IMG/VR virus record: IMGVR_UViG_2909309443_000004 | From: a virus | Taxonomy: Duplodnaviria > Heunggongvirae > Uroviricota > Caudoviricetes | Direction: 5' to 3' (one strand) | Length of the DNA: 35,146 bases | The notes under the pieces: generated by a model | Database searches by the model: none | Told to the model about the DNA's origin: nothing | What the model saw: only the letters and a program-made list of their open reading frames with translations | In this document: piece after piece, positions 1 to 35,146 of the stretch | How positions within the stretch are numbered: the stretch's first letter is position 1 | Layout of the letters: every line of letters begins with the position of its first letter | Made by a program: the position numbers and the translations under genes

Positions 1-1251
1 GTGCTTACCGATACAAAATTAAAAAACCTCAAGCCGCAGGACAAACTGTACAAGGTCTCCGATCGTGACGGGCTGTATGTAGCTGTGCTTACGTCAGGCA
101 CGGTCTCGTTTCGCTATGACTACCGTATCAACGGTCGCCGCGAAACACTGGTAATCGGGCAGTATGGGCGTGACGGTATCAGCCTGGCAGAAGCGCGAGA
201 AGAACTGATTGCTGCAAAGAAGCTGCTTAAAGCAGGCCAGTCACCGGCTGCGGCTAAACGTGACGGTATCAAAAAGATTCGTGGTGCCGAGACGTTTGCG
301 GTACATACCGACAGTTATATGAAACACGTCATCCTGGCTGACAGTACCCGCGCAATGAAACAGGCGGTGATCGACCGTGACATACTTCCGGTTCTTGGCA
401 ATAAAATGATGGCTGAAATTACCACATCGATGGTTCGTGATTTGTGTGACCGGATTGTCGAACGCGGTGGCCGGGCAACAGCAGTGCAGGCCAGGGAGAT
501 CATCAGTAGCGTATACCGTCACGCCAATGACCGTGGTCATGGTTTGTTTAATCCTGCGGCTGACATTAAACCTTCGTCTATCGCCATATTTAAACCACGA
601 GAGCGAACACTGACACCAGAAGAAATTGGCCTGTTCTTCCGCACGCTGGATGCCATTGGTGCTATGGGCACTATGAAAATGGCTTTAAAACTGGTGCTTA
701 TCACTATGGTTCGTAAGGGCGAATTCACCAATGCAACGTGGGATGAAATAGATTTTAAAAAATGGACATGGACAATTCCTCCAGACCGCATGAAGGGAAG
801 CCGGGCGCACGTTATTTACCTGCCTAAACAGGCACAGGATATATTGGTCGGGTTGCAGATGTGCGCTGGTGGAAGTGAATATCTGGTTCCTGGTCGTTAC
901 AATTTCCGGAAGCCATTATCTAATGCCGCGCTGAACTCTCTGATCGACAGAACGGTGAAAATAATAAATGAAGATGGTGAGCATATTCAGGACTTCACTG
1001 TACATGATATGCGCCGTACAGCCAGTACGTTGTTGCATGAGGCTGGTTATCCTTCAGACTGGATTGAAAAGGCTCTGGCACATGAGCAGAAAGGTGTGCG
1101 CGCCGTATATAACAAAGCGGAATACGCCAGACAGCGCGCCTACATGTTGCAGCAGTGGGCCGATATGATTGATTCATGGATTGACGGGGAGCATACGGAT
1201 CTGATTCCGTTCTCCCCGTCGAAGTTTGAGAAGTGGATGGCGGGGGAATAA
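1..1251 (+). CDS. int: Phage integrase, tyrosine recombinase (P4-like family); GTG start at window edge
   Basis: 416-aa ORF; N-terminal region (MLTDTKLKNLKPQDKLYKVSDRDGLYVAV...) typical of P4-type integrase arm-binding domain, C-terminal catalytic region with HDMRRTAST and terminal Tyr-containing segment (AVYNKAEYARQRAYM); sits at prophage end next to early genes. Confidence 0.9.
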   Translation: MLTDTKLKNLKPQDKLYKVSDRDGLYVAVLTSGTVSFRYDYRINGRRETLVIGQYGRDGISLAEAREELIAAKKLLKAGQSPAAAKRDGIKKIRGAETFAVHTDSYMKHVILADSTRAMKQAVIDRDILPVLGNKMMAEITTSMVRDLCDRIVERGGRATAVQAREIISSVYRHANDRGHGLFNPAADIKPSSIAIFKPRERTLTPEEIGLFFRTLDAIGAMGTMKMALKLVLITMVRKGEFTNATWDEIDFKKWTWTIPPDRMKGSRAHVIYLPKQAQDILVGLQMCAGGSEYLVPGRYNFRKPLSNAALNSLIDRTVKIINEDGEHIQDFTVHDMRRTASTLLHEAGYPSDWIEKALAHEQKGVRAVYNKAEYARQRAYMLQQWADMIDSWIDGEHTDLIPFSPSKFEKWMAGE

Positions 1252-1254
1252 CGT

Positions 1255-1449
1255 TTAATAGTTCTGCTGATTTTCTTCCATCTCGGCTTCTGCTGCCAGT
1301 GATTCAATTTTATCTGCGAATATTGCTGACAGTGTTGCAAATTCAGCATCAGTGACAGCGGGAATTGGAACAAACCTGATCCCGCTGTGTGCAAGCATGT
1401 TTGCAGTTTCAAGGCATTTCCTTAAATCTGCTGGTGATGCCCGGTTCAT
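1255..1449 (-). CDS. Hypothetical small protein (~64 aa), start at internal ATG immediately after methyltransferase stop
   Basis: ORF 1255..1569 in track; internal Met (MNRASPADLRK...) at 1449 abuts the stop of the upstream methyltransferase gene, suggesting translational coupling; no recognisable family. Confidence 0.35.
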   Translation of the reverse strand: MNRASPADLRKCLETANMLAHSGIRFVPIPAVTDAEFATLSAIFADKIESLAAEAEMEENQQNY

Positions 1450-2096
1450 GCTGCACGCTCCCGCCCCTGGTTGTCTGTTGGTGACAGCGGAGCATTGCTG
1501 AATGCATTTGTTAATCTGGCAATATCCAATGCGTATCCAGGGTGTAGTTGCACTGCCGGGTCTTCGCACTGATTACCCCAAACATCGAAGCCATGAGACG
1601 ACTGGCGGGCGAACAGTTCAATGCGAGAAACATCGCCTAACAATTGCACAAGTTTTTCACGAACGACATCTGGTTTTCTTGAATGCTCAAGCCGCGGTGC
1701 GGTAAATGACTGAACGATCCCTGCATTAATGCGCGGAGGTAGTTTTCCCTTTACTGCAAACAGGCAATCTTCACTATTGGCGCGAGTCATGTGTCCCATA
1801 CCCATAACCAGTTTATCTGGTTGTCGACTACCACATTTTATCCATGTGAAGCCCTTCATGGTCATCAGACGGAATCCCCAGGCTTCAACAACTTTTAGCG
1901 CTTCGAGTGGTTGTGTTGGCACCCACCACATGGCCAACAGACAGTTTTCATCGGCCAAATCCCACACAGGAAGGCGGCAGATATCCATCACACTCATAAC
2001 CGGATATTTAAAACCGGCACCGCGATTACCATCTGCGGCTTTGTCCCGGTATACCCAGGGTGGATCTGCATAGATTAGTGTGTATTTCTTAGTCAT
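1446..2096 (-). CDS. N6-adenine DNA methyltransferase, MT-A70 family (orphan, no cognate nuclease seen)
   Basis: 216-aa ORF with DPPW catalytic motif (LIYADPPWVYRD) near N-terminus, characteristic of MT-A70/Dam-like phage methyltransferases. Confidence 0.8.
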   Translation of the reverse strand: MTKKYTLIYADPPWVYRDKAADGNRGAGFKYPVMSVMDICRLPVWDLADENCLLAMWWVPTQPLEALKVVEAWGFRLMTMKGFTWIKCGSRQPDKLVMGMGHMTRANSEDCLFAVKGKLPPRINAGIVQSFTAPRLEHSRKPDVVREKLVQLLGDVSRIELFARQSSHGFDVWGNQCEDPAVQLHPGYALDIARLTNAFSNAPLSPTDNQGRERAA

Positions 2097-2388
2097 AAAC
2101 CACCCCGCAACATCCTATACCGCTATAGTCGCCACGGCGAAGGCCGTTACCTTTTGTGATACATTGGTCCCTGCGAACCGCGATCCTTGCACGCTCAACA
2201 TCACCAGAAGCAACATCCATACACTGAAGCCAAAGGTGAGCGGCAATGCGGAACTGTCCTTTTTTCTCTCTTTCAATTGCGCGTTTTTCGATCTCTATCG
2301 CCGCAGGAGTAACGGCGACAATCTTTGACGGACTGCGCATTGAAACCTTGTTCATGTGATATTTTTCAAGTCGGCTTAACTTTCTCAC
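2089..2388 (-). CDS. Hypothetical protein
   Basis: 99-aa ORF in leftward early operon, 8-nt overlap with downstream methyltransferase start; no recognised domain. Confidence 0.4.
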   Translation of the reverse strand: MRKLSRLEKYHMNKVSMRSPSKIVAVTPAAIEIEKRAIEREKKGQFRIAAHLWLQCMDVASGDVERARIAVRRDQCITKGNGLRRGDYSGIGCCGVVYD

Positions 2389-2497
2389 TTAATCCAACCC
2401 TCTCTGAAAATTAATGCCAGCAGATAAAGCCATGCTGAAACAGAGGCCAGGAATAAGTACCATCCTGACCATTTGCTCCAGTGCCTTAGCAGCACAC

Positions 2498-2746
2498 TCA
2501 TGCAGCGTTGCTCACAGGACGATATACACGTTGCTGAACAGGAGGCTTTTTACCCTGGAACTCTGCCGGGCTTGCTGCCTGACGTTCATCAAGCCAACGC
2601 TCAACTTCATCACGGTTCCATGCGCAGCGTTTGTCAGTGATATACCAGCGTTTAGGAAATTCCCCTGCGCGCTCCATGCGGTCGATAGTGCTCCATGACA
2701 GTGGCACCACCGCCAGGAGTTCCTTCTTACCTAATGCACCTTTCAT
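2498..2746 (-). CDS. AlpA-family DNA-binding protein (putative excisionase/transcriptional regulator)
   Basis: 82-aa ORF; segment LSWSTIDRMERAGEFPKRWYITDKRCAWNRDEVERWL matches AlpA/Xis-type HTH pattern (..STIYR.. G.FP.. W...EV..WL). Confidence 0.7.
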   Translation of the reverse strand: MKGALGKKELLAVVPLSWSTIDRMERAGEFPKRWYITDKRCAWNRDEVERWLDERQAASPAEFQGKKPPVQQRVYRPVSNAA

Positions 2747-2795
2747 AAATACCTCTCTTGGTTGCAGTGCGGCGCGCGTGGCGCCGCGGTGGTGG

Positions 2796-3737
2796 TTACA
2801 TAGATGTTTCGTTTAATTCTTCTCGACGAACGCTGTAAACGTCGGTGGCTTTTGCCAGCAGTTCGTCATCATCTGAAAGTTTTTGTGCAATGTATTTGTA
2901 AGCTTTATCCAGTTCGAAGACAGTGCTGTAATTCATCGCTGCGCTGGTAAAGGCCATCAGCATTTCTTCTGGATCACGGCTATCCGCTTTACGCGTTTGC
3001 TCATCAGGCTTTTTCACTTGTTTAGCGTTGATCAGACTGTTCATTCCCGCAGCAGTGGTCGTTTGCGGAGTAATGTCTCGCTCAACGCGCGGTGCCGTTT
3101 CCTGTAATTCGTCTGGTGTGTAGACGCCCATGATTACGTCAGGACAGTGCAGGCGAGACCAGCGTTTTGTCGCAAGGTATGCGAGTTGTTGTTTCGGATC
3201 ACTGGCCCAAAGTGTGGAGTTTCTTACCTGTGCTTGAGACAGCATTAACTCAAGCACTCGAGGTTGATCCTCGCCCTTCATGGTTGCCCATACGCGAACA
3301 CCGCAGCCTTCTTCGTCTTTTAGAGTCCAGCCTGGTGCGATATATGGATTGCCGTTTTTGGATGTTTTCTCAACAAACTTACCGATCACGCGTTCCCACG
3401 GCCCGAACCACTCGTAGTTGATGCGATCTTTTGTTGGCGACATCGTTGAGATAACTGCGTTTACTAATTGGGCTTCATAACCTAGCGTGCCGTTCACAAC
3501 ATGGGTTTTCTGAGCCACGGCAAACGGGTTCATTCCCCACTGCGCAGCCTGCATTGCCACGGCCATGCAATCAGCTGGTTTCCCGGCGAGGTGCGCCGGT
3601 ACCGTTACGCGGCTTTGCGCCATTACCTCGGCGAATTTCATCAGTTGGTTCAAGCCGTCTGGGCTGAAAATAGTTGCAGCAGTTCCAGCGATTGCTGTGT
3701 CTACTGGTGCGTTGATGTTTGCGATGTCGTTGCTCAT
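2796..3737 (-). CDS. recT: RecT-family single-strand annealing recombinase
   Basis: Track ORF 2796..3764; ATG at 3737 overlaps stop of upstream exonuclease gene (ATGA). Sequence features of RecT family (..LWASDPKQQLAYLATKRWSRLHCPDVIMGV..). Confidence 0.85.
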   Translation of the reverse strand: MSNDIANINAPVDTAIAGTAATIFSPDGLNQLMKFAEVMAQSRVTVPAHLAGKPADCMAVAMQAAQWGMNPFAVAQKTHVVNGTLGYEAQLVNAVISTMSPTKDRINYEWFGPWERVIGKFVEKTSKNGNPYIAPGWTLKDEEGCGVRVWATMKGEDQPRVLELMLSQAQVRNSTLWASDPKQQLAYLATKRWSRLHCPDVIMGVYTPDELQETAPRVERDITPQTTTAAGMNSLINAKQVKKPDEQTRKADSRDPEEMLMAFTSAAMNYSTVFELDKAYKYIAQKLSDDDELLAKATDVYSVRREELNETSM

Positions 3738-4555
3738 ATGTACATATCCTGTTTGCGTGCCCACTCAGGGCGTTTAATGATTTCCACACCGCCCCATTCA
3801 TCATTGATGCGGCATTCGTGATAGGTATTCAGATCCCGGCGGAACAGAGCGTGCCCGGCATCGACATCCTGCGCATCCAGCTCGAACACGCGTACCGGAT
3901 ACCGACCACAATCAATGCTTTCGCTCACGGCAAGAAAGAAAAAACCATGCGGCTGACCAGTAACCCTCATTGCGCCTTCGCGGTACATTGCGTCCTGCAC
4001 GTGGTAGCGGAATTCCTCGATGTGGCGTGCAAAACGGTCCATATCTGCAACCTTTTTCACGTCGACGATTACGTTGTGCTCGTTCAGCCATTTGTCTGGA
4101 CGAATTCGGCACAACTCACCCGTCTCTTCATCGTTCCAGTACATTGATGCTTCGCAGTAACCAGGTGCTTCCAACATCCAGCGTGCCGCCGGATGAGCCA
4201 TTGCGCTATCACGCATCAGCTCCAGTTTTCGCCACTGCTCGACATCAAGTACCGTAATACCCATATCCGCCACATCACGAAGAAATGCTTCTTCGTCAGC
4301 TTTACCTTGTTTTGTCCGACGATCTAATTTCGGTGAAACGATGAAGCGTTTGTCGAATTCTCCAGGTTCCAGAAGCAGACAGTGCAATGCGGTTCCCATA
4401 TCCAGTGCAGACTTTTTCTCTTCGTCTTCTGGTGCTGCCTGAACCCATTTAAGAAGCGCCGGATTCTTGGCAACCATGTCCAGTTGCGACTTACTCACGC
4501 CGTCACCGGCGTGGTAGTCTTCGTTGCTGATGTCGAAATAAATTCCCGGTTTCAT
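3734..4555 (-). CDS. Putative exonuclease, PD-(D/E)XK fold (RecE C-terminal domain / exonuclease VIII-like), partner of RecT
   Basis: 273-aa ORF; N-terminal GIYFDISNEDYHAG motif and acidic/Lys catalytic-like residues (..VIVDVKK..) typical of phage PDDEXK exonucleases found beside RecT; start overlaps previous gene stop. Confidence 0.7.
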   Translation of the reverse strand: MKPGIYFDISNEDYHAGDGVSKSQLDMVAKNPALLKWVQAAPEDEEKKSALDMGTALHCLLLEPGEFDKRFIVSPKLDRRTKQGKADEEAFLRDVADMGITVLDVEQWRKLELMRDSAMAHPAARWMLEAPGYCEASMYWNDEETGELCRIRPDKWLNEHNVIVDVKKVADMDRFARHIEEFRYHVQDAMYREGAMRVTGQPHGFFFLAVSESIDCGRYPVRVFELDAQDVDAGHALFRRDLNTYHECRINDEWGGVEIIKRPEWARKQDMYI

Positions 4556-4851
4556 GCCGCGTCCCTCTGCCCATCAAGCTGATCAGCCAGATCCCAGCGC
4601 GCGATAATTGCCATTGCCTCGCGCCGGTAGGCATCCATCAGTTCTTCGAACTCAGGGCTGTCTTTAGCTGCTTCCAGCACTTCCTGGCGAACTCCTTTGC
4701 CTGTTACAACGTCGAAAGTTGAGGCCAGTTGATGAAGCCGGATGGTCTCAATCAGTTCAACTTGTCGGTCATATAGCTGTTCTGACAGGCGGTAGTCCTT
4801 GTCGAATGCCAGCATGATTTTTTGAAGATTTTTCTGCTGATTAACGTTCAT
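4552..4851 (-). CDS. Hypothetical early protein (~99 aa)
   Basis: Track ORF 4552..4866; probable start MNVNQQ at 4851 preceded by GGGAGGG Shine-Dalgarno; no recognised domain. Confidence 0.45.
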   Translation of the reverse strand: MNVNQQKNLQKIMLAFDKDYRLSEQLYDRQVELIETIRLHQLASTFDVVTGKGVRQEVLEAAKDSPEFEELMDAYRREAMAIIARWDLADQLDGQRDAA

Positions 4852-4853
4852 TA

Positions 4854-5006
4854 TCAGCCCTCCCATATCTCGTTATCGTTGGCCACATCGCGAGCTTCTT
4901 TGCTGACGAAAGCCCACTTAATGCCTTCCTGTAAGGTGCGGAACTTCCAGCTCATGAATCCGCATGCAGTAACGCAGTACCAACCGTTGATGATTTTCCA
5001 CTGCAT
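4854..5006 (-). CDS. Small Trp/Cys-containing protein (50 aa), first gene of leftward early operon
   Basis: Manually translated minus-strand ORF MQWKIINGWYCVTACGFMSWKFRTLQEGIKWAFVSKEARDVANDNEIWEG; below 60-aa track cutoff; lies immediately downstream of the two OL operator palindromes. Confidence 0.3.
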   Translation of the reverse strand: MQWKIINGWYCVTACGFMSWKFRTLQEGIKWAFVSKEARDVANDNEIWEG

Positions 5007-5025
5007 AACTTGTTACCTCGGTCTG

Positions 5026-5102
5026 TTACCGTTGAGGTAATAATTATGCTTATTTGGTTTGGTGTCAATAGATATGAGTTAAAAAAATTACCCGTAAGGT
5101 AA
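5026..5102. promoter_or_regulatory. OL-like operator pair: TTACCGTTGAGGTAA (5026-5040) and TTACCCGTAAGGTAA (5088-5102)
   Basis: Two perfect 5-bp inverted half-sites separated by 5 bp, located between repressor gene terminator and start of leftward early operon. Confidence 0.55.
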
Positions 5103-5111
5103 TCTATCTGG

Positions 5112-5137
5112 CAATAAAAAAGCCGCCATGAGGCGGC
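5112..5137 (-). terminator. Rho-independent terminator downstream of repressor gene
   Basis: Minus-strand hairpin GCCGCC-tcat-GGCGGC followed by TTTTTTATT, 20-45 nt after repressor stop codon. Confidence 0.55.
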
Positions 5138-5159
5138 TTACTTGCTGAAAACTATAGTT

Positions 5160-5744
5160 TTATTGTTTGCTTTTTTCGTTCTGGTTGATGACAAATTCAA
5201 TGTAACTTTCGATCTTTGCCTTCTCTGTTTCAGGTAACAATGCGTAGCGCGAGCGGTCATAGTTGATAGTCGCGGGGTCGTGCGGGTGAATCAGTAATTC
5301 ATATCCGTGACGCCCAAATGCGGATGCAACATTCTCCAGGGTGGAAATGGAAACGCTGACCTCATTGTTTAACAGGCGGCTGATTGTTACCTGGGCGACG
5401 CCGGATGCGCGGTGAAGTTTTCCCTGCGTTGAAAGGTCGCGGCTTTCGCTCATCCAGCGTTCCAGGTTGTGAGCCGCCAGTTGACCAATGTCGCTTGGTC
5501 CGACAGGCTGAAAACCTTCCTGAGAAAGCGAGCGATCGATATCAAGCCAGTTACGGGGTTTATTGGCGGCAGCTTCAATTTTTCGCGCAACCTGGTCGCC
5601 GATAACCTTCTTGCCAAGAGCCCAGCGGTTTACCAGATTTGCCTGAGTTCCAAGTTTTTCAGCCATCCGCGTCTGAACACCATTGAATTCACGGTCGATC
5701 AAGTCGTTGAGATTTTGCCTGCGGACGTCCTGGATACTTTTCAT
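5160..5744 (-). CDS. Prophage repressor (CI-like), HTH protein without recognisable S24 peptidase domain
   Basis: 194-aa ORF divergent from Cro-like gene; two HTH-like segments (GVQTRMAEKLGTQANLVNRWALGKK and LHRASGVAQVTISRLLNNEVSVSISTLENVASAF); no Ala-Gly/Ser-Lys LexA-like cleavage module evident. Confidence 0.7.
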   Translation of the reverse strand: MKSIQDVRRQNLNDLIDREFNGVQTRMAEKLGTQANLVNRWALGKKVIGDQVARKIEAAANKPRNWLDIDRSLSQEGFQPVGPSDIGQLAAHNLERWMSESRDLSTQGKLHRASGVAQVTISRLLNNEVSVSISTLENVASAFGRHGYELLIHPHDPATINYDRSRYALLPETEKAKIESYIEFVINQNEKSKQ

Positions 5745-5799
5745 TTTCTGGAAAATCGCCTCATATCTGAATCAGAAGATGATTCAATTTAAAGCAATA

Positions 5800-5862
5800 T
5801 TACCCAACAGGTAAATGCACCTCATGGGTAACTATCCTTGATTTTTGTTACCTTATAGGTGA
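5800..5862. promoter_or_regulatory. OR-like operator region: TTACCCAACAGGTAA (5800-5814) and TTACCTTATAGGTGA (5848-5862) between divergent repressor and cro-like genes
   Basis: Same palindrome family as OL; intergenic 154-bp region with AT-rich promoter-like hexamers (TTGATT ... TGAATAT). Confidence 0.55.
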
Positions 5863-5898
5863 ATATTTATTATCTGAAATAAATATCAGGCAATAGCT

Positions 5899-6129
5899 AT
5901 GAGCGATAACGGACATTTCGATTTCAAAAAGCACTGGCTTGCACTTACTCCGGATGAGCGTGAAGCCTTCGCACAGGAAGCCGGAACGACGAGTCACTAT
6001 ATCCAGACTCACTTAACAGGTAAGCGCAAAATGCCAGGTAAGGTATTGATGGATGGGCTTTTTAAAGCCTGTAAATCAAGACAATGGCTGCGCTCAAAAG
6101 CAGAACTGGCATACTTCTTCTACTCATGA
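5899..6129 (+). CDS. Cro-like small HTH regulator
   Basis: 76-aa ORF divergent from repressor; HTH-like segment EREAFAQEAGTTSHYIQTHLTGKRKMP. Confidence 0.6.
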   Translation: MSDNGHFDFKKHWLALTPDEREAFAQEAGTTSHYIQTHLTGKRKMPGKVLMDGLFKACKSRQWLRSKAELAYFFYS

Positions 6130-6184
6130 TATCCAGCCACAACCCTCTGTAGACCGCCATCCGGCGGTCTTTTCATATCTATTC

Positions 6185-6199
6185 GTACCTCAAGGGTAA
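6185..6199. promoter_or_regulatory. Operator-like palindrome GTACCTCAAGGGTAA
   Basis: One-mismatch member of TTACC-N5-GGTAA family, 80 bp upstream of the 6280 ATG. Confidence 0.4.
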
Positions 6200-6279
6200 T
6201 AAAAAACCAAATATGGTTGATCTTTTTTTTGTGTCAGCACAAAATAACCGTAATCCCAATACTAATAACAGGGCTTACC

Positions 6280-6480
6280 ATGGAAATCATTACACGTATT
6301 GATGCCGCAAAGCGCGGACTTAAACGCTACTACACCGGAAAAACATGTAAGCACGGACATGACAGTGAACGCTGGGTTTACAACGGACACTGTGTTGAGT
6401 GCACCATGGAATCAAACCGTCGTATCAGGGCAGAGATTAAGCAGATCATGATTAATTCCTCCCCACAACATTCAAGCTGA
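6280..6480 (+). CDS. Small Cys/His-rich protein (possible zinc-binding regulator), cII position
   Basis: Track ORF 6217..6480 (TTG); likely ATG at 6280 (MEIITRIDAAKRGLKRYYTGKTCKHGHDSERWVYNGHCVECT...); C-x-H-x-H ... C-x2-C arrangement. Confidence 0.45.
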   Translation: MEIITRIDAAKRGLKRYYTGKTCKHGHDSERWVYNGHCVECTMESNRRIRAEIKQIMINSSPQHSS

Positions 6481-6495
6481 TAGCGGAGATTAATC

Positions 6496-7311
6496 ATGAG
6501 CAGACATGCAACAGATTGGGCCTGGGAGACAGATCCAGGTAGCTCGTCATTAAAGCTCATACTGCTCTCGATGGCTGACAGAGCCGATGAATATAACCTC
6601 TGCTACCCCAGCATAGAACGCCTCGTTAAAGACACTTGCCTGAATAAAAAAACCGTGCAGGCCGGACTTATATCGCTCATGAAAATGGGGCTTATTTCAG
6701 ATACCGGGGAGAGAAAGGGAGCGACAAAAAGAGTGCGGGTTTTCTCTCTTAATATAACCAAAAACGGGAACATTAAAGGCAACCGAGAGGGGGGCAATGA
6801 ACCCGAAAACGGTAATGTTACCGAAAACGGGAATATACCCAAAAACGGGATGTTGAATGATCCCAAAAACGGGATGTTGAATGATCCCAAAAACGGGATC
6901 CAGAACCAGTCATATAACCAGTCATTTAACCAAGAGAGGGAGAGCAGGACAAAAAACGGGGATTCTGTGCATCATGACCCCGGCGCAAACAACGCCGTGA
7001 TGAATAACTTTGTTCCTCCTGGTGGGCCAGGGCAATTAGGCAAATTTGTCATGCATGAACAATGGCAGCCATCAGATGACTTTCTTCGGAAAAGCTCATT
7101 GCAGGGGATCTACCTGGACAGTCTGCCAACGGCACAGGAACTTGCAGAGTTCAGAATTTACTGGATGGCTGAGGGTAAGGCATACCATCAGGCACAGTGG
7201 GAGCAGAAGCTGGCAAGGCGGCTGCAGATTAGCAGACAGAAGCAATCAACATTACCTGATAACAACGTTCCGCACTGGAACAGCCCTGAAGCATGGGAGG
7301 ATTTCTTGTGA
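6496..7311 (+). CDS. Replication initiator, lambda O-like N-terminal HTH domain with DnaT-like C-terminal region
   Basis: 271-aa ORF; N-terminus (..LKLILLSMADRADEYNLCYPSIERLVKDTCLNKKTVQAGLISLMKMGLI..) typical of phage replisome organiser HTH; contains iteron array in linker. Confidence 0.7.
   Translation: MSRHATDWAWETDPGSSSLKLILLSMADRADEYNLCYPSIERLVKDTCLNKKTVQAGLISLMKMGLISDTGERKGATKRVRVFSLNITKNGNIKGNREGGNEPENGNVTENGNIPKNGMLNDPKNGMLNDPKNGIQNQSYNQSFNQERESRTKNGDSVHHDPGANNAVMNNFVPPGGPGQLGKFVMHEQWQPSDDFLRKSSLQGIYLDSLPTAQELAEFRIYWMAEGKAYHQAQWEQKLARRLQISRQKQSTLPDNNVPHWNSPEAWEDFL
6757..6903. repeat. Iteron array (putative phage origin of replication) inside initiator gene: ~6 copies of CCAAAAACGGGA-like unit, including an exact 24-bp tandem duplication
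   Basis: Direct repeats accaaaaacgggaacatt / cccgaaaacggtaatgtt / accgaaaacgggaatata / cccaaaaacgggatgttgaatgat (x2) / cccaaaaacgggatcc; encode KNGN/ENGN peptide repeats. Confidence 0.65.
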
Positions 7312-8093
7312 ACAACGTTTTTACCGCGATACAAAACCGTGACGGAGAAGCCCTTTCTCGCATGTCAGGTTATGAGCATCAGTACACCAACAATGACAAC
7401 GTAGTGAACATGTCAGCAGAGAGGCTTGTTGATGCCCTTTTCAAACAGTTGAAACAACTGTTTCCGGCGGCAGTGGTAACCAACCTGAAGACGCCAGAGC
7501 AGGAAGTTGCTGCAAAACAGCAGTGGATTGCTGCGTTTGCCGAAGGGGGGATCCGAACCCGTGAACAGGTTTCTGCTGGTATGCGCCACGCCCGCGCCAG
7601 TGAATCTCCGTTCTGGCCGTCGCCAGGGCAATTTATCAAGTGGTGTAAAGACAGCAAGATGGTTCTTGGCGTCACCATTGACGATGTGATGGCGGAGTTT
7701 CACCGGTACAGCAAGGAAAAAAGTTTATATCCTGGTGGTCCCGAAAGATTCCCGTGGCGGCATCCGGTTATGTACTGGGTCGTATGTGATACACGCCGTG
7801 CAATGTATCAGCGCCAGCTTAGCGAGATTGAGGTTGAGAAACACGCGCGCAGGCTGCTCGATGATTGGGCGAAAAAGGTGGCTTCCGGACAGCAGATACC
7901 CGATCCGGTGATCAGCATACAGGCAAAGCCAGAGCCCATGAGTACGCCTCCGGACACAGGGAGAGACGTTTACCATCCACCAGGGCGAAGTTTCGGGTGC
8001 ATGCCTAACGCCGCCACCCTTGGGGGAATAACACCGGCGCAGTGGCTGATGGAGGAATACAGGCGGGGAAAGGCGGCAGGATTTATCAAGTAA
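7293..8093 (+). CDS. Replication protein P-like helicase loader (lambda P family)
   Basis: Segment FPAAVVTNLKTPEQEVAAKQQWIAAFAEGGIRTREQVSAGMRHARASESPFWPSPGQFIKWCKD closely parallels lambda P (..QWVLAFRENGITTMEQVNAGMRVARRQNRPFLPSPGQFVAWCRE..); alternative GTG start at 7308 overlapping O-like stop. Confidence 0.85.
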   Translation: MGGFLVNNVFTAIQNRDGEALSRMSGYEHQYTNNDNVVNMSAERLVDALFKQLKQLFPAAVVTNLKTPEQEVAAKQQWIAAFAEGGIRTREQVSAGMRHARASESPFWPSPGQFIKWCKDSKMVLGVTIDDVMAEFHRYSKEKSLYPGGPERFPWRHPVMYWVVCDTRRAMYQRQLSEIEVEKHARRLLDDWAKKVASGQQIPDPVISIQAKPEPMSTPPDTGRDVYHPPGRSFGCMPNAATLGGITPAQWLMEEYRRGKAAGFIK

Positions 8094-8130
8094 TACCAGC
8101 GCGATAGCGCATTTTTTTACGTCTATATGA

Positions 8131-8207
8131 TTACCTGGAAGGTAATAAAATGTTCTAATCTCTATTGATTTCATGTCTTATGTGGTTTTTAATTACCTAA
8201 GGGGTAA
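8131..8207. promoter_or_regulatory. Operator pair TTACCTGGAAGGTAA (8131-8145) and TTACCTAAGGGGTAA (8193-8207) upstream of 8211 ORF
   Basis: Two perfect TTACC-N5-GGTAA palindromes in 117-bp intergenic region after P-like gene. Confidence 0.5.
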
Positions 8208-8210
8208 ATC

Positions 8211-8523
8211 ATGAGAAAACAGATACAGGCTCTTGGTCGACTCAAAACAGGCCAGATGAACAAAACAGAATCTGCGTATTGCCAGCACCTTGAGCTGCGT
8301 AAACGTGCAGGGGAAATCGCCTGGTATCGATTCACCATCAGTGCCTGCAACACCAGAAGTTCAGGCAGCACCACAGGAGCAGGATGCCGCCGTTGTTGAT
8401 GCCCGCGACGAAGAAACTCGTCGCCGTCGCGCTGCTGCTGGTCGTAGTTCTACGCTGCTTACCGGTTCTCAGGGCGACACATCAACCGCTAATACCAGCG
8501 GTAAAACGCTGCTTGGTCAGTAA
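8211..8523 (+). pseudogene. Probable gene remnant / deletion scar: DUF1064-like N-terminal fragment (8211-~8330) joined out of frame to a Gly/Ser/Arg-rich C-terminal ORF (8290-8523)
   Basis: 8211 ORF begins MRKQIQALGRLKTGQMNKTESAYCQHLELRKRAGEIAWYRF (resembles N-terminus of phage DUF1064 proteins) then loses protein-like sequence; second frame ends ...RRRRAAAGRSSTLLTGSQGDTSTANTSGKTLLGQ; no intact product. Confidence 0.3.
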
Positions 8524-8537
8524 CCGGAGTCATTGAA

Positions 8538-10217
8538 ATGGCGGAAACAACTAAAGAGCGATTGAACAAACAGTTCGCACAACTTGAAAGCGAGCGTCAG
8601 TCGTTCGAGCCGCACTGGCGCGAGTTGAGTGATTACATCAACCCGCGTGGTTCCCGCTTTCTGACTTCTGAGGTCAACCGTAACGATCGACGCAATACAC
8701 GCATTATTGATTCGACCGGGACTATGGCGGCGCGCACTCTCGCCAGCGGCATGATGTCAGGCATCACAAGCCCCGCGCGTCCGTGGTTTCGCCTGGCTAC
8801 GCCAGATCCTGAAATGATGGATTATGGCCCTGTTAAGTTGTGGCTTGAGGCGGTGCAGAACCGCATGAACGATATGTTCAATAAGTCGAATCTCTATCAG
8901 TCGCTGCCGCAGTTATACGGAAGCCTCGGCACATACAGCACTGGCGCAATGGCGGTGCTGGAGGATGACGAGGACATCATTCGTACAATGCCATTCCCGA
9001 TAGGAAGTTACTACCTGGCTAACTCACCTCGTGGCAGTGTGGACACCTGTTTTCGCAAGTTCTCTATGACTGTTCGTCAGCTTGTTCAGGAGTTCGGGCT
9101 AAATAACGTCAGCGAATCCGTAAAAAGCATGTGGGAAAGCGGCACCTACGAGAAGTGGATTGACGTGATGCATTCGGTTTACCCGAACATTGACCGCGAT
9201 ACATCGAAGCTGGATAGCAAGAACAAGCCATTCAAATCGGTTTATTACGAGGTTGGTGGCGATAACGACAAGTTGTTGCGTGAGTCCGGATTTGATGAGT
9301 TTCCAATTATGGCTCCGCGCTGGGAAGTTAACGGCGAAGATGTTTATGGATCATCATGCCCGGGTATGCTGGCGCTTGGAGCTGTTAAGGCATTGCAGCT
9401 TCTCCAGAAGCGCAAGTCGCAGTTGATTGATAAAGCCACCAATCCGCCGATGGTTGCTCCGACTTCCCTCAAGAATCAGCGTGCCTCCCTTCTTCCTGGC
9501 GACATCACGTATATCGATCAGATTACTGGTCAGGATGGTTTCAGGCCTGCTTATCTGGTTAACCCCAGTACAGCAGATTTGGTGGCAGACATTCAGGACA
9601 CTCGTCAAATCATTAACAGCGCCTACTTTGTCGATCTGTTCATGATGTTGCAGAACATCAATACCCGCTCGATGCCTGTTGAAGCGGTGATCGAAATGAA
9701 AGAAGAAAAACTTCTGATGTTGGGGCCGGTTCTGGAGCGTCTGAACGACGAATGTCTTAACCCTCTCATTGACCGCGCTTTCTCGATGATGGTGCGTAAA
9801 AACATGCTGCCGCCACCGCCTGACGCGATGGAAGGTATGCCCCTGAAGGTCGAATACATTTCCGTCATGGCTCAGGCGCAGAAGTCTATCGGCCTGTCCA
9901 GTCTGGCGTCCACGGTTAACTTCATTGGTCAACTTGCGCAAGCGAAACCAGAAGCTCTCGACAAACTCAACGTTGATCAGGCGATCGATGCATTCGCTGA
10001 TATGTCCGGAGTGTCTCCAACCGTCATTGTTCCGCAGGAACAGGTTGAGCAGGCTCGCCAGCAACGGGCACAGCAACAACAGCAGCAACAAATGATGGCG
10101 ATGGGGATGGCGGCGGCACAGGGTGCCAAGACGCTAAGCGAAGCTAAAACTTCGGATCCGAGTGTTTTGTCAGCTATGGCGAATGCAGTTAGTGGTCAGG
10201 GTGGGCAATCACAATGA
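8538..10217 (+). CDS. Portal (head-to-tail connector) protein, T7 gp8-like
   Basis: 559-aa ORF at head of structural module; Gln-rich/Met-Ala-rich C-terminus (QQRAQQQQQQQMMAMGMAAAQGA...) as in T7 gp8; followed by scaffold and capsid genes. Confidence 0.8.
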   Translation: MAETTKERLNKQFAQLESERQSFEPHWRELSDYINPRGSRFLTSEVNRNDRRNTRIIDSTGTMAARTLASGMMSGITSPARPWFRLATPDPEMMDYGPVKLWLEAVQNRMNDMFNKSNLYQSLPQLYGSLGTYSTGAMAVLEDDEDIIRTMPFPIGSYYLANSPRGSVDTCFRKFSMTVRQLVQEFGLNNVSESVKSMWESGTYEKWIDVMHSVYPNIDRDTSKLDSKNKPFKSVYYEVGGDNDKLLRESGFDEFPIMAPRWEVNGEDVYGSSCPGMLALGAVKALQLLQKRKSQLIDKATNPPMVAPTSLKNQRASLLPGDITYIDQITGQDGFRPAYLVNPSTADLVADIQDTRQIINSAYFVDLFMMLQNINTRSMPVEAVIEMKEEKLLMLGPVLERLNDECLNPLIDRAFSMMVRKNMLPPPPDAMEGMPLKVEYISVMAQAQKSIGLSSLASTVNFIGQLAQAKPEALDKLNVDQAIDAFADMSGVSPTVIVPQEQVEQARQQRAQQQQQQQMMAMGMAAAQGAKTLSEAKTSDPSVLSAMANAVSGQGGQSQ

Positions 10218-10510
10218 CAGATTACGAAGATGATCAACTGAAAGAAGAAAACGCCCGTAAGCAACGTGACATGGCACAGCGTGAAATTGATGACATTCGC
10301 TTTGTCATGAGCAGTGAACAGGGGCGTCGCGTTGTCTGGTCGGTGCTGGAGAAAGGCCGTGTGTTTTCCGCTATCTCACCGATGGACGCTATGGCAATGG
10401 CATTTAATGAGGGGCAACGCAATCTGGCGCTGGAACTGTTTCAGCGCGTTATGGCGCATTGCCCTGAACAGTATTTGAAGATGGCCAAAGAGGCCAGTGA
10501 ACAGGAGTGA
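10214..10510 (+). CDS. Hypothetical head-assembly protein
   Basis: 98-aa ORF, ATG overlaps portal stop (ATGA); between portal and scaffold. Confidence 0.5.
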   Translation: MTDYEDDQLKEENARKQRDMAQREIDDIRFVMSSEQGRRVVWSVLEKGRVFSAISPMDAMAMAFNEGQRNLALELFQRVMAHCPEQYLKMAKEASEQE

Positions 10511-10512
10511 TC

Positions 10513-11208
10513 ATGAATTTATTTGAGCGTTTGCTGTATCGCCGTCTTTGCAATGAGCAACCAGTCGATGGTGGAGCAGCTCCGGCTGCGTCAGAACCGT
10601 CAGCGCCTGCAGGTGATAACCCTGCTCCAGTTGGTGATCCATCACAATCGGAAGGTGATAAGCCACAACCTGTTGCTGATGGCGATAAACCTGCTGATGA
10701 CAAAAAGCCTGAAAGCGATAAGCAGGGTGAAAAAAAGGACGGCGATAAACCGGATGGTGCGCCGGAGAAGTACGAGTTTCAGGCTGCCGAAGGCGTAGAG
10801 CTGGATACAGAAGCGTTAAAGGAATTCGAGCCGGTGGCGCGAGAACTAAACCTGACCAACGAGCAAGCGCAAAAGCTGGTTGATGCTTATCCGAAGATTC
10901 TGGCAGGTGTTCAGCAGCGCCAGGCAGAAGCCTGGCAGAAAACAACCGAGCAGTGGGCTGCGGATGTAAAAGCTGACAAAGAAATCGGTGGCGACAAGTT
11001 GATTTCTAACCTTAGCTCCGCACAGCGTGCGCTTGACCAGTTCGGGACACCTGAACTCAAAGAATATCTGAACACCACCGGGCTGGGTAATCACCCTGAT
11101 CTGGTCAAAACGTTCGTGAAAATCGGAAAGGCGATGTCTGAAGATGGCATGGTCACCGGTGGTAATGAAGGCCAGCGTAGTGCGGCCGAAGTGCTCTATG
11201 GCAAATAA
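10513..11208 (+). CDS. Scaffolding protein (acidic, low-complexity N-terminus)
   Basis: Track ORF 10507..11208; ATG 10513 follows AGGAG; Asp/Lys/Pro-rich repeats (GDKPQPVADGDKPADDKKPESDKQGEKKDGDKPDG) then helical C-terminus; position between portal and capsid. Confidence 0.65.
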   Translation: MNLFERLLYRRLCNEQPVDGGAAPAASEPSAPAGDNPAPVGDPSQSEGDKPQPVADGDKPADDKKPESDKQGEKKDGDKPDGAPEKYEFQAAEGVELDTEALKEFEPVARELNLTNEQAQKLVDAYPKILAGVQQRQAEAWQKTTEQWAADVKADKEIGGDKLISNLSSAQRALDQFGTPELKEYLNTTGLGNHPDLVKTFVKIGKAMSEDGMVTGGNEGQRSAAEVLYGK

Positions 11209-12085
11209 GAGAGGAGATAACAATGGCTGTTAAAGGCTTAACTGCGCTAACGCTGGCTGACTGGGGTAAGCGCGTCGATCCAAATGGGAAAGTCGATAAG
11301 ATTATCGAGCTTCTCAATCAAACTAACCCAATTCTTCAGGATATGCCTTTTGTTGAAGGAAACCTTCCTACCGGACACCGAACCACCATTCGTTCTGGTT
11401 TACCTTCTGCTACCTGGCGTTTGCTGAACTATGGCGTACAGCCAAGCAAATCAACCACAGTGCAGGTCACCGATTCCATTGGCATGCTGGAAACCTATGC
11501 TGAAGTCGATAAGTCTCTGGCTGATCTGAACGGTAATACTGCCGAATTCCGTCTGTCTGAAGACCGAGCATTTATTGAAGCGATGAATCAGGCGATGGCG
11601 CAGACACTGTTTTACGGTGATTCCAGCGTTAACCCTCAGCAGTTTATGGGACTGTCCTCCCGCTATTCCAGCCTGTCTGCGGGTAATGCTCAGAACATCA
11701 TTGATGCTGGTGGCACGGGTACAGATAACACTTCAATCTGGTTAGTGGTGTGGGGCGAAAACACCGTGCATGGCATCTTCCCGAAAGGACAGAAGGCTGG
11801 CATTCAGATGGAAGATAAAGGCCAGGTGACACTGGAAGATGCTAATGGCGGCAAGTACGAAGGTTATCGTACCCATTATAAGTGGGACAACGGGCTGACA
11901 TTACGTGACTGGCGCTATGTAGTTCGTATCGCAAACATCGATGTCAGCAATCTTTCAGAACCTTCCTCTGCCGCAAATATTGCGAAGTTGATGGTTAAAG
12001 GTAAGCGTAAACTGACCGCCGTATGTAGCCATCAGACGAGAATTGGTAACTTAGACGCCCATCTGATATAGACGGACATCTAAGT

Positions 12086-12511
12086 ATGGAATTACAGGAC
12101 TGGCGAAAAGAACCTCGTAAAAACTATTCGAATGAATTCAAACTTCGTATGGTGGAACTGGCATCACAACCTGGAGCTTGTGTTGCACAGATTGCACGTG
12201 AAAATGGCGTCAATGATAATGTTATTTTCAAATGGCTCAGGCTCTGGCAGAACGAAGGGCGTGTTTCGCGGCGTCTTCCGGTAACGACCTCTTCTGACAC
12301 TGGCGTTGAATTATTACCTGTAGAAATAACGCCGGATGAGCAGAAAGAACCTGTGGCGGCCATTGCGCCGTCTTTATCCACTTCCACTCAGACCAGAGTC
12401 AGTGCCAGTTCCTGCAAGGTGGAATTCCGTCACGGTAACATGACGCTGGAAAATCCATCGCCAGAGCTGCTCACAGTGTTGATCCGTGAACTGACCGGGA
12501 GGGGAAGATGA
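12086..12511 (+). CDS. IS66-family accessory protein TnpA (orfA)
   Basis: 141-aa ORF, HTH-like N-terminus (SNEFKLRMVELASQPGACVAQIARENGVNDNVIFKWLRLW); first ORF of IS66-type element. Confidence 0.8.
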   Translation: MELQDWRKEPRKNYSNEFKLRMVELASQPGACVAQIARENGVNDNVIFKWLRLWQNEGRVSRRLPVTTSSDTGVELLPVEITPDEQKEPVAAIAPSLSTSTQTRVSASSCKVEFRHGNMTLENPSPELLTVLIRELTGRGR

Positions 12512-12858
12512 TCTCACTCCCATCAGGTACCCGTATCTGGCTCGTTGCCGGCGTTACCGATATGCGTAAATCCTTCAACGGACTGGGAGAACAGGTACAA
12601 CATGTGCTGAATGATAATCCCTTCTCCGGTCACCTGTTTATCTTCCGTGGCCGACGGGGTGACACCGTCAAAATTCTTTGGGCTGATGCTGATGGTCTGT
12701 GCCTGTTCACCAAACGCCTGGAGGAAGGCCAGTTTATCTGGCCTGCGGTACGTGACGGCAAGGTATCCATTACCCGCTCGCAACTGGCAATGCTCCTCGA
12801 TAAGCTGGACTGGCGTCAGCCAAAAACATCCAGCCGTAACTCACTGACAATGTTGTAA
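12508..12858 (+). CDS. IS66-family accessory protein TnpB (orfB)
   Basis: 116-aa ORF MISLPSGTRIWLVAGVTDMRKSFNGL..., overlapping orfA stop (ATGA), typical IS66 Orf2. Confidence 0.8.
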   Translation: MISLPSGTRIWLVAGVTDMRKSFNGLGEQVQHVLNDNPFSGHLFIFRGRRGDTVKILWADADGLCLFTKRLEEGQFIWPAVRDGKVSITRSQLAMLLDKLDWRQPKTSSRNSLTML

Positions 12859-12888
12859 AAAACTCCTGACCGCATTATAAAAACGGTC

Positions 12889-14502
12889 ATGAGTCAGAAA
12901 TACCTCATTCGCATCGCAGAGCTGGAAAGGTTGCTCTCTGAGCAGGCTGAAGCCCTCCGTCAGAAAGACCAGCAACTGAGTCTGGTTGAAGAGACGGAAG
13001 CCTTCCTGCGCTCTGCACTGACACGTGCCGAAGAAAAGATCGAAGAAGATGAACGGGAAATAGAACATCTGCGGGCTCAGATAGAAAAACTGCGCCGGAT
13101 GCTGTTCGGTACCCGTTCTGAAAAACTGCGTCGTGAAGTTGAACTGGCTGAGGCTCTGCTGAAACAACGTGAACAGGACAGCGATCGTTACAGTGGGCGG
13201 GAAGACGATCCTCAGGTTCCCCGCCAGTTGCGACAGTCGCGCCATCGTCGTCCGTTACCGGCACACCTTCCCCGTGAAATACACCGCCTGGAGCCAGAAG
13301 AAAGCTGTTGCCCGGAGTGTGGCGGTGAGCTGGATTATCTGGGGGAAGTCAGCGCTGAACAGCTGGAACTGGTGAGCAGTGCCCTGAAAGTGATCCGCAC
13401 AGAACGGGTAAAAAAAGCCTGTACAAAATGTGACTGTATTGTTGAAGCACCGGCGCCGTCCCGCCCGATAGAGCGTGGTATCGCGGGCCCCGGATTACTT
13501 GCCCGCGTGTTAACGGGAAAATACTGCGAACATCTGCCACTGTATCGTCAGAGTGAAATCTTTGCCCGCCAGGGTGTCGAACTGAGCCGGGCCTTACTCT
13601 CCAACTGGGTTGACGCGTGCTGCCAGTTAATGACACCGGTGAATGATGCCCTGTACCGTTATGTAATGAACACCCGCAAGATTCACACTGATGACACACC
13701 GGTAAAGGTACTGGCACCGGGTCAGAAAAAGGCGAAAACAGGGCGTATCTGGACGTATGTCCGGGATGATCGCAATGTGGGTTCGTCATCTCCTCCAGCG
13801 GTCTGGTTCGCGTACTCGCCGAACCGGCAGGGGAAACACCCGGAGCAACACCTCCGCCCCTTCCGGGGTATCCTGCAGGCGGATGCGTTCACAGGTTACG
13901 ACAGGTTGTTCAGTGCAGAACGTGAAGGTGGTGCACTGACAGAAGTTGCGTGCTGGGCCCATGCCCGGCGAAAAATCCACGATGTATACATCAGCAGCAA
14001 AAGTGCGACGGCAGAAGAAGCACTGAAGCGAATCAGTGAACTGTACGCCATCGAGGATGAAATACGGGGATTACCGGAGTCAGAGCGTCTTGCCGTCAGG
14101 CAGCAGCGAAGCAAAGTGTTACTGACGTCGCTGCATGAATGGATGGTGGAGAAGAATGGTACGCTGTCGAAAAAATCCAGACTGGGCGAAGCGTTCAGCT
14201 ATGTACTGAATCAGTGGGATGCCCTCTGTTATTACAGTGATGACGGTCTGGCGGAGGCGGATAATAATGCTGCGGAAAGAGCGCTTCGTGCAGTCTGTCT
14301 CGGAAAGAAAAACTTTATGTTCTTTGGCAGCGATCACGGCGGCGAGCGTGGAGCACTGTTGTACGGGCTGATCGGCACCTGCCGTCTGAACGGTATCGAT
14401 CCGGAAGCGTATCTGCGCCATATCCTGAGCGTACTGCCGGAATGGCCTTCCAACCGAGTTGATGAACTCCTGCCATGGAACGTAGTACTCACCAATAAAT
14501 AA
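12889..14502 (+). CDS. IS66-family transposase (orfC)
   Basis: 537-aa ORF with N-terminal coiled coil/leucine zipper, CxxC zinc motifs (CCPECGGEL...CTKCDC) and DDE-type core. Confidence 0.85.
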   Translation: MSQKYLIRIAELERLLSEQAEALRQKDQQLSLVEETEAFLRSALTRAEEKIEEDEREIEHLRAQIEKLRRMLFGTRSEKLRREVELAEALLKQREQDSDRYSGREDDPQVPRQLRQSRHRRPLPAHLPREIHRLEPEESCCPECGGELDYLGEVSAEQLELVSSALKVIRTERVKKACTKCDCIVEAPAPSRPIERGIAGPGLLARVLTGKYCEHLPLYRQSEIFARQGVELSRALLSNWVDACCQLMTPVNDALYRYVMNTRKIHTDDTPVKVLAPGQKKAKTGRIWTYVRDDRNVGSSSPPAVWFAYSPNRQGKHPEQHLRPFRGILQADAFTGYDRLFSAEREGGALTEVACWAHARRKIHDVYISSKSATAEEALKRISELYAIEDEIRGLPESERLAVRQQRSKVLLTSLHEWMVEKNGTLSKKSRLGEAFSYVLNQWDALCYYSDDGLAEADNNAAERALRAVCLGKKNFMFFGSDHGGERGALLYGLIGTCRLNGIDPEAYLRHILSVLPEWPSNRVDELLPWNVVLTNK

Positions 14503-14799
14503 GCGTCAATACGGTGCTCCGTTGACGCTTACGTTAAAGCACTGCATCGCATTCCAAACCGTGGCATGGGTCGCCCGGTGTTCTACATGAACCGCACTGT
14601 AGGCCAGGCTCTTGATCTGCAATCTCTGGAGAAAACATCTCTGGCTATCAGCGTAAAAGAGACTGAAGGCGAGTGGTGGACTTCATTCCGTGGTGTACCA
14701 ATCCGTGAAACTGATGCGCTTCTGGAAACAGAAGCCCGCGTGGTGTAACGCCTGTTATTAACCTGTGGGTCGTAACAGACCCACTAATGGAGAAAGAAG

Positions 14800-15237
14800 A
14801 TGATCACCGACAAACTGTTGATGTTCTCCGAAGCACAGGCGGTAACTGATACCGCGGCTTCTACTGACGTAATCGATCTCGGTCCAATTGACGGAAACCG
14901 TCGCGATATCGGTGTGGGTTACCCGCTTGAGTTTTGGGTGCTGGTTAACGAAGCCGCCACGGCAAGTGGTGAGGCAACTGTAAACATCCAGTTGCAGACG
15001 AGTGAGAATAACAGCTCATGGTCCACTATTTATGATAGTGGCGCACTGGCAAAGGCTACCCTGACAGCAGGTAAACGAGTTGTTTCTGCAAAGGTTCCTT
15101 CCGGTGTTCAGCGATATCTGCGTGTTAACTACTCCGTCGCGACTGGCCCACTAACGGCCTGCAAATTCACTGCTGGTATCAATCTTGATGTTGATGCCAA
15201 TACGCCGTATCCGATCCGCTCAAAAGTAACTGGTTAA
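14800..15237 (+). CDS. Virion structural protein (possible capsid decoration/accessory protein)
   Basis: 145-aa ORF directly after capsid gene with GGAG RBS; beta-rich composition; function inferred from position only. Confidence 0.45.
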   Translation: MITDKLLMFSEAQAVTDTAASTDVIDLGPIDGNRRDIGVGYPLEFWVLVNEAATASGEATVNIQLQTSENNSSWSTIYDSGALAKATLTAGKRVVSAKVPSGVQRYLRVNYSVATGPLTACKFTAGINLDVDANTPYPIRSKVTG

Positions 15238-15238
15238 G

Positions 15239-15583
15239 GTGATATCGATGTCAGGTGAGAAACCAAGATACCGCGTTCTGCGCCTCTCTCATATCCATAA
15301 CACTCTGTGGCCGGAGGGGGCAGAAATCGAATACGAAGGTGAGCCTGGTAGCGCACTGGAACCTGTTAACGATGCAGCCAGACAGGCAAAAGCAAAAGTT
15401 GCAGGAAAGGTGTCAATGGCAGCAACCAGCACCAAAATCATCAACGATGTGTCAGATGATGGTGAACTGGATAAGCTCCGTGAAGAGTACGAATTGCTCT
15501 TTAACGAGAAGCCACACCATAACGCCAAAGCAGAAACGCTCCGCGAGAAGATCGCAAATAAGCGTAAAGAACTGGGCGTGTAA
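15239..15583 (+). CDS. Hypothetical structural-module protein
   Basis: 114-aa ORF (GTG 15239 or ATG 15248), charged/helical C-terminus; followed by terminator. Confidence 0.45.
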   Translation: MISMSGEKPRYRVLRLSHIHNTLWPEGAEIEYEGEPGSALEPVNDAARQAKAKVAGKVSMAATSTKIINDVSDDGELDKLREEYELLFNEKPHHNAKAETLREKIANKRKELGV

Positions 15584-15600
15584 GCCTCGCGAATCAGACA

Positions 15601-15622
15601 AGGGGCTTCGGCCCCTTTATTG
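15601..15622 (+). terminator. Rho-independent terminator (UUCG tetraloop hairpin)
   Basis: AGGGGC-ttcg-GCCCCT followed by TTTATT. Confidence 0.55.
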
Positions 15623-15633
15623 CAGGAGTGTAT

Positions 15634-15957
15634 ATGGAACTCGTAAACCTCAAAACCGGCACTGACAGCTACCAGGATGAGAGCGGAGAAACCAGAACTC
15701 GCGATGAATACCCGTGGGGGCTGTGCATCACTCTTAATAACGACACATTGAATAAGCTGAAGGCGCAACCTAAGGGCGTCGGAACAGAAGTGATGATAAC
15801 TGCAAAGGCTGTTATTCGAGGCCTGTCTGCCAGAGAAACTGACGATGGCGTTAATCGCAGCGCCGATCTGCAGATCACTGATATGGCGATCGCTCCTGTT
15901 TCCGGGGATGTAGAAAAATCAGCGGCTGAAACTCTGTACGGTAACGGAGGTGAGTGA
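15634..15957 (+). CDS. Hypothetical structural-module protein
   Basis: Track ORF 15628..15957; ATG 15634 is 6 nt after AGGAG; 107 aa. Confidence 0.45.
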   Translation: MELVNLKTGTDSYQDESGETRTRDEYPWGLCITLNNDTLNKLKAQPKGVGTEVMITAKAVIRGLSARETDDGVNRSADLQITDMAIAPVSGDVEKSAAETLYGNGGE

Positions 15958-16562
15958 TGGCCTCTGTAGTAGAGATCTGTAATCGCGCGCTGTCCAATAT
16001 TGGCAACAGCCGCAGCATTAACAGCCTGACGGAAGCCAGCAAGGAAGCGGGGGAATGTTCGCTGCACTTTGAGGCCTGCCGTGATGCTGTGCTTTCTGAT
16101 TTTGACTGGAACTTTGCTACCAAACGCGTGGCGCTTGCAGATACGAGCAATCCACCGCCTGACTGGGAATATGCGTACCAGTACCCGTCAGATTGTCTGC
16201 GCATTACTGAAATTATGCTTCCTGGTGTACGCAATCCAACAGCAGCAATGCGCGTTCAGTACGAAGTTGGTGCAGACACCAACGGAACAGGAAAGTTGAT
16301 CTACACAGACCAGCCTCAGGCATGGCTCAAGTATGTCTCTCGCGTTACAGATGTGAACATGTTTGATGCCATTTTTATGGAGGCGTTGGCCTGGCGTCTT
16401 GCGGCAGCTATTAACATGGCGCTGACTGGGAATGCAGACCTCGGTACGTTTGCCCTCAATATGTACAATCGCGTGATTCTTAGTGCTGGCTCGCATAGCC
16501 AGAATGAATCACAGGAACCACAGCCACCGGTTGATGAGTTTACCATTGCGAGGTTGTCCTGA
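15957..16562 (+). CDS. Tail tubular protein A / adaptor (T7 gp11-like)
   Basis: ~201 aa; ATG overlaps upstream stop; N-terminal ...EICNRALSNIGNSRSINSLTEAS... resembles gp11 N-terminus pattern; immediately precedes gp12-like gene. Confidence 0.5.
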   Translation: MASVVEICNRALSNIGNSRSINSLTEASKEAGECSLHFEACRDAVLSDFDWNFATKRVALADTSNPPPDWEYAYQYPSDCLRITEIMLPGVRNPTAAMRVQYEVGADTNGTGKLIYTDQPQAWLKYVSRVTDVNMFDAIFMEALAWRLAAAINMALTGNADLGTFALNMYNRVILSAGSHSQNESQEPQPPVDEFTIARLS

Positions 16563-18733
16563 TGGCTATCAGTTGGATCCAGCCCAGCTTTGCCGGTGGT
16601 GAGATTGGACCGTCGTTGTACGGACGTATCGACATGGCGAAGTACCAGGTGGCATTGCGCAAGTGCGATAACTTTATCGTGCGGCAGTATGGCGGCGTTG
16701 AGAATCGACCTGGTACGCGTTTTGTCGGTGCCGCCAAATACCCAAATCGGAAATGCCGCCTGATACCGTTCCAGTTCTCGACGGTTCAGACTTATGCTCT
16801 GGAGTTCGGACACCAGTACATGCGCGTTATCAAAGATGGTGCGTTGGTGCTGAACAGCAGCAATGTTATTTATGAAATTGCCACGCCATATACTGAAGCC
16901 GATCTGTTCCGAATTAAATTCACGCAAAGCGCAGACGTGCTTACGCTGGTTCATCCGGCATACCCGCCGAAAGAGTTGCGTCGCTATGCGCATGACAACT
17001 GGCAACTGGTTGATGTGGTAACGAAGAACGGACCATTTGAAGATATCAATATTGACGAGTCAGTGACGGTTTATGCCAGCGCCAGCACCGGGACAATTAC
17101 GTTAACGGCAAGCGCCTCTATTTTTGGCGCGGAGCAGGTAGGCAAATTGTTCTATCTGGAACAGCCTGCAGTGGATTCAGTGCCGGTATGGGAAACCAGT
17201 AAGAGTACGTCGATTGGCGATATTCGCCGTGCAGACAGTAACTACTATCGCGCCGTTACAGCAGGCAAAACAGGTACTTTGCGCCCTTCGCATACAGAAG
17301 GCACATCATGGGATGGCTGGGGCGGATCCGGTGATGATGATACTGGCATTGAGTGGGAATATCTGCACAGTGGTTTTGGCATTGCCCGTATCACTGCTGC
17401 AAATGGAACTACTGCAACTGCCGAGGTGATTTCCTATATCCCTTCGCAGGTAGTTGGCGAGGATAATGCCAGCTATAAATGGGCTAAATATGCCTGGAAC
17501 AGTGTTAATGGTTATCCTGGCACTGTTGTTTATTATCAACAACGTCTTTACTTCGCCGCATCGACTGCGTTCCCTCAGACTATCTGGGCTAGCCGTACCG
17601 GGGATTATAAGGATTTTGGCAAAAGCAATCCTACGCAGGATGACGACAGAATTATCTACACCTATGCCGGGCGTCAGGTTAATGAGATCCGCCACCTGAT
17701 TGATGTCGGTTCGCTGGTGGCACTGACTTCCGGAGGTGAGTACGTCATCACCGGCGACCAGAACAAAGTGTTAACCCCATCATCATTTGCATTCAGCTCT
17801 CAGGGATCAAATGGCTCGAGCAATGTCCCACCAATTGCCGTGGCGAATATTGCTCTGTTCGTCCAGGAGAAAGGCAGTGTTGTCCGTGATCTGGCCTACT
17901 CATTCGATGTTGACGGCTATCAGGGGAACGACCTGACCATCCTTGCCAATCATCTTTTTCAGAAGCACAGCATTGTTGACTGGTGCTTCTCTATTGTCCC
18001 TTACTCCAGCGCCTTCTGCATTCGTGATGACGGTAAATTACTGGTGATGACCTATTTGCGTGATCAGCAGGTTTTTGCATGGGCACCACAATCCAGTACC
18101 GGAAAATATGAAAGCACATGCAGTATCAGCGAAGGAAATGAAGATGCGGTGTATTTCGTTGTTAACCGAACCGTTAACGGGCAAACAGTGAGATACATCG
18201 AGCGACTGTCCAGCCGTTTATTTACCAGCGATGAAGATGCTTTCTTTGTTGATTCTGGCCTTAGCTATGATGGAAGAAATACGTCTGACAGAACGATGAC
18301 CATCACTGGTGGTTCTGGCGAATGGGATTACCGCGCGGAATATACAATCAGTATTTCTGGTGGTGCGTACTTCACCAGTAGTGATGTCGGTGCGCAACTA
18401 CAGTTCCCTTATACCGGCGCTGATTTATCTACCGGTAACGCGCTGGATATATTTGGTGACACTGCTCAGTTTGGCGCTCTTGATTCGCTGACGACGGTGA
18501 ATAACGCGCAACGCGAGGCTTACGGTTATCAGGTTCAGGCTGCCAACTATAAAGCAGAAGCCAGTTCAGCCCGTAAACAGGGGAATGTGGGAGCAGCAAC
18601 AACATTGCTCACTGCGCCTCTGAAGGCATACGGTGCGTACCAGATGTTTGGTGGGACGTGGAGTCCGTTTACTCAAAGCACCCCTGCGCCAATCGGGGCA
18701 GCAGCAGGAACCAGATTACCCGGAGGATTATAA
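16562..18733 (+). CDS. Tail tubular protein B / nozzle (T7 gp12-like)
   Basis: 723-aa ORF, start overlaps previous stop; size, position and beta-rich sequence consistent with podovirus gp12. Confidence 0.6.
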   Translation: MAISWIQPSFAGGEIGPSLYGRIDMAKYQVALRKCDNFIVRQYGGVENRPGTRFVGAAKYPNRKCRLIPFQFSTVQTYALEFGHQYMRVIKDGALVLNSSNVIYEIATPYTEADLFRIKFTQSADVLTLVHPAYPPKELRRYAHDNWQLVDVVTKNGPFEDINIDESVTVYASASTGTITLTASASIFGAEQVGKLFYLEQPAVDSVPVWETSKSTSIGDIRRADSNYYRAVTAGKTGTLRPSHTEGTSWDGWGGSGDDDTGIEWEYLHSGFGIARITAANGTTATAEVISYIPSQVVGEDNASYKWAKYAWNSVNGYPGTVVYYQQRLYFAASTAFPQTIWASRTGDYKDFGKSNPTQDDDRIIYTYAGRQVNEIRHLIDVGSLVALTSGGEYVITGDQNKVLTPSSFAFSSQGSNGSSNVPPIAVANIALFVQEKGSVVRDLAYSFDVDGYQGNDLTILANHLFQKHSIVDWCFSIVPYSSAFCIRDDGKLLVMTYLRDQQVFAWAPQSSTGKYESTCSISEGNEDAVYFVVNRTVNGQTVRYIERLSSRLFTSDEDAFFVDSGLSYDGRNTSDRTMTITGGSGEWDYRAEYTISISGGAYFTSSDVGAQLQFPYTGADLSTGNALDIFGDTAQFGALDSLTTVNNAQREAYGYQVQAANYKAEASSARKQGNVGAATTLLTAPLKAYGAYQMFGGTWSPFTQSTPAPIGAAAGTRLPGGL

Positions 18734-21246
18734 TGCCAGTCGTACCAACAGTATCCGGACGTCAGGTTGAGAGTCGTGGAGTTCAGTCAGCAGGCTTGCA
18801 GACGTTTTCTCAGCAAGGTATTGGTGATGCTTTTGTTCGGGCAGGGACAGAGGCAATTGATGTTTTGGGGCAGGCAAAACAGCGTGCCAATATCGCTCTG
18901 GCTCAGGAGGCATCTCTTAACCTCAGTCAGATAAGAAGCGATCTGCTGAATAATCCTGAAACAGGATTGCTTAACCTGAAAGGGAAAAATGCTATTGGAA
19001 AAGGCCATGAGTATACGCAGCAGTTTGATGCTCAGGTCGAACAACTGGCTATGTCGCTGCCGGATGAACAGGCTCGTAATGCTTTCATGCAGCAGGCGCA
19101 GCAGCAGCGCATTCAGTTCACTACGCAGGCCGGGCGACACGAGATAGGGCAAATTAATGCCTACGAAGAAGGCCAGTTTCAGGCGACACTGCTGAACAAT
19201 GGTAAAAATGCCGCAGCATTGTATGGCGACAACGCCGCATACGTATTGGCTAACAAGCAAACTTTCCAGCAAATTGAGGAGTACGGTGTTGCACATGGCT
19301 GGAGCAACGAGCAAATCCAGGCCAAGAAAATCGAGTTTAAAGAGAAGGTTGCTGATGCTGCATTGTCCCAGTGGTCGGCAAACAATGCGACCGCATTCAT
19401 CCAAAGTAATGGCGAGTTAAGTGATACTGCTGCTGGAGCTCGCCGTGCTGTAGCAGATAGTGACTCTTCCGAGCGTGCCCGTGGCATACGCAACAATAAC
19501 CCAGGAAATCTCGAATACAGCAAAACTAATCCGTGGGTAGGCCAGACCGGTGATGATGGTCGATTTGCTAAATTCGAAACACCTGAACACGGGATTCGTG
19601 CATTAGGGCGGAACCTGATGTCGTATCAGAGGCAGGGTATTGATACCGTCAGCGAGATAATTAATCGCTGGGCACCGCCTGCTGATAAAAATGACACTAT
19701 GTCGTATATCAAAGCAGTGTGCGAACAACTTGGCGTTTCTGCTGATGAGCCTCTCGATGCATCTAATCCTGATACCCTGAAGGCGCTTTGTGCAGCCATT
19801 ATCCATCATGAGAACGGTAGCCAGCCATACAGTGATCAGCAGTTAACTGCTGGTGTCAGTGCAGCACTTGGTTTATCAACAATTCCAACCAACACCAAAC
19901 GCTATACCGGTAATGCAGCATTCGATGCGGCATCTCCTGAGGCGCAGGCAAGTTTTATGCGACAGGCGGATCAACTGCGTCGGCAGCAGCAGGCTGAATA
20001 TAAAACGATGATTGACAGCCAGGTTCGCGATGCGACAGCTGCGTATATGCGTGGCGTTGAATTTCCTAACCCACCTGGTGAGGCTGATTTTATTGCAGCT
20101 TATGGCGTCAGAGAAGGAAACCTGCGATATACCGAGTTCAGAAATACGCAGATCGCCGGACAGTATATAGGCTCTTTCCGCAATATGCCGACAAGCAGCA
20201 TTACAGCATATGTTGAGCAATTACGCCCGGATACTGGTGAGACAGGGGAGGGGTATGCGGCACGCGCAGCTCTTTATGACAACGTTGTTTCGGCTGCAAA
20301 TCAGGTGATAAAGCAGCGGCAGTCGGATCCTGTGCAGTTCTCTCTTTCCTCCGGACAGGCAAAGCCTATCGACATGAGCAATAAGGATAACTTTGGACAG
20401 AGCGTTGCCTTGCGTGCTGCTCAGGTCAGTGACCTTGCTAAGTCATATGGCACTCCACTGACGTTCTTTTCCAAAGACGAGGCCAATCAAATCGGTGTTT
20501 TCTTTCGTGATGCGCCCGTTTCCCAACAGGCTGCATATCTCGATACCATCAGGCAAAGCACTGGTGGTGGGCAGGTGTATATGTCAGCACTACAGCAGAT
20601 CAGTGCCAACGCTCCATCTGCTGCCGTTGCCGGGATACTGATGGATAAGCCTGGTGGTATTTTGGCAGAAAAAAACTGGTTTAATCCGGATGTTTCCGTG
20701 TCTCCTGAAACCGCTGCGCAGACAATTCTTGCTGGCGCTGCGGCTCGTAAAGGTACTGATGATGCGAAAGGTATTCCGATGCCTAAAGATGCTGATCTTC
20801 GCCTTGAGTTTTCTGACATGGTGAAGGATGCATTTGCTGGTGACGCTCATGGGGCATCAATGGCATACGAGATCGCAAAGGATTATTACGCTGGTGTGAT
20901 GGCGAAAAAAGGCGTGGTATCAGGAGAAATTGACAATGATGTCTGGAAACAGGCTGTTAACGTAGCTACAGGTGGCGTGCATGACTATAACGGAATGGGG
21001 AATGTCCTTTTGCCGTGGGGAATGTCTGCAGAGCAATTCGATAAGCAGGTTAATCAGGCTTGGAATGAACAAGTTGTCGGCTCCGGGATAAAAACACCGC
21101 CTGGTCAGTATGGTTTGCAAAGTTACGGCGATAGTCAGTACCTGGTGAAACTTGGCGCTGGTTATCTGCTGAAAGATGATGGTTCTCCCGTTGTTCTTAA
21201 TCTGACACAGAAGCGTCAGAGATTCTCCGGAGATATTCCGCAATGA
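18733..21246 (+). CDS. Internal virion (ejection) protein, large
   Basis: Track ORF 18658..21246; probable ATG 18733 overlapping upstream TAA; 837 aa, Gln/Ala-rich; contains conserved-looking block RGIRNNNPGNLEYSKTNPWVGQTGDDGRFAKFETPEHGIRALGRNLMSYQ...IINRWAPPADKNDT. Confidence 0.55.
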   Translation: MPVVPTVSGRQVESRGVQSAGLQTFSQQGIGDAFVRAGTEAIDVLGQAKQRANIALAQEASLNLSQIRSDLLNNPETGLLNLKGKNAIGKGHEYTQQFDAQVEQLAMSLPDEQARNAFMQQAQQQRIQFTTQAGRHEIGQINAYEEGQFQATLLNNGKNAAALYGDNAAYVLANKQTFQQIEEYGVAHGWSNEQIQAKKIEFKEKVADAALSQWSANNATAFIQSNGELSDTAAGARRAVADSDSSERARGIRNNNPGNLEYSKTNPWVGQTGDDGRFAKFETPEHGIRALGRNLMSYQRQGIDTVSEIINRWAPPADKNDTMSYIKAVCEQLGVSADEPLDASNPDTLKALCAAIIHHENGSQPYSDQQLTAGVSAALGLSTIPTNTKRYTGNAAFDAASPEAQASFMRQADQLRRQQQAEYKTMIDSQVRDATAAYMRGVEFPNPPGEADFIAAYGVREGNLRYTEFRNTQIAGQYIGSFRNMPTSSITAYVEQLRPDTGETGEGYAARAALYDNVVSAANQVIKQRQSDPVQFSLSSGQAKPIDMSNKDNFGQSVALRAAQVSDLAKSYGTPLTFFSKDEANQIGVFFRDAPVSQQAAYLDTIRQSTGGGQVYMSALQQISANAPSAAVAGILMDKPGGILAEKNWFNPDVSVSPETAAQTILAGAAARKGTDDAKGIPMPKDADLRLEFSDMVKDAFAGDAHGASMAYEIAKDYYAGVMAKKGVVSGEIDNDVWKQAVNVATGGVHDYNGMGNVLLPWGMSAEQFDKQVNQAWNEQVVGSGIKTPPGQYGLQSYGDSQYLVKLGAGYLLKDDGSPVVLNLTQKRQRFSGDIPQ

Positions 21247-23045
21247 GTTACTTTGGCCTTAATCCAGTAAACCAGAATCAGCAGCTTGACGAAGCAGCAT
21301 CAAATCCAGCTGGCTTTAACAGCAATGTTGGTTTTTTCGACAATGCTGTAGGAGCGGCATTGTCTGGTTTGTACTCCGGGCTGGTGGCAAAGCCAGATCA
21401 GTTGCTATGGGCAGGGATGGATAAAATCGTATCCCCGATTGCTCAGTTTGTTAACGAAAACACCTCGCTCAATGACACTTCAGTTTCATACATTGCTGAG
21501 CAGAGAAAACTAGCAGAGCAGCAGGTTAAGCGGCTGACGCCTGATGCGGCGACAACCGGAACCGCCGGGCAGGTCCTTTATGGGTTGTTCGATATGGGCG
21601 GGCAGGCTGTTGTCGGTACAACGCTCGGTGGTCCGGTCGGAGGTGCTGCGGCGGTAACTTCGCTACAGGGTTTTTCTGAGTTTGAACGGCTGACAGCACA
21701 GGGTGTTGATTTCAGGACGGCGCAGGAAGCGGGATTAGTGCAGGGTATTACTGCTGGTGCCGGAACACTGATCCCTATGAGCCTCGGGTTACGTGCTGGT
21801 GGTGCGCTGGCGGAAGGTGTGGCGGCTCAGCTTGCGCGGACTGGTGAAAGTTCAGTGCGACGCGCCGCAGCAACAGCAGTACGTGCAACGCCAGATATTG
21901 CCTATGCCGCAGGTACAAATATTGCGTTCGGTATGGCACAGCGTGGGCTTACTGCAAAAACGCTTCGTGATGGTGGCTATAGCGAAATGGCTAACCAGTA
22001 TGATGTGTTGGATCGACAGGCAATTGCTATTGATGCTGTTCTTGGGGTGGCGTTTGGTGGTGTCGGCAGATTTATTAACTCTCGCGGCGAGTCTACAAGC
22101 GCACCAAATTTTTCACCAGTTGATGTTGATGCTGCACTGGCGGCGAATGCCGCTCATCATGCTGAAATTGATATTGCGCCCGGCGTGCCGATCAACGTGC
22201 TTTCGCGCAATTCTCACATTCAGGCTCTGCGAAAAGCTATGTCTGATGTTAGCCAGGGGAGACCTGTAGACGTTGCCAGCATTGTTGAGTCTGCATCTTT
22301 CAGTGAAATTCCTGGGCGCAAGAGTCTGCTGTCTCAGGCAGTTAATGAGGCTCTGTCATCTGTAGATGATGGAGTAACGGCGCGCGCTATAGAAAATCGG
22401 TTGCTTGAAGAACAGGCCGCGCAGCTTTTGCCGCGTGGCGATAGACAGGTTTACCAGTCTGAAATCGCTAATAGCCAACGAATTATTGAAAATCTCACTG
22501 AACAGCGCGCACAAATTCTTGCAGAAGAGCCAACCGGTAGCGGTAAATCTTTGTCTCGTGCTCGATCAGATAAACAGGTCAGACTTCGCGATATTGACCA
22601 ACGAATCCGGCAGGCACAAGAACGCCTGGAATTTTCCCGTAACGCGTTGGCGCCGCACGAGCCTGGAGGTCAGTTTTTTGAAGCTCGAGCAGAACTGGCA
22701 CGGCGACAGCAGGCAGAAAGTGAACTTAATGCTCAGGCTGTTTCATTCTATAAAACAGCAGAGGTCAGGACGCCAGACGAAGTAGCTCCTTTTGAGCCCG
22801 GTAAGATATTGCAACAGACAGAACAAAAAATGATGGCAGATCCGGCAGGAGATATTGATCTGCGTATAGCTGAAGACTCGCTGCTTGAATCTCCGGACAT
22901 GATAATCACCGTGCTGGATGATGATGGTAATCCACAATCGCGCAGTGCGCGTGAAGTACTGGATGAAGCGAACAGGGAAAGTGAGCAGGCAATACAGGAT
23001 TCCAGCCTGTTTGATGTTGCTGTGGCGTGTTTCTTGAGAGGTTAA
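21243..23045 (+). CDS. Internal virion (ejection) protein
   Basis: 600-aa ORF, Gly/Ala-rich N-terminal half, coiled-coil C-terminal half; ATGA overlap with upstream gene. Confidence 0.55.
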   Translation: MSYFGLNPVNQNQQLDEAASNPAGFNSNVGFFDNAVGAALSGLYSGLVAKPDQLLWAGMDKIVSPIAQFVNENTSLNDTSVSYIAEQRKLAEQQVKRLTPDAATTGTAGQVLYGLFDMGGQAVVGTTLGGPVGGAAAVTSLQGFSEFERLTAQGVDFRTAQEAGLVQGITAGAGTLIPMSLGLRAGGALAEGVAAQLARTGESSVRRAAATAVRATPDIAYAAGTNIAFGMAQRGLTAKTLRDGGYSEMANQYDVLDRQAIAIDAVLGVAFGGVGRFINSRGESTSAPNFSPVDVDAALAANAAHHAEIDIAPGVPINVLSRNSHIQALRKAMSDVSQGRPVDVASIVESASFSEIPGRKSLLSQAVNEALSSVDDGVTARAIENRLLEEQAAQLLPRGDRQVYQSEIANSQRIIENLTEQRAQILAEEPTGSGKSLSRARSDKQVRLRDIDQRIRQAQERLEFSRNALAPHEPGGQFFEARAELARRQQAESELNAQAVSFYKTAEVRTPDEVAPFEPGKILQQTEQKMMADPAGDIDLRIAEDSLLESPDMIITVLDDDGNPQSRSAREVLDEANRESEQAIQDSSLFDVAVACFLRG

Positions 23046-23050
23046 ATTAA

Positions 23051-25525
23051 ATGAGACAGGAATGTATACAAGCGGTCCAGCAGGCGGCGCAGCGCACGTT
23101 AACGGCGCGAGAAATACAGAACATTGAAGACCGCATTTATCGAAATATGCGCTCCATTGCTCGTGATGACCCGATGTCGTGGCGACAACTTTCCGAATCA
23201 GAACGGTTGTATCGTGCAGCACAATTGGCATCTGAAGAATTACAGCGAGAAGCGGCATTAAAGAAACGTCGTGTGGCCCTCACTATAGCCGCACGTCAGA
23301 GATTGGATAAATTTATCAATAACTATCAAGGGGCTGATGGGAAACTTGGCGCTCTTAACCGTACTATTGCTTTTAATGCAGACGGTAAATCGAATTTCCT
23401 CTCTGTTGAATCCAGAACAAAAGCCACTCGTGATTATGCATTGAGTCAATTGCAGGAGGCATTTGAAGCAGTTGATCCTCGCTTTTTTGGCCTGTTTGAA
23501 GATGAAGCGGGCGTGCGTGACCTGGTATATGAAATGCGAGGGCAAAATACTGGCAATGCTAAAGCAAGAAAAGGTGCTAAGGCGTGGAGAGAAGTGACAG
23601 ATCTACTTCGCCGCCGGTTTAATGATGCTGGTGGGGACATTGGCTATCTCGAAAACTGGGGGATCCCTCAACATCATTCTATGGAAAAGGTTGGGGCGGT
23701 ATCAAAAGATAAATGGGTTAGCGATGTTATAGGTAAGCTGGATCGCAAATATTATACCCGAGCCGATGGACAACTGATGAACGATGCCGAGTTGTCTGCA
23801 TTTCTTGGAGAGGCTTATAACACGATCGCTACTGGTGGGCTGAATAAGCTTACTGACACCGGAATGCGAATTTCCGGAGCACGTGCTAACCGTGGTAATG
23901 CATCACGACAGATACATTTCAAAGATGCAGATTCCTATCTGCAATATCAGCAACTTTATGGCGATCGCTCTCTATGGGAAATCATGGTCGGTCACCTGGA
24001 AGGTATCAGTAAAGATATTGCACTGGTGGAAACATATGGCCCAAACCCCGATCATGTTTTCCGCTCTCTTCTTGATCAGGTGAAGGCAGAAACGGCAACA
24101 GCTAACCCGAGTAAAACCGGTAGCGTCGAGCGTCTGGCGAACAAAACAGAGAACTTGTACAACTTTATTTCCGGAAAAACACAGCCTGTAGCGAATCCCC
24201 ACATCGCGCGATGGTCTGACAATATCCGCAACTGGCTGGTTGCCAGCAGACTCGGATCCGCGTTGCTGTCATCGTTCTCTGATCTTGGAACCATGTATCT
24301 GTCTGCGAAGGTTACCAACCTTCCAATGAACCAGTTATTTCGCAACCAGCTTGAAGCTATTGACCCAACGAACCGTACTGAGCTTGCGCGGGCGCGCCGC
24401 GCTGGCCTGGCGATGGAATCTCTACTTGGCAGCGTTAACCGCTGGGCGATGGATAATATGGGGCCGTCTGTGTCTCGTTGGGCGGCAACGGCGGTAATGC
24501 GTGCCAGTGGGCTTACAGCATGGTCAGATGCGCACAAGCGCGCCTATGGCGTAACCATGATGGGAAGCCTGGGAGAAGTAGTGTCACGGACACCAGACCT
24601 TCGTAGCCTCGATGACTCTGATTTTCGTATCCTGAAAAGTAAAGGGATTACTGACACAGACTGGAGCGTATGGAAGCTGGCGCAACAGGAGGACTGGGGG
24701 AACGGTAATAATACGATGCTGACACCGGAAAGCATTATGCGTATCCCTGATTCAGCAGTTAAACATCTTGGTGAGCCTGAACGCGTGAAATTTGAGGCAA
24801 TGCGTAAACTGCTCGGTGCCGTAACTGAAGAAGTTGATATGGCTGTTATTACACCGGGCGCACGTGAGCAGATGTTCGTAGGGTCTGGTCTTCAGCGTGG
24901 AACATGGAAAGGTGAATTAACGAGAAGTGTTTTCCTGTTTAAATCGTTCCCTATCTCGGTTGTTATGCGTCACTGGTCACGCGCTATGGGTATGCCGTCT
25001 GCTGGTGGGCGTGCAGCATATATAGCAACGTTTTTAGCAAGCACAACCATGCTTGGTGCTCTTTCCATGCAGATTACTGATCTTATTAATGGGAGAAATC
25101 CAAAGGAAATGACCGGTGACCACATGGTTAAATTCTGGATAAATGCATTTTTAAAAGGTGGCGGGGCTGGGTTGTACGGTGATTTTCTTTTCTCTGACCA
25201 CACTAGGTACGGGAGCGGCGCGCTGGCGTCGATGCTTGGCCCGGTAGCTGGTCTGGTTGATGATGTAGTGAAGATTGCTCAGGGCATACCGTTAAATGCT
25301 GTGGAAGGGAAGAGTGAGCAGACTGGTGGTGATCTGGTGAAGCTGGGGAAAGGTTTGATGCCTGGTGCGAATCTCTGGTACTTGAAGGCGGCTCTCGATC
25401 ACATGATCTTTAACCAGATGCAGGAGTATTTTTCACCAGGTTATTTGCGTAAAATGGAGCAACGTTCGAAGAAAGAGTTTAACCAGACATACTGGTGGCG
25501 ACCACAGGATGTCACTCCGCAATAA
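23051..25525 (+). CDS. Internal virion (ejection) protein, T7 gp16-like C-terminal region
   Basis: 824-aa ORF; C-terminus (..GPVAGLVDDVVKIAQGIPLNAVEGKSEQTGGDLVKLGKGLMPGANLWYLKAALDHMIFNQ..) has the character of gp16-family tails. Confidence 0.55.
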   Translation: MRQECIQAVQQAAQRTLTAREIQNIEDRIYRNMRSIARDDPMSWRQLSESERLYRAAQLASEELQREAALKKRRVALTIAARQRLDKFINNYQGADGKLGALNRTIAFNADGKSNFLSVESRTKATRDYALSQLQEAFEAVDPRFFGLFEDEAGVRDLVYEMRGQNTGNAKARKGAKAWREVTDLLRRRFNDAGGDIGYLENWGIPQHHSMEKVGAVSKDKWVSDVIGKLDRKYYTRADGQLMNDAELSAFLGEAYNTIATGGLNKLTDTGMRISGARANRGNASRQIHFKDADSYLQYQQLYGDRSLWEIMVGHLEGISKDIALVETYGPNPDHVFRSLLDQVKAETATANPSKTGSVERLANKTENLYNFISGKTQPVANPHIARWSDNIRNWLVASRLGSALLSSFSDLGTMYLSAKVTNLPMNQLFRNQLEAIDPTNRTELARARRAGLAMESLLGSVNRWAMDNMGPSVSRWAATAVMRASGLTAWSDAHKRAYGVTMMGSLGEVVSRTPDLRSLDDSDFRILKSKGITDTDWSVWKLAQQEDWGNGNNTMLTPESIMRIPDSAVKHLGEPERVKFEAMRKLLGAVTEEVDMAVITPGAREQMFVGSGLQRGTWKGELTRSVFLFKSFPISVVMRHWSRAMGMPSAGGRAAYIATFLASTTMLGALSMQITDLINGRNPKEMTGDHMVKFWINAFLKGGGAGLYGDFLFSDHTRYGSGALASMLGPVAGLVDDVVKIAQGIPLNAVEGKSEQTGGDLVKLGKGLMPGANLWYLKAALDHMIFNQMQEYFSPGYLRKMEQRSKKEFNQTYWWRPQDVTPQ

Positions 25526-25721
25526 GGAAGTGTTGTGTTTTTAATTATTTTGAGTGTGATAATTTCTGGTGGATTGTTATTTATTGACCGCTACAAATAT
25601 TTTCTTAACCCTCAGACTCAAGCTATTTGCTGGTTCATCTTTGTTGTGCAGGGAGTAGTTCTTGTTGCAAGCCTTATTGAGGGGAGGCCTCTTATTTTTA
25701 CTGGGTAAATTAGGTGACTAC

Positions 25722-26018
25722 ATGCAAGCTATAGGATTCATTGTTTATATCGTCGTTGGTCTTTTTCAGTTGGCAGCAATTATGGCTGGGCTTGAATCAT
25801 GGTGGGGATTGCACTGGATAATTGCAGCCCCCATTGCTTTCATCGTGAGCTATATTCCATTTGTTGGAGCGATTGTTGGTATGGTTGGCGCTGTGGATGT
25901 ATGGCGGTGGGAGTGGTGGCAGGCTGGCCTTCTCTTCTTTGGTGGGATCATCTTTGCTATTGTCTGCGGTGGAATGTCATCATTTTTCGAATGGCTAGCA
26001 TTCAGAAAAGGAACGTGA
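25722..26018 (+). CDS. Small polytopic inner-membrane protein (3 predicted TM helices), function unknown
   Basis: Track ORF 25662..26018 (TTG); ATG 25722 follows AGGTGA; hydrophobic segments IGFIVYIVVGLFQLAAIMAGL / IIAAPIAFIVSYIPFVGAIVGMVGAV / LLFFGGIIFAIVCGG. Confidence 0.5.
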   Translation: MQAIGFIVYIVVGLFQLAAIMAGLESWWGLHWIIAAPIAFIVSYIPFVGAIVGMVGAVDVWRWEWWQAGLLFFGGIIFAIVCGGMSSFFEWLAFRKGT

Positions 26019-26049
26019 CATGTCACAGGCCGCTTTCGCGGCCTTGTTT

Positions 26050-26211
26050 TTAACGAATGCCACCGCCTCCCGGGCGGGAATCCGCAGAACGCCCACCGCA
26101 GCGGGAGCCGTCAGCGGCAGTATCGCTGTCGTGCTGACAACGACCGGCAAAGGCCTGAGTTGAAGCTACCAGAGACAACAAAACGAACAGTGCAGCAAAT
26201 GCTTTTTTCAT
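26050..26211 (-). CDS. Small secreted Cys-containing peptide (53 aa precursor)
   Basis: Internal Met of track ORF 26050..26283 gives MKKAFAALFVLLSLVASTQAFA signal peptide followed by 31-aa Gly/Arg/Asp-rich peptide with 2 Cys; weak RBS. Confidence 0.35.
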   Translation of the reverse strand: MKKAFAALFVLLSLVASTQAFAGRCQHDSDTAADGSRCGGRSADSRPGGGGIR

Positions 26212-26282
26212 TGTGAAATTTCCATCTATAAGCCACCTCAATGTGGCGTCAATGAGTGTAGCACTGACTTTTGTTTCGTCCA

Positions 26283-26304
26283 CAAAAAATCCCGCAGCGC
26301 GGGC
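26283..26304 (-). terminator. Rho-independent terminator after 147-aa gene
   Basis: Minus-strand hairpin CCCGC-gct-GCGGG followed by TTTTTTG, 2 nt after stop of 26305..26748 ORF. Confidence 0.5.
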
Positions 26305-26748
26305 TTATTCTTCTTCTTCATCATTAAAAAGCGGATTGTTGTTTCCATCTGATGAAAGGAAAGGTATGTGTTCTCTTGAAAATCCAACAATGACAATTTC
26401 ATTATCATTTTTTGCATAATGAATGCATTCATTAGAATGCATTCCGCCAGGGTTGAAATTTAAGTTAATGGTATAATTCTTAAATGTGTTTGGATACCAT
26501 GTTGGCCCACAATGATAATGCCAATAATTCTCTTGCTCATAATTGTCTGAGCCTGGAATTTTATCATGGTTATCATCAACCCACGAGGGCTTGTTTTTTC
26601 CAACAAGCGCCCTTCCATTGGCAACATCCTCTAAAAACCTTTGTATGATTTTTATTTCATCATCAGTAAGGAAAGGTCCGTCTACAGCGAAAGGGGTGTT
26701 GCTTTCCCCATGTAGAAAACTATTAGATATTCTAATGTTAAACTTCAA
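26305..26748 (-). CDS. Unknown AT-rich moron protein with acidic C-terminal tail (147 aa)
   Basis: TTG start 7 nt after AGGAG; markedly lower GC than surroundings; His/Cys cluster (YWHYHCGP...HSNECIHY) and terminal FNDEEEE; no recognised family. Confidence 0.55.
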   Translation of the reverse strand: MKFNIRISNSFLHGESNTPFAVDGPFLTDDEIKIIQRFLEDVANGRALVGKNKPSWVDDNHDKIPGSDNYEQENYWHYHCGPTWYPNTFKNYTINLNFNPGGMHSNECIHYAKNDNEIVIVGFSREHIPFLSSDGNNNPLFNDEEEE

Positions 26749-26768
26749 GGAAAACTCCTGATGTGCTT

Positions 26769-26936
26769 CTATTTGGAGCGAAATGCCGCCTTGAAGTCGC
26801 TAAAAGATGTTCCTGTCTGGTAAACCATATCCTTGTCGCGCTCTTTGCTTGCGCGACCAAGCATAACTTTTCCAATGACATCCCAGCATTGCTTGGCTTG
26901 TTCATTGTGCTGAGTACGATTTTTCAACGCTGTCAT
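26769..26936 (-). CDS. Small basic protein (55 aa), first gene of two-gene operon with 26305..26748
   Basis: Manually translated MTALKNRTQHNEQAKQCWDVIGKVMLGRASKERDKDMVYQTGTSFSDFKAAFRSK; GGAGG 6 nt upstream of ATG; operator palindrome 12 bp upstream. Confidence 0.4.
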   Translation of the reverse strand: MTALKNRTQHNEQAKQCWDVIGKVMLGRASKERDKDMVYQTGTSFSDFKAAFRSK

Positions 26937-26948
26937 ATCGCGCCTCCT

Positions 26949-26963
26949 TTACCTTTAAGGTAA
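26949..26963. promoter_or_regulatory. Operator palindrome TTACCTTTAAGGTAA overlapping promoter of 26936<-operon
   Basis: Perfect TTACC-N5-GGTAA; upstream (minus-strand sense) TTGGCG ... TAATAT hexamers at -35/-10-like spacing. Confidence 0.5.
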
Positions 26964-27029
26964 TATTACGCGAATCTACATCACATCGCCAATGATTATT
27001 TTAAAGGCACATCCCTGTGCCGCCGCCCG

Positions 27030-27749
27030 TCAGAAGAACCCTGCCTTGTCGTTGATGTACTCCGCGTGGGTCTGGATATCACGCAGGCATTTGCTCACAC
27101 CGACGATGTAGCAGAACATGGTGGTCAGTTCCGCCGCCGCGCCCGATACGTCATGCCCGTCTTCCTGTAACTGGTTCAGCAAATTCATCAGCAGTGAGTT
27201 CTCCGTCAGGCCGAGAACACCAGACGGTGAATGAATCAGGCTACGGTAGCCGGGCTTCAGTGGGGCGCTGTAGGTTTTGTTCTCTATCTTCATTGCCTGC
27301 ATCACTGCTGATGCTGTGGCGTTGGCTACCTGGTCGGCAACCATCTTTATGCGTTCTTCTTGCGGGAGCGAGTTTTTAATGTAACTTCCGGTGCGGCGGA
27401 TCTGAGGAAGAACCTCACCTGTAACCCATTTACGAAAGCGGTATGGGATAGTGCCTGGTGTCACCGCATCGCGGCAGCGGAGGATCAGTGTGTAGAGGCC
27501 TGACTCGTTGATAATATTGGTTTCGCCTTGACGGCCTAAGTTAAATTTAGCCCTTTCATCATCATCAAGAGATTTTATTGACATAGTGGGGTTTGTCAGT
27601 TGAAGAGCTTTAATAACGTCTTTGGCAACAAACCAAGGATTAATCGCAAATCCAACTCTCCTCAGAGTTATAACGCTCAAACGCTTTACACATACTTTGT
27701 GTTGGTGCTGGAGGGCGTTCAAGGGCAGCCATGACTTGCTCCCAAACAT
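27030..27749 (-). CDS. Bro-N-like antirepressor-type protein with C-terminal domain paralogous to 28868..29125 product
   Basis: Track ORF 27030..27758; Bro-N-like segment GFAINPWFVAKDVIKAL...SGLYTLILRCRDAVTPGTIPYRFRKWVTGEVLPQIRRTG; C-terminal ~90 aa share clear similarity with ORF 28868..29143. Confidence 0.6.
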   Translation of the reverse strand: MFGSKSWLPLNALQHQHKVCVKRLSVITLRRVGFAINPWFVAKDVIKALQLTNPTMSIKSLDDDERAKFNLGRQGETNIINESGLYTLILRCRDAVTPGTIPYRFRKWVTGEVLPQIRRTGSYIKNSLPQEERIKMVADQVANATASAVMQAMKIENKTYSAPLKPGYRSLIHSPSGVLGLTENSLLMNLLNQLQEDGHDVSGAAAELTTMFCYIVGVSKCLRDIQTHAEYINDKAGFF

Positions 27750-27924
27750 CCTCTTCAACGATCAAGCGGCGATGTTCATTAATAACTGTTTCAGCTCTAA
27801 AAGTCGTAGACTCCATTACAAATTGAGATACGGACACTTTAGAAATAACAGCAGCTTCTTCGATACGGCGCTTCGCAGCTTCGGGCAGACGAAACTCGAA
27901 CCGCTCCTTTCTTACTGCGTTCAT
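27640..27924 (-). CDS. DUF1778-like ribbon-helix-helix protein (TacA-antitoxin-like / Arc-like regulator)
   Basis: Track ORF 27640..27948 (GTG); ATG 27924 lies 5 nt after AGGAG; sequence MNAVRKERFEFRLPEAAKRRIEEAAVISKVSVSQFVMESTTFRAETVINEHRRLIVEEDVWEQVMAALERPPAP fits DUF1778 RHH pattern; no GNAT toxin partner present. Confidence 0.6.
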   Translation of the reverse strand: MNAVRKERFEFRLPEAAKRRIEEAAVISKVSVSQFVMESTTFRAETVINEHRRLIVEEDVWEQVMAALERPPAPTQSMCKAFERYNSEESWICD

Positions 27925-27988
27925 AACAACTCCTGAGCTAATGCTCACAGTGGTTTATACCACATAACGATATGCACGGTACGGGAAT

Positions 27989-28096
27989 TTACCGTACAGG
28001 TAATGATAAGCGCGAAGAAATATTAAAATCAACCTTATTTGGTTGATTGCGTTTAACGCTTGATCACCTGAAAGCAAGATATTACCTTTAAGGTAA
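27989..28096. promoter_or_regulatory. Operator pair TTACCGTACAGGTAA (27989-28003) and TTACCTTTAAGGTAA (28082-28096) in divergent promoter region
   Basis: Two perfect palindromes between divergent RHH/Bro-N operon and membrane zinc-ribbon gene. Confidence 0.5.
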
Positions 28097-28116
28097 TGTT
28101 ATTGTGAGGAAAAGCA

Positions 28117-28845
28117 ATGGAAGTTTTCTGGATAGTTGTTGGTGTGGTTGCGGTGATTATTTACGTTATCAACCAGAACAAGACTAAGATCTCTGATCGT
28201 ACGGTCGTTAATCATAACAAAACGATAAAGACCGAAGATGGGGAGATAACGATTAATCGTACACAGGTGATAGAACACACCTCTACTCAGTTTCAAAAAA
28301 CTGGAGGTAATGCGCCTAATATTTCCGCACCTCCTGCTTATGATAGTGCGGTAATCCAGACATATTATAAACAGCAGGAGTTAGCAAAAGAGAGGCAACT
28401 GATTCAGCCAAAGCCGTTTACAACTGAGATTCCACCTGGAGTGTCAACGCGTCCGGCATATCATGGAAGATTCCCTGGTGATGACATATCGTCTCAGTCA
28501 TCTAAAAAAGCACCTCAGGCAATATCAGAGCCAGCAAGAATACCTTCTGTATCGCCGCAAAAAGAAGAATCAGCTAACAGAGTTTCAAGTGGTAGCAAGC
28601 AGTGCTTGCGATGCAGAATAAACCTTCCATATGAAAAATTCAGGAAATCGTCAAAAAATCCAGATGGATTGACTAAATGGTGTGCAAGGTGTCTCGATGG
28701 CCCAAAGAATACACGCCATATGAAGTGGTGCCCAATTTGTAATGTCCGCAGAAAACGAACCAGCTTTTACCCTAATAATCAAAATGCGGACGGCTTAATG
28801 GCATGGTGCAAAACGTGCTGGGATGAGCACAAAGCGAAACGATAG
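28117..28845 (+). CDS. Membrane-anchored protein with duplicated C-terminal zinc-ribbon motifs, function unknown
   Basis: 242-aa ORF; N-terminal TM helix (FWIVVGVVAVIIYVI), long low-complexity linker, then two repeats CLRCRINLPYEKFRKSSKNPDGLTKWCARC and CPICNVRRKRTSFYPNNQNADGLMAWCKTC. Confidence 0.6.
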   Translation: MEVFWIVVGVVAVIIYVINQNKTKISDRTVVNHNKTIKTEDGEITINRTQVIEHTSTQFQKTGGNAPNISAPPAYDSAVIQTYYKQQELAKERQLIQPKPFTTEIPPGVSTRPAYHGRFPGDDISSQSSKKAPQAISEPARIPSVSPQKEESANRVSSGSKQCLRCRINLPYEKFRKSSKNPDGLTKWCARCLDGPKNTRHMKWCPICNVRRKRTSFYPNNQNADGLMAWCKTCWDEHKAKR

Positions 28846-28867
28846 GCCGCTCTTGCGGCCTTTAAAT

Positions 28868-29125
28868 TTACCGGGTTTGTTTTCGTAATTGTTCGGCACA
28901 ATAGTCGAGATGTGTTTGCAGATCCCGCATAGACATCTGTGAGCTGGTGACGTAGTTAATCAGTGCAGTCAGTTCGGCAAGTGGGCCATCGACATTAAAT
29001 CCATCCTTATCGAGATCCCGGAGTAATTTCATCAAGTGCGATCCCTCCACCAGTGACCTGACGCCTCCCGGCGTGTGAATCCTTTCGGTAAATCCGTCTT
29101 CCAGTGGATAGTGATACCGCTGCAT
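28868..29125 (-). CDS. Small protein paralogous to C-terminal domain of Bro-N-like protein
   Basis: Track ORF 28868..29143 (TTG); ATG at 29125 with GGAG RBS; ..LMKLLRDLDKDGFNVDGPLAELTALINYVTSSQMSMRDLQTHLDY.. aligns with ..LMNLLNQLQEDGHDVSGAAAELTTMFCYIVGVSKCLRDIQTHAEY.. of 27030 gene. Confidence 0.55.
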   Translation of the reverse strand: MQRYHYPLEDGFTERIHTPGGVRSLVEGSHLMKLLRDLDKDGFNVDGPLAELTALINYVTSSQMSMRDLQTHLDYCAEQLRKQTR

Positions 29126-29201
29126 CTTATCTTCTCCATGCAATAACTGTATATTTATACAGTATCAAATAATTTGTTTGCTATCCAGCACGTTTTGCAA
29201 A

Positions 29202-29216
29202 TTACCCGAAAGGTAA
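29202..29216. promoter_or_regulatory. Operator palindrome TTACCCGAAAGGTAA between 29125<- gene and tailspike
   Basis: Perfect TTACC-N5-GGTAA in 195-bp divergent intergenic region. Confidence 0.45.
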
Positions 29217-29320
29217 TATCTATTCATATTCACAGCCTTTCTATCCATATGTGGTTTTTCAGGTAATAGAATAACCAGATATGCGGCGCAACGGGTGCTG
29301 CGACTATCTGGAGATTTAAC

Positions 29321-31921
29321 ATGACGGTCTCAACCGAAGTTGACCACAACGAATACACCGGTAACGGCGTTACGACATCATTTCCGTATACCTTCCGTAT
29401 TTTCAAAAAAACCGACCTGGTTGTTCAGGTGTCTGATCTGAACGGGAACGTAACAGAATTGGTTCTGGATACCGGTTATAAGGTAACTGGAGCGGGCACT
29501 TATAGTGGCGGTGAAGTGGTTCTCCCGTCGCCGCTTGCTGCTGGCTGGCGAATTACGATAGAGCGTGTGCTTGATGTGGTGCAGGAGACTGATCTTCGCA
29601 ATCAGGAAAAATTTTTCCCCGAAGTTCATGAAGATGCATTTGACTACCTGACGATGCTGATCCAGCGATGTTTTGGGTGGTTCAGACGTGCATTGATGAA
29701 ACCCTCGTTGCTTGCAAAATATTACGATGCAAAGCAAAACAGAATATCTAACCTTGCTGATCCATCACTTGAGCAGGACGCTGTAAATAATCGCTCAATG
29801 CGTAATTATGTCGATGCTGCAATCGCCGGGGTTGTTGGTGGTTTTGGTTGGTTTATTCAGTATGGTTCTGGAGCAGTATACCGAACGTTCCAGGATAAGA
29901 TGCGGGATGAAGTAAATATTCGTGATTTTGGAGCAGGAGATTCAGGTGAAGTTACAGATGCTATTTTGAAGGCTGTTGCAGCTACTAATGGCACCATTAT
30001 TATCCCGGATGGAAATTATGTTTCTACTCCAACAGTAACGCAGACTCCGAACGTTATGAAATTGCTTTCACGAGCAGAGTTTAGAGGTTCTTTGACCATC
30101 AATCTTCCTGTTGGAACTGTTAACCTATCAGAAAAGACGCTAATCAGATCACAAAATGTTCATAAACTTTCTATTTCTGGTATTACGTATTCAACTACGC
30201 TAACTGGCTTAGTGGGTGTATCTGGTATCCCCAAATCATACCTAGTTACGCTCTCTCTGGCTGATGCTTCAAACGTTTCTGTAGGCGACGTCGTGATGAT
30301 TCGTCACGATATAACGGGGACAGGAGGATATCACATCCATTGTGGCGGATGGGTTGTGACTGCCGTGTCTGGCAAAAATGTTACCGTAAAAAACACCTGC
30401 CACCTGTCTGAATTACCAACGTCAACGATTACAGGCGGAACAGTAGTCATACTAAAAAGTATTCTGAGATATGCCGGATGTGATGGGATTGTGGCTGCAG
30501 GTGCTGGGTGCATTAAGACAATAAACGGTGTCGCAATTGTTGGTGATTATGACCTTGTGGCCGGCACTGGAACTATTGGTGCGCATGGTTTCTCCCTCAC
30601 TACTCCAGACATTACTGTTGCCATCCCAGACCCATCCAACGTGGTTTTTGATGCGTCAGGATGTATAGCAATTGGGCCTGATCTGGCGATCGTTGGGTTC
30701 GGAGAACAGGGGGTCGTGGCTTCAGAAAGATCTGGTGTGGTTTCAAACTTTATATCTTCATGCTCTAACCGCAAGCGCGGTGTATATTCTGAAGGCGCTC
30801 ATATACGCGGTAAATTTATGCTTTGCTCAGGGAATGGTGAGGATGGGATTATTGCTGATATTGGTGGCGCAATACAGGCTAACGGATCAGTTTGCTCTGG
30901 CAATGGGTTGAATGGGTTCTGGTCTTTTAATCATAGTTTTTTGGGGGCACCAGGGGGGATTGCGTGCGGTAACTATACCAATGGTGGTGAATCACGCGGA
31001 CCAGGTGCATTAAATCTGCAAAATGGGAAGAGCTATTTAAACAGGCTAATTGGTGTAACCGCTTCAAATAGCGGTGCAGTTATTTTCACTAACTCAACTG
31101 CCACACAAAATGGCACGGATGGTCTGGTTGCTGTTTACGATGGCTTAATATCTGCCGCCAATGCCAATTCAACGAGCAACGGTCGCTATGGGGTTAACGT
31201 AACTCACGCAAAAATTGTGCTTAAAGGCTCTGGAGGAGTGACTGGTAACACAACGGGAGATTACATCGATAACGGCGAGGGCACAATAATCAAGCCAGAT
31301 GGTACTATGCTGCCGAGGAATGCTGGCCCGCAAAGCATCCTTTCTATTCGTAACGCCAATCTTTCCGGTGCTGATGTCACGGCATCATCAATAGGCGATC
31401 TCACCGTCTCGCAAAGAAACACATCCTCGGGTGCATTAACCCCCCTGTATGTATTCAAATCTGACGGAACCCAGCATCCAGTCAATGACGCCACGCAGAA
31501 CCTTGGCAGGGCAAGCAATCGCTACAATGTTGGTTTCTTCGCTGGCGGAACACAGTCAACTTCAGATGCCACACTTAAAGACCCTATCCGGGAGTTCAAT
31601 CAGGCCGAACTCAATGCAGCAATGCGCATCTCGAAAATGTTTGGATTCTGGACGTGGCTTGATGATGACAGTAAGCGTTTGCATGCAGGGACTACGGTTC
31701 AAGCAGTGTTAGCTGTTCTGGAAGAGGAAGGTCTAGACTGGCGGAGCTATGGATTTATCTGTTTTGATGAGTGGGATGATGAATATACCCCGGTAACCAT
31801 TGAGGTAGATGGCGAAGTCGTTGAAACTGGCGAACTGCAATTAGTACGTGAGTCTGGTTCTGTATGGCAATTACGCGATCAGGAATTTGACAGATTCGTG
31901 ATGCGTGGACTTTCCGAATGA
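29321..31921 (+). CDS. Tailspike protein: T7 gp17-like N-terminal anchor, central beta-helix-like receptor-binding/depolymerase region, C-terminal intramolecular chaperone (peptidase S74-like)
   Basis: 866-aa ORF; N-terminus MTVSTEVDHNEYTGNGVTTSFPYTFRIFKKTDLVVQV typical of podovirus fibre/spike anchor; Gly/Ser/Asn-rich repetitive middle; C-terminal S-D-A-T-L-K autoproteolysis-like motif followed by conserved chaperone block. Confidence 0.8.
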   Translation: MTVSTEVDHNEYTGNGVTTSFPYTFRIFKKTDLVVQVSDLNGNVTELVLDTGYKVTGAGTYSGGEVVLPSPLAAGWRITIERVLDVVQETDLRNQEKFFPEVHEDAFDYLTMLIQRCFGWFRRALMKPSLLAKYYDAKQNRISNLADPSLEQDAVNNRSMRNYVDAAIAGVVGGFGWFIQYGSGAVYRTFQDKMRDEVNIRDFGAGDSGEVTDAILKAVAATNGTIIIPDGNYVSTPTVTQTPNVMKLLSRAEFRGSLTINLPVGTVNLSEKTLIRSQNVHKLSISGITYSTTLTGLVGVSGIPKSYLVTLSLADASNVSVGDVVMIRHDITGTGGYHIHCGGWVVTAVSGKNVTVKNTCHLSELPTSTITGGTVVILKSILRYAGCDGIVAAGAGCIKTINGVAIVGDYDLVAGTGTIGAHGFSLTTPDITVAIPDPSNVVFDASGCIAIGPDLAIVGFGEQGVVASERSGVVSNFISSCSNRKRGVYSEGAHIRGKFMLCSGNGEDGIIADIGGAIQANGSVCSGNGLNGFWSFNHSFLGAPGGIACGNYTNGGESRGPGALNLQNGKSYLNRLIGVTASNSGAVIFTNSTATQNGTDGLVAVYDGLISAANANSTSNGRYGVNVTHAKIVLKGSGGVTGNTTGDYIDNGEGTIIKPDGTMLPRNAGPQSILSIRNANLSGADVTASSIGDLTVSQRNTSSGALTPLYVFKSDGTQHPVNDATQNLGRASNRYNVGFFAGGTQSTSDATLKDPIREFNQAELNAAMRISKMFGFWTWLDDDSKRLHAGTTVQAVLAVLEEEGLDWRSYGFICFDEWDDEYTPVTIEVDGEVVETGELQLVRESGSVWQLRDQEFDRFVMRGLSE

Positions 31922-32059
31922 TTGAGCTTTATCGAGGATAAATTTGCATCTTAAATTCATGAAATAGATAAAATTAGGTTGAGTAACAATTATCCGTAAA
32001 TGGTTTATTGTGTATGATGAACTCACCAACTAAGGGGGGTTCTTTATGCACATTAAACG

Positions 32060-32473
32060 GTGGTCACTATGTCGCACACGTTAACCACGGGAACGCTGAA
32101 TCAGGGGCTTAGCCTGAGCGCGCTAATGTCTGTGGTCGCTGGCGTGCCGCCTGAAGTGGCTTTAGGGGCGCTCGCTGGTGCGGTAATTTTTGTTACCTCT
32201 GCTGTCGAGTATCCGATCCGCCGCCGGGTTCTCCTGTCGATGCTCAGCTTTCTTTGTGGCCTTCTCTTTTACAAACCAGCAGCATCAATTCTTATCGGCA
32301 TAGCCAGCCTGATACCTACCATCACGCAGGATTCTTTCGAGAAAGGGATTGTTTTCTCTGCTGGCGCATTCGTGTCAGCAATCGTCGCAGTACGAATTGG
32401 CATCTGGCTCTATCACCGTTCCGATAATCCACGCGAGTTAATTCCGGGGAGAAAAGACGATGGTAACGCATGA
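32060..32473 (+). CDS. Holin-like membrane protein
   Basis: 137-aa ORF (GTG 32060 or ATG 32069) with multiple hydrophobic segments, first gene of lysis cassette upstream of endolysin. Confidence 0.55.
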   Translation: MVTMSHTLTTGTLNQGLSLSALMSVVAGVPPEVALGALAGAVIFVTSAVEYPIRRRVLLSMLSFLCGLLFYKPAASILIGIASLIPTITQDSFEKGIVFSAGAFVSAIVAVRIGIWLYHRSDNPRELIPGRKDDGNA

Positions 32474-32768
32474 GTTTTTTTTGCTTATCACCAATGCAGT
32501 TATTTGTACTGGCATAGCAATTCGCGTTGTCACATTCCGGCGTAACGGCTCTCAACATCGAAGATGGGGAGGGTGGCTTGCTTATTTCCTTATTGTTGCT
32601 GCGGCCAGTATTCCTGTTCGTGTCGTCTATGCAATCTGGTTACGCACGCCAATGGCTGTGGATTTATCTGAGGTCATTATCAATGCTGTCATGCTTGCCG
32701 CGGTTATTAAAACACGCGGTAACGTTGTTCAGATTTTCAAAATATCGAGGTCTAAACATGGAGATTAA
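32460..32768 (+). CDS. Second small membrane protein of lysis cassette (possible antiholin/pinholin-like)
   Basis: 102-aa ORF with 3 hydrophobic helices, overlaps holin end and endolysin start. Confidence 0.45.
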
Positions 32769-33387
32769 ACAATTCCAGCGAGCTGCTGGTATTAGCGAGG
32801 CGCTGGCCGCACGCTGGTTCTCGCATATAACTTCTGCGATGAAAGAGTTTGGTATCAGCAAACCAGAAGATCTGGCAATGTTTATTGCTCAGGTCGGGCA
32901 TGAGTCTGGAGGCTTCACCCGGTTGCAGGAAAATTTCAACTACAGCGTCAGCGGACTGGCTAATTTCGTTCGGGCTGGGCGTCTCACTCAGGGACAGGCC
33001 AACGCATTGGGGCGTCGTGCTGGTGAACCACCATTGCCACTTGAGCGCCAGAGAGCGATCGCCAATCTGGTGTACAGCAAACGCATGGGTAACAATGCCC
33101 CAGGCGATGGATGGAATTACCGTGGGCGCGGACTTATCCAGATTACCGGTTTGAATAACTATCGTGACTGCGGAAACGGCCTGAAAGTGGACCTGCTGGA
33201 GAGTCCTGAACTGCTGGCGCAGGACGAATACGCGGCTCGTAGCGCGGCGTGGTTTTTTGCCAGCAAAGGCTGCATGAAGTATACCGGCGATATTGCACGT
33301 GTAACTCTGATTATCAATGGTGGCCGGAACGGCATTGATGACCGGCGCGCGCGATACATCACTGCCAGTAAGGTGCTGGCGGTATGA
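32758..33387 (+). CDS. Endolysin, glycoside hydrolase family 19 (chitinase-like lysozyme)
   Basis: Track ORF 32527..33387; ATG at 32758; motifs [33 protein letters not shown] typical of GH19 phage endolysins. Confidence 0.85.
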
Positions 33388-33881
33388 TCTGGGCATTCGC
33401 AAAAGCATACTGGAAACAGTTGGTTATCATGGCGATGCTTGCTGTTCTGGTCATATCAGGAGTTGTAGCCTGGAATGCACACGGCAGTCGTCAGTACGAC
33501 GCCGGGTATGCGCAGGCACAGGAAGATCAGAAGCAGGCTGATGATAAGGCCAGGTCACAACGTGATCAGGAGAAAACACAAATTGAACGTGAAGCACAAT
33601 CCCGTATCGATGTGGCGCGTGTTGATGCTGAGCATGCTAATGCCGCTGCTGACAGCCTGCGCGCCGAGCTTGACAAAACCAAGCGACTCGCCGAACACTA
33701 TACCGGATCTTTCCCCACTGGCACGCCAGCCAGCAAGGTCATCGGTGTGCTCGCCGACATGCTTGAAGAAAGCAATCGAGTTTACAACGCAACAGCAGCT
33801 GAGGCTGAAAAGTATCGGATTGCAGGAGAATCCTGCGAACAGCAATACGATTCACTGAGGAAGCAAAAATCGTGGCACTGA
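33384..33881 (+). CDS. Rz-like i-spanin
   Basis: 165-aa ORF, N-terminal TM helix ([18 protein letters not shown]) then coiled-coil periplasmic domain; ATG overlaps endolysin stop. Confidence 0.7.
33610..33858 (+). CDS. Rz1-like o-spanin lipoprotein embedded in +1 frame of Rz
   Basis: Embedded ORF with signal peptide and lipobox ([12 protein letters not shown]) followed by Pro-rich segment; wholly inside Rz gene. Confidence 0.5.
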   Translation: MWRVLMLSMLMPLLTACAPSLTKPSDSPNTIPDLSPLARQPARSSVCSPTCLKKAIEFTTQQQLRLKSIGLQENPANSNTIH

Positions 33882-34007
33882 TTTCCGGTGACGGTATATA
33901 AAACGGTACGGTGAAAATCAGGTTGCAGAAAGTTGTTATCAGTCAATTGGTTATGGTATCCGTAAATAATTGAGTGGGAATGATTTGACCCTGCACTATG
34001 AATGAAC

Positions 34008-34038
34008 AAAACCCTCTGTTACTACAGAGGGTTTTTTA
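34008..34038. terminator. Bidirectional rho-independent terminator
   Basis: Hairpin CCCTCTG-ttacta-CAGAGGG flanked by A-run upstream and T-run downstream; lies between convergent lysis operon and 34076<- gene. Confidence 0.55.

Positions 34039-35146: not shown

Follow-up and report, generated by a model that had tools for sequence, protein, structure and literature searches.

Described relatives of the locus

The well-known phiV10/epsilon15 group of temperate E. coli viruses (genus Uetakevirus) has an established life cycle. An intact member integrates by means of a P4-type tyrosine integrase, and recombination at a 17-bp core overlapping the stop codon of guaA regenerates the 3' end of that gene. 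The prophage is silenced by a CI-like HTH repressor, and a Bro-N antirepressor favours induction. Replication employs an iteron-containing initiator gene and a lambda-P-type loader. The short-tailed particle has a portal of the T7 gp8 family, a capsid of the epsilon15 type, cement, staple, adaptor, nozzle and internal ejection proteins, and an O-antigen-specific tailspike.

In ZX5, the repressor and antirepressor roles were tested by experiment; the function of the ZX5/phiV10-group repressor homologue was shown, and its sequence was reported to be identical among those phages (PMC9782041). Epsilon15, the type of the epsilon15-like podoviruses, differs in immunity specificity (repressors 42% identical; PMC9782041) and is reported to have a core stack like that of T7 (PMC8954989). 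The modularity of the tailspike has also been published (PMC10408124).

Comparison with phiV10 and its relatives

The window, the whole 35,146-nt stretch of DNA that we analysed, is almost certainly a defective (cryptic) Uetakevirus prophage, nearest to phiV10 (NC_007804; Uetakevirus phiV10), in an E. coli lineage with named O6:H16 members. By blastn it is collinear with phiV10 and about 98% identical, with defined breakpoints. The modules for lysogeny, recombination, immunity, replication and the virion all match in gene order, and nucleotide identity is 97-98% over 82-89% of the first 24 kb for phiV10, the O157 typing phages 9/10, phiv142-3, vB_EcoP_PAS61, vB_EcoP_ZX5 and HEMP4, which are all annotated as Uetakevirus and are here called the phiV10 group. 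For phiV10 and typing phages 9/10, identity is 98.0% across 89% of positions 1-24000. Epsilon15 has the same overall module order and shares the capsid gp7 (PF20911) and gp10 staple (PF21628) families, and related Salmonella Uetakeviruses such as PAT1 and 65FD reach just about 77-79% DNA identity. Whole-element comparison and the published guaA core thus bear out the epsilon15/phiV10-like lineage that a first-pass annotation had guessed at, and the mosaic it described is the organisation already known for the genus. The element is an ordinary broken copy of this virus group.

We audited 55 phiV10 CDSs against the window by tblastn. Matches were found for 38, with the capsid gene in two parts and with the nozzle and p17 truncated and fused; TerS, TerL, p03, p04, p16, p21, oac, Rz1 and p46-p55 are absent. 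Compared to phiV10, the window is missing about 7.2 kb (p45 C-terminus to p55, TerS, TerL, p03 and p04) as well as 1.3 kb covering the nozzle C-terminus, p16 and the p17 N-terminus, and its capsid gene carries an IS66 element. It also differs in the antirepressor/accessory region (25.5-28.9 kb) and the tailspike receptor domain, lacks the O-acetyltransferase gene and has divergent Rz/Rz1.

The locus is 99.991% identical to E. coli strain E8, where it lies between guaA and yfgI. In strain 2016C04-116, the same integration site is occupied by a complete relative that shares the tailspike. We encountered no counter-evidence to the identification as a Uetakevirus prophage.

Integration, immunity and replication

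The left part of the window carries the following features, to which the right attachment core is added.

1-1251 (+): P4-type tyrosine integrase (Pfam Arm-DNA-bind_3, Phage_int_M, Phage_integrase), 98.8% identical to phiV10 p31 (tblastn)
1255-2746 (-): early-left accessory genes: DUF1382, a PerC-family regulator, a small membrane protein and the next two genes (Pfam, PGAP)
1446-2096 (-): MT-A70 orphan methyltransferase (Pfam; PADLOC MTase_II)
2498-2746 (-): AlpA-family HTH protein (Pfam, PGAP), likely the excisionase
2796-3737 (-): RecT (Pfam RecT)
3734-4555 (-): PDDEXK/RecE-like nuclease (Pfam DUF3799)
5160-5744 (-): HTH repressor (Pfam HTH_3), 99.5% identical to phiV10 p40 (tblastn)
5899-6129 (+): Cro-position gene, a small ORF of 76 aa divergent from the repressor
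6496-7311 (+): initiator (Pfam DnaT, HTH_36)
7308-8093 (+): helicase loader, lambda-P family (Pfam Phage_lambda_P)
33969-33985 (+): attR core ATTGAGTGGGAATGATT, the longest repeat common to both flanks

The 17-bp core at attR is identical to that of attL, which we located through the E8 flank at the guaA stop codon (guaA 3' end), 191-207 bp to the left of position 1 and outside the window. It is the published attP/attB core of phiV10, epsilon15 and ZX5 (PMC9782041). Insertion at guaA is the usual choice of the group, and a tRNA plays no part. The att repeat anticipated at 33.9-34.1 kb was accordingly found. The proposed ends at positions 1 and 33900 need to be moved outward to these cores, and the left flank, suggested as a place to look for a tRNA, is guaA.

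Pfam and PGAP support the integrase, the repressor/Cro switch and the RecET-like genes as originally described. The recombination pair (2796-4555) is 97-99% identical to the phiV10 p37 entry (tblastn), and operator-like palindromes (TTACC-N5-GGTAA) occupy the region between the divergent repressor and Cro-position genes. The lambda O/P-type replication assignment holds for the loader but not for the 'O' protein, a DnaT-domain/HTH_36 protein whose gene contains iteron-like repeats at 6750-6902.

The virion module and its likeness to T7

Virion genes are ordered as portal, Bbp19-like protein, p09, capsid, cement, staple, adaptor, nozzle, three large virion proteins and tailspike.

8538-10217 (+): portal (PF12236, E 4e-188)
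10214-10510 (+): Bbp19-like protein (Pfam/PHROGs)
10513-11208 (+): p09, scaffold-position protein, labelled a peptidase and resembling a scaffold
11223-12000 / 14533-14748 (+): major capsid gene, epsilon15 gp7 family (PF20911), split by an IS
14800-15237 (+): Bbp16-type cement protein (segment matches PF21190, PF21628)
15248-15583 (+): hypothetical protein between cement and staple
15634-15957 (+): gp10 capsid staple (PF21628)
15957-16562 (+): tail adaptor (PDB 8ck1_E, E 4e-26)
16562-18733 (+): nozzle/p17 in-frame fusion ORF, 723 aa (breakpoints, junction sequence, tblastn)
18733-25525 (+): large virion proteins p18 (837 aa), p19 (600 aa) and p20 (824 aa) (phrog_992, phrog_1145, phrog_684)

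Profile matches along the portal-to-p09 segment (8538-11208) are PF12236, PF25181 and phrog_458; p09 has no match in Pfam, NCBIfam or PDB. Among solved structures, the adaptor and nozzle come closest to the tails of Carin-1 (PDB 8ck1) and the Legionella phage LME-1 (PDB 9efk), separate phages that were compared by their tail proteins. The adaptor matches with E 4e-26 and its model with a TM of 0.82, and the nozzle comparison employed phiV10 p15 (PDB 8ck1_A, E 3e-217), the window's own nozzle being truncated. The large proteins p18, p19 and p20 are 96-99% identical to phiV10 (tblastn) and are presumed, from literature on related particles (PMC8954989), to be ejection/core and tail-hub proteins.

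The first-pass annotation had called this a T7-like virion module. Its order does follow that of T7 (gp8-gp17, Autographiviridae), running from the portal through a scaffold-position gene, the capsid, the adaptor and the nozzle to small core proteins, then large ejection proteins, of which one has a muralytic domain, and last the fibre/spike. The T7 portal gp8 shares family PF12236, the T7 gp14 family (PF24072) includes phiV10 p17, and an AF2 model of the adaptor (pLDDT 88) is predicted to adopt the T7 gp11 fold (Foldseek E 3e-6, TM about 0.57). However, the capsid belongs to a different family and is accompanied by cement and staple proteins, neither the adaptor nor the nozzle reaches the T7 Pfam models, pairwise comparison with the T7 virion proteins gives no significant similarity, and the window holds no T7-type phage RNA polymerase. 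The terminase position also differs, upstream of the portal instead of at the right end, and the lifestyle is temperate. The likeness therefore stands for gene order, portal and gp14 families and adaptor fold, and not for the capsid, adaptor and nozzle sequence families or the polymerase.

Siphovirus or myovirus tail proteins had been named as contrary evidence; the window has no sheath or baseplate match. The sole 'tape measure' PHROG match (p18 aa 193-422) covers only the muralytic segment (aa ~249-398, with lysozyme-like PDB matches); apart from this, the protein matches a podovirus virion family at full length.

Two deletions and an insertion

The original reading, a cryptic prophage that lacks a terminase and has taken up an IS, is upheld, and we add a third lesion that it had missed, a 1309-bp deletion affecting the nozzle, p16 and p17.

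8332/8333 (unstranded): deletion-1 junction, about 7.2 kb lost (blastn breakpoints, junction sequences, tblastn audit)
12001-14532 (+): ISEc23-like IS66-family element, 2532 bp (Pfam, PGAP, ends and target duplication)
12086-12511 (+): tnpA (IS66 Pfam set: HTH_Tnp_1, TnpB_IS66, DDE_Tnp_IS66)
12508-12858 (+): tnpB (IS66 element, Pfam)
12889-14502 (+): tnpC (IS66 element, Pfam)

Deletion 1 spans phiV10 35273-39104 plus 1-3371, with a 2-bp junction microhomology (TC), and truncates a DUF1064 gene (8211-8333). This illegitimate event would have removed both terminase subunits, the p55 regulator (ahead of the terminase genes in phiV10), 12 other genes and the nin-like region. Deletions are defined against phiV10 and its relatives, not the true ancestor, and what precisely made up the missing 7.2 kb here is therefore assumed, as the region varies among genus members.

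Deletion 2 (junction 18412-18424) lies at a 13-bp microhomology, TACCGGCGCTGAT. This loss between 13-bp repeats joined nozzle aa 1 to about 620 to the C-terminal 106 aa of p17, the gp14-family core protein; p16 and the p17 N-terminus are gone, and the nozzle is short of its last ~200 residues.

The capsid halves match phiV10 p10 at residues 1-264 and 258-328 (tblastn) and are pseudogene halves in PGAP. The element between them resembles ISEc23/IS66 in its three ORFs (TnpA HTH, TnpB_IS66 and DDE_Tnp_IS66 transposase), its terminal inverted repeats, which start GTAAGCG, and its flanking duplication. An 8-bp target duplication is usual for the IS66 family, whereas the perfect duplication here is 7 bp (GTTAAAG at 11994-12000 and 14533-14539) and reaches 8 bp just with one mismatch allowed. 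The IS junction was found in only one genome, E8. Five sister genomes are about 100% identical to the window but short of 2540 bp; one of them, FDAARGOS_1077, has an intact capsid gene and both deletions. Because the IS-free sisters carry both deletions and the junction is unique to E8, the insertion came last.

Alternative explanations

Could the element be a functional, inducible temperate phage whose apparent defects stem from annotation alone? The two att cores are undamaged, and the integrase, repressor, antirepressor, replication, tailspike and lysis frames are full-length and 80-100% identical to phiV10. Yet TerS and TerL have no tblastn match anywhere in the window, 2.5 kb of IS physically interrupts the capsid gene, and the nozzle/p17 losses come on top, leaving this explanation with virtually no likelihood. 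We regard it as equally far-fetched that the deletions and IS are assembly or scaffolding artefacts of one draft genome. According to its description, the E8 record is a whole-genome-shotgun chromosome, and the window differs from it by three bases, two of them within the IS; however, the deletion-1 junction is identical in 15 complete, independently assembled genomes, O6:H16 strains among them, the FDAARGOS_1077 annotation shows both deletions as pseudogene fragments, and the IS ends in well-formed inverted repeats flanked by a target-site duplication.

A streamlined PICI- or P4-like satellite that depends on a helper Uetakevirus for its terminase and capsid is very improbable. The absent terminase alongside a kept integrase, AlpA-type regulator, repressor and replication genes gives a superficial likeness. 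But the element matches a full phage collinearly at 98% identity and retains nearly the whole ~17-kb virion module, and the pattern of its losses resembles random decay: a deletion at 2-bp microhomology that cuts DUF1064 mid-gene, a structural-gene deletion and an IS. A packaging site by the terminase genes would lie within the deleted region, and searches with Pfam, PADLOC and PHROGs found no genes for capsid-size redirection or helper interference.

Variable region, tailspike and residual functions

25722-29125 (unstranded): variable accessory/antirepressor region, small ORFs and the next four genes (Pfam, PHROGs)
27030-27680 (-): Bro-N antirepressor (Pfam/PHROGs)
27640-27924 (-): TacA/DUF1778 RHH protein (Pfam/PHROGs)
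28117-28845 (+): Zn-ribbon protein, 242 aa (Pfam/PHROGs)
28868-29125 (-): p24 homologue (Pfam/PHROGs)
29321-31921 (+): modular tailspike (Pfam, PHROGs, tblastn)
32069-33881 (+): lysis cassette of two holin-family proteins, endolysin and spanins (Pfam)
32758-33387 (+): GH19 endolysin (Pfam)
33384-33881 (+): i-spanin Rz
33625-33858 (+): o-spanin candidate, embedded in Rz

The accessory region has no PADLOC match and is common to other Uetakeviruses only in part. The tailspike opens with a Uetakevirus anchor of ~185 aa; residues ~190-866 form a receptor-binding domain that shares 88-95% identity with the tail fibres of lytic coliphages unrelated to the genus, with an S74 chaperone domain at the C-terminus; no O-acetyltransferase gene lies downstream.

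Because of the two deletions and the interrupted capsid gene, a defective prophage with this gene content would not be expected to produce particles. Full-length reading frames are kept for the integrase, putative excisionase, repressor, RecET, replication genes, tailspike and lysis cassette. Judging from these frames, the remnant might still excise and could still confer homoimmunity.

A degraded Uetakevirus prophage at guaA

We compared the window (35,146 bp, G+C ~50%) with phage records and bacterial genomes. In the phage-record comparison, phiV10 and the O157 typing phages 9 and 10 share 98.0% identity over 89% of window positions 1-24000, while phiv142-3, PAS61, ZX5 (vB_EcoP_ZX5) and HEMP4 are 97-98% identical to the same stretch. 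Gene order is collinear with phiV10, with three defined breaks. The genus-level criterion is a nucleotide identity above 70%, and the window has both the high identity and the collinearity with a genus member that place a phage in Uetakevirus, the genus of phiV10- and epsilon15-like temperate podoviruses. Since the phiV10 record is itself classified as Uetakevirus phiV10, these identities show that the first-pass annotation was right in its tentative choice of an epsilon15/phiV10-like lineage.

The epsilon15-type capsid set of the genus is also present, with PF20911 (gp7 major capsid protein), PF21628 (gp10 staple) and PF21190 (Bbp16-type cement) all matched far above their cutoffs. A complete virion-producing gene set is not: TerS, TerL and p16 are missing (gene products are numbered after phiV10, NC_007804), the capsid gene is in two pieces, and what is left of the nozzle gene is fused to a truncated p17 gene. 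Based on these losses, the window is a defective remnant of a Uetakevirus member and not a viable member. What remains is a decayed version of a temperate podovirus that is already well described, sitting at the attachment site known for the group; its mosaic of modules is how this genus is normally organised and brings in no new combination. The feature is real and was correctly read, yet it is ordinary, the prophage type and arrangement being already known; its significance beyond correct annotation is slight.

E. coli strain E8 carries the locus on its chromosome (NZ_CM180514.1) at 99.991% identity, with 3 mismatches, and there the element is located between guaA and yfgI. The mismatches to the RefSeq E8 chromosome fall at 13153, 13327 and 21746, two of the three within the IS66 transposase gene; the window may derive from a different version of the assembly or from an isolate nearly identical to E8. 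Comparing the spacer between guaA and the integrase gene with the sequence to the right of the lysis genes, we found a 17-mer as their longest common repeat. It is identical to the published attachment core (attP/attB) of phiV10, epsilon15 and ZX5 (PMC9782041).

Attachment core and host flank
191-207 bp left of window position 1: left copy of the core ATTGAGTGGGAATGATT, spanning the final guaA codons together with the stop codon
33969-33985: right copy of the core, exactly where phiV10 similarity stops
34076-35146: host genes yfgI and yfgH

The element is thus integrated at the guaA 3′ end through ATTGAGTGGGAATGATT, as are members of the genus, and the att repeat that had been proposed for the 33.9-34.1 kb region exists. 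With one copy at the guaA stop codon and the other at the right boundary, the prophage extends from just outside the window to 33985. The same proposal had looked to the left flank for a tRNA gene; that flank is guaA, and a tRNA as integration site is ruled out, ARAGORN finding none in the window. An Rfam scan of the window returned no structured-RNA family at gathering score. In the host flank, yfgH (34631-35146, minus strand) has a premature TAG at codon 127 (stop codon 34766-34768); it is a PGAP pseudogene in E8 and intact in the sister genome FDAARGOS_1077.

Three lesions and their order

We determined gene content by HMM searches and a tblastn audit of 55 phiV10 CDSs. The three breaks in collinearity with phiV10 are as follows.

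Lesions of the prophage
8332/8333: junction of lesion 1, a deletion across which the alignment leaps from phiV10 position 35272 to 3372
12001-14532: lesion 2, an IS66-family element of 2532 bp in the capsid gene (ISEc23 family by PGAP)
18412-18424: lesion 3, a 1309-bp deletion between 13-bp repeats, TACCGGCGCTGAT

Lesion 1 has a 2-bp microhomology and cost the element ~7.2 kb. According to the tblastn audit, it removed the DUF1064 C-terminus, p46-p55 (which include the regulator preceding the terminase genes), TerS, TerL, p03 and p04, so the terminase previously reported as missing is indeed absent. Lesion 2 carries tnpA, tnpB and the DDE transposase gene tnpC, with matches to HTH_Tnp_1, TnpB_IS66 and DDE_Tnp_IS66 together with the zf-IS66, LZ and C-terminal domains. 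Its inverted repeats start GTAAGCG and match at 19 of the first 24 positions, and it is flanked by a 7-bp target duplication, GTTAAAG. Both hallmarks of the IS66 family are therefore present, namely the three tnp genes and the inverted repeats with target duplication, and the insertion sequence seen earlier is confirmed as splitting the capsid gene. Lesion 3, which the first-pass annotation overlooked while correctly listing the insertion sequence and the missing terminase, removed the last ~200 nozzle codons, the whole of p16 and the first 75 p17 codons. It leaves a 723-aa in-frame nozzle-p17 fusion ORF.

Other genomes give the order of events. Over this region, five further complete genomes match at ~100% identity but are 2540 bp shorter; in FDAARGOS_1077, one of the five, an IS-free sister, the capsid gene is intact and both deletions are present. 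The lesion-1 junction is contiguous in 15 genomes, some labelled O6:H16, whereas the IS/capsid junction occurs in 1 of 5426 genomes, that of E8 only. These distributions, together with the IS-free sisters that carry both deletions, show that the deletions are older and clonal, the IS insertion being recent. Stepwise prophage decay is well resolved at this locus, where two clone-wide illegitimate deletions were followed by a strain-specific IS insertion, and the lesion junctions can be used as lineage markers for strains that carry them.

Extent of the likeness to T7

The virion genes follow the order portal, Bbp19-like, p09, major capsid protein, cement/staple, adaptor/nozzle, small core proteins and three large virion proteins, one of which has a lysozyme-like segment.

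Virion proteins assigned to families
Portal: PF12236 (E 4e-188)
Major capsid protein: epsilon15-type, PF20911; gene interrupted by the IS
Cement and staple: Bbp16-type and gp10-type, respectively

The module had been called T7-like, and we weighed how far that label holds. In its favor, the gene order is that of T7 gp8-gp17, and T7 gp8 belongs to the same portal family (PF12236, E 3e-113). The p17 of phiV10 passes the threshold of the T7 gp14 family, PF24072 (31.2 bits against a cutoff of 27); the p17 remnant in the window, its last 106 aa, does not match that family. An AlphaFold (AF2) model of the adaptor (pLDDT 87.8), searched with Foldseek, has a predicted fold resembling T7 gp11 (7box_M; E 3.4e-6, TM 0.57) and KP32 tubular protein A (E ~3e-6, TM ~0.57). 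The modelled adaptor is a far better match to the connector of phage Carin-1 (TM 0.82). The closest solved structures to the adaptor and nozzle are this "connector" and the "tail nozzle" in PDB 8ck1, an identity taken from the fold-search description; a literature search for 8ck1 found no paper.

Against the label, BLASTP and phmmer detect no significant similarity between the window's proteins and any T7 virion protein. The T7 capsid, scaffold, adaptor and nozzle families (PF21703, PF05396, PF17212 and PF25675) are reached by T7's own proteins, but not by the window's capsid protein, p09, adaptor or nozzle. Unlike that of T7, the capsid carries cement and staple proteins. No phage RNA polymerase was found, all large ORFs in the window being accounted for; Autographiviridae are strictly lytic and encode a single-subunit RNA polymerase of their own, whereas the window carries integrase and repressor genes together with att sites. 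Gene order, the portal family and the adaptor fold therefore uphold the T7-like description, as does the gp14 family by way of phiV10 p17, while the capsid, most sequence families and the polymerase do not. A review of epsilon15 likewise describes synteny and a T7-like core stack with little sequence similarity (PMC8954989). Functionally, the virion module resembles a short tail of the T7 type equipped with ejection proteins, but the element lies outside the T7 group. The comparison makes explicit the limits of "T7-like" as a label for epsilon15-type virions.

A siphovirus or myovirus tail, which would have spoken against the first reading as a whole, is ruled out. We found no match to sheath, tube or baseplate families among the window's proteins, and the sole "tape measure" PHROG match is restricted to the muralytic segment of p18; the reading thus stands. 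Separately, p09 (10513-11208, plus strand) is labelled a protease/peptidase in RefSeq, PGAP and PHROGs. It has no peptidase match in Pfam, NCBIfam or PDB. The protein is acidic (43 D+E, 28 K+R), has a Pro/Ala/Lys-rich N-terminal region and occupies the scaffolding-gene position; its label may be a propagated mis-annotation.

Lysogeny, recombination and replication genes

Features of the early region
1-1251: P4-type integrase with arm-binding, central and catalytic domains
2796-4555, minus strand: RecT and a PDDEXK RecE-like nuclease
6750-6902: iteron-like repeats within the gene of an initiator with DnaT and HTH_36 domains

The integrase is named P4-type in the phiV10 record and also in the ZX5 paper (PMC9782041). 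Early accessory genes encode DUF1382, an MT-A70 methyltransferase, a PerC-like regulator and an AlpA-like HTH protein. The methyltransferase (1446-2096, minus strand), 97% identical to its phiV10 counterpart, is a type II-like orphan with no restriction partner, and probably serves the phage in anti-restriction or in regulation. RecT and the RecE-like nuclease are encoded by separate ORFs with a 4-bp overlap, both here and in PGAP-annotated relatives, whereas the phiV10 reference annotates one 586-aa "RecE-RecT fusion"; either the fusion is real in phiV10 or there is a frameshift or sequencing difference at the junction.

The repressor of the proposed repressor/Cro switch has an HTH_3 domain and is 99.5% identical to that of phiV10. 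At the Cro position there is a divergent gene of 76 aa, in the expected place and with no family match. Operator-like palindromes of the TTACC-N5-GGTAA type lie between the two genes (5798-5870), with one more 3′ of the Cro-position gene (6186-6201). The roles of the repressor and of the Bro-N antirepressor have experimental support in ZX5 (PMC9782041).

Replication had been described as lambda O/P-type. The P part holds, as the helicase loader belongs to the lambda P family (PF06992, E 1.5e-56); the O part does not, as the initiator matches DnaT and HTH_36 domains and no lambda O family. The layout is nevertheless that of lambda gene O, with iterons inside the initiator gene. The repeats number about 6-7, with core CC(C/G)AAAA(A)CGGGA and a spacing of 18-24 bp, and the cluster is probably the replication origin.

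Tailspike, accessory genes and lysis cassette

The virion genes are followed by a variable antirepressor/accessory region, then by the modular tailspike gene and the lysis cassette. Relative to phiV10, the 25.5-28.9 kb region of the window is largely replaced, and the phiV10 O-acetyltransferase gene is absent by tblastn audit. Only the first ~160-200 tailspike residues are shared with other Uetakeviruses. Residues ~190-866 share 88-95% identity with the tail fibres of lytic phages that are otherwise unrelated, namely Sashavirus 536P12, Justusliebigvirus/VEcB and Phapecoctavirus 536P1, some of them coliphages named for strain 536. The shared anchor and exchanged remainder agree with the anchor-plus-exchangeable-domain model published for the genus (PMC10408124). 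Because its receptor domain is common to unrelated lytic coliphages, the tailspike is a candidate O-antigen-specific depolymerase, and O6 specificity may reasonably be guessed from the host serotype, since O6:H16 strains belong to the host lineage. In eight same-lineage genomes, including O6:H16 M9682-C1 and 2011EL-1370-2, the tailspike gene matches only from query position 635 of window 29900-31921 (~30534) onward, and the same record matches at further places, pointing to another disruption of the gene in that sub-lineage.

The same receptor domain occurs in an apparently complete Uetakevirus prophage at guaA in strain 2016C04-116 (NZ_CP131685.1, locus 1183-42071), which retains terminase genes, an uninterrupted capsid gene and the whole nozzle. 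It differs from the window in having a tRNA-Arg gene between the terminase and portal regions, two large proteins rather than three after the gp14-family gene (905 aa with an SLT domain; 1004 aa), and an antirepressor region that is laid out differently and includes the Arc family.

In the window, a TacA/DUF1778-type ribbon-helix-helix protein is encoded by a gene that overlaps the 5′ end of the Bro-N antirepressor gene (27030-27924, minus strand) and has no GNAT toxin partner. Arc and ant are similarly arranged in P22; by that analogy, the protein may regulate the antirepressor instead of acting as an antitoxin. A 242-aa protein (28117-28845, plus strand; phrog_6762) stands alone on the plus strand of the accessory region and has no PADLOC match; its C-terminus has zinc-ribbon-like repeats with weak similarity to the endonuclease VII, Lar and HNH families. 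PADLOC reports no defence system in the accessory region apart from the orphan methyltransferase. Across the variable region, predicted promoters are no commoner than in shuffled sequence, and terminator-like hairpins are enriched (13, with 3.9 expected), which is no surprise between short gene cassettes.

We also considered whether the remnant is kept under selection for a benefit to its host and is not merely decaying, which we regard as improbable. Both deletions are fixed across a lineage whose named members are O6:H16. Full-length frames are kept by the repressor, RecET, the replication genes, the tailspike, the lysis cassette and the accessory genes (the TacA-like, Bro-N and 242-aa zinc-ribbon proteins). 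If selection were acting, the host could gain from immunity to homoimmune Uetakeviruses or from accessory genes that act against phages. On this reading, the in-frame nozzle-gp14 fusion might even yield a chimeric protein.

The lysis cassette comprises two holins, a GH19 endolysin, Rz and an embedded lipoprotein. The o-spanin candidate (33625-33858; lipobox LLTAC) lies in the +1 frame inside Rz (33384-33881). Rz is 52% identical to that of phiV10, whose Rz1 is undetectable by tblastn, and the adjoining endolysin is 97% identical. To judge from these sequences, divergence of Rz and the o-spanin beside so similar an endolysin suggests a local module swap.

Follow-up and report, generated by a model that had tools for sequence, protein, structure and literature searches.

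A methylase–DUF1382 gene pair in the early-left operon of a phiV10/epsilon15-like prophage of Escherichia coli

Genes of the locus and their transcription

The window analysed here is a stretch of 35,146 nucleotides, and the locus within it is the methylase–DUF1382 gene pair of a phiV10/epsilon15-like (Uetakevirus) prophage inserted beside guaA in E. coli. At the left edge of the window lies a gene for a P4-type tyrosine integrase (1..1251, plus strand; Pfam Arm-DNA-bind_3, Phage_int_M and Phage_integrase). The two genes of the pair are encoded next to it on the minus strand, and both are real genes rather than chance open reading frames, since they match family profiles and show low dN/dS values.

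The methylase gene (1446..2096, minus strand) encodes a protein of 216 aa that begins MTKKYTLIYADPPW. Judged by its sequence, the product is a small single-domain N6-adenine methyltransferase of the MT-A70 family (beta class); the initial annotation had already called it an MT-A70 adenine methyltransferase with DPPW. The match to Pfam MT-A70 (PF05063) spans the entire profile (1-172 of 172; E=3.8e-22; 79.5 bits, cut-off 23.9), and there are further matches to PHROG 359, 'DNA methyltransferase' (E=5e-120), and to the PADLOC model MTase_II (E=5e-77); NCBIfam models cover neither protein of the pair. DPPW occupies residues 11-14 (nucleotides 2066..2055 in the translated frame), and the SAM-binding segment lies C-terminal to this catalytic motif, an order that fits the beta class. 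In an alignment with 27 homologues, 53 columns are invariant. These include the first proline and the tryptophan of DPPW, whose aspartate and second proline are at least 90% conserved, as well as E160 and F162 of the ELFAR segment (residues 160-164), where L161 and R164 are again conserved to at least 90%. The protein is the orthologue of phiV10 gp33 (97% identity), is identical to RefSeq WP_000163467.1, and shares 76-83% identity with its Stx-phage and epsilon15 homologues. The dN/dS of the gene against its homologues is 0.05-0.29, and the gene is thus under purifying selection.

The C-terminal tail of the methylase (residues 188-216, that is 29 codons, plus the stop; 1535..1446, minus strand) is delimited by alignment with the homologue from Stx phage TL-2011c, to which the protein is 83% identical over residues 1-187 and dissimilar thereafter. 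Only the phiV10/SPN1S lineage has this tail; the last ~29 residues of the Stx-phage enzyme are unrelated to it and the epsilon15 homologue lacks it in the alignment. It reaches to the beginning of the DUF1382 gene, whose start sits at its end. An AlphaFold2 (AF2) model built from 27 database homologues is poor (mean pLDDT 61, pTM 0.62), and the tail, modelled at low confidence, is probably disordered.

The DUF1382 gene (1255..1449, minus strand) encodes a protein of 64 aa. The initial annotation placed it in no recognisable family, which is incorrect: it matches Pfam PF07131 over the full profile (1-60 of 60; E=1.3e-30; 105.7 bits, cut-off 27) and PHROG 292 (E=7e-30), and residues 2-62 match PDB entry 8DSB (E=6e-13), which is Orf63 of phage lambda. 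A GIRFVPIP core is conserved, with G23, I24, F26, V27, P28 and P30 invariant in the alignment, and the dN/dS against homologues is 0.06-0.20. Lambda Orf63 is a dimer whose structure has been solved by NMR (PMC10869804), and it has a published pro-lytic phenotype (PMC5575149). By analogy, the 64-aa protein may be a small dimeric developmental protein of the Orf63 type, the dimer and the pro-lytic effect themselves having been demonstrated in lambda and Phi24B only (PMC10869804, PMC5575149).

The stop codon of the methylase (TGA, 1448-1446) and the start codon of DUF1382 (ATG, 1449-1447) overlap as ATGA, and a Shine-Dalgarno-like GGGAG is found about 8 nt 5' of the latter. Thus the arrangement behind the proposed translational coupling is present, yet overlaps are usual in this operon. 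Directly upstream of the methylase lies the gene for a small regulator of the PerC family (2089..2388, minus strand, RefSeq start 2340; Pfam PF06069, E=6e-7; PHROG 868, E=6e-62), whose reading frame ends (stop, 2091-2089) 8 nt into the methylase gene (start, 2096-2094). It is preceded, all on the minus strand, by genes for an AlpA-type excisionase or regulator (2498..2746; Pfam Phage_AlpA), RecT (2796..3737/3764; Pfam RecT), a RecE-like PD-(D/E)XK exonuclease (3734..4555; Pfam DUF3799) and two small open reading frames (4552..4851 and 4854..5006). The calls between 2498 and 5006 also rest on the RefSeq annotation of the near-identical locus of strain E8, to which the window is 99.991% identical. 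Overlaps of 4 nt occur between the RecE-like and RecT genes, between 4552..4851 and the RecE-like gene, and between the AlpA gene and a small membrane open reading frame annotated in phiV10, while the two small reading frames 4854..5006 and 4552..4851 are separated by a gap of 2 nt. Of five other junctions checked, four (PerC/methylase among them) overlap by 4-8 nt, and the coupling of methylase and DUF1382 is therefore not special.

A consensus scan of the minus strand identifies a single promoter-like site 5' of the operon, TTGACA-17-AATTAT at 5068..5040; it matches the consensus at 10 of 12 positions and, as a pattern match, is a candidate for the early-left promoter. Just upstream of it is a terminator-like hairpin (5139..5120, minus strand), located 3' of the repressor gene (5160..5744, minus strand). 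From 5040 down to 1255, the same scan of the minus strand detects no sigma-70-like promoter and no terminator-like site, although weak or stationary-phase promoters could escape it. The methylase therefore looks like a member of a repressor-controlled early-left transcript, and it is probably repressed in the lysogen. At their other end the DUF1382 gene and the integrase gene converge, with their stops 3 nt apart. This agrees with the earlier placement of the methylase beside the integrase in a leftward early operon of a prophage.

The methylase is an orphan, as had been claimed, because the prophage has no annotated or detectable restriction nuclease. PADLOC matches MTase_II only (it has no model for DUF1382 or PerC), and no nuclease family is found among the hypothetical open reading frames tested in M9682-C1, a closely related prophage; with the exception of TacA, these reading frames share accessions with the annotation matching the window. 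Type II restriction-modification systems are recognised by an adjacent endonuclease, whereas the neighbours here are the integrase, DUF1382, PerC, AlpA and RecT/RecE-like genes. The label 'moron' is another matter: with neither a promoter nor a terminator of its own detected, the pair is an orphan but not a demonstrated moron.

Relatives and distribution of the pair

The pair belongs to the standard, annotated gene set of phiV10/epsilon15-like and Stx prophages. Among complete E. coli genomes, about 10% carry it. In phiV10, gp33 (PhiV10p33, DNA methyltransferase) and gp32 (PhiV10p32, DUF1382) lie in the same order between a PerC-like gene and a convergent P4-type integrase gene; further carriers of the pair are TL-2011b, vB_EcoP_ZX5, EC.W1-9 and the O157 typing phages 9 and 10. 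The two proteins are 97% (methylase) and 98% (DUF1382) identical to those of phiV10, and the genes 97-99% identical, differing by point changes only; DNA identity is 97.9% over positions 1-8333 of the window. RecE and RecT are annotated as one fused open reading frame in phiV10. The literature search found no report of an activity for gp33.

Whereas phiV10 is a viable phage, the prophage in the window is defective: the terminase region is lost, an ISEc23 element lies within the major capsid gene, and there is a deletion in a tail gene. The early-left operon and the repressor gene are intact. So are both genes of the pair, whose products are identical to proteins of other strains (WP_000163467.1 and WP_001077941.1). 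The 842 bp of the pair are also 100% identical to the M9682-C1 prophage, but the comparison with phiV10 shows that the window is not colinear with that prophage, and an identification of the two was rejected.

The Stx-phage enzymes M.EcoPA8orf6770P and M.EcoGV share the DPPW site, a DUF1382 gene immediately downstream, and a position near int/xis in the early-left region. The differences lie in the surroundings as well as in the tail. Upstream of the Stx-phage methylase is the gene for PNB-2, where the window has an unrelated PerC-like gene; the Stx-phage DUF1382 protein is 49% identical to the one in the window, and its gene overlaps the methylase gene by 41 nt as opposed to 4 nt. A more distant group, about 41-44% identical to the methylase in the window, comprises PhiBZS1_p32 of Serratia phage BZS1, the HK639 methylase, and M.EfaBMDam of Tn1549. 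These are orphan enzymes of the same Pfam family and size borne by phages or a transposon. The genes of the first two lie near an integrase gene, as does the one in the window, but the other neighbouring genes of the group differ.

Lambda Orf63, encoded in the exo-xis region, belongs to the same Pfam family over its full length, is about 50% identical to the 64-aa protein and shares the GIRFVPIP core. Its gene also sits between the recombination genes and int in the early-left operon; its neighbour is DUF1317/orf61, however, and no methylase gene lies next to it. Likewise, 434 and Stx1 phages have DUF1382 without an adjacent methylase gene. In related loci DUF1382 is found 3' of the methylase gene, 5' of it, or alone, and many methylase loci lack it. 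In one of them (L163) the DUF1382 protein is 68% identical to that in the window, while the methylase paired with it is only 49% identical. Since both orders and each gene alone occur, and allele pairs do not co-diverge, DUF1382 was rejected as an obligate partner of the methylase. It appears to be a cassette of its own within the operon rather than an enzyme subunit.

Three overlapping arrangements of the two genes were seen: methylase first with an overlap of 4 nt, methylase first with 41 nt, and DUF1382 first with 4 nt. That DUF1382 abuts a methylase gene in at least three arrangements speaks mildly for a functional link between the two.

The target of the methylase

The predicted fold of the enzyme does not help in choosing between substrates. 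The closest solved structure by sequence is the ciliate DNA 6mA enzyme MTA1 (7YI8; E=2.5e-13), with METTL3 behind it (E=3e-6). In Foldseek searches with the low-confidence model, both are found with a probability of 1.0 and a TM of about 0.6, and the DNA-type MTA1 is not separable from the RNA-type METTL3. Ciliate MTA1c (DNA 6mA) and METTL3-METTL14 (mRNA m6A) have DPPW, and probably the catalytic fold, in common with the methylase at ~20-25% identity, but they are obligate heteromers with extra domains. The MT-A70 fold does not discriminate DNA from RNA.

Homologues, both close and distant, have been assayed. In 2012, Fang reportedly viewed these enzymes as Dam-like GATC DNA methylases. M.EcoGV, a close relative of the Stx-phage homologue, reportedly methylated GATC in vivo from a plasmid-borne gene, and such enzymes are listed as GATC in REBASE (PMC10810198, PMC6602927). 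In a dam- host, PhiBZS1_p32 rendered plasmid DNA resistant to MboI and sensitive to DpnI, and M.EfaBMDam was found to be GATC-specific by MboI/DpnI digestion (PMC7556043). The HK639 methylase shares 75% identity with PhiBZS1_p32 and 44% with the methylase in the window. The earlier statement that the target motif is unknown was thus too strong, given these three results and the preference of the Stx-phage enzyme for 16S rRNA when PNB-2 is present (PMC10810198).

Taken together, and by analogy with these relatives, it is somewhat probable that the methylase is Dam-like and methylates GATC in DNA, that it is expressed early from the leftward transcript, and that DUF1382 is a separate cassette. 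We infer a course of events in which the methylase would be made upon induction or infection, together with RecE/RecT and the excisionase, from the repressor-controlled transcript. The fast-replicating phage DNA, and transiently the host DNA, would then be kept fully GATC-methylated. This might shield the DNA from nucleases that cut unmethylated GATC, or, during the period of phage recombinase activity, it might blunt SeqA control or Dam-directed mismatch repair. In a dam+ host, where an enzyme of this specificity is redundant, any such benefit is conjectural. The purified Stx-phage homologue also speaks against a GATC target, for it showed no significant methylation of GATC or other DNA in vitro (PMC10810198). 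The frequency of GATC in the prophage (123 sites observed, 162 expected) is uninformative about the target, since the host flank has the same ratio.

These considerations also bear on the methylome comparison of lysogen and cured strain that the initial annotation had suggested. Such a comparison could not test a Dam-mimicking, repressor-controlled methylase: host Dam masks GATC, and in the lysogen an early gene would probably not be expressed. An RNA target would, in addition, be invisible to DNA methylome sequencing.

Alternative roles and significance

The methylase might instead modify RNA and tune prophage induction. In this case it would be nearly inactive alone and would act on 16S rRNA or other RNA with a small partner, such as the PerC-like or the DUF1382 protein, and spontaneous induction would rise. 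The model for such a role is the Stx-phage enzyme, whose catalytic core is 83% identical. The published work on this enzyme (PMC10810198) describes its 1:1 co-purification with the protein encoded by the overlapping gene upstream of it, a strong activity, dependent on PNB-2, on 16S rRNA and 30S subunits only, and an increase in spontaneous induction and virulence caused by the methylase gene. Furthermore, both neighbours of the methylase in the window are small and translationally coupled to it, eukaryotic MT-A70 enzymes act as heteromers (PMC9852454), and rare natural in-frame PerC–methylase fusions are known (variants P0003 and P0004). However, these two variants comprise only 3 and 2 sequences and, since a 1-nt deletion suffices to create a fusion, may be errors. 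PerC, DUF1382 and the methylase are each found without the others in related loci. The PerC-like protein has no sequence similarity to PNB-2 and was rejected as its equivalent. A search for PNB-1 or PNB-2 elsewhere was equally negative, with no homologue by tblastn in the whole window (E>0.7; none below E=0.79). The same source proposes that the STEC-type C-terminal tail of ~27 residues, which is replaced in the window, matters for binding of PNB-2 and formation of the holoenzyme; its authors themselves remark on variants lacking PNB-2 in non-STEC strains, and its assay follows SAM consumption only, the modified rRNA base never having been identified (PMC10810198). With both the upstream PNB-2 gene and the STEC-type tail absent, the methylase in the window does not qualify as a member of the M.EcoPA8orf6770P–PNB-2 holoenzyme, and a role in RNA modification is unlikely.

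A similarly low probability applies to the proposal in the initial annotation, in the form of a DNA adenine methyltransferase with a motif other than GATC, or with relaxed specificity, that serves as a broad anti-restriction shield. Small phage methyltransferases of relaxed specificity do exist, for example the enzyme of the OS31 prophage (PMC7556043) and M.EcoGI/GII, but these belong to other families. The lineage-specific tail of 29 aa and the 17% divergence from the Stx-phage core could in principle change recognition. Against this, all members of the bacterial MT-A70 subgroup found to have been assayed, at ~80% and at ~40% identity, were GATC-specific, and the tail is predicted to be probably disordered.

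The damage to the prophage raises a further alternative, namely that the pair is a functionally irrelevant remnant, the silent and decaying cargo of a defective prophage. The intact reading frames found unchanged in other strains, the 97% identity to the pair of a viable phage, the purifying selection and the intact early-left operon and repressor make this improbable. Least probable of all, and only a slim chance, is that the small neighbours (DUF1382 or PerC-like) are interchangeable specificity or activity subunits playing the part of PNB-2 in the phiV10 lineage. If true, this would steer the methylase towards RNA or certain sites in DNA and join two published pro-lytic phenotypes, those of Orf63 and of the Stx-phage methylase, in one pathway.

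As a discovery the pair is of small value, being standard, annotated and carried by roughly one in ten complete E. coli genomes. Its significance lies in a dispute over whether enzymes of this clade are GATC DNA methylases or, as argued in one report, partner-dependent 16S rRNA methylases that set the rate of prophage induction (Gong, Chakraborty and Koudelka 2023, PMC10810198). The phiV10-type gene is a natural control for this dispute, since it combines the same core with a different tail and has no PNB-2. The activity of the phiV10-type methylase, alone and together with its neighbours, would tell whether methylation of GATC in DNA is the default activity of this clade.

The paired genes and their prophage

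The initial annotation described an orphan MT-A70 adenine methyltransferase gene coupled to a 64-aa ORF, and the sequence at this position bears out both the ORFs and their overlap. The methylase gene (1446..2096, minus strand) encodes 216 aa with the N-terminus MTKKYTLIYADPPW. Its product covers the entire Pfam MT-A70 profile (PF05063; 79.5 bits, cut-off 23.9) and matches PHROG 359 'DNA methyltransferase' (E=5e-120) and PADLOC 'MTase_II' (E=5e-77). The 64-aa ORF (1255..1449, minus strand) lies directly 3' of it. At the junction, which reads ...CAGGGGCGGGAGCGTGCAGCATGAACCGG... on the minus strand, an ATGA is common to the methylase TGA (1448-1446) and the ATG of the small ORF (1449-1447), with GGGAG about 8 nt upstream. 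Judging from dN/dS against homologues of graded divergence (0.05-0.29 for the methylase, 0.06-0.20 for the small ORF), both are under purifying selection. A GATC site lies inside the codons of the catalytic DPPW (GAT CCA CCC TGG; window 2063-2066), which is trivial, yet would be a self-target if the methylase is GATC-specific.

The small ORF was said to belong to no recognisable family, which is wrong. It covers the whole DUF1382 profile (PF07131; E=1.3e-30, 105.7 bits, cut-off 27) and matches PDB 8DSB (E=6e-13), the NMR structure of lambda Orf63, there called DUF1382 and an obligate dimer (PMC10869804). Deletion of orf63 in lambda and Phi24B increases lysogenisation and decreases early gene expression on induction, and YqhC was reported as a yeast two-hybrid partner of Orf63 (PMC5575149). 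In lambda, 434 and Stx1 phages, DUF1382 stands beside DUF1317 without a methylase. Several Stx phages have two DUF1382 copies, the second being the canonical exo-xis orf63 beside DUF1317. The published deletions concern the exo-xis copy, and the methylase-adjacent paralogue of Stx phages seems unstudied. Since the latter overlaps the last 41 nt of the methylase gene, its deletion would also clip the methylase tail.

Over its first 5 kb, the window shares 98% identity with Escherichia phage phiV10 and with the related YDC107_2, EC.W1-9, TL-2011b, ZX5 and O157 typing phages 9 and 10; in phiV10 the same two genes are annotated PhiV10p33 ('DNA methyltransferase') and PhiV10p32 ('DUF1382 family protein'). 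Along its full length, the window is colinear with the chromosome of E. coli E8 (NZ_CM180514.1) at 99.991% identity; in that strain the prophage lies between guaA and yfgI, and the two genes are annotated as an 'MT-A70 family methyltransferase' (WP_000163467.1) and a 'DUF1382 family protein' (WP_001077941.1). The 842-bp region was found in 562 of 5426 complete E. coli genomes, 371 of which have both genes. Methylase homologues make up 2242 database clusters across Enterobacterales, and tblastn of phage genomes found the methylase in 517 records. Public annotation already covers the two genes with their families and adjacency, as well as near-identical copies in a characterised phage, and the finding is ordinary.

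Judged by its sequence against that of phiV10, the prophage is defective. An insertion of ISEc23 (IS66 family; 12001-14532, with tnpA 12086-12511, tnpB 12508-12858 and transposase 12889-14502) splits the major capsid gene and is accompanied by a 7-bp duplication. At ~8333 some 7 kb is absent, a loss that includes most of the DUF1064 gene, the accessory genes of the late region and the two terminase genes, and a tail-protein gene lacks ~1.3 kb at ~18412-18424. Despite these losses, the repressor gene and the early-left operon are intact. Within the operon, RecE-like (PD-(D/E)XK, DUF3799) and RecT are encoded by two ORFs that overlap (2796-4555, minus strand), whereas the phiV10 record has one fused 1761-nt RecE-RecT ORF; this reflects either a frameshift difference or an annotation artefact in phiV10. 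The late region holds an unusual pairing, a TacA-type (DUF1778) antitoxin gene (27640-27924, minus strand) followed by an overlapping BRO-N domain gene (27030-27680, minus strand) in place of the usual GNAT toxin.

Expression and probable gene shuffling in the early-left region

On the minus strand, consensus matching found a single promoter-like site upstream of the operon (TTGACA-17-AATTAT, 5068..5040), just after a terminator-like hairpin (5139..5120) that is itself 3' of the repressor gene (5160..5744). From 5040 to 1255, the same matching found no promoter-like or terminator-like site on the minus strand. This would fit one repressor-controlled early-left transcript covering two small ORFs, RecE-like, RecT, AlpA/Xis, PerC, the methylase and DUF1382, and running into int antisense. 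An 'early operon', as first proposed, is thus plausible, while a 'moron', in the sense of an autonomous unit that is active in the lysogen, finds no support. DUF1382 (stop TAA, 1257-1255) converges with the integrase gene (1..1251, plus strand; stop TAA), and the two stop codons are separated by 3 nt with no terminator-like structure (1249-1257), so that read-through of the early-left transcript would run antisense to int. This could amount to retroregulation-like control of the integrase.

Overlaps are usual in this operon. Five further junctions were compared, and four of them overlap: 4552..4851 ORF/RecE-like, RecE-like/RecT and AlpA/small membrane ORF (annotated in phiV10), each by 4 nt, and PerC/methylase by 8 nt; the 4854..5006 and 4552..4851 ORFs are separated by a 2-nt gap. 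The ATGA overlap alone is therefore no evidence of a partnership between the methylase and DUF1382.

Of the 80 IMG/VR loci that the methylase retrieved, 22 have DUF1382 adjacent to it. In the phiV10 and Stx types DUF1382 is the downstream gene; in four loci (L024, L025, L046, L050) it is immediately upstream, and there its stop codon overlaps the ATG of the methylase. Five near-identical phiV10-type loci lack it, and the longer ones (L007, L011, L015, L022) have other DNA in its place. E. coli genomes with the methylase and without DUF1382 have a serine/threonine phosphatase annotated in that slot, and most loci at 45-88% methylase identity are without an adjacent DUF1382. Among the 80 loci retrieved with DUF1382, a methylase is upstream in 66, downstream in 7 and missing in 7; at one locus (L163), DUF1382 is 68% identical and the paired methylase just 49%. 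The methylase-integrase slot varies even among near-identical phiV10-type prophages, most of which carry DUF1382 there, and in epsilon15 it is occupied by the transacetylase repressor. The phosphatase genomes and five phage loci (L007, L011, L015, L021, L022) mark this slot as a cassette-exchange hotspot. The simplest reading is that PerC, DUF1382, methylase and phosphatase are independent cassettes shuffled in one early-left accessory slot. A functional link between methylase and DUF1382 may still exist, since their direct abutment recurs in three arrangements.

DNA or RNA as the methylase substrate

A close homologue of the methylase has been studied experimentally. According to Gong, Chakraborty and Koudelka (PMC10810198), M.EcoPA8orf6770P of an Stx phage raises spontaneous induction and virulence in a DPPW-dependent manner, is by itself nearly inactive in vitro on DNA, dam- DNA included, and co-purifies 1:1 with a partner protein, PNB-2; SAM consumption by the complex shows a preference for 16S rRNA and 30S subunits. 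Stx2-converting phage homologues are 82-83% identical to the window methylase over residues 1-187 (tblastn). In phage TL-2011c (L002, 3501-4299) the order is gp12, methylase gp13 and DUF1382 gp14, the last overlapping the methylase by 41 nt. The terminator sequence put by Gong et al. between their gp7 and gp6 occurs just 5' of gp12, which identifies TL-2011c gp12 as PNB-2.

A partner-dependent RNA methylase is nevertheless unlikely here. The catalytic core is near-identical to that of the Stx homologue, but in the alignment similarity stops at residue 187, and the last 29 residues are lineage-specific and absent from epsilon15. The gene 5' of the methylase (2089-2388, minus strand) is translationally coupled to it, with 8 nt of overlap between the upstream TAA and the ATG of the methylase. 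It encodes a PerC-family regulator (Pfam E=6e-7; PHROG 868 E=6e-62) that matches NCBIfam ANR_neg_reg weakly, below threshold, and has no sequence similarity to PNB-2. The whole window holds no PNB-2 or PNB-1 homologue. Gong et al. themselves remark that non-STEC variants with a different C-terminus are without PNB-2 (PMC10810198). With PNB-2 absent and the tail different, two defining features of the rRNA-methylase holoenzyme were tested and found lacking. Rare in-frame PerC-methylase fusions are in the databases (P0003, 297 aa, 3 member sequences; P0004, 263 aa, 2), and these may be genuine or may stem from faulty assembly; loss of 1 nt in GTTTATGAC would give such a fusion.

Nor does the fold favour RNA. 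By sequence, the nearest solved structures are those of the Tetrahymena DNA 6mA methyltransferase subunit MTA1 (7F4R, E=2.5e-13, with 7F4L and 7YI8, an MTA1 complex (PMC9852454), close behind), and METTL3 ranks below (E=3e-6). An AlphaFold model from 27 close homologues is of low confidence (mean pLDDT 61, tail below 50), and with it Foldseek matched METTL3 and MTA1 about equally. Fold likeness thus favours neither substrate, which weakens one argument used for the rRNA reading.

Other relatives point to GATC. M.EcoGV, described as 'highly similar', is reported to methylate GATC in vivo when a plasmid supplies it (Fang et al. 2012, as cited in PMC10810198 and PMC6602927), and REBASE assigns such enzymes to GATC, as the same two papers state. 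For PhiBZS1_p32, another MT-A70 protein, digestion with MboI and DpnI showed specificity for GATC in a dam- host, and M.EfaBMDam of Tn1549 is likewise GATC-specific (PMC7556043). The HK639 methylase is 75% identical to PhiBZS1_p32 and 44% to the window methylase. That the enzyme methylates DNA at some other motif, or with relaxed specificity, for which the lineage-specific tail could leave room, is in view of this agreement as improbable as the RNA reading. Silent cargo of a decaying prophage, in keeping with the losses elsewhere, is less likely still given the intact operon and purifying selection.

By analogy with these relatives, the methylase is probably a DNA adenine methyltransferase that mimics Dam by acting on GATC and is produced upon induction or infection. 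Such an enzyme might keep replicating phage DNA fully methylated against GATC-directed nucleases. Alternatively, MutH- and SeqA-dependent processes might be damped while the RecET-type recombinase of the same operon is active, a proposal we base on the established loss of strand discrimination by mismatch repair when Dam is overproduced. Host Dam already methylates GATC, the lysogen probably keeps the gene repressed (Gong et al. describe weak expression of M.EcoGV in its native strain; PMC10810198), and RNA methylation would be invisible. For these reasons, the methylome comparison of lysogen and cured strain suggested initially cannot refute the anti-restriction or epigenetic role proposed with it. 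As an orthologue without PNB-2, the window methylase would be a useful comparator for the question of whether these enzymes act on GATC in DNA or on RNA.

Follow-up and report, generated by a model that had tools for sequence, protein, structure and literature searches.

A TTACC-N5-GGTAA palindrome as the probable operator of the master repressor Rep in a defective phiV10/epsilon15-type prophage

Introduction

The window analyzed here, a DNA stretch of 35,146 nucleotides, is a defective phiV10/epsilon15-type (Uetakevirus) prophage. Eleven copies of the palindrome TTACC-N5-GGTAA are dispersed along it. We consider it highly probable that they are operators of the master repressor Rep. The initial annotation had assigned the dispersed promoters to one protein, most likely the product of 5160-5744. 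Rep homology, the epsilon15 annotation, half-site conservation, and promoter geometry all point to the same assignment.

Results

Nine exact TTACCNNNNNGGTAA sites are present in the window, at 5026, 5088, 5800, 8131, 8193, 26949, 27989, 28082, and 29202 (Table 1), and none occurred in 100 dinucleotide-preserving shuffles of the window. At one mismatch or fewer, 5848 (GGTGA) and 6185 (GTACC) are added; the resulting 11 sites compare with 0.62 per shuffle on average and never more than 4. The same eleven positions had been listed in the initial annotation. As had also been noted, 26949 and 28082 share one sequence, TTACCTTTAAGGTAA. The consensus of the eleven palindromes is aTTACC-wwwww-GGTAAt. 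TTACC-N5 is the commonest 5-mer dyad of the window (9 copies); the next, ATTAC-N7 (4 copies), consists of TTACC-N5 sites moved one base outward. Just beyond the window, 43-57 bp upstream of int, there is a twelfth site, TTACCTTAAAGGTAT, and two weaker sites (5817 and 6247) lie within the window.

All eleven sites are intergenic, as claimed previously, with intergenic DNA making up 6.2% of the window according to the analysis gene list; random placement would give this result with a chance of about 5e-14. No site at one mismatch or fewer was found in the structural block (8208-26948), in 50 kb of the prophage-carrying E. coli O6:H16 chromosome, or in the 11.7-kb host flank adjoining the prophage. 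The motif is thus not spread through the coding regions of the window (0 sites) or host DNA (0 in about 62 kb). The statement that it marks every early and accessory promoter was too broad, since the lysis cassette has none in its upstream region (31921-32060) and ant is preceded by a LexA box.

Table 1. Candidate operators and regulatory genes in the window
Position	Strand	Feature	Details
5026..5040		Candidate operator, exact, PL-proximal	First base = last base of -10 hexamer
5088..5102		Candidate operator, exact, upstream PL partner	62 bp centre-to-centre from 5026
5160..5744	-	rep, master repressor	Homologous to SPC32H Rep over the full length (PDB 5D50 chain A, E 3.5e-42, residues 1-190)
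5800..5814		Candidate operator, exact	55 bp upstream of rep start codon
5817..5831		Weak site between 5800 and 5848 in the rep/cro gap, GCACCTCATGGGTAA	2 mismatches; 17 bp from 5800
5848..5862		Candidate operator, 1 mismatch	Overlaps -35 and spacer of predicted PR
5899..6129	+	Cro-like small HTH protein, epsilon15 gp39 homologue	First gene of rightward operon; phrog_35 'transcriptional repressor', E 9e-13
6185..6199		Candidate operator, 1 mismatch (GTACC)	Directly past cro-like terminator (6151-6170)
6247..6261		Decayed partner site, TAACCGTAATCCCAA	4 mismatches; exactly 62 bp from 6185 (cassette alignment and direct reading)
8131..8145		Candidate upstream partner operator, exact	After terminator trailing replication P gene
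8193..8207		Candidate promoter-proximal operator, exact	First base shared with -10 of TTGATT-17-TTTAAT (8165-8193)
26949..26963		Candidate operator, exact	Minus-strand first base = -10 last base of TTGGCG-18-TAATAT (26992-26963)
27030..27680	-	Bro-N protein with C-terminal Ant-like domain	Bro-N E 7e-18; phrog_130 'anti-repressor Ant'
27640..27924	-	DUF1778/TacA-like small protein, first operon gene	PF08681, E 3e-19; PGAP: DUF1778
27989..28003		Candidate operator, exact	Minus-strand first base = -10 last base of TTGATT-18-TATCAT (28032-28003)
28082..28096		Candidate operator, exact, same sequence as 26949	20 bp upstream of accessory gene 28117-28845
28868..29125	-	ant, small antirepressor, SPC32H Ant orthologue	PDB 5D50 chain E, E 6e-46
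29147..29162		Perfect LexA box, CTGTATATTTATACAG	About 25 bp upstream of ant
29202..29216		Candidate operator, exact	Divergent ant/tailspike gap; ambiguous as to promoter

Rep has 99.5% identity to phiV10 p40 and ZX5 ORF21. Pfam matched its HTH alone and found no S24 peptidase domain. The N-terminal domain is the better-kept part (53% vs 37-38% identity to epsilon15 and SPC32H) and contains NLVNRW, invariant in the six phages compared. Its orthologue, the Rep of the epsilon15-like Salmonella phage SPC32H, has its DNA-binding domain at the N terminus and dimerises through a middle domain, while tetramerisation and Ant binding fall to the C-terminal domain; the two middle-domain pairs are about 100 Å apart (PMC9986798). 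As summarised from Kim et al. (2016) in PMC9638917, SPC32H Rep is a tetramer on palindromic DNA, each DNA-binding pair is made up from different dimers, and Ant takes the tetramer apart. The window Ant is 86% identical to SPC32H Ant. CTGT-N8-ACAG matches occur twice in the window, once at ant and once within a coding region, and ant is predicted to be an SOS antirepressor gene under LexA-box control.

Around rep, predicted PL (TTGACA-17-AATTAT, minus strand, 5068-5040) ends on operator 5026, which would span about -7 to +8; its partner 5088 is located just downstream of the rep terminator (5139-5120). Operator 5800 overlaps a candidate rep promoter (TTTACC-18-TAAATT, minus strand, 5815-5786) at its -35 and spacer. 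In epsilon15 and SPC32H, a site is likewise 55 bp from the rep start. An exact site 17 bp from the rep-proximal one is found in epsilon15, SPC32H, and BUCT711, whereas its window counterpart, 5817, has two mismatches. The predicted rightward early promoter, PR, is TTGTTA-17-TATTAT (5845-5873). Operator 6185, whose GTACC variant is kept in phiV10 (33112) and Tyrion (35365), precedes a candidate promoter of gene 6280-6480 (TTGATC-17-CAAAAT, 6217-6245), and decayed site 6247 starts one base past the -10 hexamer of this promoter. That gene had been placed in the cII position, but no relation to CII was detectable.

In the post-replication cassette, phiV10 has an annotated terminator at the position equivalent to that before 8131. 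Operator 8193 includes the Shine-Dalgarno of the next gene (AAGGGG) and ends 3 nt before ATG 8211. The same operator/start junction is present in epsilon15 (site 35969, CDS 35987), Tyrion (site 37327, annotated RBS 37335-37338, CDS 37345), and phiV10 (site 35132, CDS 35150).

At four sites (5040, 8193, 26963, and 28003), the last base of a predicted -10 hexamer doubles as the first base of the operator, a geometry of repression. Pairs of operators spaced exactly 62 bp flank promoters on both sides, and such pairs are conserved in every genome compared; the PL pair recurs in phiV10, epsilon15, SPC32H, Tyrion, and, at 62-63 bp, BUCT711. The module terminator-operator-promoter-operator-start codon occurs in three copies, alignable beyond the palindrome. 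No convincing promoter in repressing register was seen at 28082, 29202, 6185, 8131, or 5088, and predicted promoters overall are no commoner than in shuffles.

In the accessory island, operator 26949 is the putative control site of genes 26936-26769 and 26748-26305, which match phrog_8607 and phrog_5954, and operator 27989 that of the DUF1778 and Bro-N::Ant-like operon. Over 72 aa, the Bro-N protein and the Ant of the window are 44% identical (E 2e-16). Being encoded behind a predicted Rep operator, this fusion is a candidate second antirepressor; the Bro-N protein of ZX5 has antirepressor activity and lowers lysogeny (PMC9782041). Only a weak -10-like GATATT overlaps operator 28082, and the downstream gene product is zinc-ribbon-rich. 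The epsilon15 site syntenic to 29202 (19895-19911) is annotated as repressor-binding.

The top dyad is the same palindrome in phiV10, epsilon15, SPC32H, Tyrion, a Klebsiella phage, distant Serratia and E. coli prophages, and about 80 IMG/VR relatives, and its positions are syntenic in every one of these. PhiV10, epsilon15, SPC32H, Tyrion, and BUCT711 each have 13-18 sites at one mismatch or fewer, against shuffle means of 0.4-0.6 in the three of these five genomes that were shuffled. The ten half-site positions are 92-100% conserved, whereas the N5 spacer is free but A/T-rich, differing between genera at syntenic sites, and the flanks drift. The motif sequence is unchanged throughout the phage family and is kept alongside Reps of 52-59% identity in Serratia and E. 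coli. It follows the phage through six host genera, including Escherichia, Salmonella, Enterobacter, Klebsiella, and Serratia.

Discussion

In the proposed mechanism, a pair of Rep N-terminal HTH domains would occupy the two 5-bp half-sites, 10 bp or one helical turn apart. Promoter-proximal operators would cover about -7 to +8 at PL, the post-replication promoter, and two promoters of the accessory island; for PR and the candidate rep promoter, the covered part would be the -35 and spacer. In both positions, bound Rep would be expected to exclude RNA polymerase. The second operator, 62 bp upstream, may be occupied by the remaining half of the tetramer, so that the promoter is clamped in between; 62 bp is about six helical turns, so both operators would lie on the same DNA face. 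Because Rep has no autocleavage domain, DNA damage would act via LexA: release of LexA from 29147-29162 would allow Ant to be made, and Ant would strip Rep from the DNA. All operator-controlled units would then fire together, and the Rep-repressed Bro-N::Ant fusion, once on, would lock in the decision by feed-forward.

Intact relatives carry operators before terS, the gp3/portal operon, the divergent lysis/O-antigen-modification region, and int. The missing sites in the structural block of the window are therefore partly a deletion product, and the regulon, as read from these genomes, appears to extend over essentially the whole genome, beyond early and accessory genes. Some sites in relatives stand before genes that are expected to be active in lysogens (phiV10 oac, site 24692; int), so binding there would not be simple full repression. 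The oac- and int-type sites deviate by a conserved mismatch in all but one of the five relatives, and the epsilon15 lysis-region site (24704) is exact.

Motif conservation does not single out Rep, because the Cro-like protein is more conserved (78-79% identity to its epsilon15 and SPC32H counterparts vs 43% for Rep) and its HTH, AGTTSHYIQTHLTG, is invariant in the six phages compared. It is the best-conserved regulator of the family, it matches a repressor PHROG, and the invariance of its HTH parallels that of the half-sites; it may also bind the same operators. In lambda-type switches, operators are common to Cro and CI. Could the dispersed sites then be mainly Cro-like targets, damping early, accessory, and late genes in lytic growth, with Rep needing only the rep-adjacent sites? 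We regard this as unlikely. A Serratia relative with a changed Cro HTH, AGTTAKYIMAHTQ, retains the motif, and the epsilon15 annotators gave the sites to the repressor. Overexpression of the ZX5 repressor, which shares 99.5% identity with the window Rep, alone blocked lytic growth, abolished free phage, and lowered late-gene (endolysin and holin) transcripts by >99.9% (PMC9782041). The 62-bp pairs suit a tetramer with two DNA-binding pairs, as Rep is described in PMC9986798 and PMC9638917. The operators are likely used by both proteins, which is compatible with the Rep explanation.

It is very improbable that a host factor, or another phage regulator such as a PerC-like or AlpA-like protein of the left operon, binds the palindrome as an activator or promoter-recognition element. 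Sites 5088, 8131, and 6185 are about 60 bp upstream of predicted starts, a position that activators also use, and the oac and int sites of relatives would fit such a role. However, the best-defined sites overlap -10/+1 or -35, as repressor sites do, and a 5+5 inverted repeat one helical turn apart suits an HTH dimer like the Rep N-terminal domain. A host factor is further opposed by the site-free host DNA and by the travel of the motif with the phage across host genera. We know of no E. coli factor with a TTACC-N5-GGTAA consensus; GntR and UxuR sites have other spacing. Least credible is that the repeats have no binding role of their own and are relics of a duplicated promoter cassette, or recombination joints where modules meet, retained through common descent. 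The three-copy module does align outside the palindrome, and the post-replication operator-ATG junction is common to phages with different downstream genes (RuvC vs DUF1064). Against this, the ten half-site positions alone are kept while spacer and flanks drift, even between syntenic sites of different genera, which argues for selection on protein contact and not recent duplication. A role as mosaic joint would add to the operator function, not replace it.

Operator function for Rep thus remains the preferred reading, and comparison with related prophages gave the same palindrome at syntenic positions, annotated as repressor-binding in epsilon15. In the epsilon15 GenBank record (AY150271.2), seven (A)TTACC-N5-GGTAAT sites carry the feature protein_bind 'repressor' (bioinformatic annotations): one before terS, one before gp3, one between ant and the tailspike gene, three on the left side of rep, and one past the replication gene. 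Since this record already marks the same sites, the palindrome is an ordinary, already-known feature.

Materials and methods

All 5-mer inverted repeats with gaps of 0-11 were counted blind, and counts of the palindrome TTACC-N5-GGTAA (15 bp, hereafter the operator, named by its first base) were compared with those in dinucleotide-preserving shuffles. The gene list used for site placement combined open reading frames, PGAP, and the phiV10 annotation. For covariation of the repressor with its operator, six phages were compared, 86 homologues of Rep (the product of 5160-5744) were collected, 19 were aligned with Rep of the window, and three divergent contexts were fetched.

Results

One palindrome is dispersed before separate transcription units

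The eleven palindromes listed in the initial annotation were all recovered at their coordinates, nine as exact matches to TTACCNNNNNGGTAA and two with one mismatch (Table). Each exact site is a perfect inverted repeat in the exact-pattern search, and the exact pattern was present in none of 100 shuffles. When one mismatch was allowed, the window count of 11 compared with a shuffle mean of 0.62 and a maximum of 4. In the blind count, TTACC-N5 ranked first among the dyads of the window with 9 copies; the runner-up, ATTAC-N7 with 4 copies, comes from these very sites, with the arms taken one base farther outward.

All eleven sites fall within the 6.2% of the window that is intergenic (p ~5e-14), and the structural block (8208-26948) is free of sites at one mismatch or fewer, so both statements of the initial annotation on placement hold. 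The density of the motif in the host, which the same annotation took as the contrary case, was 0 in 50 kb of the prophage-bearing Escherichia coli O6:H16 chromosome, and 0 in the 11.7 kb of host DNA adjoining the prophage. A host factor as the cognate protein was considered and rejected, as no site was found in the ~62 kb of host DNA scanned.

Seven of the eleven sites lie outside the clusters flanking rep (6185, 8131, 8193, 26949, 27989, 28082, and 29202). The cluster between rep and the cro-like gene is tripartite only when a site with two mismatches is counted. Many copies of one site dispersed before separate transcription units were found both in the window and in intact relatives. Upstream of the lysis cassette (31921-32060), no operator was found in the window. 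This interval holds only a left half-site remnant, TCACCAACTAAGGGG; relatives keep an operator there (phiV10 24692, epsilon15 24704), and their O-antigen-modification gene is missing from the window at this place.

Table. Operators, predicted promoters, genes, and lesions in the window
Feature	Position (strand)	Sequence or remark
Operators, exact	5026, 5088, 5800, 8131, 8193, 26949, 27989, 28082, 29202	n = 9
Operators, one mismatch	5848, 6185	
Weak site, two mismatches	5817	rep/cro-like intergenic region
PL (leftward early promoter, predicted)	5068-5040	TTGACA-17-AATTAT; -10 and operator share a base
Predicted promoter after replication genes	8165-8193	TTGATT-17-TTTAAT; -10 and operator share a base
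Predicted accessory-island promoter	26992-26963	TTGGCG-18-TAATAT; -10 and operator share a base
Predicted accessory-island promoter	28032-28003	TTGATT-18-TATCAT; -10 and operator share a base
PR (rightward early promoter, predicted)	5845-5873	TTGTTA-17-TATTAT
Cassette left of rep	5139-5026	operator pair 5102 to 5026 (-), 62 bp centre to centre
Cassette with operator 6185	6151-6261	operator pair 6185 to 6261, 62 bp centre to centre
Cassette after replication genes	8100-8207	operator pair 8131 to 8207, 62 bp centre to centre
TTATKTGGTT-like decamers	5050, 6205, 8178, 27958, 28035, 29247	within 60 bp of six operators
int	1-1251	
rep	5160-5744 (-)	
cro-like gene	5899-6129 (+)	
Bro-N::Ant gene	27030-27680 (-)	second antirepressor candidate
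Bro-N::Ant operon	27030-27924	
ant	28868-29125 (-)	adjoins tailspike gene
LexA box	29147-29162	CTGTATATTTATACAG
Deletion junction	near 8333 (8211-8523)	~7.2 kb missing; phiV10 35273-39104 and 1-3371
IS66-family element	12001-14532	in major capsid gene
Major capsid gene fragments	11223-12071, 14566-14748	
Deletion in internal/ejection-protein genes	18412-18424	1.3 kb missing; phiV10 10926-12221

Operators are in register with promoter elements and are paired 62 bp apart

At four predicted promoters, the last base of the -10 element is the first base of an operator (Table), and in this register the operator covers about -7 to +8. At PR, operator 5848 overlaps the -35 element and the spacer, as operator 5800 does at the candidate rep promoter. 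Sites 28082 and 29202 have weak promoter matches only (a GATATT -10 element with a 2-base overlap with the operator); the latter site is located in the divergent region between ant and the tailspike gene. Scans for sigma-70 promoters around the operators were no richer than those of shuffles; the promoters are assigned from their repeated register with an operator and not from their number.

A module consisting of a terminator, an operator, the -35 and -10 elements, a second operator, and a start codon is present in three copies (Table). In the cassette with operator 6185, the downstream operator has decayed to TAACCGTAATCCCAA. The spacing of 62 bp (61-63) recurs in all genomes compared. The gene after operator 8193 has its Shine-Dalgarno sequence within the operator, whose end is 3 nt short of the ATG, and this junction is kept in epsilon15 and Enterobacter phage Tyrion despite a RuvC-like nuclease gene, instead of the DUF1064 gene, downstream. 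That every early unit has its own terminator and promoter suggests that there is no antitermination cascade.

A TTATKTGGTT-like decamer, spotted by eye, lies no more than 60 bp from six operators. Its 8 matches across the window, against 4.8 expected, are not significant (8 was reached in 11 of 100 shuffles). Its occurrence near operators probably reflects common ancestry of the promoter cassettes, or else an accessory site. IHF sites were predicted beside several operators by the annotators of epsilon15.

The operator is conserved across the phage family

The record of epsilon15 (AY150271.2) holds seven features labelled 'protein_bind, repressor, lysogeny' with the sequences (A)TTACC-N5-GGTAAT, all of them bioinformatic assignments. 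They are located upstream of terS and gp3, in the gap between ant (gp19) and the tailspike gene, at three positions left of rep, and after the replication gene. The window has syntenic counterparts of these sites to the left of rep, behind the replication genes, and between ant and the tailspike gene, with identical 62-bp spacing of the pairs. The palindromes are unmentioned in the phiV10 record and in the paper on phage ZX5 (PMC9782041), and a full-text literature search with the half-sites (ATTACC/GGTAAT) returned nothing relevant.

The comparison with related prophages proposed in the initial annotation gave the palindrome as the top dyad wherever dyads were counted. With one mismatch or fewer, there were 14 sites in phiV10, 15 in epsilon15, 18 in SPC32H, 15 in Tyrion, and 13 in Klebsiella phage BUCT711, and shuffle means were 0.4-0.6 in the three genomes shuffled (phiV10, Tyrion, and BUCT711). 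Sites occupied the same relative positions in 80 of 80 relatives retrieved from IMG/VR with Rep; these are all 99-100% identical and inform on site conservation, not on diversity. Among 84 pooled sites, the ten half-site positions were 92-100% conserved. The N5 spacer was free but A/T-rich and the flanks favoured A and T, giving the consensus aTTACCwwwwwGGTAAt. Conservation of this kind points to selection for contact with a protein, and away from recent duplication.

Conservation extends to distant repressors. In the three divergent contexts (Rep identity 54-58%), the top dyad was TTACC-N5-GGTAA in 3 of 3, and Rep homologues down to 43% identity keep the half-sites in prophages of Escherichia, Salmonella, Enterobacter, Klebsiella, and Serratia. 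A single immunity specificity seems to serve the phage family. For temperate phages, it is mildly unusual that operators have not diversified over at least five genera of hosts.

Intact relatives also carry a tandem of operators, 18 bp apart, upstream of terS (none in the window), an operator before the gp3/portal operon, an operator between the lysis cassette and the O-antigen-modification genes, and one upstream of int. With these, the regulon spans nearly the whole genome, and the late-operon sites are absent from the window only because of its deletion. The operator upstream of int has a GGTAT mismatch every time in the relatives; in the window lineage it falls 43-57 bp ahead of window position 1. 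A conserved single mismatch is also present, in four of five relatives, at the site before the O-antigen-modification/lysis region. Conserved mismatches at these two places perhaps allow partial repression of genes needed in the lysogen.

In phiV10, two operators (87-101 and 105-119, within 41-122) lie inside the annotated start of the small-terminase coding sequence (41-715). As their equivalents in epsilon15 and Tyrion are upstream of the coding sequence, the phiV10 start is probably annotated too far upstream.

The window encodes a probable Rep/Ant/LexA switch and a second antirepressor candidate

Rep is a protein of 194 aa with HTH-type Pfam matches only; the S24 peptidase domain of RecA-dependent autocleavage was not found in the Pfam search. 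Rep is 99.5% identical to p40 of phiV10 and ORF21 of ZX5, and matches the SPC32H repressor over its full length (PDB 5D50 chain A, E 3.5e-42, query residues 1-190), the sole structural homologue recovered by sequence. Identity to the epsilon15 repressor is only 43%. In comparison with epsilon15 and SPC32H, the N-terminal domain is 53% identical and the less conserved other half 37-38%, and the N-terminal motif NLVNRW is invariant among the six phages aligned. The first rightward gene encodes a small Cro-like HTH protein (phrog_35, homologue of epsilon15 gp39). It is better conserved than Rep, with 78-79% identity to its epsilon15 and SPC32H counterparts and an HTH invariant in the six phages.

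The small antirepressor Ant, an orthologue of SPC32H Ant, matches PDB 5D50 chain E (E 6e-46), and a perfect LexA box lies in front of its gene (Table). Judged from sequence, SOS would enter the switch here, through the LexA box and ant. The 'antirepressor-like gene' of the initial annotation is a different one. This gene encodes a Bro-N protein whose C-terminal domain is 44% identical to Ant (E 2e-16); it is a second antirepressor candidate, separate from the SOS-linked Ant. A small DUF1778/TacA-like gene lies directly upstream of the Bro-N::Ant gene and overlaps it, forming one operon, and no GNAT toxin partner of it is present at 27030-27924.

The prophage carries three lesions

The window is 98% identical to Escherichia phages phiv142-3 and phiV10 (Uetakevirus, epsilon15-like podoviruses). 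It extends from int to the lysis genes, and in sequenced hosts the integration adjoins guaA. By comparison with the phiV10 sequence, the prophage is defective, with three lesions. Both terminase genes and the nin-like genes fell within the largest deletion, along with most of the DUF1064 gene; what is left of the latter is now joined to the gene that precedes portal. The junction of this deletion occurs in 16 of the 5,426 complete E. coli genomes searched, and three strains labelled O6:H16 are among the best 12 of 16. The major capsid gene is interrupted by an IS66-family element with three open reading frames (HTH_Tnp_1, TnpB_IS66, and DDE_Tnp_IS66). In the related prophage of strain M9682-C1, the capsid gene is intact and IS100 lies in the tail-fibre gene. 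The 1.3-kb loss lies inside internal/ejection-protein genes, and because of it no particle production by the prophage would be expected.

Discussion

The initial annotation took the palindromes for a regulon of one DNA-binding protein, most likely Rep, that represses the accessory genes and the antirepressor-like gene as well as PL and PR. Our results support this interpretation with caveats. Indirect support for the predicted binding and repression by Rep comes from SPC32H, whose Rep tetramer binds palindromic DNA with each DNA-binding pair formed by subunits from different dimers (PMC9638917), and from the close relative ZX5, in which overexpression of the repressor abolished free phage and removed more than 99.9% of endolysin and holin transcripts (PMC9782041). 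The Cro-like protein is the other candidate, and the motif, constant in every context compared, favours neither of the two by covariation. In a Serratia prophage, Rep has an insertion beside the helix, the Cro HTH is different, and the operator motif is unchanged, which counts mildly against an exclusive role of Cro. By analogy with lambda, both Rep and the Cro-like protein probably use the sites.

In the most likely mechanism, each palindrome would be held by a pair of Rep N-terminal HTH domains, and at promoter-proximal operators RNA polymerase would be excluded. In SPC32H Rep, the N-terminal domain binds DNA and the middle domain forms dimers, and the C-terminal domain serves both tetramerisation and Ant binding; the two pairs of middle domains are ~100 A apart (PMC9986798). 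The other pair of the tetramer could occupy the partner site 62 bp away and clamp the promoter cooperatively; 62 bp is about six turns, which places both operators on the same face of the DNA. As Rep has no autocleavage domain, SOS would act via LexA and Ant. Ant disassembles the SPC32H Rep tetramer (PMC9638917), and would strip Rep off all sites simultaneously. The Bro-N::Ant gene, preceded by a Rep operator that stands in exactly the register for repression, would then provide an extra antirepressor and a feed-forward latch. In ZX5, overexpression of the Bro-N antirepressor lowered lysogeny and reduced rep transcripts by 75%, a drop (PMC9782041) that may reflect positive autoregulation, or interference between promoters, in the rep/cro region.

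Three linked readings reach further than the existing annotation of the family. The Rep-controlled promoter may be a portable cassette, its 62-bp operators clamped by one tetramer into a micro-loop that encloses the promoter. The same cassette may serve as the unit that brings accessory genes, once gained, under immunity; among them is the Rep-repressed Bro-N::Ant gene, which would act as a feed-forward latch after SOS has triggered Ant expression. One operator specificity may serve the whole family in at least five host genera, with no immunity diversification. That all three hold jointly is a tentative proposal, and we consider it rather doubtful as a set.

The palindrome set is the rediscovery, in an unannotated member of the genus, of a known operator set that was bioinformatically assigned in epsilon15. 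Novelty is low because of that annotation and because the Rep/Ant/LexA switch is characterised in SPC32H. Modestly new are the 62-bp pairs bracketing promoters, the -10/operator register, the Rep-controlled second antirepressor, and the genus-wide operator specificity. The main value is correct annotation, and the findings matter little beyond it. By homology, a Rep/operator/Ant/LexA circuit like that of epsilon15/SPC32H survives intact in a defective O6:H16 prophage. In the lysogen, the genes of its accessory island probably stay silent instead of serving in lysogenic conversion. The mode of gene repression by SPC32H Rep was called 'not extensively characterized' in a 2023 structural paper (PMC9986798). 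The 62-bp pairs, the register, and Bro-N::Ant are possibly useful to research on this protein and provide concrete DNA substrates for the tetramer 'trans' binding model and for looping. The apparent genus-wide lack of immunity diversification is a small evolutionary curiosity.

Among known systems, epsilon15 shares with the window the identical palindrome, its dispersal, the 62-bp pairs, and the genome architecture. The window differs in three extra sites, in an accessory island missing from epsilon15, and in the absence of the terS and gp3 sites owing to its deletion; the epsilon15 record leaves three rep/gp39 sites and a partner at 35969 unannotated. The Rep-Ant-LexA lysis-lysogeny switch of SPC32H/SPN1S was reportedly described by Kim & Ryu in 2013 and Kim et al. 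in 2016 (PDB 5D50, 5D4Z). SPC32H resembles the window in its full-length Rep and Ant homologues, the lack of an autocleavage domain, and TTACC-N5-GGTAA as top dyad, with a LexA box before ant in the window; the window has the Bro-N::Ant fusion behind a Rep operator in addition.

The resemblance to P1 and to mycobacteriophages is a functional one only. The C1 repressor of P1, a plasmid prophage of the myovirus type, acts at more than a dozen operators scattered genome-wide, which are asymmetric 17-mers, and P1 has a separate antirepressor system. P1 is similar in having one immunity repressor, many operons, and dispersed operators, whereas the window operators are symmetric and Rep and C1 are unrelated in sequence. 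In mycobacteriophages, the stoperators of the L5/Bxb1 gp71 type silence the entire prophage through dozens of copies in short intergenic gaps all over the genome, and are asymmetric, orientation-dependent, and act on elongation. The window likewise has many intergenic copies of one repressor site, but these are symmetric and placed on promoter core elements, and the only structural homologue of Rep recovered by sequence is SPC32H Rep, not gp71. In P22 immI, an arc-ant operon controlled by Mnt forms a second immunity region away from the repressor gene. The accessory operon of the window has the same layout, a ribbon-helix-helix-type (DUF1778/TacA-like) gene followed by an antirepressor gene, but appears to be under the main-repressor operator, not Mnt.

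In lambda, CI and Cro share sites in tripartite OL and OR, and CI loops over a long range. Between its divergent repressor and cro-like genes, the window has two strong sites and a weak one; a further cluster lies beyond rep, Rep and the Cro-like protein probably share sites, and cooperative binding via oligomerisation is likely. Unlike CI, Rep has no S24 domain, has operators beyond OL/OR with another half-site and spacing, and would tetramerise through a different C-terminal fold (PMC9986798).

Follow-up and report, generated by a model that had tools for sequence, protein, structure and literature searches.

A predicted LexA-Ant-Rep induction module of the SPC32H type in a defective phiV10/epsilon15-like prophage of Escherichia coli

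The stretch of DNA analysed here, hereafter the window (35,146 nucleotides), opens with a tyrosine integrase gene (1-1251). The element is also found in a sister genome, E. coli O6:H16 2011EL-1370-2, where it directly follows guaA and precedes yfgI/yfgH; taken together with the integrase at the window start, this guaA site indicates that the window is an integrated prophage. The region around its repressor gene (4800-6500) is 98.3% identical to phiV10, and many other E. coli Uetakevirus (epsilon15-like podovirus) genomes are also close. The repressor gene, rep, and the features around it are as follows.

5026-5040 and 5088-5102: OL, candidate operators 62 bp apart (centre to centre), just downstream of rep
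5068 to 5040: predicted leftward promoter PL, TTGACA-17-AATTAT, whose -10 abuts operator 5026-5040
5120-5139, minus strand: terminator-like hairpin just downstream of rep
5160-5744, minus strand: rep, a 194-aa prophage repressor of the SPC32H Rep family (ORF call and homology)
5800-5814, 5817-5831 (degenerate, 2 mismatches) and 5848-5862: OR, three candidate operators spaced by 17 and 31 bp
5845-5873: predicted rightward promoter PR, TTGTTA-17-TATTAT, with operator 5848-5862 in its spacer
5899-6129, plus strand: cro-like gene of 76 aa, divergent from rep (phrog_35 'transcriptional repressor', E=8.7e-13)
6185-6199: single operator-like site with 1 mismatch, after the terminator of the cro-like gene
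8131-8145 and 8193-8207: candidate operator pair, 62 bp apart, downstream of the replication genes

The initial annotation had described the rep product as a repressor made of two HTH-like segments without an S24 peptidase module, which would be induced by an antirepressor rather than by RecA-mediated cleavage, and our searches bear this out. Pfam returned HTH_3 at aa 106-147 (E=1.2e-9) and a weak YdaS_toxin/HTH-type match at aa 21-61, and no Peptidase_S24 match was found in Rep at E<=1, the C-terminal half included. The usual LexA/CI self-cleavage site is Ala-Gly or Cys-Gly, and both dipeptides are absent from Rep, which thus carries neither the S24 domain nor the Ala-Gly cleavage site that mark the lambda CI/LexA type.

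When searched with phmmer against all PDB chains, Rep aa 1-190 gave a full-length match to 5d50_A, the 'Repressor' of Salmonella phage SPC32H (E=3.5e-42), and its C-terminal half matched 5d4z_A (Rep 92-198, E=3.6e-20). Overall, Rep is 44% identical to SPC32H Rep; the DNA-binding domain is the most similar part (54%), followed by the C-terminal (48%) and middle (34%) domains. To the phiV10 and ZX5 repressors, it is 99.5% identical. Passages of PMC9986798 that cite Kim et al. 2016 describe SPC32H Rep as an N-terminal DNA-binding domain, a middle dimerisation domain and a C-terminal tetramerisation 'CAD' which also binds Ant. By alignment, the window Rep would divide likewise into an HTH DNA-binding domain (~aa 1-70), an HTH-fold dimerisation domain (~aa 89-150) and a tetramerisation/Ant-binding domain (~aa 151-190), and on this alignment its second HTH-like segment corresponds to the SPC32H dimerisation domain, which is not described as a second DNA-binding unit. 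Given the full-length homology to SPC32H Rep and the lack of an S24 signature, the sequence supports Rep as a non-cleavable, antirepressor-inactivated repressor rather than one cleaved with the help of RecA. It should be noted that Rep is only 44% identical to SPC32H Rep, so that the Ant-Rep pairing proposed below is an extrapolation from that phage, and that Rep may define a different immunity type.

In the initial annotation, the gene at 27030-27749 was taken as the only antirepressor-like gene, and since it lies behind operators of the repressor itself, it was asked what could trigger derepression. We found a second gene, which is the true orthologue of SPC32H Ant, at 28868-29125. The features of this part of the window are given below.

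26949-26963: candidate operator, 13 nt upstream of a leftward 55-aa gene (26769-26936) and downstream of the Bro-N::Ant stop
27030-27749, minus strand: Bro-N::Ant fusion gene (Pfam Bro-N and alignment to SPC32H Ant)
27640-27924, minus strand: gene for a 94-aa ribbon-helix-helix (RHH) protein of TacA/DUF1778 type, first in the Bro-N::Ant unit and overlapping the Bro-N ORF
28032 to 28003, minus strand: predicted leftward promoter TTGATT-18-TATCAT, whose -10 abuts candidate operator 27989-28003
28082-28096: candidate operator, 21 nt upstream of a rightward 242-aa gene (28117-28845)
28844-28861: bidirectional terminator hairpin, 3' of ant
28868-29125, minus strand: ant, an 85-aa small antirepressor, orthologue of SPC32H Ant (PDB match and 87% identity)
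29147-29162: LexA (SOS) box CTGTATATTTATACAG, a perfect CTGT-N8-ACAG, 21 nt upstream of the ant ATG
29182-29187, minus strand: putative ant -35 TGGATA, inside the conserved TGCTGGATAG, 17 nt upstream of TACTGT
29202-29216: candidate operator between ant and the tailspike gene, its centre ~57 nt upstream of the putative ant start

The ant product matches 5d50_E, 'Anti-repressor protein' (E=4.8e-46), and the SPC32H Ant structure was the only solved protein that it matched. Besides its 87% identity to SPC32H Ant, it is 96-97% identical to the small Ant of phiV10 and ZX5. The mechanical ORF call reaches 29143, while an ATG is present at 29125 with a GGAG ribosome-binding site 8 nt upstream (29134-29137). 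The gene is divergent from the tailspike gene and occupies the same place as SPC32H ant. In the phiV10, ZX5, epsilon15 and RefSeq E. coli records that we inspected, small ant is labelled 'hypothetical protein'; correct annotation of ant together with its SOS box would improve the prediction of SOS-inducible prophages. One gene with an Ant domain is found in each of SPC32H and epsilon15, and two or three in several E. coli/Enterobacter relatives.

The initial annotation had not found a host LexA site and had proposed a search for LexA boxes upstream of 27924 and 27749. We found none there at <=2 mismatches, but the perfect box at 29147-29162 had been missed. The apparent paradox of derepression thus arose because the small ant gene and its LexA box had gone unseen. 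Of the 20 nt of the E. coli consensus TACTGTATATATATACAGTA, 18 are matched by the box, and 0.003 exact CTGT-N8-ACAG matches would be expected in the 195-nt gap between ant and the tailspike gene. Moreover, the predicted box overlaps the putative ant -10 (TACTGT, 29164-29159) and transcription start. In an alignment of this intergenic region from seven phages of Escherichia, Salmonella, Enterobacter and Klebsiella, the position of the box is conserved in all seven, and it is one of four islands that stand out from otherwise diverged sequence, the others being the operator ATTACC-N5-GGTAA, TGCTGGATAG and a block adjoining the tailspike start. The TGGATA-17-TACTGT promoter of ant is a prediction from this conservation; its hexamers are weak, and a consensus promoter scan did not pick it up.

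The deposits of SPC32H and SPC32N provide a further indication. Over a 601-bp stretch they differ at only two positions; one of these, a G-to-T change, falls in the homologous box, where CTGT becomes CTTT. Kim & Ryu reportedly found in 2013 that a LexA-box mutation makes Ant constitutive in SPC32N, and the G-to-T change agrees with this. In these prophages, according to passages of PMC7380047 that cite Kim & Ryu 2013, LexA self-cleavage leads to the synthesis of Ant, which inhibits the repressor by protein-protein interaction; PMC9638917 adds that an Ant tetramer engages two Rep dimers and disrupts the DNA-binding tetramer. On the strength of this literature on homologues and of the near-consensus SOS box, host LexA probably represses ant in the window as well. 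Two other LexA-like sites were rejected, one at 29220-29235 (1 mismatch), as it is not conserved in relatives, and an exact CTGT-N8-ACAG at 14763, whose spacer is GC-rich.

The combination of a non-cleavable repressor with a small inactivator under LexA control is not confined to Uetakeviruses. Antirepressors of the Gifsy/Fels-2/Tum type belong to Sipho/Myoviridae-type prophages, and no sequence relationship between them and the window Ant was detected. The Gifsy and Fels-2 antirepressors and Tum of coliphage 186 nevertheless follow the same logic, as far as described in the relevant passages of PMC7380047.

As the initial annotation had stated, TTACC-N5-GGTAA palindromes lie at the Bro-N gene, which they flank at 26949, 27989 and 28082. 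The whole window contains 11 sites when up to 1 mismatch is allowed, where 0.62 would be expected, and each of 100 shuffles gave fewer; SPC32H has 18 sites (0.52 expected) and epsilon15 has 15 (0.61 expected). By inspection of the ORF lists, all 11 are located in intergenic gaps, and a crude greedy ORF map flagged only two, inside spurious opposite-strand ORFs. The three-site OR layout is the same in SPC32H, with sites at 34390, 34407 and 34437 between rep and the cro-like gene (spacing 17 and 30 bp). The pair that follows the replication genes recurs at 62 bp in SPC32H (35972/36034), epsilon15 (35907/35969) and phiv142-3, and this centre-to-centre spacing was seen at both OL and the post-replication pair in every genome examined. 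Such pairs would fit one Rep tetramer bridging two sites with its two DNA-binding pairs.

Epsilon15 offers an independent annotation of these sites. Seven of its palindromes are annotated 'protein_bind: repressor, lysogeny' in the GenBank record (AY150271.2), as 17-bp sites containing the same palindrome, and the note on the gp38 repressor cites HHpred similarity to 5d50_A. Syntenic sites are found upstream of gp19/ant, after the replication gene and, three in number, downstream of the repressor gene; the same record labels gp19 hypothetical and leaves the OR sites unannotated. The site equivalent to 29202-29216 is among those annotated ('protein_bind repressor'). With its centre at about -57, the window site is not placed to block the ant core promoter; it may act on the tailspike promoter or be an auxiliary site.

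We weighed whether the palindromes are operators of Rep or have another role, as a promoter-associated motif or as sites of a different regulator (a late activator, or the Cro-like protein acting by itself). Several of them precede accessory or late-type genes, such as terS in epsilon15 and SPC32H, which is unusual for a lambda-type repressor. However, their clustering on both sides of rep, as a tripartite OR and a multi-site OL, is what is expected of an immunity repressor, and the palindromic 5+5 half-sites are in keeping with an HTH dimer, the 62-bp pairs with a tetramer that has two DNA-binding pairs. In addition, an NLVNRW-containing segment of the putative DNA-binding domain is common to the window Rep and SPC32H Rep, and the half-sites are conserved along with it; the epsilon15 authors, too, annotated the palindromes as repressor sites. 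A regulator other than Rep is thus improbable, and from the computation and the GenBank annotation we strongly infer that the palindromes are Rep operators. The promoters placed next to them are putative assignments: promoter-like hits per scanned region did not exceed the shuffle expectation, and hexamer matches alone carry little weight.

The gene at 27030-27749 encodes a fusion protein. From an upstream TTG at 27758, the ORF is 242 aa long and contains a Bro-N domain at aa 34-118 (E=6.7e-18), that is, ~aa 31-115 in ATG numbering; in the sister genome, the PGAP start is a TTG equivalent to 27680. Further on, aa 158-234 (ATG numbering) align to SPC32H Ant residues 3-79 (E=1.2e-13). This Ant-like domain is 44% identical to the window Ant and keeps 21 family-invariant positions. 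Two PHROG 'anti-repressor' families, phrog_130 and phrog_1760, have the fused architecture, so that the fusion is not rare. Its segment 'DGHDVSGAAAEL' is identical to that of Klebsiella-type Ant, and Bro-N::Ant might target a different repressor instead of Rep.

Bro-N::Ant has a close relative in phage vB_EcoP_ZX5, ORF4, a Bro-N 'anti-repressor' to which it is 85% identical overall; the last 156 aa are identical and the N-terminal ~80 aa differ. Like phiV10, ZX5 also has the small Ant and a nearly identical Rep (ORF21). In the portions of the ZX5 study on which we draw, lysogens fell from 1e9 to 1e6 per ml and rep mRNA decreased by 75% when ORF4 was overexpressed, and overexpression of the repressor, which is 99.5% identical to the window Rep, abolished free phage. 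These data support the repressor and antirepressor roles; the same portions make no mention of the small ant gene, a LexA box or operator sequences. An operator also precedes the equivalent cluster in ZX5 (3808-3822), phiV10, Tyrion and a Klebsiella phage.

The gene that opens this unit in the window encodes an RHH protein matching PF08681 (E=2.8e-19), a TacA1/DUF1778-type family in Pfam and not Arc/Mnt. We looked for a GNAT partner and found none, the downstream gene being Bro-N::Ant, and the idea that the RHH protein is half of a TacAT toxin-antitoxin pair was rejected on this ground. The protein is not conserved at this position in relatives, given that ZX5 has an 'ash' gene upstream of its Bro-N gene. 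Within the phage collection, TL-2011b was the only match to the RHH-encoding DNA; the match to phiV10 is confined to the 3' part of the Bro-N gene.

A large antirepressor gene behind a small ribbon-helix-helix gene, kept off in the lysogen by a repressor at its promoter, recalls P22 immI. Unlike in P22, the window RHH protein is of TacA/DUF1778 type, no KilAC/ANT match was found in Bro-N::Ant with Pfam, its C-terminus being SPC32H Ant-like, and the maintenance repressor appears to be Rep itself, acting through the operator. The module thus differs from the immI type, in which Bro-N/AntA is joined to KilAC/ANT and controlled by an Arc/Mnt RHH protein. The RHH protein may nonetheless autoregulate its operon, as Arc does in P22.

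By analogy with the Mnt/Arc-Ant arrangement of P22 immI, Bro-N::Ant could be the primary inducer, under RHH control, with small ant in a minor role. The position of the RHH gene directly before Bro-N::Ant speaks for this, as does the shift towards lysis seen when the nearly identical ORF4 of ZX5 was overexpressed. On the other hand, the search upstream of the RHH/Bro-N operon yielded no LexA-like box at <=2 mismatches. With a Rep operator next to its predicted promoter, the operon should stay off as long as Rep is active, and we see no signal that would feed into it. The patchy occurrence of the RHH gene, replaced by 'ash' in ZX5 and matched at the DNA level in TL-2011b only, also argues against it, and SPC32H and epsilon15, with a single Ant-domain match each, still use the system. 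We regard this scheme as unlikely, and Bro-N::Ant is more likely an amplifier than a trigger. The RHH protein, which the initial annotation had put forward as a possible trigger, is likewise not needed to explain induction.

The notion that Rep undergoes RecA-stimulated self-cleavage through a cryptic catalytic domain, as lambda CI and LexA do, has nothing in its favour beyond the textbook default for SOS-inducible prophages and is already effectively refuted, since in addition to the missing S24 match and cleavage dipeptides, the whole C-terminal half of Rep aligns to SPC32H Rep(92-198), a region made up, according to passages of PMC9986798, of a dimerisation domain and a p53-like tetramerisation domain.

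Overall, we consider these genes to be the immunity and induction module of a phiV10/epsilon15-like prophage that works like SPC32H Rep-Ant, with ant repressed by host LexA and feedback contributed by Bro-N::Ant, and give this reading a probability of roughly 0.85. In the lysogen, Rep would occupy the TTACC-N5-GGTAA palindromes over the early promoters on both sides of rep and over several accessory-cassette promoters, and LexA would occupy the ant box independently of Rep. DNA damage would bring about RecA-stimulated LexA self-cleavage and switch ant on, giving a short, monocistronic transcript that would end at the hairpin 28844-28861. Ant would then bind Rep and strip it off the operators, allowing early leftward and rightward transcription. 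As Rep is titrated, the cassettes under its control would be switched on. Since an operator adjoins its predicted promoter, the RHH/Bro-N::Ant operon would be among them; the extra Ant-domain protein made from Bro-N::Ant would make the switch self-reinforcing by positive feedback.

That Rep is not cleaved, that Ant binds it and that LexA controls ant come from the literature on homologues (parts of PMC7380047, PMC9638917 and PMC9986798). For the window itself, support at the sequence level is provided by the homology of Rep and Ant, the missing S24 domain, the LexA box, the enrichment, placement and synteny of the candidate operators, and the Ant-like domain in the Bro-N protein. The initial annotation was therefore right in principle, its observation being confirmed in part and its interpretation supported in part.

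The LexA-Ant-Rep switch is already known, since the window carries an orthologue of a published and structurally solved system (Kim & Ryu 2013; Kim et al. 2016; PDB 5D50 and 5D4Z), with operators annotated in epsilon15; induction of this prophage family through LexA, Ant and Rep thus has crystal structures behind it. SPC32H shares with the window the genus Uetakevirus, the gene positions, Rep homology over the full length, a highly similar Ant, a LexA box at the same place upstream of ant, the same palindromes and the same OR/OL layout. In contrast to SPC32H, the window encodes the Bro-N::Ant paralogue and the TacA-like RHH protein in the interval from ant to the virion genes; its Rep is only 44% identical to that of SPC32H, and the prophage copy is defective. 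The only modestly new element would be the Rep-operator-controlled Bro-N::Ant paralogue, which is absent from the model phage SPC32H and from the epsilon15 genome, and for which we infer a feedback role as a second antirepressor under Rep control. If Bro-N::Ant binds Rep, it would add a feedback layer beyond what is seen in the studied model phage.

A tentative extension, which we hold to be possible but somewhat doubtful, is that phiV10-type Uetakeviruses have a two-tier antirepressor circuit missing from the SPC32H model. Here, the LexA-gated small Ant would be the trigger, and Bro-N::Ant, gated by a Rep operator, would rise only once Rep starts falling and would sequester more Rep, resulting in an irreversible latch. 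Alternatively, Bro-N::Ant would target the repressors of other resident prophages, leading to cross-induction.

The phiV10/epsilon15-like (Uetakevirus) prophage of the window, which lies next to guaA in E. coli, is defective. Compared with phage phiv142-3, it lacks a 6.2-kb stretch, with the junction near 8333, which includes both terminase genes and a tRNA; another 1.3 kb is gone near 18424. Moreover, a 2.5-kb IS66-family element (12001-14532), absent from phiv142-3, sits inside the major capsid gene; it ends in GTAAGCG.../...CGCTTAC with an 8-bp target duplication and matches TnpB_IS66 and DDE_Tnp_IS66 in Pfam. With the terminase genes deleted and the capsid gene interrupted, the prophage is defective and its switch is no longer able to yield phage, so that nothing could be learned from plaque assays after mitomycin C treatment of this strain; the regulatory module is intact. 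The whole window gave no match in Rfam. Sixteen complete E. coli genomes carry the 6.2-kb deletion junction at 100% identity, with O6:H16 strains among the top matches, and a probe over the junction of parts of two phage genes was found in ~10% of complete E. coli genomes (532/5426).

The TTACC-N5-GGTAA palindrome, the putative operator of the 194-aa prophage repressor Rep, occurs in pairs at two different loci in all genomes examined, with the following coordinates:

Window 5026 and 5088; 8131 and 8193: operator pairs
SPC32H 33604 and 33666; 35972 and 36034: operator pairs
Epsilon15 32555 and 32617; 35907 and 35969: operator pairs

The centre-to-centre distance is exactly 62 bp in these pairs, and this conserved spacing suggests that the two palindromes are bridged by a single Rep tetramer. 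When the window, SPC32H and epsilon15 are compared, the identity of the small antirepressor Ant is 84–87% across the family, whereas that of Rep is only 44% overall and 48% in its Ant-binding C-terminal domain, far below that of its antagonist. This gap may reflect mosaic inheritance, or Ant may act across immunity types.

The same palindrome is found outside these pairs, as each of the accessory cassettes located between the virion genes and ant (window 26305-26936 and 28117-28845) is preceded by its own TTACC-N5-GGTAA site. Their genes would be Rep-repressed rather than lysogenic-conversion genes. Among their products are 55-aa and 147-aa proteins of unknown function (phrog_8607 and phrog_5954) and a 242-aa protein with cysteine-rich repeats at its C-terminal end, matching endonuclease VII/Lar-like PHROGs.

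Moreover, an alignment of the ant-tailspike intergenic region from seven phages revealed a conserved block adjoining the tailspike start (window 29240-29275, alignment columns ~64-100). It reads TTCTATTACC..AAACC.TATATG.AT on the ant-sense strand. Within it are a single TTACC half-site and, on the + strand, GGTAATAGAAT with the -10-like hexamer TAGAAT; this block may be the tailspike promoter.

The TacA/DUF1778-like RHH ORF runs into the 5' end of the Bro-N::Ant fusion ORF (window 27640-27758). If the fusion ORF begins at the ATG at 27749, the two share ~110 nt; with the TTG start that PGAP assigns in a sister genome, they share 41 nt. The real start of the Bro-N gene is uncertain. Since Bro-N::Ant departs from ZX5 ORF4 in the N-terminal ~80 aa only, the remainder being identical, this region looks like a recombination joint.

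The prophage has also undergone an insertion, which splits the major capsid gene:

12001-14532: IS66-family insertion with ORFs of 141, 116 and 537 aa (HTH_Tnp_1, TnpB_IS66, DDE_Tnp_IS66)

Its termini are GTAAGCG.../...CGCTTAC, flanked by a target duplication of ~8 bp (GGTTAAAG). In contrast, the sister genome 2011EL-1370-2 lacks this element and carries IS100 in the tailspike gene instead.

Compared with intact relatives such as phiv142-3, 6.2 kb are missing at window 8200-8480 (junction near 8333): the early-right operon has lost its late part and the small gene before the portal gene its 5' end, and both terminase genes and a tRNA-Arg are gone. The exact junction was found in 16 complete E. 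coli genomes, with O6:H16 strains among the top matches. A further 1.3 kb, present in phiv142-3, are missing at window ~18412-18424, where the short microhomology TACCGGxGCTGAT is found; this deletion appears to have fused two large virion-protein genes.

What the first reader, a model, noticed from the sequence alone, without database searches (positions are those of the whole stretch)
6757..6903. Origin-like iteron array embedded in the replication initiator gene, with a perfect 24-bp tandem duplication
Six CCAAAAACGGGA-type direct repeats at ~18-24 bp spacing lie inside the O-like gene, as lambda ori iterons lie inside O. The exact duplication of cccaaaaacgggatgttgaatgat suggests recent iteron copy-number change, which alters ori strength and the initiator linker (PKNGMLND repeated).
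Basis: seen in the sequence. Interest (0 to 1): 0.45.

Follow-up and report, generated by a model that had tools for sequence, protein, structure and literature searches.

The report
Replication origin inside phage initiator gene
The repeats are real and are most likely the phage's replication origin, written into the gene of the protein that binds them, as in phage lambda; this is an expected layout, but it is shared by a large, little-studied family of phage initiators.

Summary
Observation confirmed. Six CC[A/G]AAAACGG[G/T]A sites (starts 6758, 6803, 6821, 6839, 6863, 6887; spacing 45, 18, 18, 24, 24) and an exact 24-bp unit x2.6 lie in gene 6496-7311 of a phiV10-like phage. The gene encodes an HTH_36 winged helix, a disordered linker and a DnaT-like domain. 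A lambda-P-family gene follows.

The constraint is on the DNA, not the peptide.
- All 79 diverse homologues carry such an array in the linker. In 65 the copies fall in more than one reading frame.
- The spacing plan (about 45, 17/18, 17/18, 22/24, 22/24) is conserved.
- The last site is a dyad whose arms covary.
- The first residue of the recognition helix predicts the outer arm bases.
- Three 12/13-mers always follow; here they are at 6902-6938.
- N-terminus and iterons swap together, independently of the C-terminus.

Best reading: a lambda-type origin inside the initiator gene, read by the gene's own N-terminal domain. No experiment supports this yet.

The "recent duplication" idea is only partly right. 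Copy number is polymorphic among close relatives (one to five 24-bp steps), but this window carries the modal allele (50 of 78). Three sites at 24-bp spacing are an ancestral family feature.

This is a new member of a known kind, of moderate interest.

The parts
6496..7311 (+). Replication initiator gene (271 aa): N-terminal HTH_36 winged helix, disordered linker, C-terminal DnaT-like domain
   Evidence: ORF. Pfam HTH_36 at aa 18-67 (E 1.8e-10) and DnaT at aa 184-252 (E 1.1e-15). 98-99.9% DNA identity to phiV10 gp43 and relatives. AF2 model: aa 1-89 pLDDT 72-94, aa 90-215 mostly below 50.
6496..6756 (+). Coding region of the winged-helix DNA-binding domain (aa 1-87); recognition helix aa 51-63, wing tip aa 75-78
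   Evidence: Secondary structure of the model. Residue 51 predicts the iteron outer arm bases across the family.
6754..6771 (+). Iteron 1 (ATAACCAAAAACGGGAAC), poor dyad, 45 bp upstream of iteron 2
   Evidence: A 45-48 bp first step recurs in relatives.
6799..6816 (+). Iteron 2 (GAACCCGAAAACGGTAAT), degenerate
6817..6834 (+). Iteron 3 (GTTACCGAAAACGGGAAT), degenerate
6835..6852 (+). Iteron 4 (ATACCCAAAAACGGGATG)
6859..6876 (+). Iteron 5 (GATCCCAAAAACGGGATG), dyad ATCCC/GGGAT
   Evidence: the sequence read.
6883..6900 (+). Iteron 6, the terminal and best dyad (GATCCC-AAAAAC-GGGATC), directly abutting the 12-mers
   Evidence: Arm covariation of the terminal iteron in 56 distinct family sequences.
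6902..6938 (+). Three chained 12-mers (AGAACCAGTCAT A / ATAACCAGTCAT T / TTAACCAAGAGAG): candidate unwinding or single-strand element
   Evidence: Sixty-eight of 75 family loci have exactly three copies at 12- or 13-bp steps directly after the last iteron. Duplex stability here is only at the 92nd percentile of instability.
6950..6961 (+). Weak seventh iteron-like site (CAAAAAACGGGG) in a purine-rich stretch; significance uncertain
   Evidence: 2 mismatches.
7045..7251 (+). Coding region of the DnaT-like C-terminal domain (aa 184-252)
   Evidence: Pfam PF17948. Matches solved E. coli DnaT C-terminal domain chains at E 7e-21.
7308..8093 (+). Lambda-P-family helicase-loader gene; start overlaps the initiator stop (GTGA). 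An ATG at 7293 is an alternative start.
   Evidence: Pfam Phage_lambda_P E 1.5e-56. phiV10 annotation of gp44.

Best explanation
The array is the phage's origin of replication, built on the lambda plan but with a different initiator family. Inferred steps follow. The gene product's N-terminal winged helix (aa 1-87) binds the six repeats that lie in the DNA coding for its own disordered linker. Dimers sit on the dyad-symmetric sites 5 and 6. Weaker or half-site binding occurs at sites 1-4, at the conserved spacing 45-18-18-24-24. The resulting nucleoprotein complex destabilises the adjacent three 12-mers (6902-6938). The C-terminal DnaT-like domain, whose homologue in E. coli DnaT binds single-stranded DNA, and the downstream lambda-P-family protein then bring in the host DnaB helicase. 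What is shown here: the repeats exist; the constraint on them is at the DNA level; their arms covary; and they co-evolve and co-transfer with the N-terminal domain. What is inferred: binding itself, unwinding at the 12-mers, and origin activity.
For: 1. Layout matches lambda. The winged helix ends at aa 87 and the first iteron starts at codon 88. In lambda the iterons (L005 735-819) start at codon 117, right after the DNA-binding domain, and a P gene follows in both.
2. Lambda iterons ATCCCTCAAAACGAGGGA and the window's GATCCCAAAAACGGGATC share the TCCC...AAAAC...GGGA dyad plan.
3. Family-wide presence. All 77 full-length homologues from 80 species-level loci plus two phages have HTH_36. TRF finds linker repeats in 78 of 79. 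The best 11-mer family has 3-9 copies in the linker against 1-3 in N-terminal coding, C-terminal coding or shuffled linker sequence.
4. DNA-level constraint. Copies fall in more than one reading frame in 65 of 79 loci. Steps of 17, 22 and 23 bp are common. For example, L166 reads the same CCAAAAACGGG as TQKRE, YQKRD, PENG and PKNG.
5. The spacing plan (about 45, 17/18, 17/18, 22/24, 22/24) is conserved whatever the frame.
6. Dyad arms of the terminal iteron covary. Paired cells are 85.1% against 71.7% in shuffles (0 of 500). There are 48 double-change cells against 17.3 in shuffles and at most 9 in slid controls. G-T wobble is not enriched (6 of 37 non-complementary arm cells), which fits duplex DNA better than RNA.
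7. Recognition code. The alignment columns with the highest mutual information with arm position 3 are residues 55, 51, 76 and 59. These are one face of the predicted recognition helix 51-63 plus the wing tip. Pairs sharing residue 51 share the outer arm dinucleotide in 68-94% of cases in every identity bin. Pairs differing at residue 51 do so in 7-8% of cases at 30-65% identity. Four control columns show no comparably strong or consistent effect.
8. Module swaps. GF-2 joins this N-terminus, iterons and 12/13-mers to a lambda-O C-terminus (62% identity). L168 joins the same DnaT-like C-terminus to an unrelated N-terminus and a different iteron set at 23, 23, 22 bp.
9. An 8461-bp circular E. 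coli plasmid record with no typed replicon carries only this cI/cro/initiator/P block as candidate replication genes, with the same array.
10. Domesticated DopC homologues, which no longer act as origins, are reported to lack iterons (PMC5509034).
Against: No experiment was found for any member of this family. The phiV10 and epsilon15 genome papers are not in the held library, and the phiV10 GenBank record marks no origin. This window has no strongly AT-rich unwinding tract. The 12-mer region is only at the 92nd percentile of duplex instability, and GC is about 42-43%. In this window all six sites happen to be in one frame (spacings are multiples of 3), so the frame argument rests on relatives. 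Sites 1-4 are poor dyads. The residue-51 code is correlative, and relatedness is controlled only by identity bins. The plasmid record could be an assembly artefact. Homology of the N-terminal domain to lambda O is not demonstrated (hhalign probability 4%).
Confidence: 0.78

Rival explanations
1. The sites are bound by the initiator but serve control rather than initiation (autoregulation of the O-P operon, titration or handcuffing, or exclusion of related phages). The true start site would lie elsewhere.
For: Everything that supports binding fits this equally. In iteron plasmids and in lambda, cloned iterons also inhibit replication (lambda inhibition phenotype, PMC3349717, listed). This window has no strong AT-rich tract.
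Against: The array is always followed by three conserved 12/13-mers in a fixed register, which is an origin-like layout. No second repeat cluster exists in the window. GF-2 keeps the array exactly where lambda has its origin, fused to lambda's right-hand ori and C-terminal part.
Confidence: 0.1
2. A protein-level repeat: a low-complexity Asn/Gly/Pro linker expanded by slippage, with no function for the DNA sequence itself.
For: In this window all copies are in one frame and read PKNG/PENG. The linker is predicted disordered. Copy number varies in units of 6 and 8 codons.
Against: In 65 of 79 relatives the same DNA motif is read in two or three frames, with steps of 17, 22 and 23 bp. The 12/13-mers are read as QNQSYNQSFNQ here but QNQSLEPVIEP in phage Her. 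Arms covary as a palindrome. The peptide differs widely between lineages while the DNA plan is kept.
Confidence: 0.04
3. The dyads act as hairpins in RNA or in single-stranded DNA. Possible roles include mRNA stability, translational pausing between the two domains, or a primosome-assembly-type signal linked to the DnaT-like domain.
For: The region 6745-6945 folds better than shuffles (z = -3.44) and predicts hairpins at iterons 5 and 6. Arm covariation is what a hairpin would also show. Some relatives have GAAA or AAAG centres.
Against: G-T wobble is not enriched among non-complementary cells. Several lineages have full 16-bp palindromes with no loop (GTCCCAACGTTGGGAC, GTACCAATATTGGTAC). Sites 1-4 here have almost no stem. 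Arm bases track a residue of the protein's recognition helix. Spacing in base pairs, not the sequence between sites, is conserved.
Confidence: 0.05
4. The sites are bound by another factor: a host protein, or the small Cys/His-rich product of ORF 6280-6480.
For: Binding has not been shown for any protein. The 12/13-mers are conserved even where the iteron arms change, which could point to a conserved host factor.
Against: Arm sequence changes with the initiator's own residue 51. The array travels with the N-terminal domain across hosts from Enterobacterales to Desulfovibrio and across different gene neighbourhoods.
Confidence: 0.03

Closest known systems
Phage lambda ori-lambda inside gene O (four iterons bound by O, AT-rich region, P as helicase loader)
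   Same: Direct repeats with internal dyad symmetry lie in the part of the initiator gene that codes the linker just after the DNA-binding domain. The motif plan is similar (TCCC..AAAAC..GGGA). Spacing is 20-24 bp. The next gene is P-family. Copy number of iterons varies among relatives.
   Different: The N-terminal domain belongs to a different Pfam family (HTH_36 versus Phage_rep_O). There are six sites in two spacing classes (18 and 24 bp) instead of four. Three 12-mers replace the 40-bp AT-rich tract. The C-terminus is DnaT-like rather than the lambda O C-terminal domain.
DopC/DopE of Cellvibrionales and Oceanospirillales (Brezellec et al. 2017, PMC5509034)
   Same: Same domain pair, HTH_36 plus a DnaT C-terminal motif, followed by a P-like gene. 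The authors derive the pair from lambdoid O/P genes.
   Different: DopC is chromosomal, is reported to have no iterons, and does not coincide with the GC-skew origin. The window's gene is in a phage and has a full array. I could not retrieve a DopC locus to check this myself.
Iteron plasmid origins (RK2, F, pPS10, R6K): Rep winged-helix proteins, iterons, 13-mer unwinding element
   Same: Winged-helix initiator, about 17-24 bp iterons, and short repeated 12/13-mers next to the last iteron. Foldseek gives weak hits to plasmid RepA-DNA structures (5kbj, 4pql) among generic winged helices.
   Different: There is no Rep_3 or related Pfam match. The origin is inside the coding sequence. No DnaA boxes were seen. 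Whether the 12/13-mers are bound as single strands is unknown.
Edwardsiella phage GF-2 and Vibrio phage Her / H20-like initiators
   Same: Same N-terminal domain (57-58% identity), 24-bp iterons and 12/13-mers.
   Different: Different C-termini: lambda-O type in GF-2, unknown type in Her. Different iteron arms. The first copies are in other reading frames.
E. coli DnaT (replication-restart primosomal protein)
   Same: The C-terminal 85 residues match solved DnaT C-terminal domain chains at E 7e-21.
   Different: DnaT has no winged-helix origin-binding domain and no iterons. The database label 'primosomal protein I / DnaT' for this phage gene describes only its C-terminal third.

Membership tests
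Lambda-type origin inside the initiator gene (ori-lambda layout) | Several direct repeats with internal dyad symmetry inside the initiator gene, between its DNA-binding domain and its C-terminal domain | tested here: met
   Six sites at 6754-6900, starting at codon 88, right after the winged helix (aa 1-87). Sites 5 and 6 are good dyads.
Lambda-type origin inside the initiator gene (ori-lambda layout) | The repeats are bound by the initiator's own N-terminal domain | not testable with these tools
   Indirect support only. Residue 51 of the recognition helix predicts the arm dinucleotide (68-94% versus 7-8%). N-terminus and iterons swap together.
Lambda-type origin inside the initiator gene (ori-lambda layout) | An easily melted (AT-rich) region next to the last iteron | tested here: inconclusive
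   Three 12-mers at 6902-6938, conserved in 68 of 75 relatives. However, duplex instability is only at the 92nd percentile and GC is about 42%.
Lambda-type origin inside the initiator gene (ori-lambda layout) | A helicase-loader gene immediately downstream | tested here: met
   Gene 7308-8093 matches Pfam Phage_lambda_P at E 1.5e-56.
Lambda-type origin inside the initiator gene (ori-lambda layout) | The fragment replicates autonomously when O and P are supplied | not testable with these tools
   Hint only: an 8461-bp circular E. coli plasmid record with this module and no typed replicon.
Lambda O protein family (Pfam Phage_rep_O, PF04492) | N-terminal domain matches PF04492 | tested here: not met
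   The window protein matches HTH_36, not PF04492. Lambda O matches PF04492 at E 5.7e-36 and does not match HTH_36. BLASTP shows no similarity. hhalign aligns aa 42-84 to lambda O 74-116 but with 4% probability.
Lambda O protein family (Pfam Phage_rep_O, PF04492) | C-terminal P-interacting domain homologous to that of lambda O | tested here: not met
   The window C-terminus is DnaT-like. By contrast, GF-2's C-terminus is 62% identical to lambda O.
HTH_36 + DnaT_C 'O-like' proteins (phage relatives of DopC) | HTH_36 N-terminus, DnaT C-terminal domain, P-like gene downstream | tested here: met
   The architecture is described in PMC5509034.
DopC proper (domesticated chromosomal gene) | Chromosomal, no iterons, not at the replication origin | tested here: not met
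   The window is a phiV10-like phage genome and carries a full iteron array.
Iteron-plasmid Rep proteins (Rep_3 and relatives) | Rep_3-type tandem winged-helix initiator | tested here: not met
   No Rep_3 match in any of 77 members. There is one weak RP-C N-terminal match and four DnaD_N matches. Fold hits are generic winged helices.

The most novel reading that the evidence does not exclude
The window exemplifies a family-wide origin design that I did not find described in the held literature. Initiators with an HTH_36 N-terminus occur in prophages of Gamma-, Beta- and Deltaproteobacteria, some Stx-phage 'Eru' types and Acinetobacter phages. In this design they carry, inside their own linker-coding DNA, five to seven dyad sites in a fixed spacing plan, followed by exactly three 12/13-mers (A-G-A-A-Y-C-W-N-Y-C-A-W-T). 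A simple recognition code applies: the first residue of the recognition helix sets the outer arm bases (R with GT, K with AT, E with CC, I with CA or CC, L with AA). If true, origin specificity, and hence replication compatibility between co-resident prophages, could be read from sequence. The invariant 12/13-mers would then be a new sequence-specific unwinding or single-strand element.
Probability: 0.35. Interest if true: 0.55.

Novelty: new member of a known kind. Interest (0 to 1): 0.42.

Why it matters
For this phage the result locates the probable origin. phiV10 is used as an E. coli O157 reporter phage. The result also warns that the linker of gp43 cannot be edited or codon-optimised freely, because it carries cis-acting sites.

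More generally, thousands of database proteins are labelled 'primosomal protein I', 'DnaT-like' or 'helix-turn-helix domain protein'. Many of these are origin-binding initiators with the origin inside the gene. The array is a ready marker for annotating phage origins.

The repeat-number polymorphism gives a natural series for testing how site number affects firing.

The array also breaks short-read assemblies: many truncated proteins end in it.

Tried and rejected
1. A protein search with the 87-aa N-terminus returned almost only truncated fragments. I used pattern-based locus searches instead.
2. The first viral-contig scan returned 80 near-identical phiV10-like loci. These were useful for copy-number counts but not for diversity.
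3. DopC, the published iteron-free homologue, could not be retrieved. Both remaining protein searches were swamped by E. coli variants, and the paper's supplement is not held. That control therefore rests on the paper alone.
4. The epsilon15 and phiV10 genome papers are not held. Six literature searches found no description of iterons in HTH_36 initiators.
5. hhalign of the N-terminal profile against lambda O was inconclusive.
6. Foldseek of the AF2 model gave only generic winged helices with E above 0.005.
7. An AT-rich unwinding tract was looked for and not found in strong form.
8. RNA folding does not discriminate between the hairpin and duplex-site readings.
9. The GATC cluster in iterons 5 and 6 is not unusual for the window as a whole.
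10. IHF and DnaA-box consensus sequences were checked by eye in 6770-6960 and nothing convincing was seen; no formal scan was run.

Full report
WHAT IS THERE

The window is a phiV10-like (Uetakevirus) temperate phage. Gene 6496-7311 is 98-99.9% identical in DNA to the 'putative primosomal protein' or 'replication initiation protein' genes of phiv142-3, EC.W1-9, PAS61 and phiV10. The gene lies in the early-right operon. The order is: a two-HTH repressor on the minus strand (5160-5744), a small cro-position gene, a terminator, a small Cys/His-rich ORF, then this gene, then a lambda-P-family gene.

There are six CC[A/G]AAAACGG[G/T]A sites starting at 6758, 6803, 6821, 6839, 6863 and 6887, with spacing 45, 18, 18, 24, 24. 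A 24-bp unit is repeated 2.6 times without a mismatch at 6838-6899. With up to two mismatches the motif occurs 12 times in the window against 3.15 expected, and 7 of the 12 lie within 204 bp on one strand. Directly after the last site there are three 12-mers, AGAACCAGTCAT-A, ATAACCAGTCAT-T and TTAACCAAGAGAG (6902-6938).

THE PROTEIN

Pfam finds HTH_36 (aa 18-67) and a DnaT DNA-binding domain (aa 184-252). The C-terminal 85 residues match solved E. coli DnaT C-terminal chains at E 7e-21.

An AlphaFold model built from a shallow alignment is confident only for aa 1-89. That part is a winged helix with helices 3-11, 17-29, 40-47 and 51-63 and a beta hairpin at 67-74/79-85. The model gives pLDDT of about 30 for aa 90-180. 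The iterons (codons 88-135) and the 12-mers (codons 136-148) therefore lie in DNA that codes a disordered linker. This is the same position as in lambda, where the annotated iterons begin at codon 117 of O, just after its DNA-binding domain.

IS THE CONSTRAINT ON DNA OR ON PEPTIDE?

In this window all spacings are multiples of three, so the question cannot be settled here. I collected 80 loci from one-genome-per-species bacterial genomes that encode the same N-terminal domain. They include Enterobacterales, Vibrio, Pseudoalteromonas, Acinetobacter, Marinomonas, Desulfovibrio and Betaproteobacteria. I added phages Her and GF-2.

- All 77 full-length proteins have HTH_36, but only three have a DnaT C-terminus.
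- TRF finds tandem repeats in the linker of 78 of 79 loci, with periods of 24 but also 17, 18, 22 and 23.
- A detector for the best 11-mer family finds 3-9 copies (median 5-6) in 240 nt of linker. It finds 1-3 in the N-terminal coding part, the C-terminal coding part or shuffled linkers.
- In 65 of 79 loci the copies occupy two or three reading frames. In a Klebsiella relative, for example, CCAAAAACGGG is read as TQKRE, YQKRD, PENG and PKNG.
- The spacing plan is kept whatever the frame. The window has 45, 18, 18, 24, 24. Acinetobacter loci have 46, 17, 17, 22, 22 or 45, 17, 17, 24, 24.
- The 12/13-mers behave the same way. Sixty-eight of 75 loci have exactly three copies, at steps of 12 (94 cases) or 13 (48 cases), and 51 of 75 have them in more than one frame. 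The DNA AGAACCAGTCAT is read QNQSYNQSFNQ here and QNQSLEPVIEP in phage Her.

The conserved object is therefore the DNA, not the peptide.

WHAT READS THE SITES?

The terminal iteron sits at a fixed distance from the 12/13-mers, so it can be aligned without gaps in 56 distinct sequences. Its two arms are complementary and covary:
- 85.1% of cells are paired, against 71.7% in column shuffles (0 of 500 reach the observed value).
- There are 48 cells with changes on both sides, against 17.3 in shuffles and at most 9 when the partner is slid by 1-3 columns.
- All six pairs show double changes.

Examples of the dyads are GATCCC/GGGATC (window), GTACCA/TGGTAC, GTGCCA/TGGCAC, GTCGGA/TCCGAC and CCGCCG/CGGCGG. 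G-T combinations make up 6 of 37 non-complementary arm cells, which is what chance gives. Several lineages have loop-less 16-bp palindromes. Both points fit a duplex site for a dimer better than an RNA hairpin, although the RNA of 6745-6945 does fold better than shuffles (z = -3.44).

Mutual information between protein alignment columns and arm position 3 is highest for window residues 55, 51, 76 and 59. In the model these are one face of helix 51-63 (i, i+4, i+8) plus the tip of the wing.

I controlled for relatedness with identity bins. Pairs of loci sharing residue 51 share the outer arm dinucleotide in 68-94% of cases in every bin. Pairs differing at residue 51 do so in 7-8% of cases at 30-65% identity. 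Four control columns show no comparably strong or consistent effect. The associations are R with GT (36 of 40), K with AT (7 of 12), E with CC (5 of 7), I with CA or CC, and L with AA. This is correlative, but it is the pattern expected if the gene's own winged helix reads the sites.

MODULE SWAPS

GF-2 has this N-terminus, three GATCCCAAAATTGGGAT iterons and the 12/13-mers. It then continues into a C-terminus 62% identical to lambda O, including the DNA that corresponds to lambda's right-hand ori palindrome.

Conversely, a second Marinobacterium stanieri prophage has a DnaT-like C-terminus 61% identical to that of locus L087. Its N-terminus is unrelated, and it has a different set of five sites, GGTCGGAAAAATNTCCGA, at 23, 23 and 22 bp.

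N-terminus and iterons thus move together, independently of the C-terminal recruitment domain.

COMPARISON WITH LAMBDA AND OTHER KNOWN SYSTEMS

The layout is lambda's, and the motifs even look alike: ATCCCTCAAAACGAGGGA in lambda against GATCCCAAAAACGGGATC here. Family membership fails, however. Lambda O is Phage_rep_O (PF04492, E 5.7e-36) with no HTH_36 match. BLASTP finds nothing. A profile comparison aligns aa 42-84 with lambda O 74-116 at only 4% probability.

The domain pair HTH_36 + DnaT_C followed by a P-like gene was described by Brezellec et al. 2017 (PMC5509034) for DopC/DopE, chromosomal genes derived from lambdoid O/P. They report no iterons in dopC and place the chromosomal origin elsewhere by GC skew. 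I read it the other way. Where the gene has stopped being an origin the repeats are gone, so the protein does not need them. I could not fetch a dopC locus to verify this.

Stx-phage 'Eru' papers list HTH_36 proteins next to cI without discussing an origin (PMC8951638). The phiV10 GenBank record annotates terminators but no origin or repeats in gp43. I found no paper describing this array, but the two primary genome papers are not in the held library.

THE 'RECENT DUPLICATION'

Among 78 near-identical relatives from IMG/VR, 50 have exactly the window's architecture. The number of 24-bp steps is 1 in 9 loci, 2 in 62, 3 in 5, 4 in 1 and 5 in 1. The number of 18-bp steps ranges from 0 to 4. One locus has a third full AACCAGTCAT copy, as phiV10 itself does. 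Protein clusters of 271, 279, 287, 291 and 311 aa in E. coli show the same variation.

Copy number is therefore polymorphic, but this window carries the modal allele. Three terminal sites at 22-24 bp spacing are an old family feature. The perfect identity of the copies is better explained by homogenisation within the array than by a recent gain in this genome.

WEAK POINTS

- There is no experimental evidence for any family member.
- The window lacks a strongly AT-rich tract. The 12-mers are at the 92nd percentile of duplex instability, with GC of about 42%.
- Sites 1-4 are poor dyads.
- An 8461-bp circular E. coli plasmid record with no typed replicon carries cI, cro, YdaT, an HTH_36-DnaT initiator with the same kind of array, and P. 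This suggests a lambda-dv-like mini-replicon, but it may be an assembly artefact.

VERDICT

The origin reading is well supported by comparative sequence evidence (confidence about 0.78 for 'initiator-binding sites that form the origin'). The 'recent change' reading is not supported for this genome. The finding is a new member of a known kind, of moderate interest. The family-wide design and the apparent recognition code are the parts worth following up.

Noticed in passing
window 6902-6938: Three chained 12-mers (AGAACCAGTCAT-type) directly after the last iteron. The same element is present in three copies at 12- or 13-bp steps in 68 of 75 relatives, whatever their iteron sequence. It may be an unwinding or single-strand-binding element.
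   Followed up: yes
window 6859, 6883, 6897: Three GATC (Dam) sites sit in the arms of the two best iterons. Window-wide GATC is at chance level (138 against 137.6). Some relatives encode a Dam-type methylase next to the initiator (L003 1344-1907; L087 3277-3933). Methylation control of binding is conceivable.
   Followed up: partly
L167 (NZ_CP148379.1, whole record) and L166 2074-3093: An 8461-bp circular E. coli plasmid record with no typed replicon carries only a cI/cro/YdaT/HTH_36-DnaT initiator/P block plus a few prophage genes. Its initiator has the same kind of array. It may be a natural lambda-dv-like mini-replicon or an assembly artefact.
   Followed up: partly
L168 6001-6894 (iterons 6317-6418): A second Marinobacterium stanieri prophage initiator has the same DnaT-like C-terminus but an unrelated N-terminus with no Pfam match. 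It has five different iterons, GGTCGGAAAAATNTCCGA, at 23, 23 and 22 bp.
   Followed up: partly
L002 (PP488543.1, phage BP9, 133.4-137.2 kb) and PP350014.1 (phage PH444): Records of a 138-kb Vequintavirus and of a 115-kb unannotated phage carry a phiV10-like immunity and replication block near one end. These look like chimeric assemblies or prophage contamination.
   Followed up: no
proteins P0001-P0036; KP869107.1 and KP869108.1: Many database proteins of this family are truncated within the repeat region on short contigs. Two O157 typing-phage records begin or end inside this gene. The iteron array appears to break short-read assemblies.
   Followed up: no
window 6280-6480: A small ORF just upstream of the initiator encodes a Cys/His-rich protein (CKHGH...CVEC) with no Pfam match. 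It is conserved in phiV10 as gp42. Its function is unknown.
   Followed up: no
window 7293-7311: The P-like gene overlaps the end of the initiator gene (GTGA at 7308-7311, as annotated in phiV10), which suggests translational coupling of initiator and loader.
   Followed up: no

Follow-up and report, generated by a model that had tools for sequence, protein, structure and literature searches.

A putative deletion scar in place of the terminase module in a phiV10-like prophage of Escherichia coli, and breakpoints clustered in the DUF1064 gene of its relatives

Background

Why does the portal gene follow so closely upon the replication gene P in the prophage described here, and where are its terminase genes? 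The stretch of DNA that was analysed (hereafter, the window) comprises 35,146 nucleotides of an IMG/VR virus record (IMGVR_UViG_2909309443_000004), and is a phiV10/epsilon15-like (Uetakevirus) prophage inserted at guaA of enterotoxigenic-type E. coli. An earlier note, made from the sequence of the window, recorded no terminase gene in it and suggested that a deletion between P and the portal had removed the nin-like/late-regulator region and both terminase subunits. In the present study, the window was compared with intact phages and prophages, the junction was searched for in complete genomes and viral contigs, and possible origins of the junction were weighed.

Results

The element and its integration site

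All of the best phage matches to the window are members of Uetakevirus. By BLAST, the window aligns with phiV10 (NC_007804.2) in four collinear blocks of 97-98% identity, and the tail-fibre/lysis region is about 82% identical; from the integrase to DUF1064 and over most of the block from the portal to the virion protein, the two are fully collinear at about 98% identity. The window resembles phiV10 and epsilon15 in the order of the repressor, replication, and structural genes, in the attP core, and in the guaA site. However, it differs from phiV10 in that TerS, TerL, and p55 are absent, the capsid gene contains an IS66-family element, the tail genes contain a 1.3-kb deletion, the C-terminus of the tail fibre is different, and there is no oac gene.

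E. coli strain E8 has the same layout in its chromosome as the window, and that of the O6:H16 strain 2011EL-1370-2 is close to it. In the annotation of these two strains, the integrase gene adjoins host guaA at the left edge of the prophage, and host yfgI/yfgH lie at the right edge. Both prophage ends in strain E8 carry the attachment core ATTGAGTGGGAATGATT, which is known from phiV10, epsilon15, and ZX5 (PMC9782041). The integrase, both att cores, the repressor, the replication genes, and the lysis genes of the prophage appear to be intact. Collinearity and integration at the 3' end of guaA agree with membership in Uetakevirus; since the TerS-TerL module upstream of p06/portal is absent, the element is a defective derivative of this group and not a functional member.

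The region between P and the portal

The features of the window that are discussed here are listed in Table 1. The end of P and the start of the portal gene were placed correctly in the earlier note (8093 and 8538), whereas the gap between them, given there as 445 bp, is one base shorter (8094-8537, 444 bp). The corresponding distance in the intact phiV10-like prophage of E. coli strain EC21 (NZ_CM169480.1, locus L004; hereafter, EC21) is 8,147 bp.

Table 1. Positions of the features discussed in the text, numbered from the first nucleotide of the window
Feature	Position	Strand	Basis or remark
Replication protein P gene, intact	7293..8093	+	ORF list; collinear with phiV10 p44; 'replication protein P' by PGAP
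Weak terminator-like hairpin, GCGC-GATA-GCGC then T7	8099..8118	+	Equals phiV10 35038-35057, 'putative rho-independent terminator'; native intergenic
Operator-like palindrome ATTACCTGGAAGGTAAT, perfect motif match	8130..8146	.	Motif scan
Candidate promoter of the DUF1064 operon, TTGATT-17 nt-TTTAAT	8165..8193	+	Inferred from sequence reading; -10 overlaps the second operator
Second operator-like palindrome ATTACCTAAGGGGTAAA, one mismatch	8192..8208	.	Motif scan
DUF1064 gene 5' remnant, codons 1-41 of 114	8211..8333	+	tblastn to phiV10 p45; PHROG 190; PGAP pseudogene 'missing C-terminus'
Putative deletion junction, 2-bp 'TC' common to both parents	8332..8333	.	phiV10 alignment, base-by-base view
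Pre-portal small gene 3' remnant (phiV10 p06/epsilon15 gp3 homologue), codons 6-68 and stop	8332..8523	+	tblastn; PHROG 831
Portal protein gene, intact	8538..10217	+	Pfam PF12236 Head-tail_con, E = 4e-188; 98.7% identical to phiV10 portal
IS66-family element (ISEc23 by PGAP) in major capsid gene	12001..14532	+	7-bp duplication GTTAAAG; ends GTAAGCG...CGCTTAC; phiV10 gap at 7034-7040
Junction of 1,296-bp deletion, 13-bp direct repeats TACCGGNGCTGAT	18412..18424	+	phiV10 10926-12221 missing
attR core ATTGAGTGGGAATGATT	33969..33985	+	Right prophage end, host yfgI and yfgH beyond; core from PMC9782041, host genes from E8

Positions 8094-8210 are the native control region between P and DUF1064, which is collinear with that of phiV10 and lies outside the scar. 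The hairpin in this region was unreported in our terminator scan, its stem being below the minimum length of that scan. A palindrome, ATTACC-N5-GGTAAT, occurs in 12 copies in the window (0.78 expected); most of the copies cluster around the repressor and cro-like genes (5025-6200), and others stand ahead of other operons. The earlier note described the P-to-portal interval as holding an operator-bearing promoter. Because the palindrome is over-represented to this degree, the operators in this description are supported; the promoter is a candidate read from the sequence, and a scan of 7900-8700 for sigma-70 consensus promoters and for terminators gave no match. A literature search on the operators of epsilon15/phiV10 and on this defective prophage returned nothing usable. 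The epsilon15 genome paper reportedly gives a 17-bp operator consensus, which is not used as evidence here.

The junction and its two gene remnants

Alignment with intact relatives, proposed in the earlier note as the way to define the endpoints, fixed them at 8332/8333 with both phiV10 and EC21. By BLAST, window positions 1-8333 correspond to phiV10 26927-35272, and positions 8332-12000 to phiV10 3372-7040. Each flank of 8332/8333 is collinear with phiV10 and with EC21, the flanks overlap by 1-2 bp, and no foreign DNA stands between them; the parental sequences around the junction are otherwise unrelated, with no insertion sequence, att site, or long repeat. The interval 8211-8523 had been taken as a whole for a deletion scar. 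A scar is indeed present there, but its extent has to be corrected to a single point within that span.

At this point, DUF1064 breaks off with its codon 41, and the small pre-portal gene sets in at its codon 6. On the left side, residues 1-41 are 95% identical to phiV10 p45 (tblastn, E = 1e-22), and beyond 8333 the DUF1064 frame is out of register for 21 codons until a stop at 8399, just as the earlier description of a 40-codon DUF1064-like start that then loses coding character would have it. In the 62-aa open reading frame so formed, only the N-terminal 42 residues match PHROG 190. Neither of the two junction open reading frames has a Pfam match, and they were placed by PHROGs. The full-length DUF1064 (PF06356) protein of EC21 passes Pfam (31.4 bits, cutoff 24.7); the window carries a fragment of the gene, and not a family member above the Pfam threshold. 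On the right side, what had been noticed as an out-of-frame Gly/Ser/Arg-rich tail proved to be residues 6-68 of the 68-aa p06 protein, 100% identical to phiV10 and matching positions 8-70 of the 70 in PHROG 831. This remnant has lost its own start codon and ribosome-binding site, both of which lie in the deleted DNA, and it stands in a different frame from the DUF1064 remnant.

What was lost

The gene order of the phiV10 prophage is P, DUF1064, accessory genes, p55, the ends of the record, TerS, TerL, p03, p04, p06, and portal, and in all of the functional relatives inspected TerS-TerL lies upstream of p06-portal. Relative to phiV10, positions 35273-39104 and 1-3371 are missing from the window (3,832 + 3,371 = 7,203 bp). 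Relative to EC21, the closest intact E. coli prophage, 7,702 bp are missing (L004 2299-10000, with 2298 joined to 10001); its identity to the window is 99.5% across p06 and the portal region, and 97.7% in the stretch running from the replication genes to DUF1064. Besides the remainder of DUF1064, the lost segment comprised 8-11 nin-like accessory genes, the p55 regulator, both terminase genes (TerS and TerL), a Gp49-like gene, and tRNA-Arg. In EC21, the gap contains the rest of DUF1064, ead/Ea22-like, DUF7739, DUF551, and ASCH genes, a p55-like regulator, TerS, TerL, a Gp49-family gene, and tRNA-Arg, and it also spans the first five codons of p06 and its ribosome-binding site. By PHROGs, the TerS and TerL of phiV10 belong to PHROG 51 and PHROG 2, and p55 is a transcriptional regulator. 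The alignments with phiV10 and EC21 therefore uphold the earlier suggestion as to what a deletion had removed. The size of the lost segment (7.2-7.7 kb) and its gene list are estimates, because the nin-like region is mosaic among the relatives.

The statement that no terminase is encoded in the window also holds. When all proteins of the deleted interval were compared with the window by tblastn, DUF1064 residues 1-41 and p06 residues 6-68 alone were detectable, and the best E value for phiV10 TerS/TerL was 0.56. When the large or unplaced open reading frames of the window were scanned with Pfam and PHROGs, tail, head, virion, anti-repressor, and tail-fibre families were found, and no terminase family. 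Nor does PGAP report a terminase in its annotation of strain E8, in which this region is identical.

Distribution of the junction and alternatives to a deletion

Among 550 complete E. coli genomes with this portal region, P and the portal are close together in 16, and 15 of the 16 contain the exact junction within one aligned piece; the exact junction is also present in one IMG/VR viral contig (L077). The chance that the junction is an artefact of assembly or collapse is negligible, because it is identical in 15 complete genomes that were assembled independently in different laboratories, as well as in the contig, and the longest repeat at the junction is 2 bp, with none able to cause collapse.

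Another explanation could be that the element is a helper-dependent, terminase-less phage or satellite, in which P and the portal naturally lie this close together. In favour of this reading, the integrase, both att cores, the repressor, the replication genes, the portal, and the lysis genes are kept, and other prophages can sometimes help to mobilise defective ones (PMC2669165). However, two truncated, out-of-frame remnants meet at the junction, an insertion sequence interrupts the capsid gene of the same window and one of its tail genes is shortened, sister strains have further and differing lesions, and the junction is confined to one clonal group among the 550 genomes. As to two contrary observations envisaged in the earlier note, namely phages with the same short junction and a terminase gene to the left of the integrase, the junction is spanned by no record among the 36 phages that match, the match in every one beginning at window position 8332, and the neighbour of the integrase is guaA, with yfgI/yfgH and no phage genes on the right side. 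Furthermore, the P-to-portal query had a single matching place in each of the 15 junction genomes; thus, none of them holds a second Uetakevirus prophage able to supply a cognate terminase. PICI-like satellites are recognised by a compact, intact gene set under selection and by a dedicated way of redirecting helper packaging; the window element, with its remnants at the junction, its broken capsid and tail genes, and the differing lesions of its sister strains, does not fit this description. We consider a natural satellite architecture very unlikely. No observation contradicted a deletion, and position 8332/8333, as judged from sequence comparison, almost certainly marks the scar of a deletion that removed the terminase module of a phiV10-like prophage.

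Further lesions

The virion genes of the window have been damaged twice more (Table 1). Apart from the IS66-family element, there is the 1,296-bp deletion, which has produced a fused open reading frame (16562-18733); this matches first PHROG 376 (tail) and then PHROG 418 (internal virion protein), so that a tail protein now ends in the C-terminus of an internal virion protein. In the sister strain 2011EL-1370-2, both deletions are present and the IS66-family insertion is absent, and the strain has an IS100 in the tail fibre and another deletion of 1.9 kb. Since both deletions are common to the sister strain, they are older, and the insertions are recent and strain-specific. Judged by its gene content, the prophage is defective and would not package DNA. 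Immunity, and perhaps excision, probably survive, and the ability to form particles appears to have been lost.

Breakpoints in DUF1064 of the relatives

A 622-nt query consisting of the last 160 nt of P and DUF1064 was searched against 5,426 genomes, which yielded 529 matches, 42 of them truncated. All but one of the truncated matches (41/42) were explained, by the window junction (15 genomes), by a different deletion in strain CEA601S (1), by an inversion in strain P15-25 and two more genomes (3), and by an alternative, HNH-associated allele of DUF1064 (22). A further scan with an exact 43-nt pattern (DUF1064 nt 43-85) retrieved 194 loci (120 in viral contigs, which are sets biased to intact prophages, and 74 in metagenomes), among which the window junction recurred once and two additional events came to light. 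Breakpoints farther left, inside P, are invisible to the query and pattern used.

Together these searches gave five independent structural events, all of which lie at DUF1064 nt 122-158, with none elsewhere in the gene. In the window, the break is at nt 122/123. In an IMG/VR contig (L128), the gene is broken at nt ~130 and joined into a DUF551 gene, a junction present in no complete genome. In strain CEA601S (NZ_CP166713.1, L003), nt 144 and the interior of the tRNA-Arg gene meet at an overlap of 'TA', and 7,229 bp are missing; this prophage, which is otherwise degraded, resembles the window in having a deletion from DUF1064 across the terminase genes with a 2-bp microhomology, whereas its p06 is intact. 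The deletion in CEA601S is a separate event, because the endpoints are different and the prophage is 2.4% diverged on the left side. In P15-25 and two more genomes, both reciprocal junctions of the inversion are at nt 141-146, and since both were kept, a clean break there is implied. The fifth event, in a metagenome contig (L187), is the abutment of nt 158 on one end of an element that occurs in many copies and is probably an insertion sequence. With the detectable range taken as 260 nt, the clustering of five events within 36 nt has a probability of ~0.002, a rough and post hoc value; for the two events found after the hypothesis was set, the probability that both fall in a 55-nt zone is ~0.045.

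On their P-proximal side, the deletions all stop within ~30 nt of nt 150, and the sequence joined to it comes from kilobases away. Replication of the chromosome runs from oriC to ter. The E8 record has the orientation of MG1655, and thus the fork crosses the prophage in the + direction of the window. If DUF1064 were nicked, the arm next to P would remain as a one-ended break, which would fit this asymmetry. A hairpin or cruciform is not supported as the cause of the hotspot, the single-stranded DNA folding of the DUF1064 region being unremarkable (z = -0.11). Pac sites are normally in or beside terS; a pac site inside DUF1064 is unlikely to be the cause, as terS is 4.5 kb away.

The HNH allele

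Up to nt 153, the alternative allele of DUF1064 is identical to the standard one; from there to the stop codon the divergence is sharp, and the point where it begins (nt 154) adjoins the breakpoints at nt 122-158. Directly after this DUF1064, with an ATGA overlap, there is a 202-aa open reading frame that PGAP left unannotated; in the TUM9803 chromosome (NZ_CP135671.1) it occupies 1612840-1613448. It matches PHROG 1271 'HNH endonuclease' (E = 3.7e-23), as well as 11 other HNH PHROGs; the Pfam score for HNH_3 is 18 bits, below the cutoff of 24.8, and an HH...N...CxxC motif is visible in the translation. The allele was found in 22 of the 529 genomes (4%) and 9 of the 194 contigs, and the 202-aa frame is intact in all 11 loci carrying it. 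Its homologues among deposited phages are distant (32% identity or less), and it was found in no deposited Uetakevirus phage. An Rfam scan of the extra DNA in this allele gave no RNA family. The sporadic presence of the allele in genomes that are otherwise nearly identical, together with a recoded flanking target, is what is seen with homing endonucleases, and it is the pattern expected of a putative free-standing homing endonuclease beside a recoded, immune target.

Discussion

The collinear, abutting flanks, the very short shared sequence, and the truncated genes on both sides agree with joining at microhomology. The most probable course of events is that, in an integrated phiV10-like prophage, illegitimate joining at the 2-bp microhomology excised ~7.2-7.7 kb, and that the deletion was then passed on vertically within one E. 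coli lineage. The deletion probably arose in the prophage state, because a genome without terminase is not packageable.

An additional possibility, which refines the origin of the deletion and does not deny it, is that the event began with DUF1064 being broken or nicked at a specific site, nt ~141-150, for which a putative free-standing HNH homing endonuclease would be the likeliest agent. In that case, a one-ended, P-proximal break may have been trimmed by ~20 nt and joined to p06 by the 2-bp microhomology. The five independent events clustered at nt 122-158 speak for such a break, as does the assignment of nearly all of the truncated matches to three junction types or the HNH allele; moreover, that allele is recoded from nt 154 next to an intact HNH frame, and what is lost or rearranged is in each event the distal side, the one nearer to P being kept. 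However, five events are few, their clustering was partly noticed post hoc, and breakpoints inside P would have escaped the searches. The unremarkable folding of the region lends no support either. An HNH cut leaves the insertion-sequence event in L187 unexplained, and none of the 15 junction genomes is among the 22 with the HNH allele. Furthermore, TUM9803 has an HNH-carrying prophage whose repressor (WP_000836293.1) is also that of the window prophage, so that its HNH gene should be silent in a lysogen that is immune. That a site-specific break was the trigger is therefore a tentative proposal, which we hold to be somewhat improbable. The fuller proposition, that DUF1064 nt ~141-150 is the HNH cut site and that mis-repair in endonuclease-free lysogens repeatedly gives prophage-disabling deletions and inversions, including that of the window, is more speculative, and we put its chances lower still. 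If it were true, one phage's selfish endonuclease would repeatedly domesticate or kill the prophages of its relatives; this would offer a mechanism for repeated crippling at one spot, and would tie conflict between phages to prophage decay.

The putative HNH frame of the relatives, known from its sequence, resembles the genes for the T4 Seg/Mob proteins and the zinc-ribbon HNH nickases in being a sporadic HNH open reading frame beside a recoded neighbour gene (PMC3592412, PMC13096335). The likeness concerns the relatives, and the window itself is without that frame. Cuts by endonucleases are known to drive rearrangements.

The case is one of ordinary prophage decay, and the deletion itself is a fresh instance of a known phenomenon. 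The cryptic prophages DLP12, Rac, and Qin of E. coli K-12 have likewise decayed while keeping integration, immunity, and some lysis genes. Stepwise inactivation by deletions and insertion sequences, as in the window, is also seen in the pool of defective prophages of O157 Sakai (PMC2669165). Unlike the cryptic prophages of Sakai and K-12, the window element is a Uetakevirus podovirus and not a lambdoid siphovirus, and the endpoints of its deletion are defined to the base.

The loss of the terminase module would account for the inability of this prophage to form infectious particles. Its base-exact endpoints, present in 15 complete genomes, can be used as a lineage marker for this enterotoxigenic-type E. 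coli group. For annotation, the 65-aa 'hypothetical protein' called at 8326-8523 should be read as a truncated remnant.

Breakpoints in the DUF1064 gene

The DUF1064 gene (345 nt) was found to be broken within a stretch of only 36 nt (nt 122-158) by five independent structural events, namely three deletions, one inversion, and one event in which the gene abuts the end of a multicopy element; this element, found in a metagenome contig (L187), is probably an insertion sequence. In about 720 sequences, we saw no structural event elsewhere in this gene. The coordinates of these breakpoints and of the other features are listed in the table below.

The other prophages in which DUF1064 is broken (L003, L204, and L128) all carry a second large deletion, this one within the structural region. 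Multi-hit decay seems to be common in the phiV10-like prophage family.

Of the 529 E. coli genomes with this prophage family, 22 have a recoded DUF1064 allele that is immediately followed by an intact predicted HNH endonuclease ORF of 202 aa. The loci with this ORF include L006 (TUM9803), L007, and nine viral or metagenome loci. The 660-bp stretch that holds this ORF was left empty by PGAP.

Coordinates of the features (window positions unless a locus or accession is named)
Feature	Position	Remarks
DUF1064 breakpoint, window	8332	
DUF1064 breakpoint, L003 (CEA601S)	4355	second deletion: peptidase to tail gene
DUF1064 breakpoints, L008 and L204 (P15-25 inversion)	L008 4417; L204 27272	second deletion (L204): ead-like gene to p12 homologue
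DUF1064 breakpoint, L128 (IMG/VR contig)	1388	second deletion: p06 nt 148 to tail protein
DUF1064 breakpoint, L187	158 nt into gene	
Predicted HNH endonuclease ORF, L006 (TUM9803)	4628-5236	NZ_CP135671.1 1612840-1613448
IS66-family element	12001-14532	ISEc23 by PGAP; tnpA, tnpB and transposase ORFs at 12086-14502
ATTACC-N5-GGTAAT sites	5025, 5087, 5799, 6184, 8130, 8192, 26948, 27988, 28081, 29201	
ATTACC-N5-GGTAAT sites, weaker	18715, 32412	

Other lesions of the prophage

The major capsid gene is split by an IS66-family element flanked by a 7-bp duplication (GTTAAAG). Because the insertion is absent from the sister strain 2011EL-1370-2, it is a recent, strain-specific event. In the tail region, 13-bp direct repeats (TACCGGNGCTGAT) bound a deletion of 1,296 bp (phiV10 10926-12221 is missing; junction at 18412-18424), which joined the tail protein in frame to the C-terminal end of an internal virion protein (fusion ORF 16562-18733). 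Compared with phiV10, one internal virion protein gene is lost entirely through this deletion.

Putative operators and small ORFs

A 17-bp palindrome, ATTACC-N5-GGTAAT, occurs 12 times in the window, against 0.78 copies expected by chance. Nearly all of the copies are intergenic and lie beside the repressor gene, around the anti-repressor region, or ahead of the DUF1064 operon or the tail-fibre gene. The palindrome is probably the repressor operator; if so, several operons would be under direct control of the repressor.

The BRO-N anti-repressor gene (27030-27758, minus strand) is overlapped at its start by a DUF1778/TacA-type antitoxin-like ORF (27640-27948, minus strand), next to which no toxin partner is annotated.

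At 8326-8523, PGAP calls a 65-aa "hypothetical protein" (WP_047608207.1) that starts at a non-canonical ATC codon. Since this ORF is a truncated remnant of p06 (the phiV10 protein preceding the portal) that lacks its own start codon and ribosome-binding site, it probably does not represent a real gene product.

Just beyond attR lies the host gene yfgH (34766-35146, minus strand), which the annotation of strain E8 lists as a pseudogene interrupted by an internal stop.

Follow-up and report, generated by a model that had tools for sequence, protein, structure and literature searches.

phiV10 and its relatives (Uetakevirus), such as vB_EcoP_ZX5 and TL-2011b, are epsilon15-like temperate podoviruses. 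ISEc23 is a known element of the IS66 family, members of which have imperfect terminal inverted repeats of ∼20-30 bp that typically start with 5'-GTAA, and produce an 8-bp target-site duplication. This duplication is the footprint of each insertion event and not a property of the element itself. The cryptic prophages of E. coli K-12 decay by IS insertion and deletion.

Here we describe a prophage of E. coli in which these three systems meet. The whole stretch of DNA that was analysed, 35,146 nucleotides long, is referred to as the window. The gene order of its prophage is the same as in phiV10 and relatives, and an ISEc23 copy interrupts the major capsid gene. We conclude that a complete ISEc23 almost certainly landed in codon 260 of the major capsid gene when the surrounding phiV10-like prophage was already cryptic, as a presumably neutral lesion in an ongoing decay.

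Results

The prophage and its attachment site

The window aligned with phiV10 (NC_007804.2) in four colinear blocks having 97.2-98.3% nucleotide identity, and the best phage matches of the prophage were all Uetakevirus-type phages. The identity was 97-98% in the int-to-replication, portal-to-tail and injection-protein blocks. We located the att core by k-mer comparison of the two regions that carry it. The attR core, ATTGAGTGGGAATGATT (17 bp; 33969..33985, + strand), has its other copy at the guaA stop, ∼200 bp upstream of window position 1. The same sequence, ATTGAGTGGGAATGATT, is the published attP/attB core of the Uetakevirus vB_EcoP_ZX5 (PMC9782041). Integration at the 3' end of guaA and the 17-bp core are common to Uetakevirus and this prophage. 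Judged from these comparisons, the host of the insertion is a phiV10-like (Uetakevirus) prophage at the guaA 3' end. The bacterial lineage is of the E. coli O6:H16 type.

Rfam (gathering thresholds) and tRNA scans of the whole window yielded no matches, and a promoter/terminator consensus scan of 11000-15300 gave counts equal to the shuffle expectation.

The IS interrupts the major capsid gene at codon 260

The 5' part of the major capsid gene (11223..12000, + strand) comprises codons 1-259 and the first base of codon 260. The 3' part (14540..14748, + strand) runs from the last two bases of codon 260 to the stop and encodes residues 260-328. Both parts were assigned from the reconstruction described below, and both appear in the annotation of strain E8, the 5' part as a pseudogene. 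The interrupted ORF continues up to 12071, and so acquires 23 IS-encoded residues for a total of 282 aa.

Removal of 12001-14539 joined 11223-12000 to 14540-14748 and gave a gene of 987 nt (328 codons and a stop) that contains ...ANIAKLMVKALHRIPNRGMGRPVFYMNR... The preliminary description had predicted that excision of the element and of one GTTAAAG copy would restore one frame of ∼328 codons with this same ANIAKLMVKALHRIPNRGMGRPVFYMNR, and this is what we obtained. It had also called the duplication itself in-frame; this holds only insofar as the frame is recovered when the IS and one repeat are taken out.

In 14 complete E. coli genomes, the gene of an uninterrupted 'major capsid protein' (WP_044316662.1) was identical to the reconstructed gene at 987/987 positions, a match that is far beyond chance because the identity is complete in all of them. 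As neither side of the IS departs from the intact allele at any position, the earlier proposal that the gene was intact until the insertion and has not decayed since is borne out. Selection behind the perfect conservation of the capsid gene in the 14 genomes was considered and rejected. The entire 32-kb prophage differs by only 5 SNPs, so the conservation reflects recent common ancestry.

Residues 19-328 of the reconstructed protein covered positions 1-313 of the 313-position GP7 profile (PF20911; E=1.2e-149). Against phiV10 p10 it showed 98% identity and was colinear and gap-free across the junction. It also matched known structures end to end, again with no gap at the junction: the BPP-1 major capsid protein (3J4U, 2e-130), 8CJZ (5e-88) and epsilon15 gp7 (3J40, 1e-84). 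Colinearity with homologues, on which the preliminary description had staked its reading, was thus seen with p10 and with all three structures. It is only the reconstructed protein that belongs to the GP7/BPP-1-type major capsid proteins of HK97 fold (PF20911); in the window, its coding sequence is broken after codon 259. The truncated gene is presumably dead, since the protein is without the C-terminal 69 residues of its HK97-like fold.

The inserted element is a complete ISEc23

The IS occupies 12001..14532 (+ strand; 2532 bp). Its left end at 12001 reads GTAAGCGT... and its right end at 14532 reads ...ACGCTTAC. The left terminal inverted repeat (IRL, GTAAGCGTAAACTGACCGCCGTAT; 12001..12024, + strand) and the right one (IRR; 14509..14532, - strand), found by an inverted-repeat search and by comparing the left end with the reverse complement of the right end, are imperfect. 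They agree at 20/24 positions, and both ends open with GTAAGCGT.

Three ORFs, all intact, lie between them on the + strand. The HTH accessory protein TnpA is encoded at 12086..12511 (141 aa; PF01527, 5e-12; IS66-like TnpA NF047595, 83 bits against a cut-off of 74). The IS66 Orf2-like accessory protein TnpB is encoded at 12508..12858 (116 aa; PF05717, 1e-36; NF033819, 121 bits, cut-off 50), the tnpA stop and the tnpB start sharing an ATGA overlap. TnpC, the IS66-family DDE transposase, is encoded at 12889..14502 (537 aa; PF03050, 5e-98; NF033517, 452 bits, cut-off 180) and carries the further Pfam domains zf-IS66 (PF13005), LZ_Tnp_IS66 (PF13007) and IS66 C-terminal (PF13817). The TnpC protein was identical in three other ISEc23 copies (L006-L008), where it is annotated as WP_000080193.1.

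The whole element was identical (2532/2532) to a copy in NZ_OZ039848.1 that RefSeq labels 'IS66-like element ISEc23 family', and had 0-4 differences from five further ISEc23 copies. The name ISEc23 is taken from RefSeq annotation, including that of strain E8, and not from the ISfinder reference sequence. Eight other full-length copies in unrelated flanks had the identical two ends and were 2532 bp each, so the boundaries are not arbitrary. These copies place the ends at the same bases as the preliminary description, which had reported a 2532-bp IS66-type element with orfA, orfB and a transposase at 12001-14532; its coordinates were exact, and the ORFs and profile matches agree with it. Beyond being complete, this ISEc23 copy is probably active.

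The flanking direct repeat is 7 bp

The element is flanked by two exact copies of GTTAAAG (7 bp each), the left one at the target site (11994..12000) and the right one at 14533..14539. The empty site in the 14 genomes reads ATGGTTAAAGCACTG and has GTTAAAG once only. Seven base pairs is the longest exact direct repeat at these IS ends, where an 8-bp repeat is impossible. Among the eight other full-length ISEc23 copies, an exact 8-bp repeat was present at seven and none at the remaining one. A scan of contigs with the 30-nt left end of the IS gave five loci, two of them with both ends, which is too few for repeat-length statistics.

The 7-bp repeat is compatible with either a stagger that varied or one base lost later. 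In the second case, a canonical 8-bp duplication, GTTAAAGC or GGTTAAAG, would have been shortened by a base where the IS meets one of its flanks, or the same base-calling error would have recurred there. Such an origin is in line with the exact 8-bp repeats at 7/8 of the other full-length copies, and the empty site ATGGTTAAAGCA contains both candidate 8-mers; a copy elsewhere (L009) even carries GTTAAAGC as its 8-bp repeat. However, two complete assemblies that were deposited independently both show the 7-bp repeat, and to assume the loss of a single nucleotide exactly at the junction, with nothing else changed, is not more parsimonious than to assume a variable stagger. We consider the 8-bp origin a real possibility, with a somewhat less than even chance of being correct.

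A target preference, suggested by similar duplications and flanks in the top BLAST matches (for example GTTAAAGC in L009), was dropped as the ranking used query coverage that included the flanks.

The same insertion and its empty site in other genomes

Identical insertion junctions were observed in two complete assemblies, CP024266.1 and strain E8. In a fragmented assembly (JAAPPA010000009.1), the left junction is present and the contig stops 77 bp into the IS. The window differed from E8 at three positions, two of which are inside the IS. In E8, RefSeq annotates a 'major capsid protein, missing C-terminus' pseudogene, ISEc23 and a 'phage major capsid protein, missing N-terminus', so the capsid/ISEc23 structure was already known from public annotation. 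The sister prophage of FORC_031 is devoid of the IS; compared to the window minus 12001-14539, it was colinear over 32,209 bp, the two differing by 5 SNPs and by no indel. The insertion is recent and is limited to a small sub-lineage.

ISEc23 is a multi-copy element: matches to it were present in 4808/5426 complete E. coli genomes, with a median of 3 matching places per genome, and ∼2400 genomes have full-length copies. A copy could in principle have been misplaced here during assembly, and the location of two of the three differences from E8 inside the IS is what would be seen when repeat copies mix during polishing. The chance of such an artefact is negligible, however, as CP024266.1 and E8 have the same junctions and a third assembly has the left one, and as the element has its flanking direct repeat and its removal restores the capsid gene without a single mismatch.

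Two deletions are older than the insertion

Block comparison with phiV10 and the junction sequences, together with tblastn, identified two deletions. The junction of a ∼7.2-kb deletion is at 8332..8333. Lost with it are the rest of the DUF1064 gene, the late-region genes p46-p55 (including the p55 regulator), terS, terL, p03, p04 and the 5' end of p06. At the junction of a ∼1.3-kb deletion (18412..18424) there is a 13-nt microhomology, and this deletion takes the 3' end of the tail gene p15, all of p16 and the 5' end of p17, which are tail and internal-virion genes. Thus, the complete set of packaging and morphogenesis genes of a functional Uetakevirus is not found in this prophage, which is a defective remnant.

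Exactly 15 complete genomes had the ∼7.2-kb deletion junction as one contiguous sequence, and the ∼1.3-kb junction was present in the same 15. Fourteen of them are IS-free; FORC_031 and E2386 are IS-free strains of this clade. Because both junctions occur in all 15 genomes of the clade and the IS in only one, the deletions came before the IS. This order is a parsimony reading across the 15 genomes and not a dated phylogeny.

The preliminary description spoke of a recent inactivation and of a prophage that cannot make capsids. The recent splitting of the capsid gene stands, but the significance implied was overstated, as terS, terL, the late regulator and the tail and internal-virion parts had been lost earlier. 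It could still be argued that the insertion was what made a functional, inducible prophage defective, for the capsid gene had no flaw before the insertion and the genes for portal, protease, cement and staple proteins have kept their full length. This is hardly credible when TerS, TerL and p55 have no tblastn match anywhere in the window, p16 is absent from it, and DUF1064, p15 and p17 are truncated. Moreover, both deletion junctions are common to all 14 IS-free relatives, and functional phiV10 has all these genes. The gene content and the shared junctions make us confident that the prophage was already cryptic when the IS landed, in which case the IS would have inactivated one gene and not a live phage.

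Decay continues in the sister prophages

In the same prophage region of the sister genomes, we found a 1889-bp deletion in eight genomes and a 1148-bp deletion in one. In M9682-C1, an IS100 is present in the tail-fibre gene of the same prophage. These unrelated lesions fit neutral decay, and the ISEc23 insertion would likewise be selectively neutral.

The insertion might otherwise have been selected for, either by removal of a costly capsid protein or because the 282-aa chimera hinders the assembly of superinfecting phiV10-like phages. This proposal has no direct support; at least three assemblies have kept the insertion, and the reading frame of the chimera is open. The lesions of the sister genomes speak against it, and deletion of the late regulator makes expression of the capsid operon doubtful, so that selection appears very improbable.

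Discussion

The following course of events would account for the locus. ISEc23 would have moved into codon 260 of the major capsid gene, its DDE transposase TnpC joining the IS ends to staggered cuts in the target, and gap repair would have given rise to the flanking direct repeat. TnpC was probably aided by TnpA and TnpB; the mechanism of the IS66 family is poorly characterised. The capsid would thereby have been cut to 259 native and 23 IS-encoded residues. Coming after the loss of both terminase subunits, the late regulator and parts of the tail and internal virion, the insertion would have been neutral.

The proper label for this locus is a cryptic phiV10-like prophage remnant with an ISEc23-disrupted capsid gene and not a recently inactivated live phage, and beyond correct annotation its importance is slight. 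The clade provides a small and tidy case of stepwise decay, in which two shared deletions were followed by ISEc23, IS100 and nested deletions in the respective lineages. Among O6:H16-type strains, the insertion might also be used to mark a sub-lineage. For the mechanics of the IS66 family, the 7-bp repeat is a small curiosity. It is improbable that the locus would reveal either a genuine 7-nt stagger by the ISEc23 transpososome or a poisoning of phiV10-like superinfection by the 282-aa chimeric capsid fragment; a genuine 7-nt stagger, if true, would be informative on target measurement by the TnpA/TnpB/TnpC machinery, which is poorly understood.

Compared to phiV10, the prophage is without counterparts of ∼7.2 kb and ∼1.3 kb of genes, its tail fibre and accessory region differ, it is without the oac O-acetyltransferase gene, and its capsid gene is split by the IS. 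The element itself is like the known ISEc23 in its length of 2532 bp, its termini and its tnpA/tnpB/tnpC layout, the sole difference being the 7-bp flanking repeat as against 8 bp at 7/8 of the copies examined. With the cryptic prophages of E. coli K-12, the locus shares progressive, lineage-specific IS insertions and deletions, here with microhomology at deletion junctions. The insertion is one more instance of ordinary cryptic-prophage decay and is nothing different in principle.

ISEc23 within the major capsid gene

The block at 12001–14532 (2532 bp, plus strand, oriented like the late operon) starts with GTAAGCGT and ends with ACGCTTAC; these termini form inverted repeats that agree at 20 of 24 positions. 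It carries three intact plus-strand ORFs: tnpA (12086–12511; PF01527; NF047595, 83 bits, cut-off 74), tnpB (12508–12858; PF05717, 1e-36; NF033819, 121 bits, cut-off 50), whose start overlaps the tnpA stop (ATGA), and tnpC (12889–14502; PF03050, 5e-98; NF033517, 452 bits, cut-off 180), the product of which also has zinc-finger, leucine-zipper and C-terminal IS66 domains. All three exceed the curated cut-offs of IS66-family models, in agreement with the preliminary description of a three-gene, IS66-type element with imperfect inverted repeats. TnpA and TnpB are accessory proteins in the IS66 family, whose transposition pathway is poorly characterised. The element is named 'IS66-like element ISEc23 family transposase' in RefSeq, with tnpA and tnpB.

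By megablast, ISEc23 matches were found in 4,808 of the 5,426 complete E. coli genomes, at ≥80% coverage in 2,414 of the 5,426. We compared the window copy with six copies from unrelated sites (traB, pilP, eutP, yagK-like and others) and two obtained by scanning the genomes of other species. Each of the six is exactly 2532 bp long, shares the terminal bases and is flanked by a perfect 8-bp repeat; the two full copies from other species have the same ends, one with an 8-bp repeat and one with none. The copy in NZ_OZ039848.1 is identical to that of the window at 2532 of 2532 positions, and the window transposase is identical to the protein of three sampled ISEc23 copies. As other copies share its length, ends and sequence, the inserted block is an intact, canonical ISEc23, and the boundaries proposed earlier are exact to the base.

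Removal of the element and one copy of GTTAAAG rejoins 11223–12000 and 14540–14748 (plus strand) in a single frame of 987 nt, comprising 328 codons and the stop, as had been claimed, which reads ...KLMVK/ALHRIPNRGMGRPVFYMNR... across the junction (slash). The reconstructed protein covers the whole PF20911 profile (major capsid protein GP7; E=1.2e-149), is 98% identical, gap-free, to the phiV10 major head protein p10, and is colinear end to end with three solved capsids (BPP-1 3J4U, 2e-130; 8CJZ; epsilon15 gp7, 3J40); the junction lies within an ungapped stretch in every alignment. The present ORF encodes 259 native residues followed by 23 from the IS end (282 aa); the C-terminal 69 residues (21% of the fold) are missing, and such a product would be unable to build capsids.

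Empty sites and spread of the insertion

The reconstructed 987 nt are 100.0% identical, over the full length, to a 'major capsid protein' gene (WP_044316662.1) in 14 complete genomes, which include the O6:H16 strains M9682-C1 and 2011EL-1370-2, FORC_031 and a number of isolates from human diarrhoea. About 500 more genomes have 90–98% identical versions. This match to 14 empty-site alleles bears out the claim that the gene was intact until the insertion and has not decayed since. Once 12001–14539 had been deleted from the window in silico, the whole FORC_031 prophage aligned with it colinearly along 32,209 bp, with 5 substitutions and without indels; therefore, the IS and one repeat copy are the only structural difference.

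The same insertion is present in strain E8 (NZ_CM180514.1), with 3 substitutions relative to the window in 34,590 bp. The chimeric 282-aa ORF was located in two further places: CP024266.1, identical to the window across 8223–15071, and JAAPPA010000009.1, a fragmented assembly whose contig stops 77 bp into the IS. Because E8 alone among 5,426 RefSeq complete genomes covers both insertion junctions, the insertion is recent and limited to a small sub-lineage, consistent with the recent inactivation of the gene proposed earlier.

Over 34.6 kb, the window and E8 differ at just three positions, 13153, 13327 and 21746. Two of them are inside the 2.5-kb IS (about 0.2 expected by chance), and both are G-to-A, giving A89T and E147K in TnpC in E8. 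This excess may stem from gene conversion, or from cross-talk among IS copies during polishing of the E8 assembly.

The 7-bp flanking repeat

The direct repeat GTTAAAG lies directly outside both IS ends (11994–12000 and 14533–14539), and the longest exact flanking repeat here is 7 bp, the sole atypical point of this otherwise canonical copy. The empty target site reads ATGGTTAAAGCA. In the proposed mechanism, the ISEc23 DDE transposase would join the IS ends to staggered target cuts at ATG GTT AAA G/CA, and gap repair would duplicate the bases lying between the cuts. The stagger may have been 7 nt in this event; equally, a canonical 8-bp duplication, of GGTTAAAG or GTTAAAGC, may have been followed by the loss of one base at a junction.

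An unrelated ISEc23 insertion in NZ_CM128671.1 is flanked by the 8-bp repeat GTTAAAGC, an octamer also found at the capsid target site. We rejected this recurrence as a sign of target preference, because the top matches had been ranked by flank similarity. ISEc23 might prefer an A/T-rich core at its targets.

Earlier deletions in the prophage

The window runs from the integrase gene into yfgH, and the prophage occupies the interval between guaA and yfgI. A 17-bp repeat, ATTGAGTGGGAATGATT, is located both at the stop codon of guaA and at 33969–33985. This is identical to the published attP/attB core, ATTGAGTGGGAATGATT, of Uetakevirus vB_EcoP_ZX5, which integrates at the guaA 3' end (PMC9782041). 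The closest phages are phiV10, TL-2011b, ZX5 and relatives (97–98% identity). Four colinear blocks align with phiV10 (window 1–8333, 8332–12000, 14533–18424 and 18412–25528 with phiV10 26927–35272, 3372–7040, 7034–10925 and 12222–19338, respectively), and therefore two phage segments are missing. A deletion of ~7.2 kb (junction 8332/8333, within 8211–8538) took the rest of the DUF1064 gene, p46–p55, including the transcriptional regulator p55, terS, terL, p03, p04 and the initial codons of p06. It fuses codons 1–41 of the DUF1064 gene with the 3' portion of p06, and the fusion ORF (8326–8523) is a 'hypothetical protein' in RefSeq (WP_047608207.1). A deletion of ~1.3 kb (junction 18412–18424, with a 13-nt microhomology, ACCGG[A/C]GCTGAT) took p16 completely, along with the last (3') quarter of tail gene p15 and the 5' portion of p17. 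In tblastn searches of the window with phiV10 proteins, TerS, TerL, p03, p04, p16, p46, p48, p53, p54, p55 and Oac had no match, and DUF1064, p15 and p17 had partial matches only. The host element is thus a defective phiV10-like Uetakevirus prophage.

In searches with 300-bp probes spanning each deletion junction, an unbroken, 100% identical match to both came from exactly 15 complete genomes, namely E8 and the 14 whose capsid gene is intact; the remaining ~500 genomes with phiV10-like prophages have the two probe halves at separate places. As both junctions are common to the IS-free genomes and E8, both deletions are, by parsimony, older than the ISEc23 insertion. By the time of the insertion, the prophage was already unable to package DNA and lacked the late regulator and some virion components. 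The earlier interpretation of a recent inactivation is therefore supported for the capsid gene, but overstated for the prophage, which was not disabled by this event. If ISEc23 were excised precisely between the 7-bp repeats, the capsid gene would be restored, as in the empty-site alleles, but the phage would not.

Continuing decay in sister genomes

The segment 14533–18424 is intact at 100% identity in 6 of these 15 genomes, E8 among them. From coordinate arithmetic and alignments of the other nine, eight have a 1889-bp deletion that reaches from the cement gene into p15, and E1535 has one of 1148 bp from the staple gene into p15. The former corresponds to 15074–16960 (seen in M9682-C1) and the latter to 15815–16960; they share the right breakpoint 16960/16961, each with 'TA' microhomology. 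The common right end and differing left ends suggest that 16960 is a hotspot or the site of a vanished element. M9682-C1 also has IS100 (IS21 family) in the tail-fibre gene (34297–36815 of the fetched locus, equivalent to window ~30534–30542), where the window alignments overlap by 9 bp; this is a further independent IS event on the same cryptic prophage. Multiple independent lesions in so small a clade are consistent with the neutral erosion of a cryptic prophage, and argue against selection for or against any single lesion.

Comparison with known phages and insertions

The accessory and tail-fibre region (25529–31990) is unlike that of phiV10. The tail fibre (866 aa, with a C-terminal S74 chaperone domain) is only 82% identical at its 5' end, the phiV10 oac O-antigen acetyltransferase gene is absent, and several small ORFs are without a family match. 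The differing region and the lack of oac imply that receptor (O-antigen) specificity would differ from that of phiV10. A TacA-like antitoxin gene (27640–27924, minus strand; DUF1778, PF08681, 2e-19) overlaps the start of a BRO-N-domain gene (27030–27680, minus strand) by about 40 nt, and no GNAT (TacT-type) toxin partner was found in the window; phiV10 has no TacA-like gene at the corresponding position. The recombination module (2796–4558; 10847–12606 of the fetched locus L001) is annotated as two overlapping genes, for RecT (942 nt) and a PD-(D/E)XK nuclease (822 nt), whereas phiV10 is annotated there with a single 1761-nt RecE/RecT fusion gene; either one of the two has a frameshift or the annotations differ.

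IS insertions into prophage structural genes are commonplace. The E8 capsid halves are pseudogene fragments on either side of ISEc23 in RefSeq, so this insertion is already annotated and is nothing new in kind. Only two facts are mildly unusual, the 7-bp repeat and the independent sister deletions with a common right end. The interrupted gene itself is a GP7/BPP-1-type HK97-fold capsid gene.
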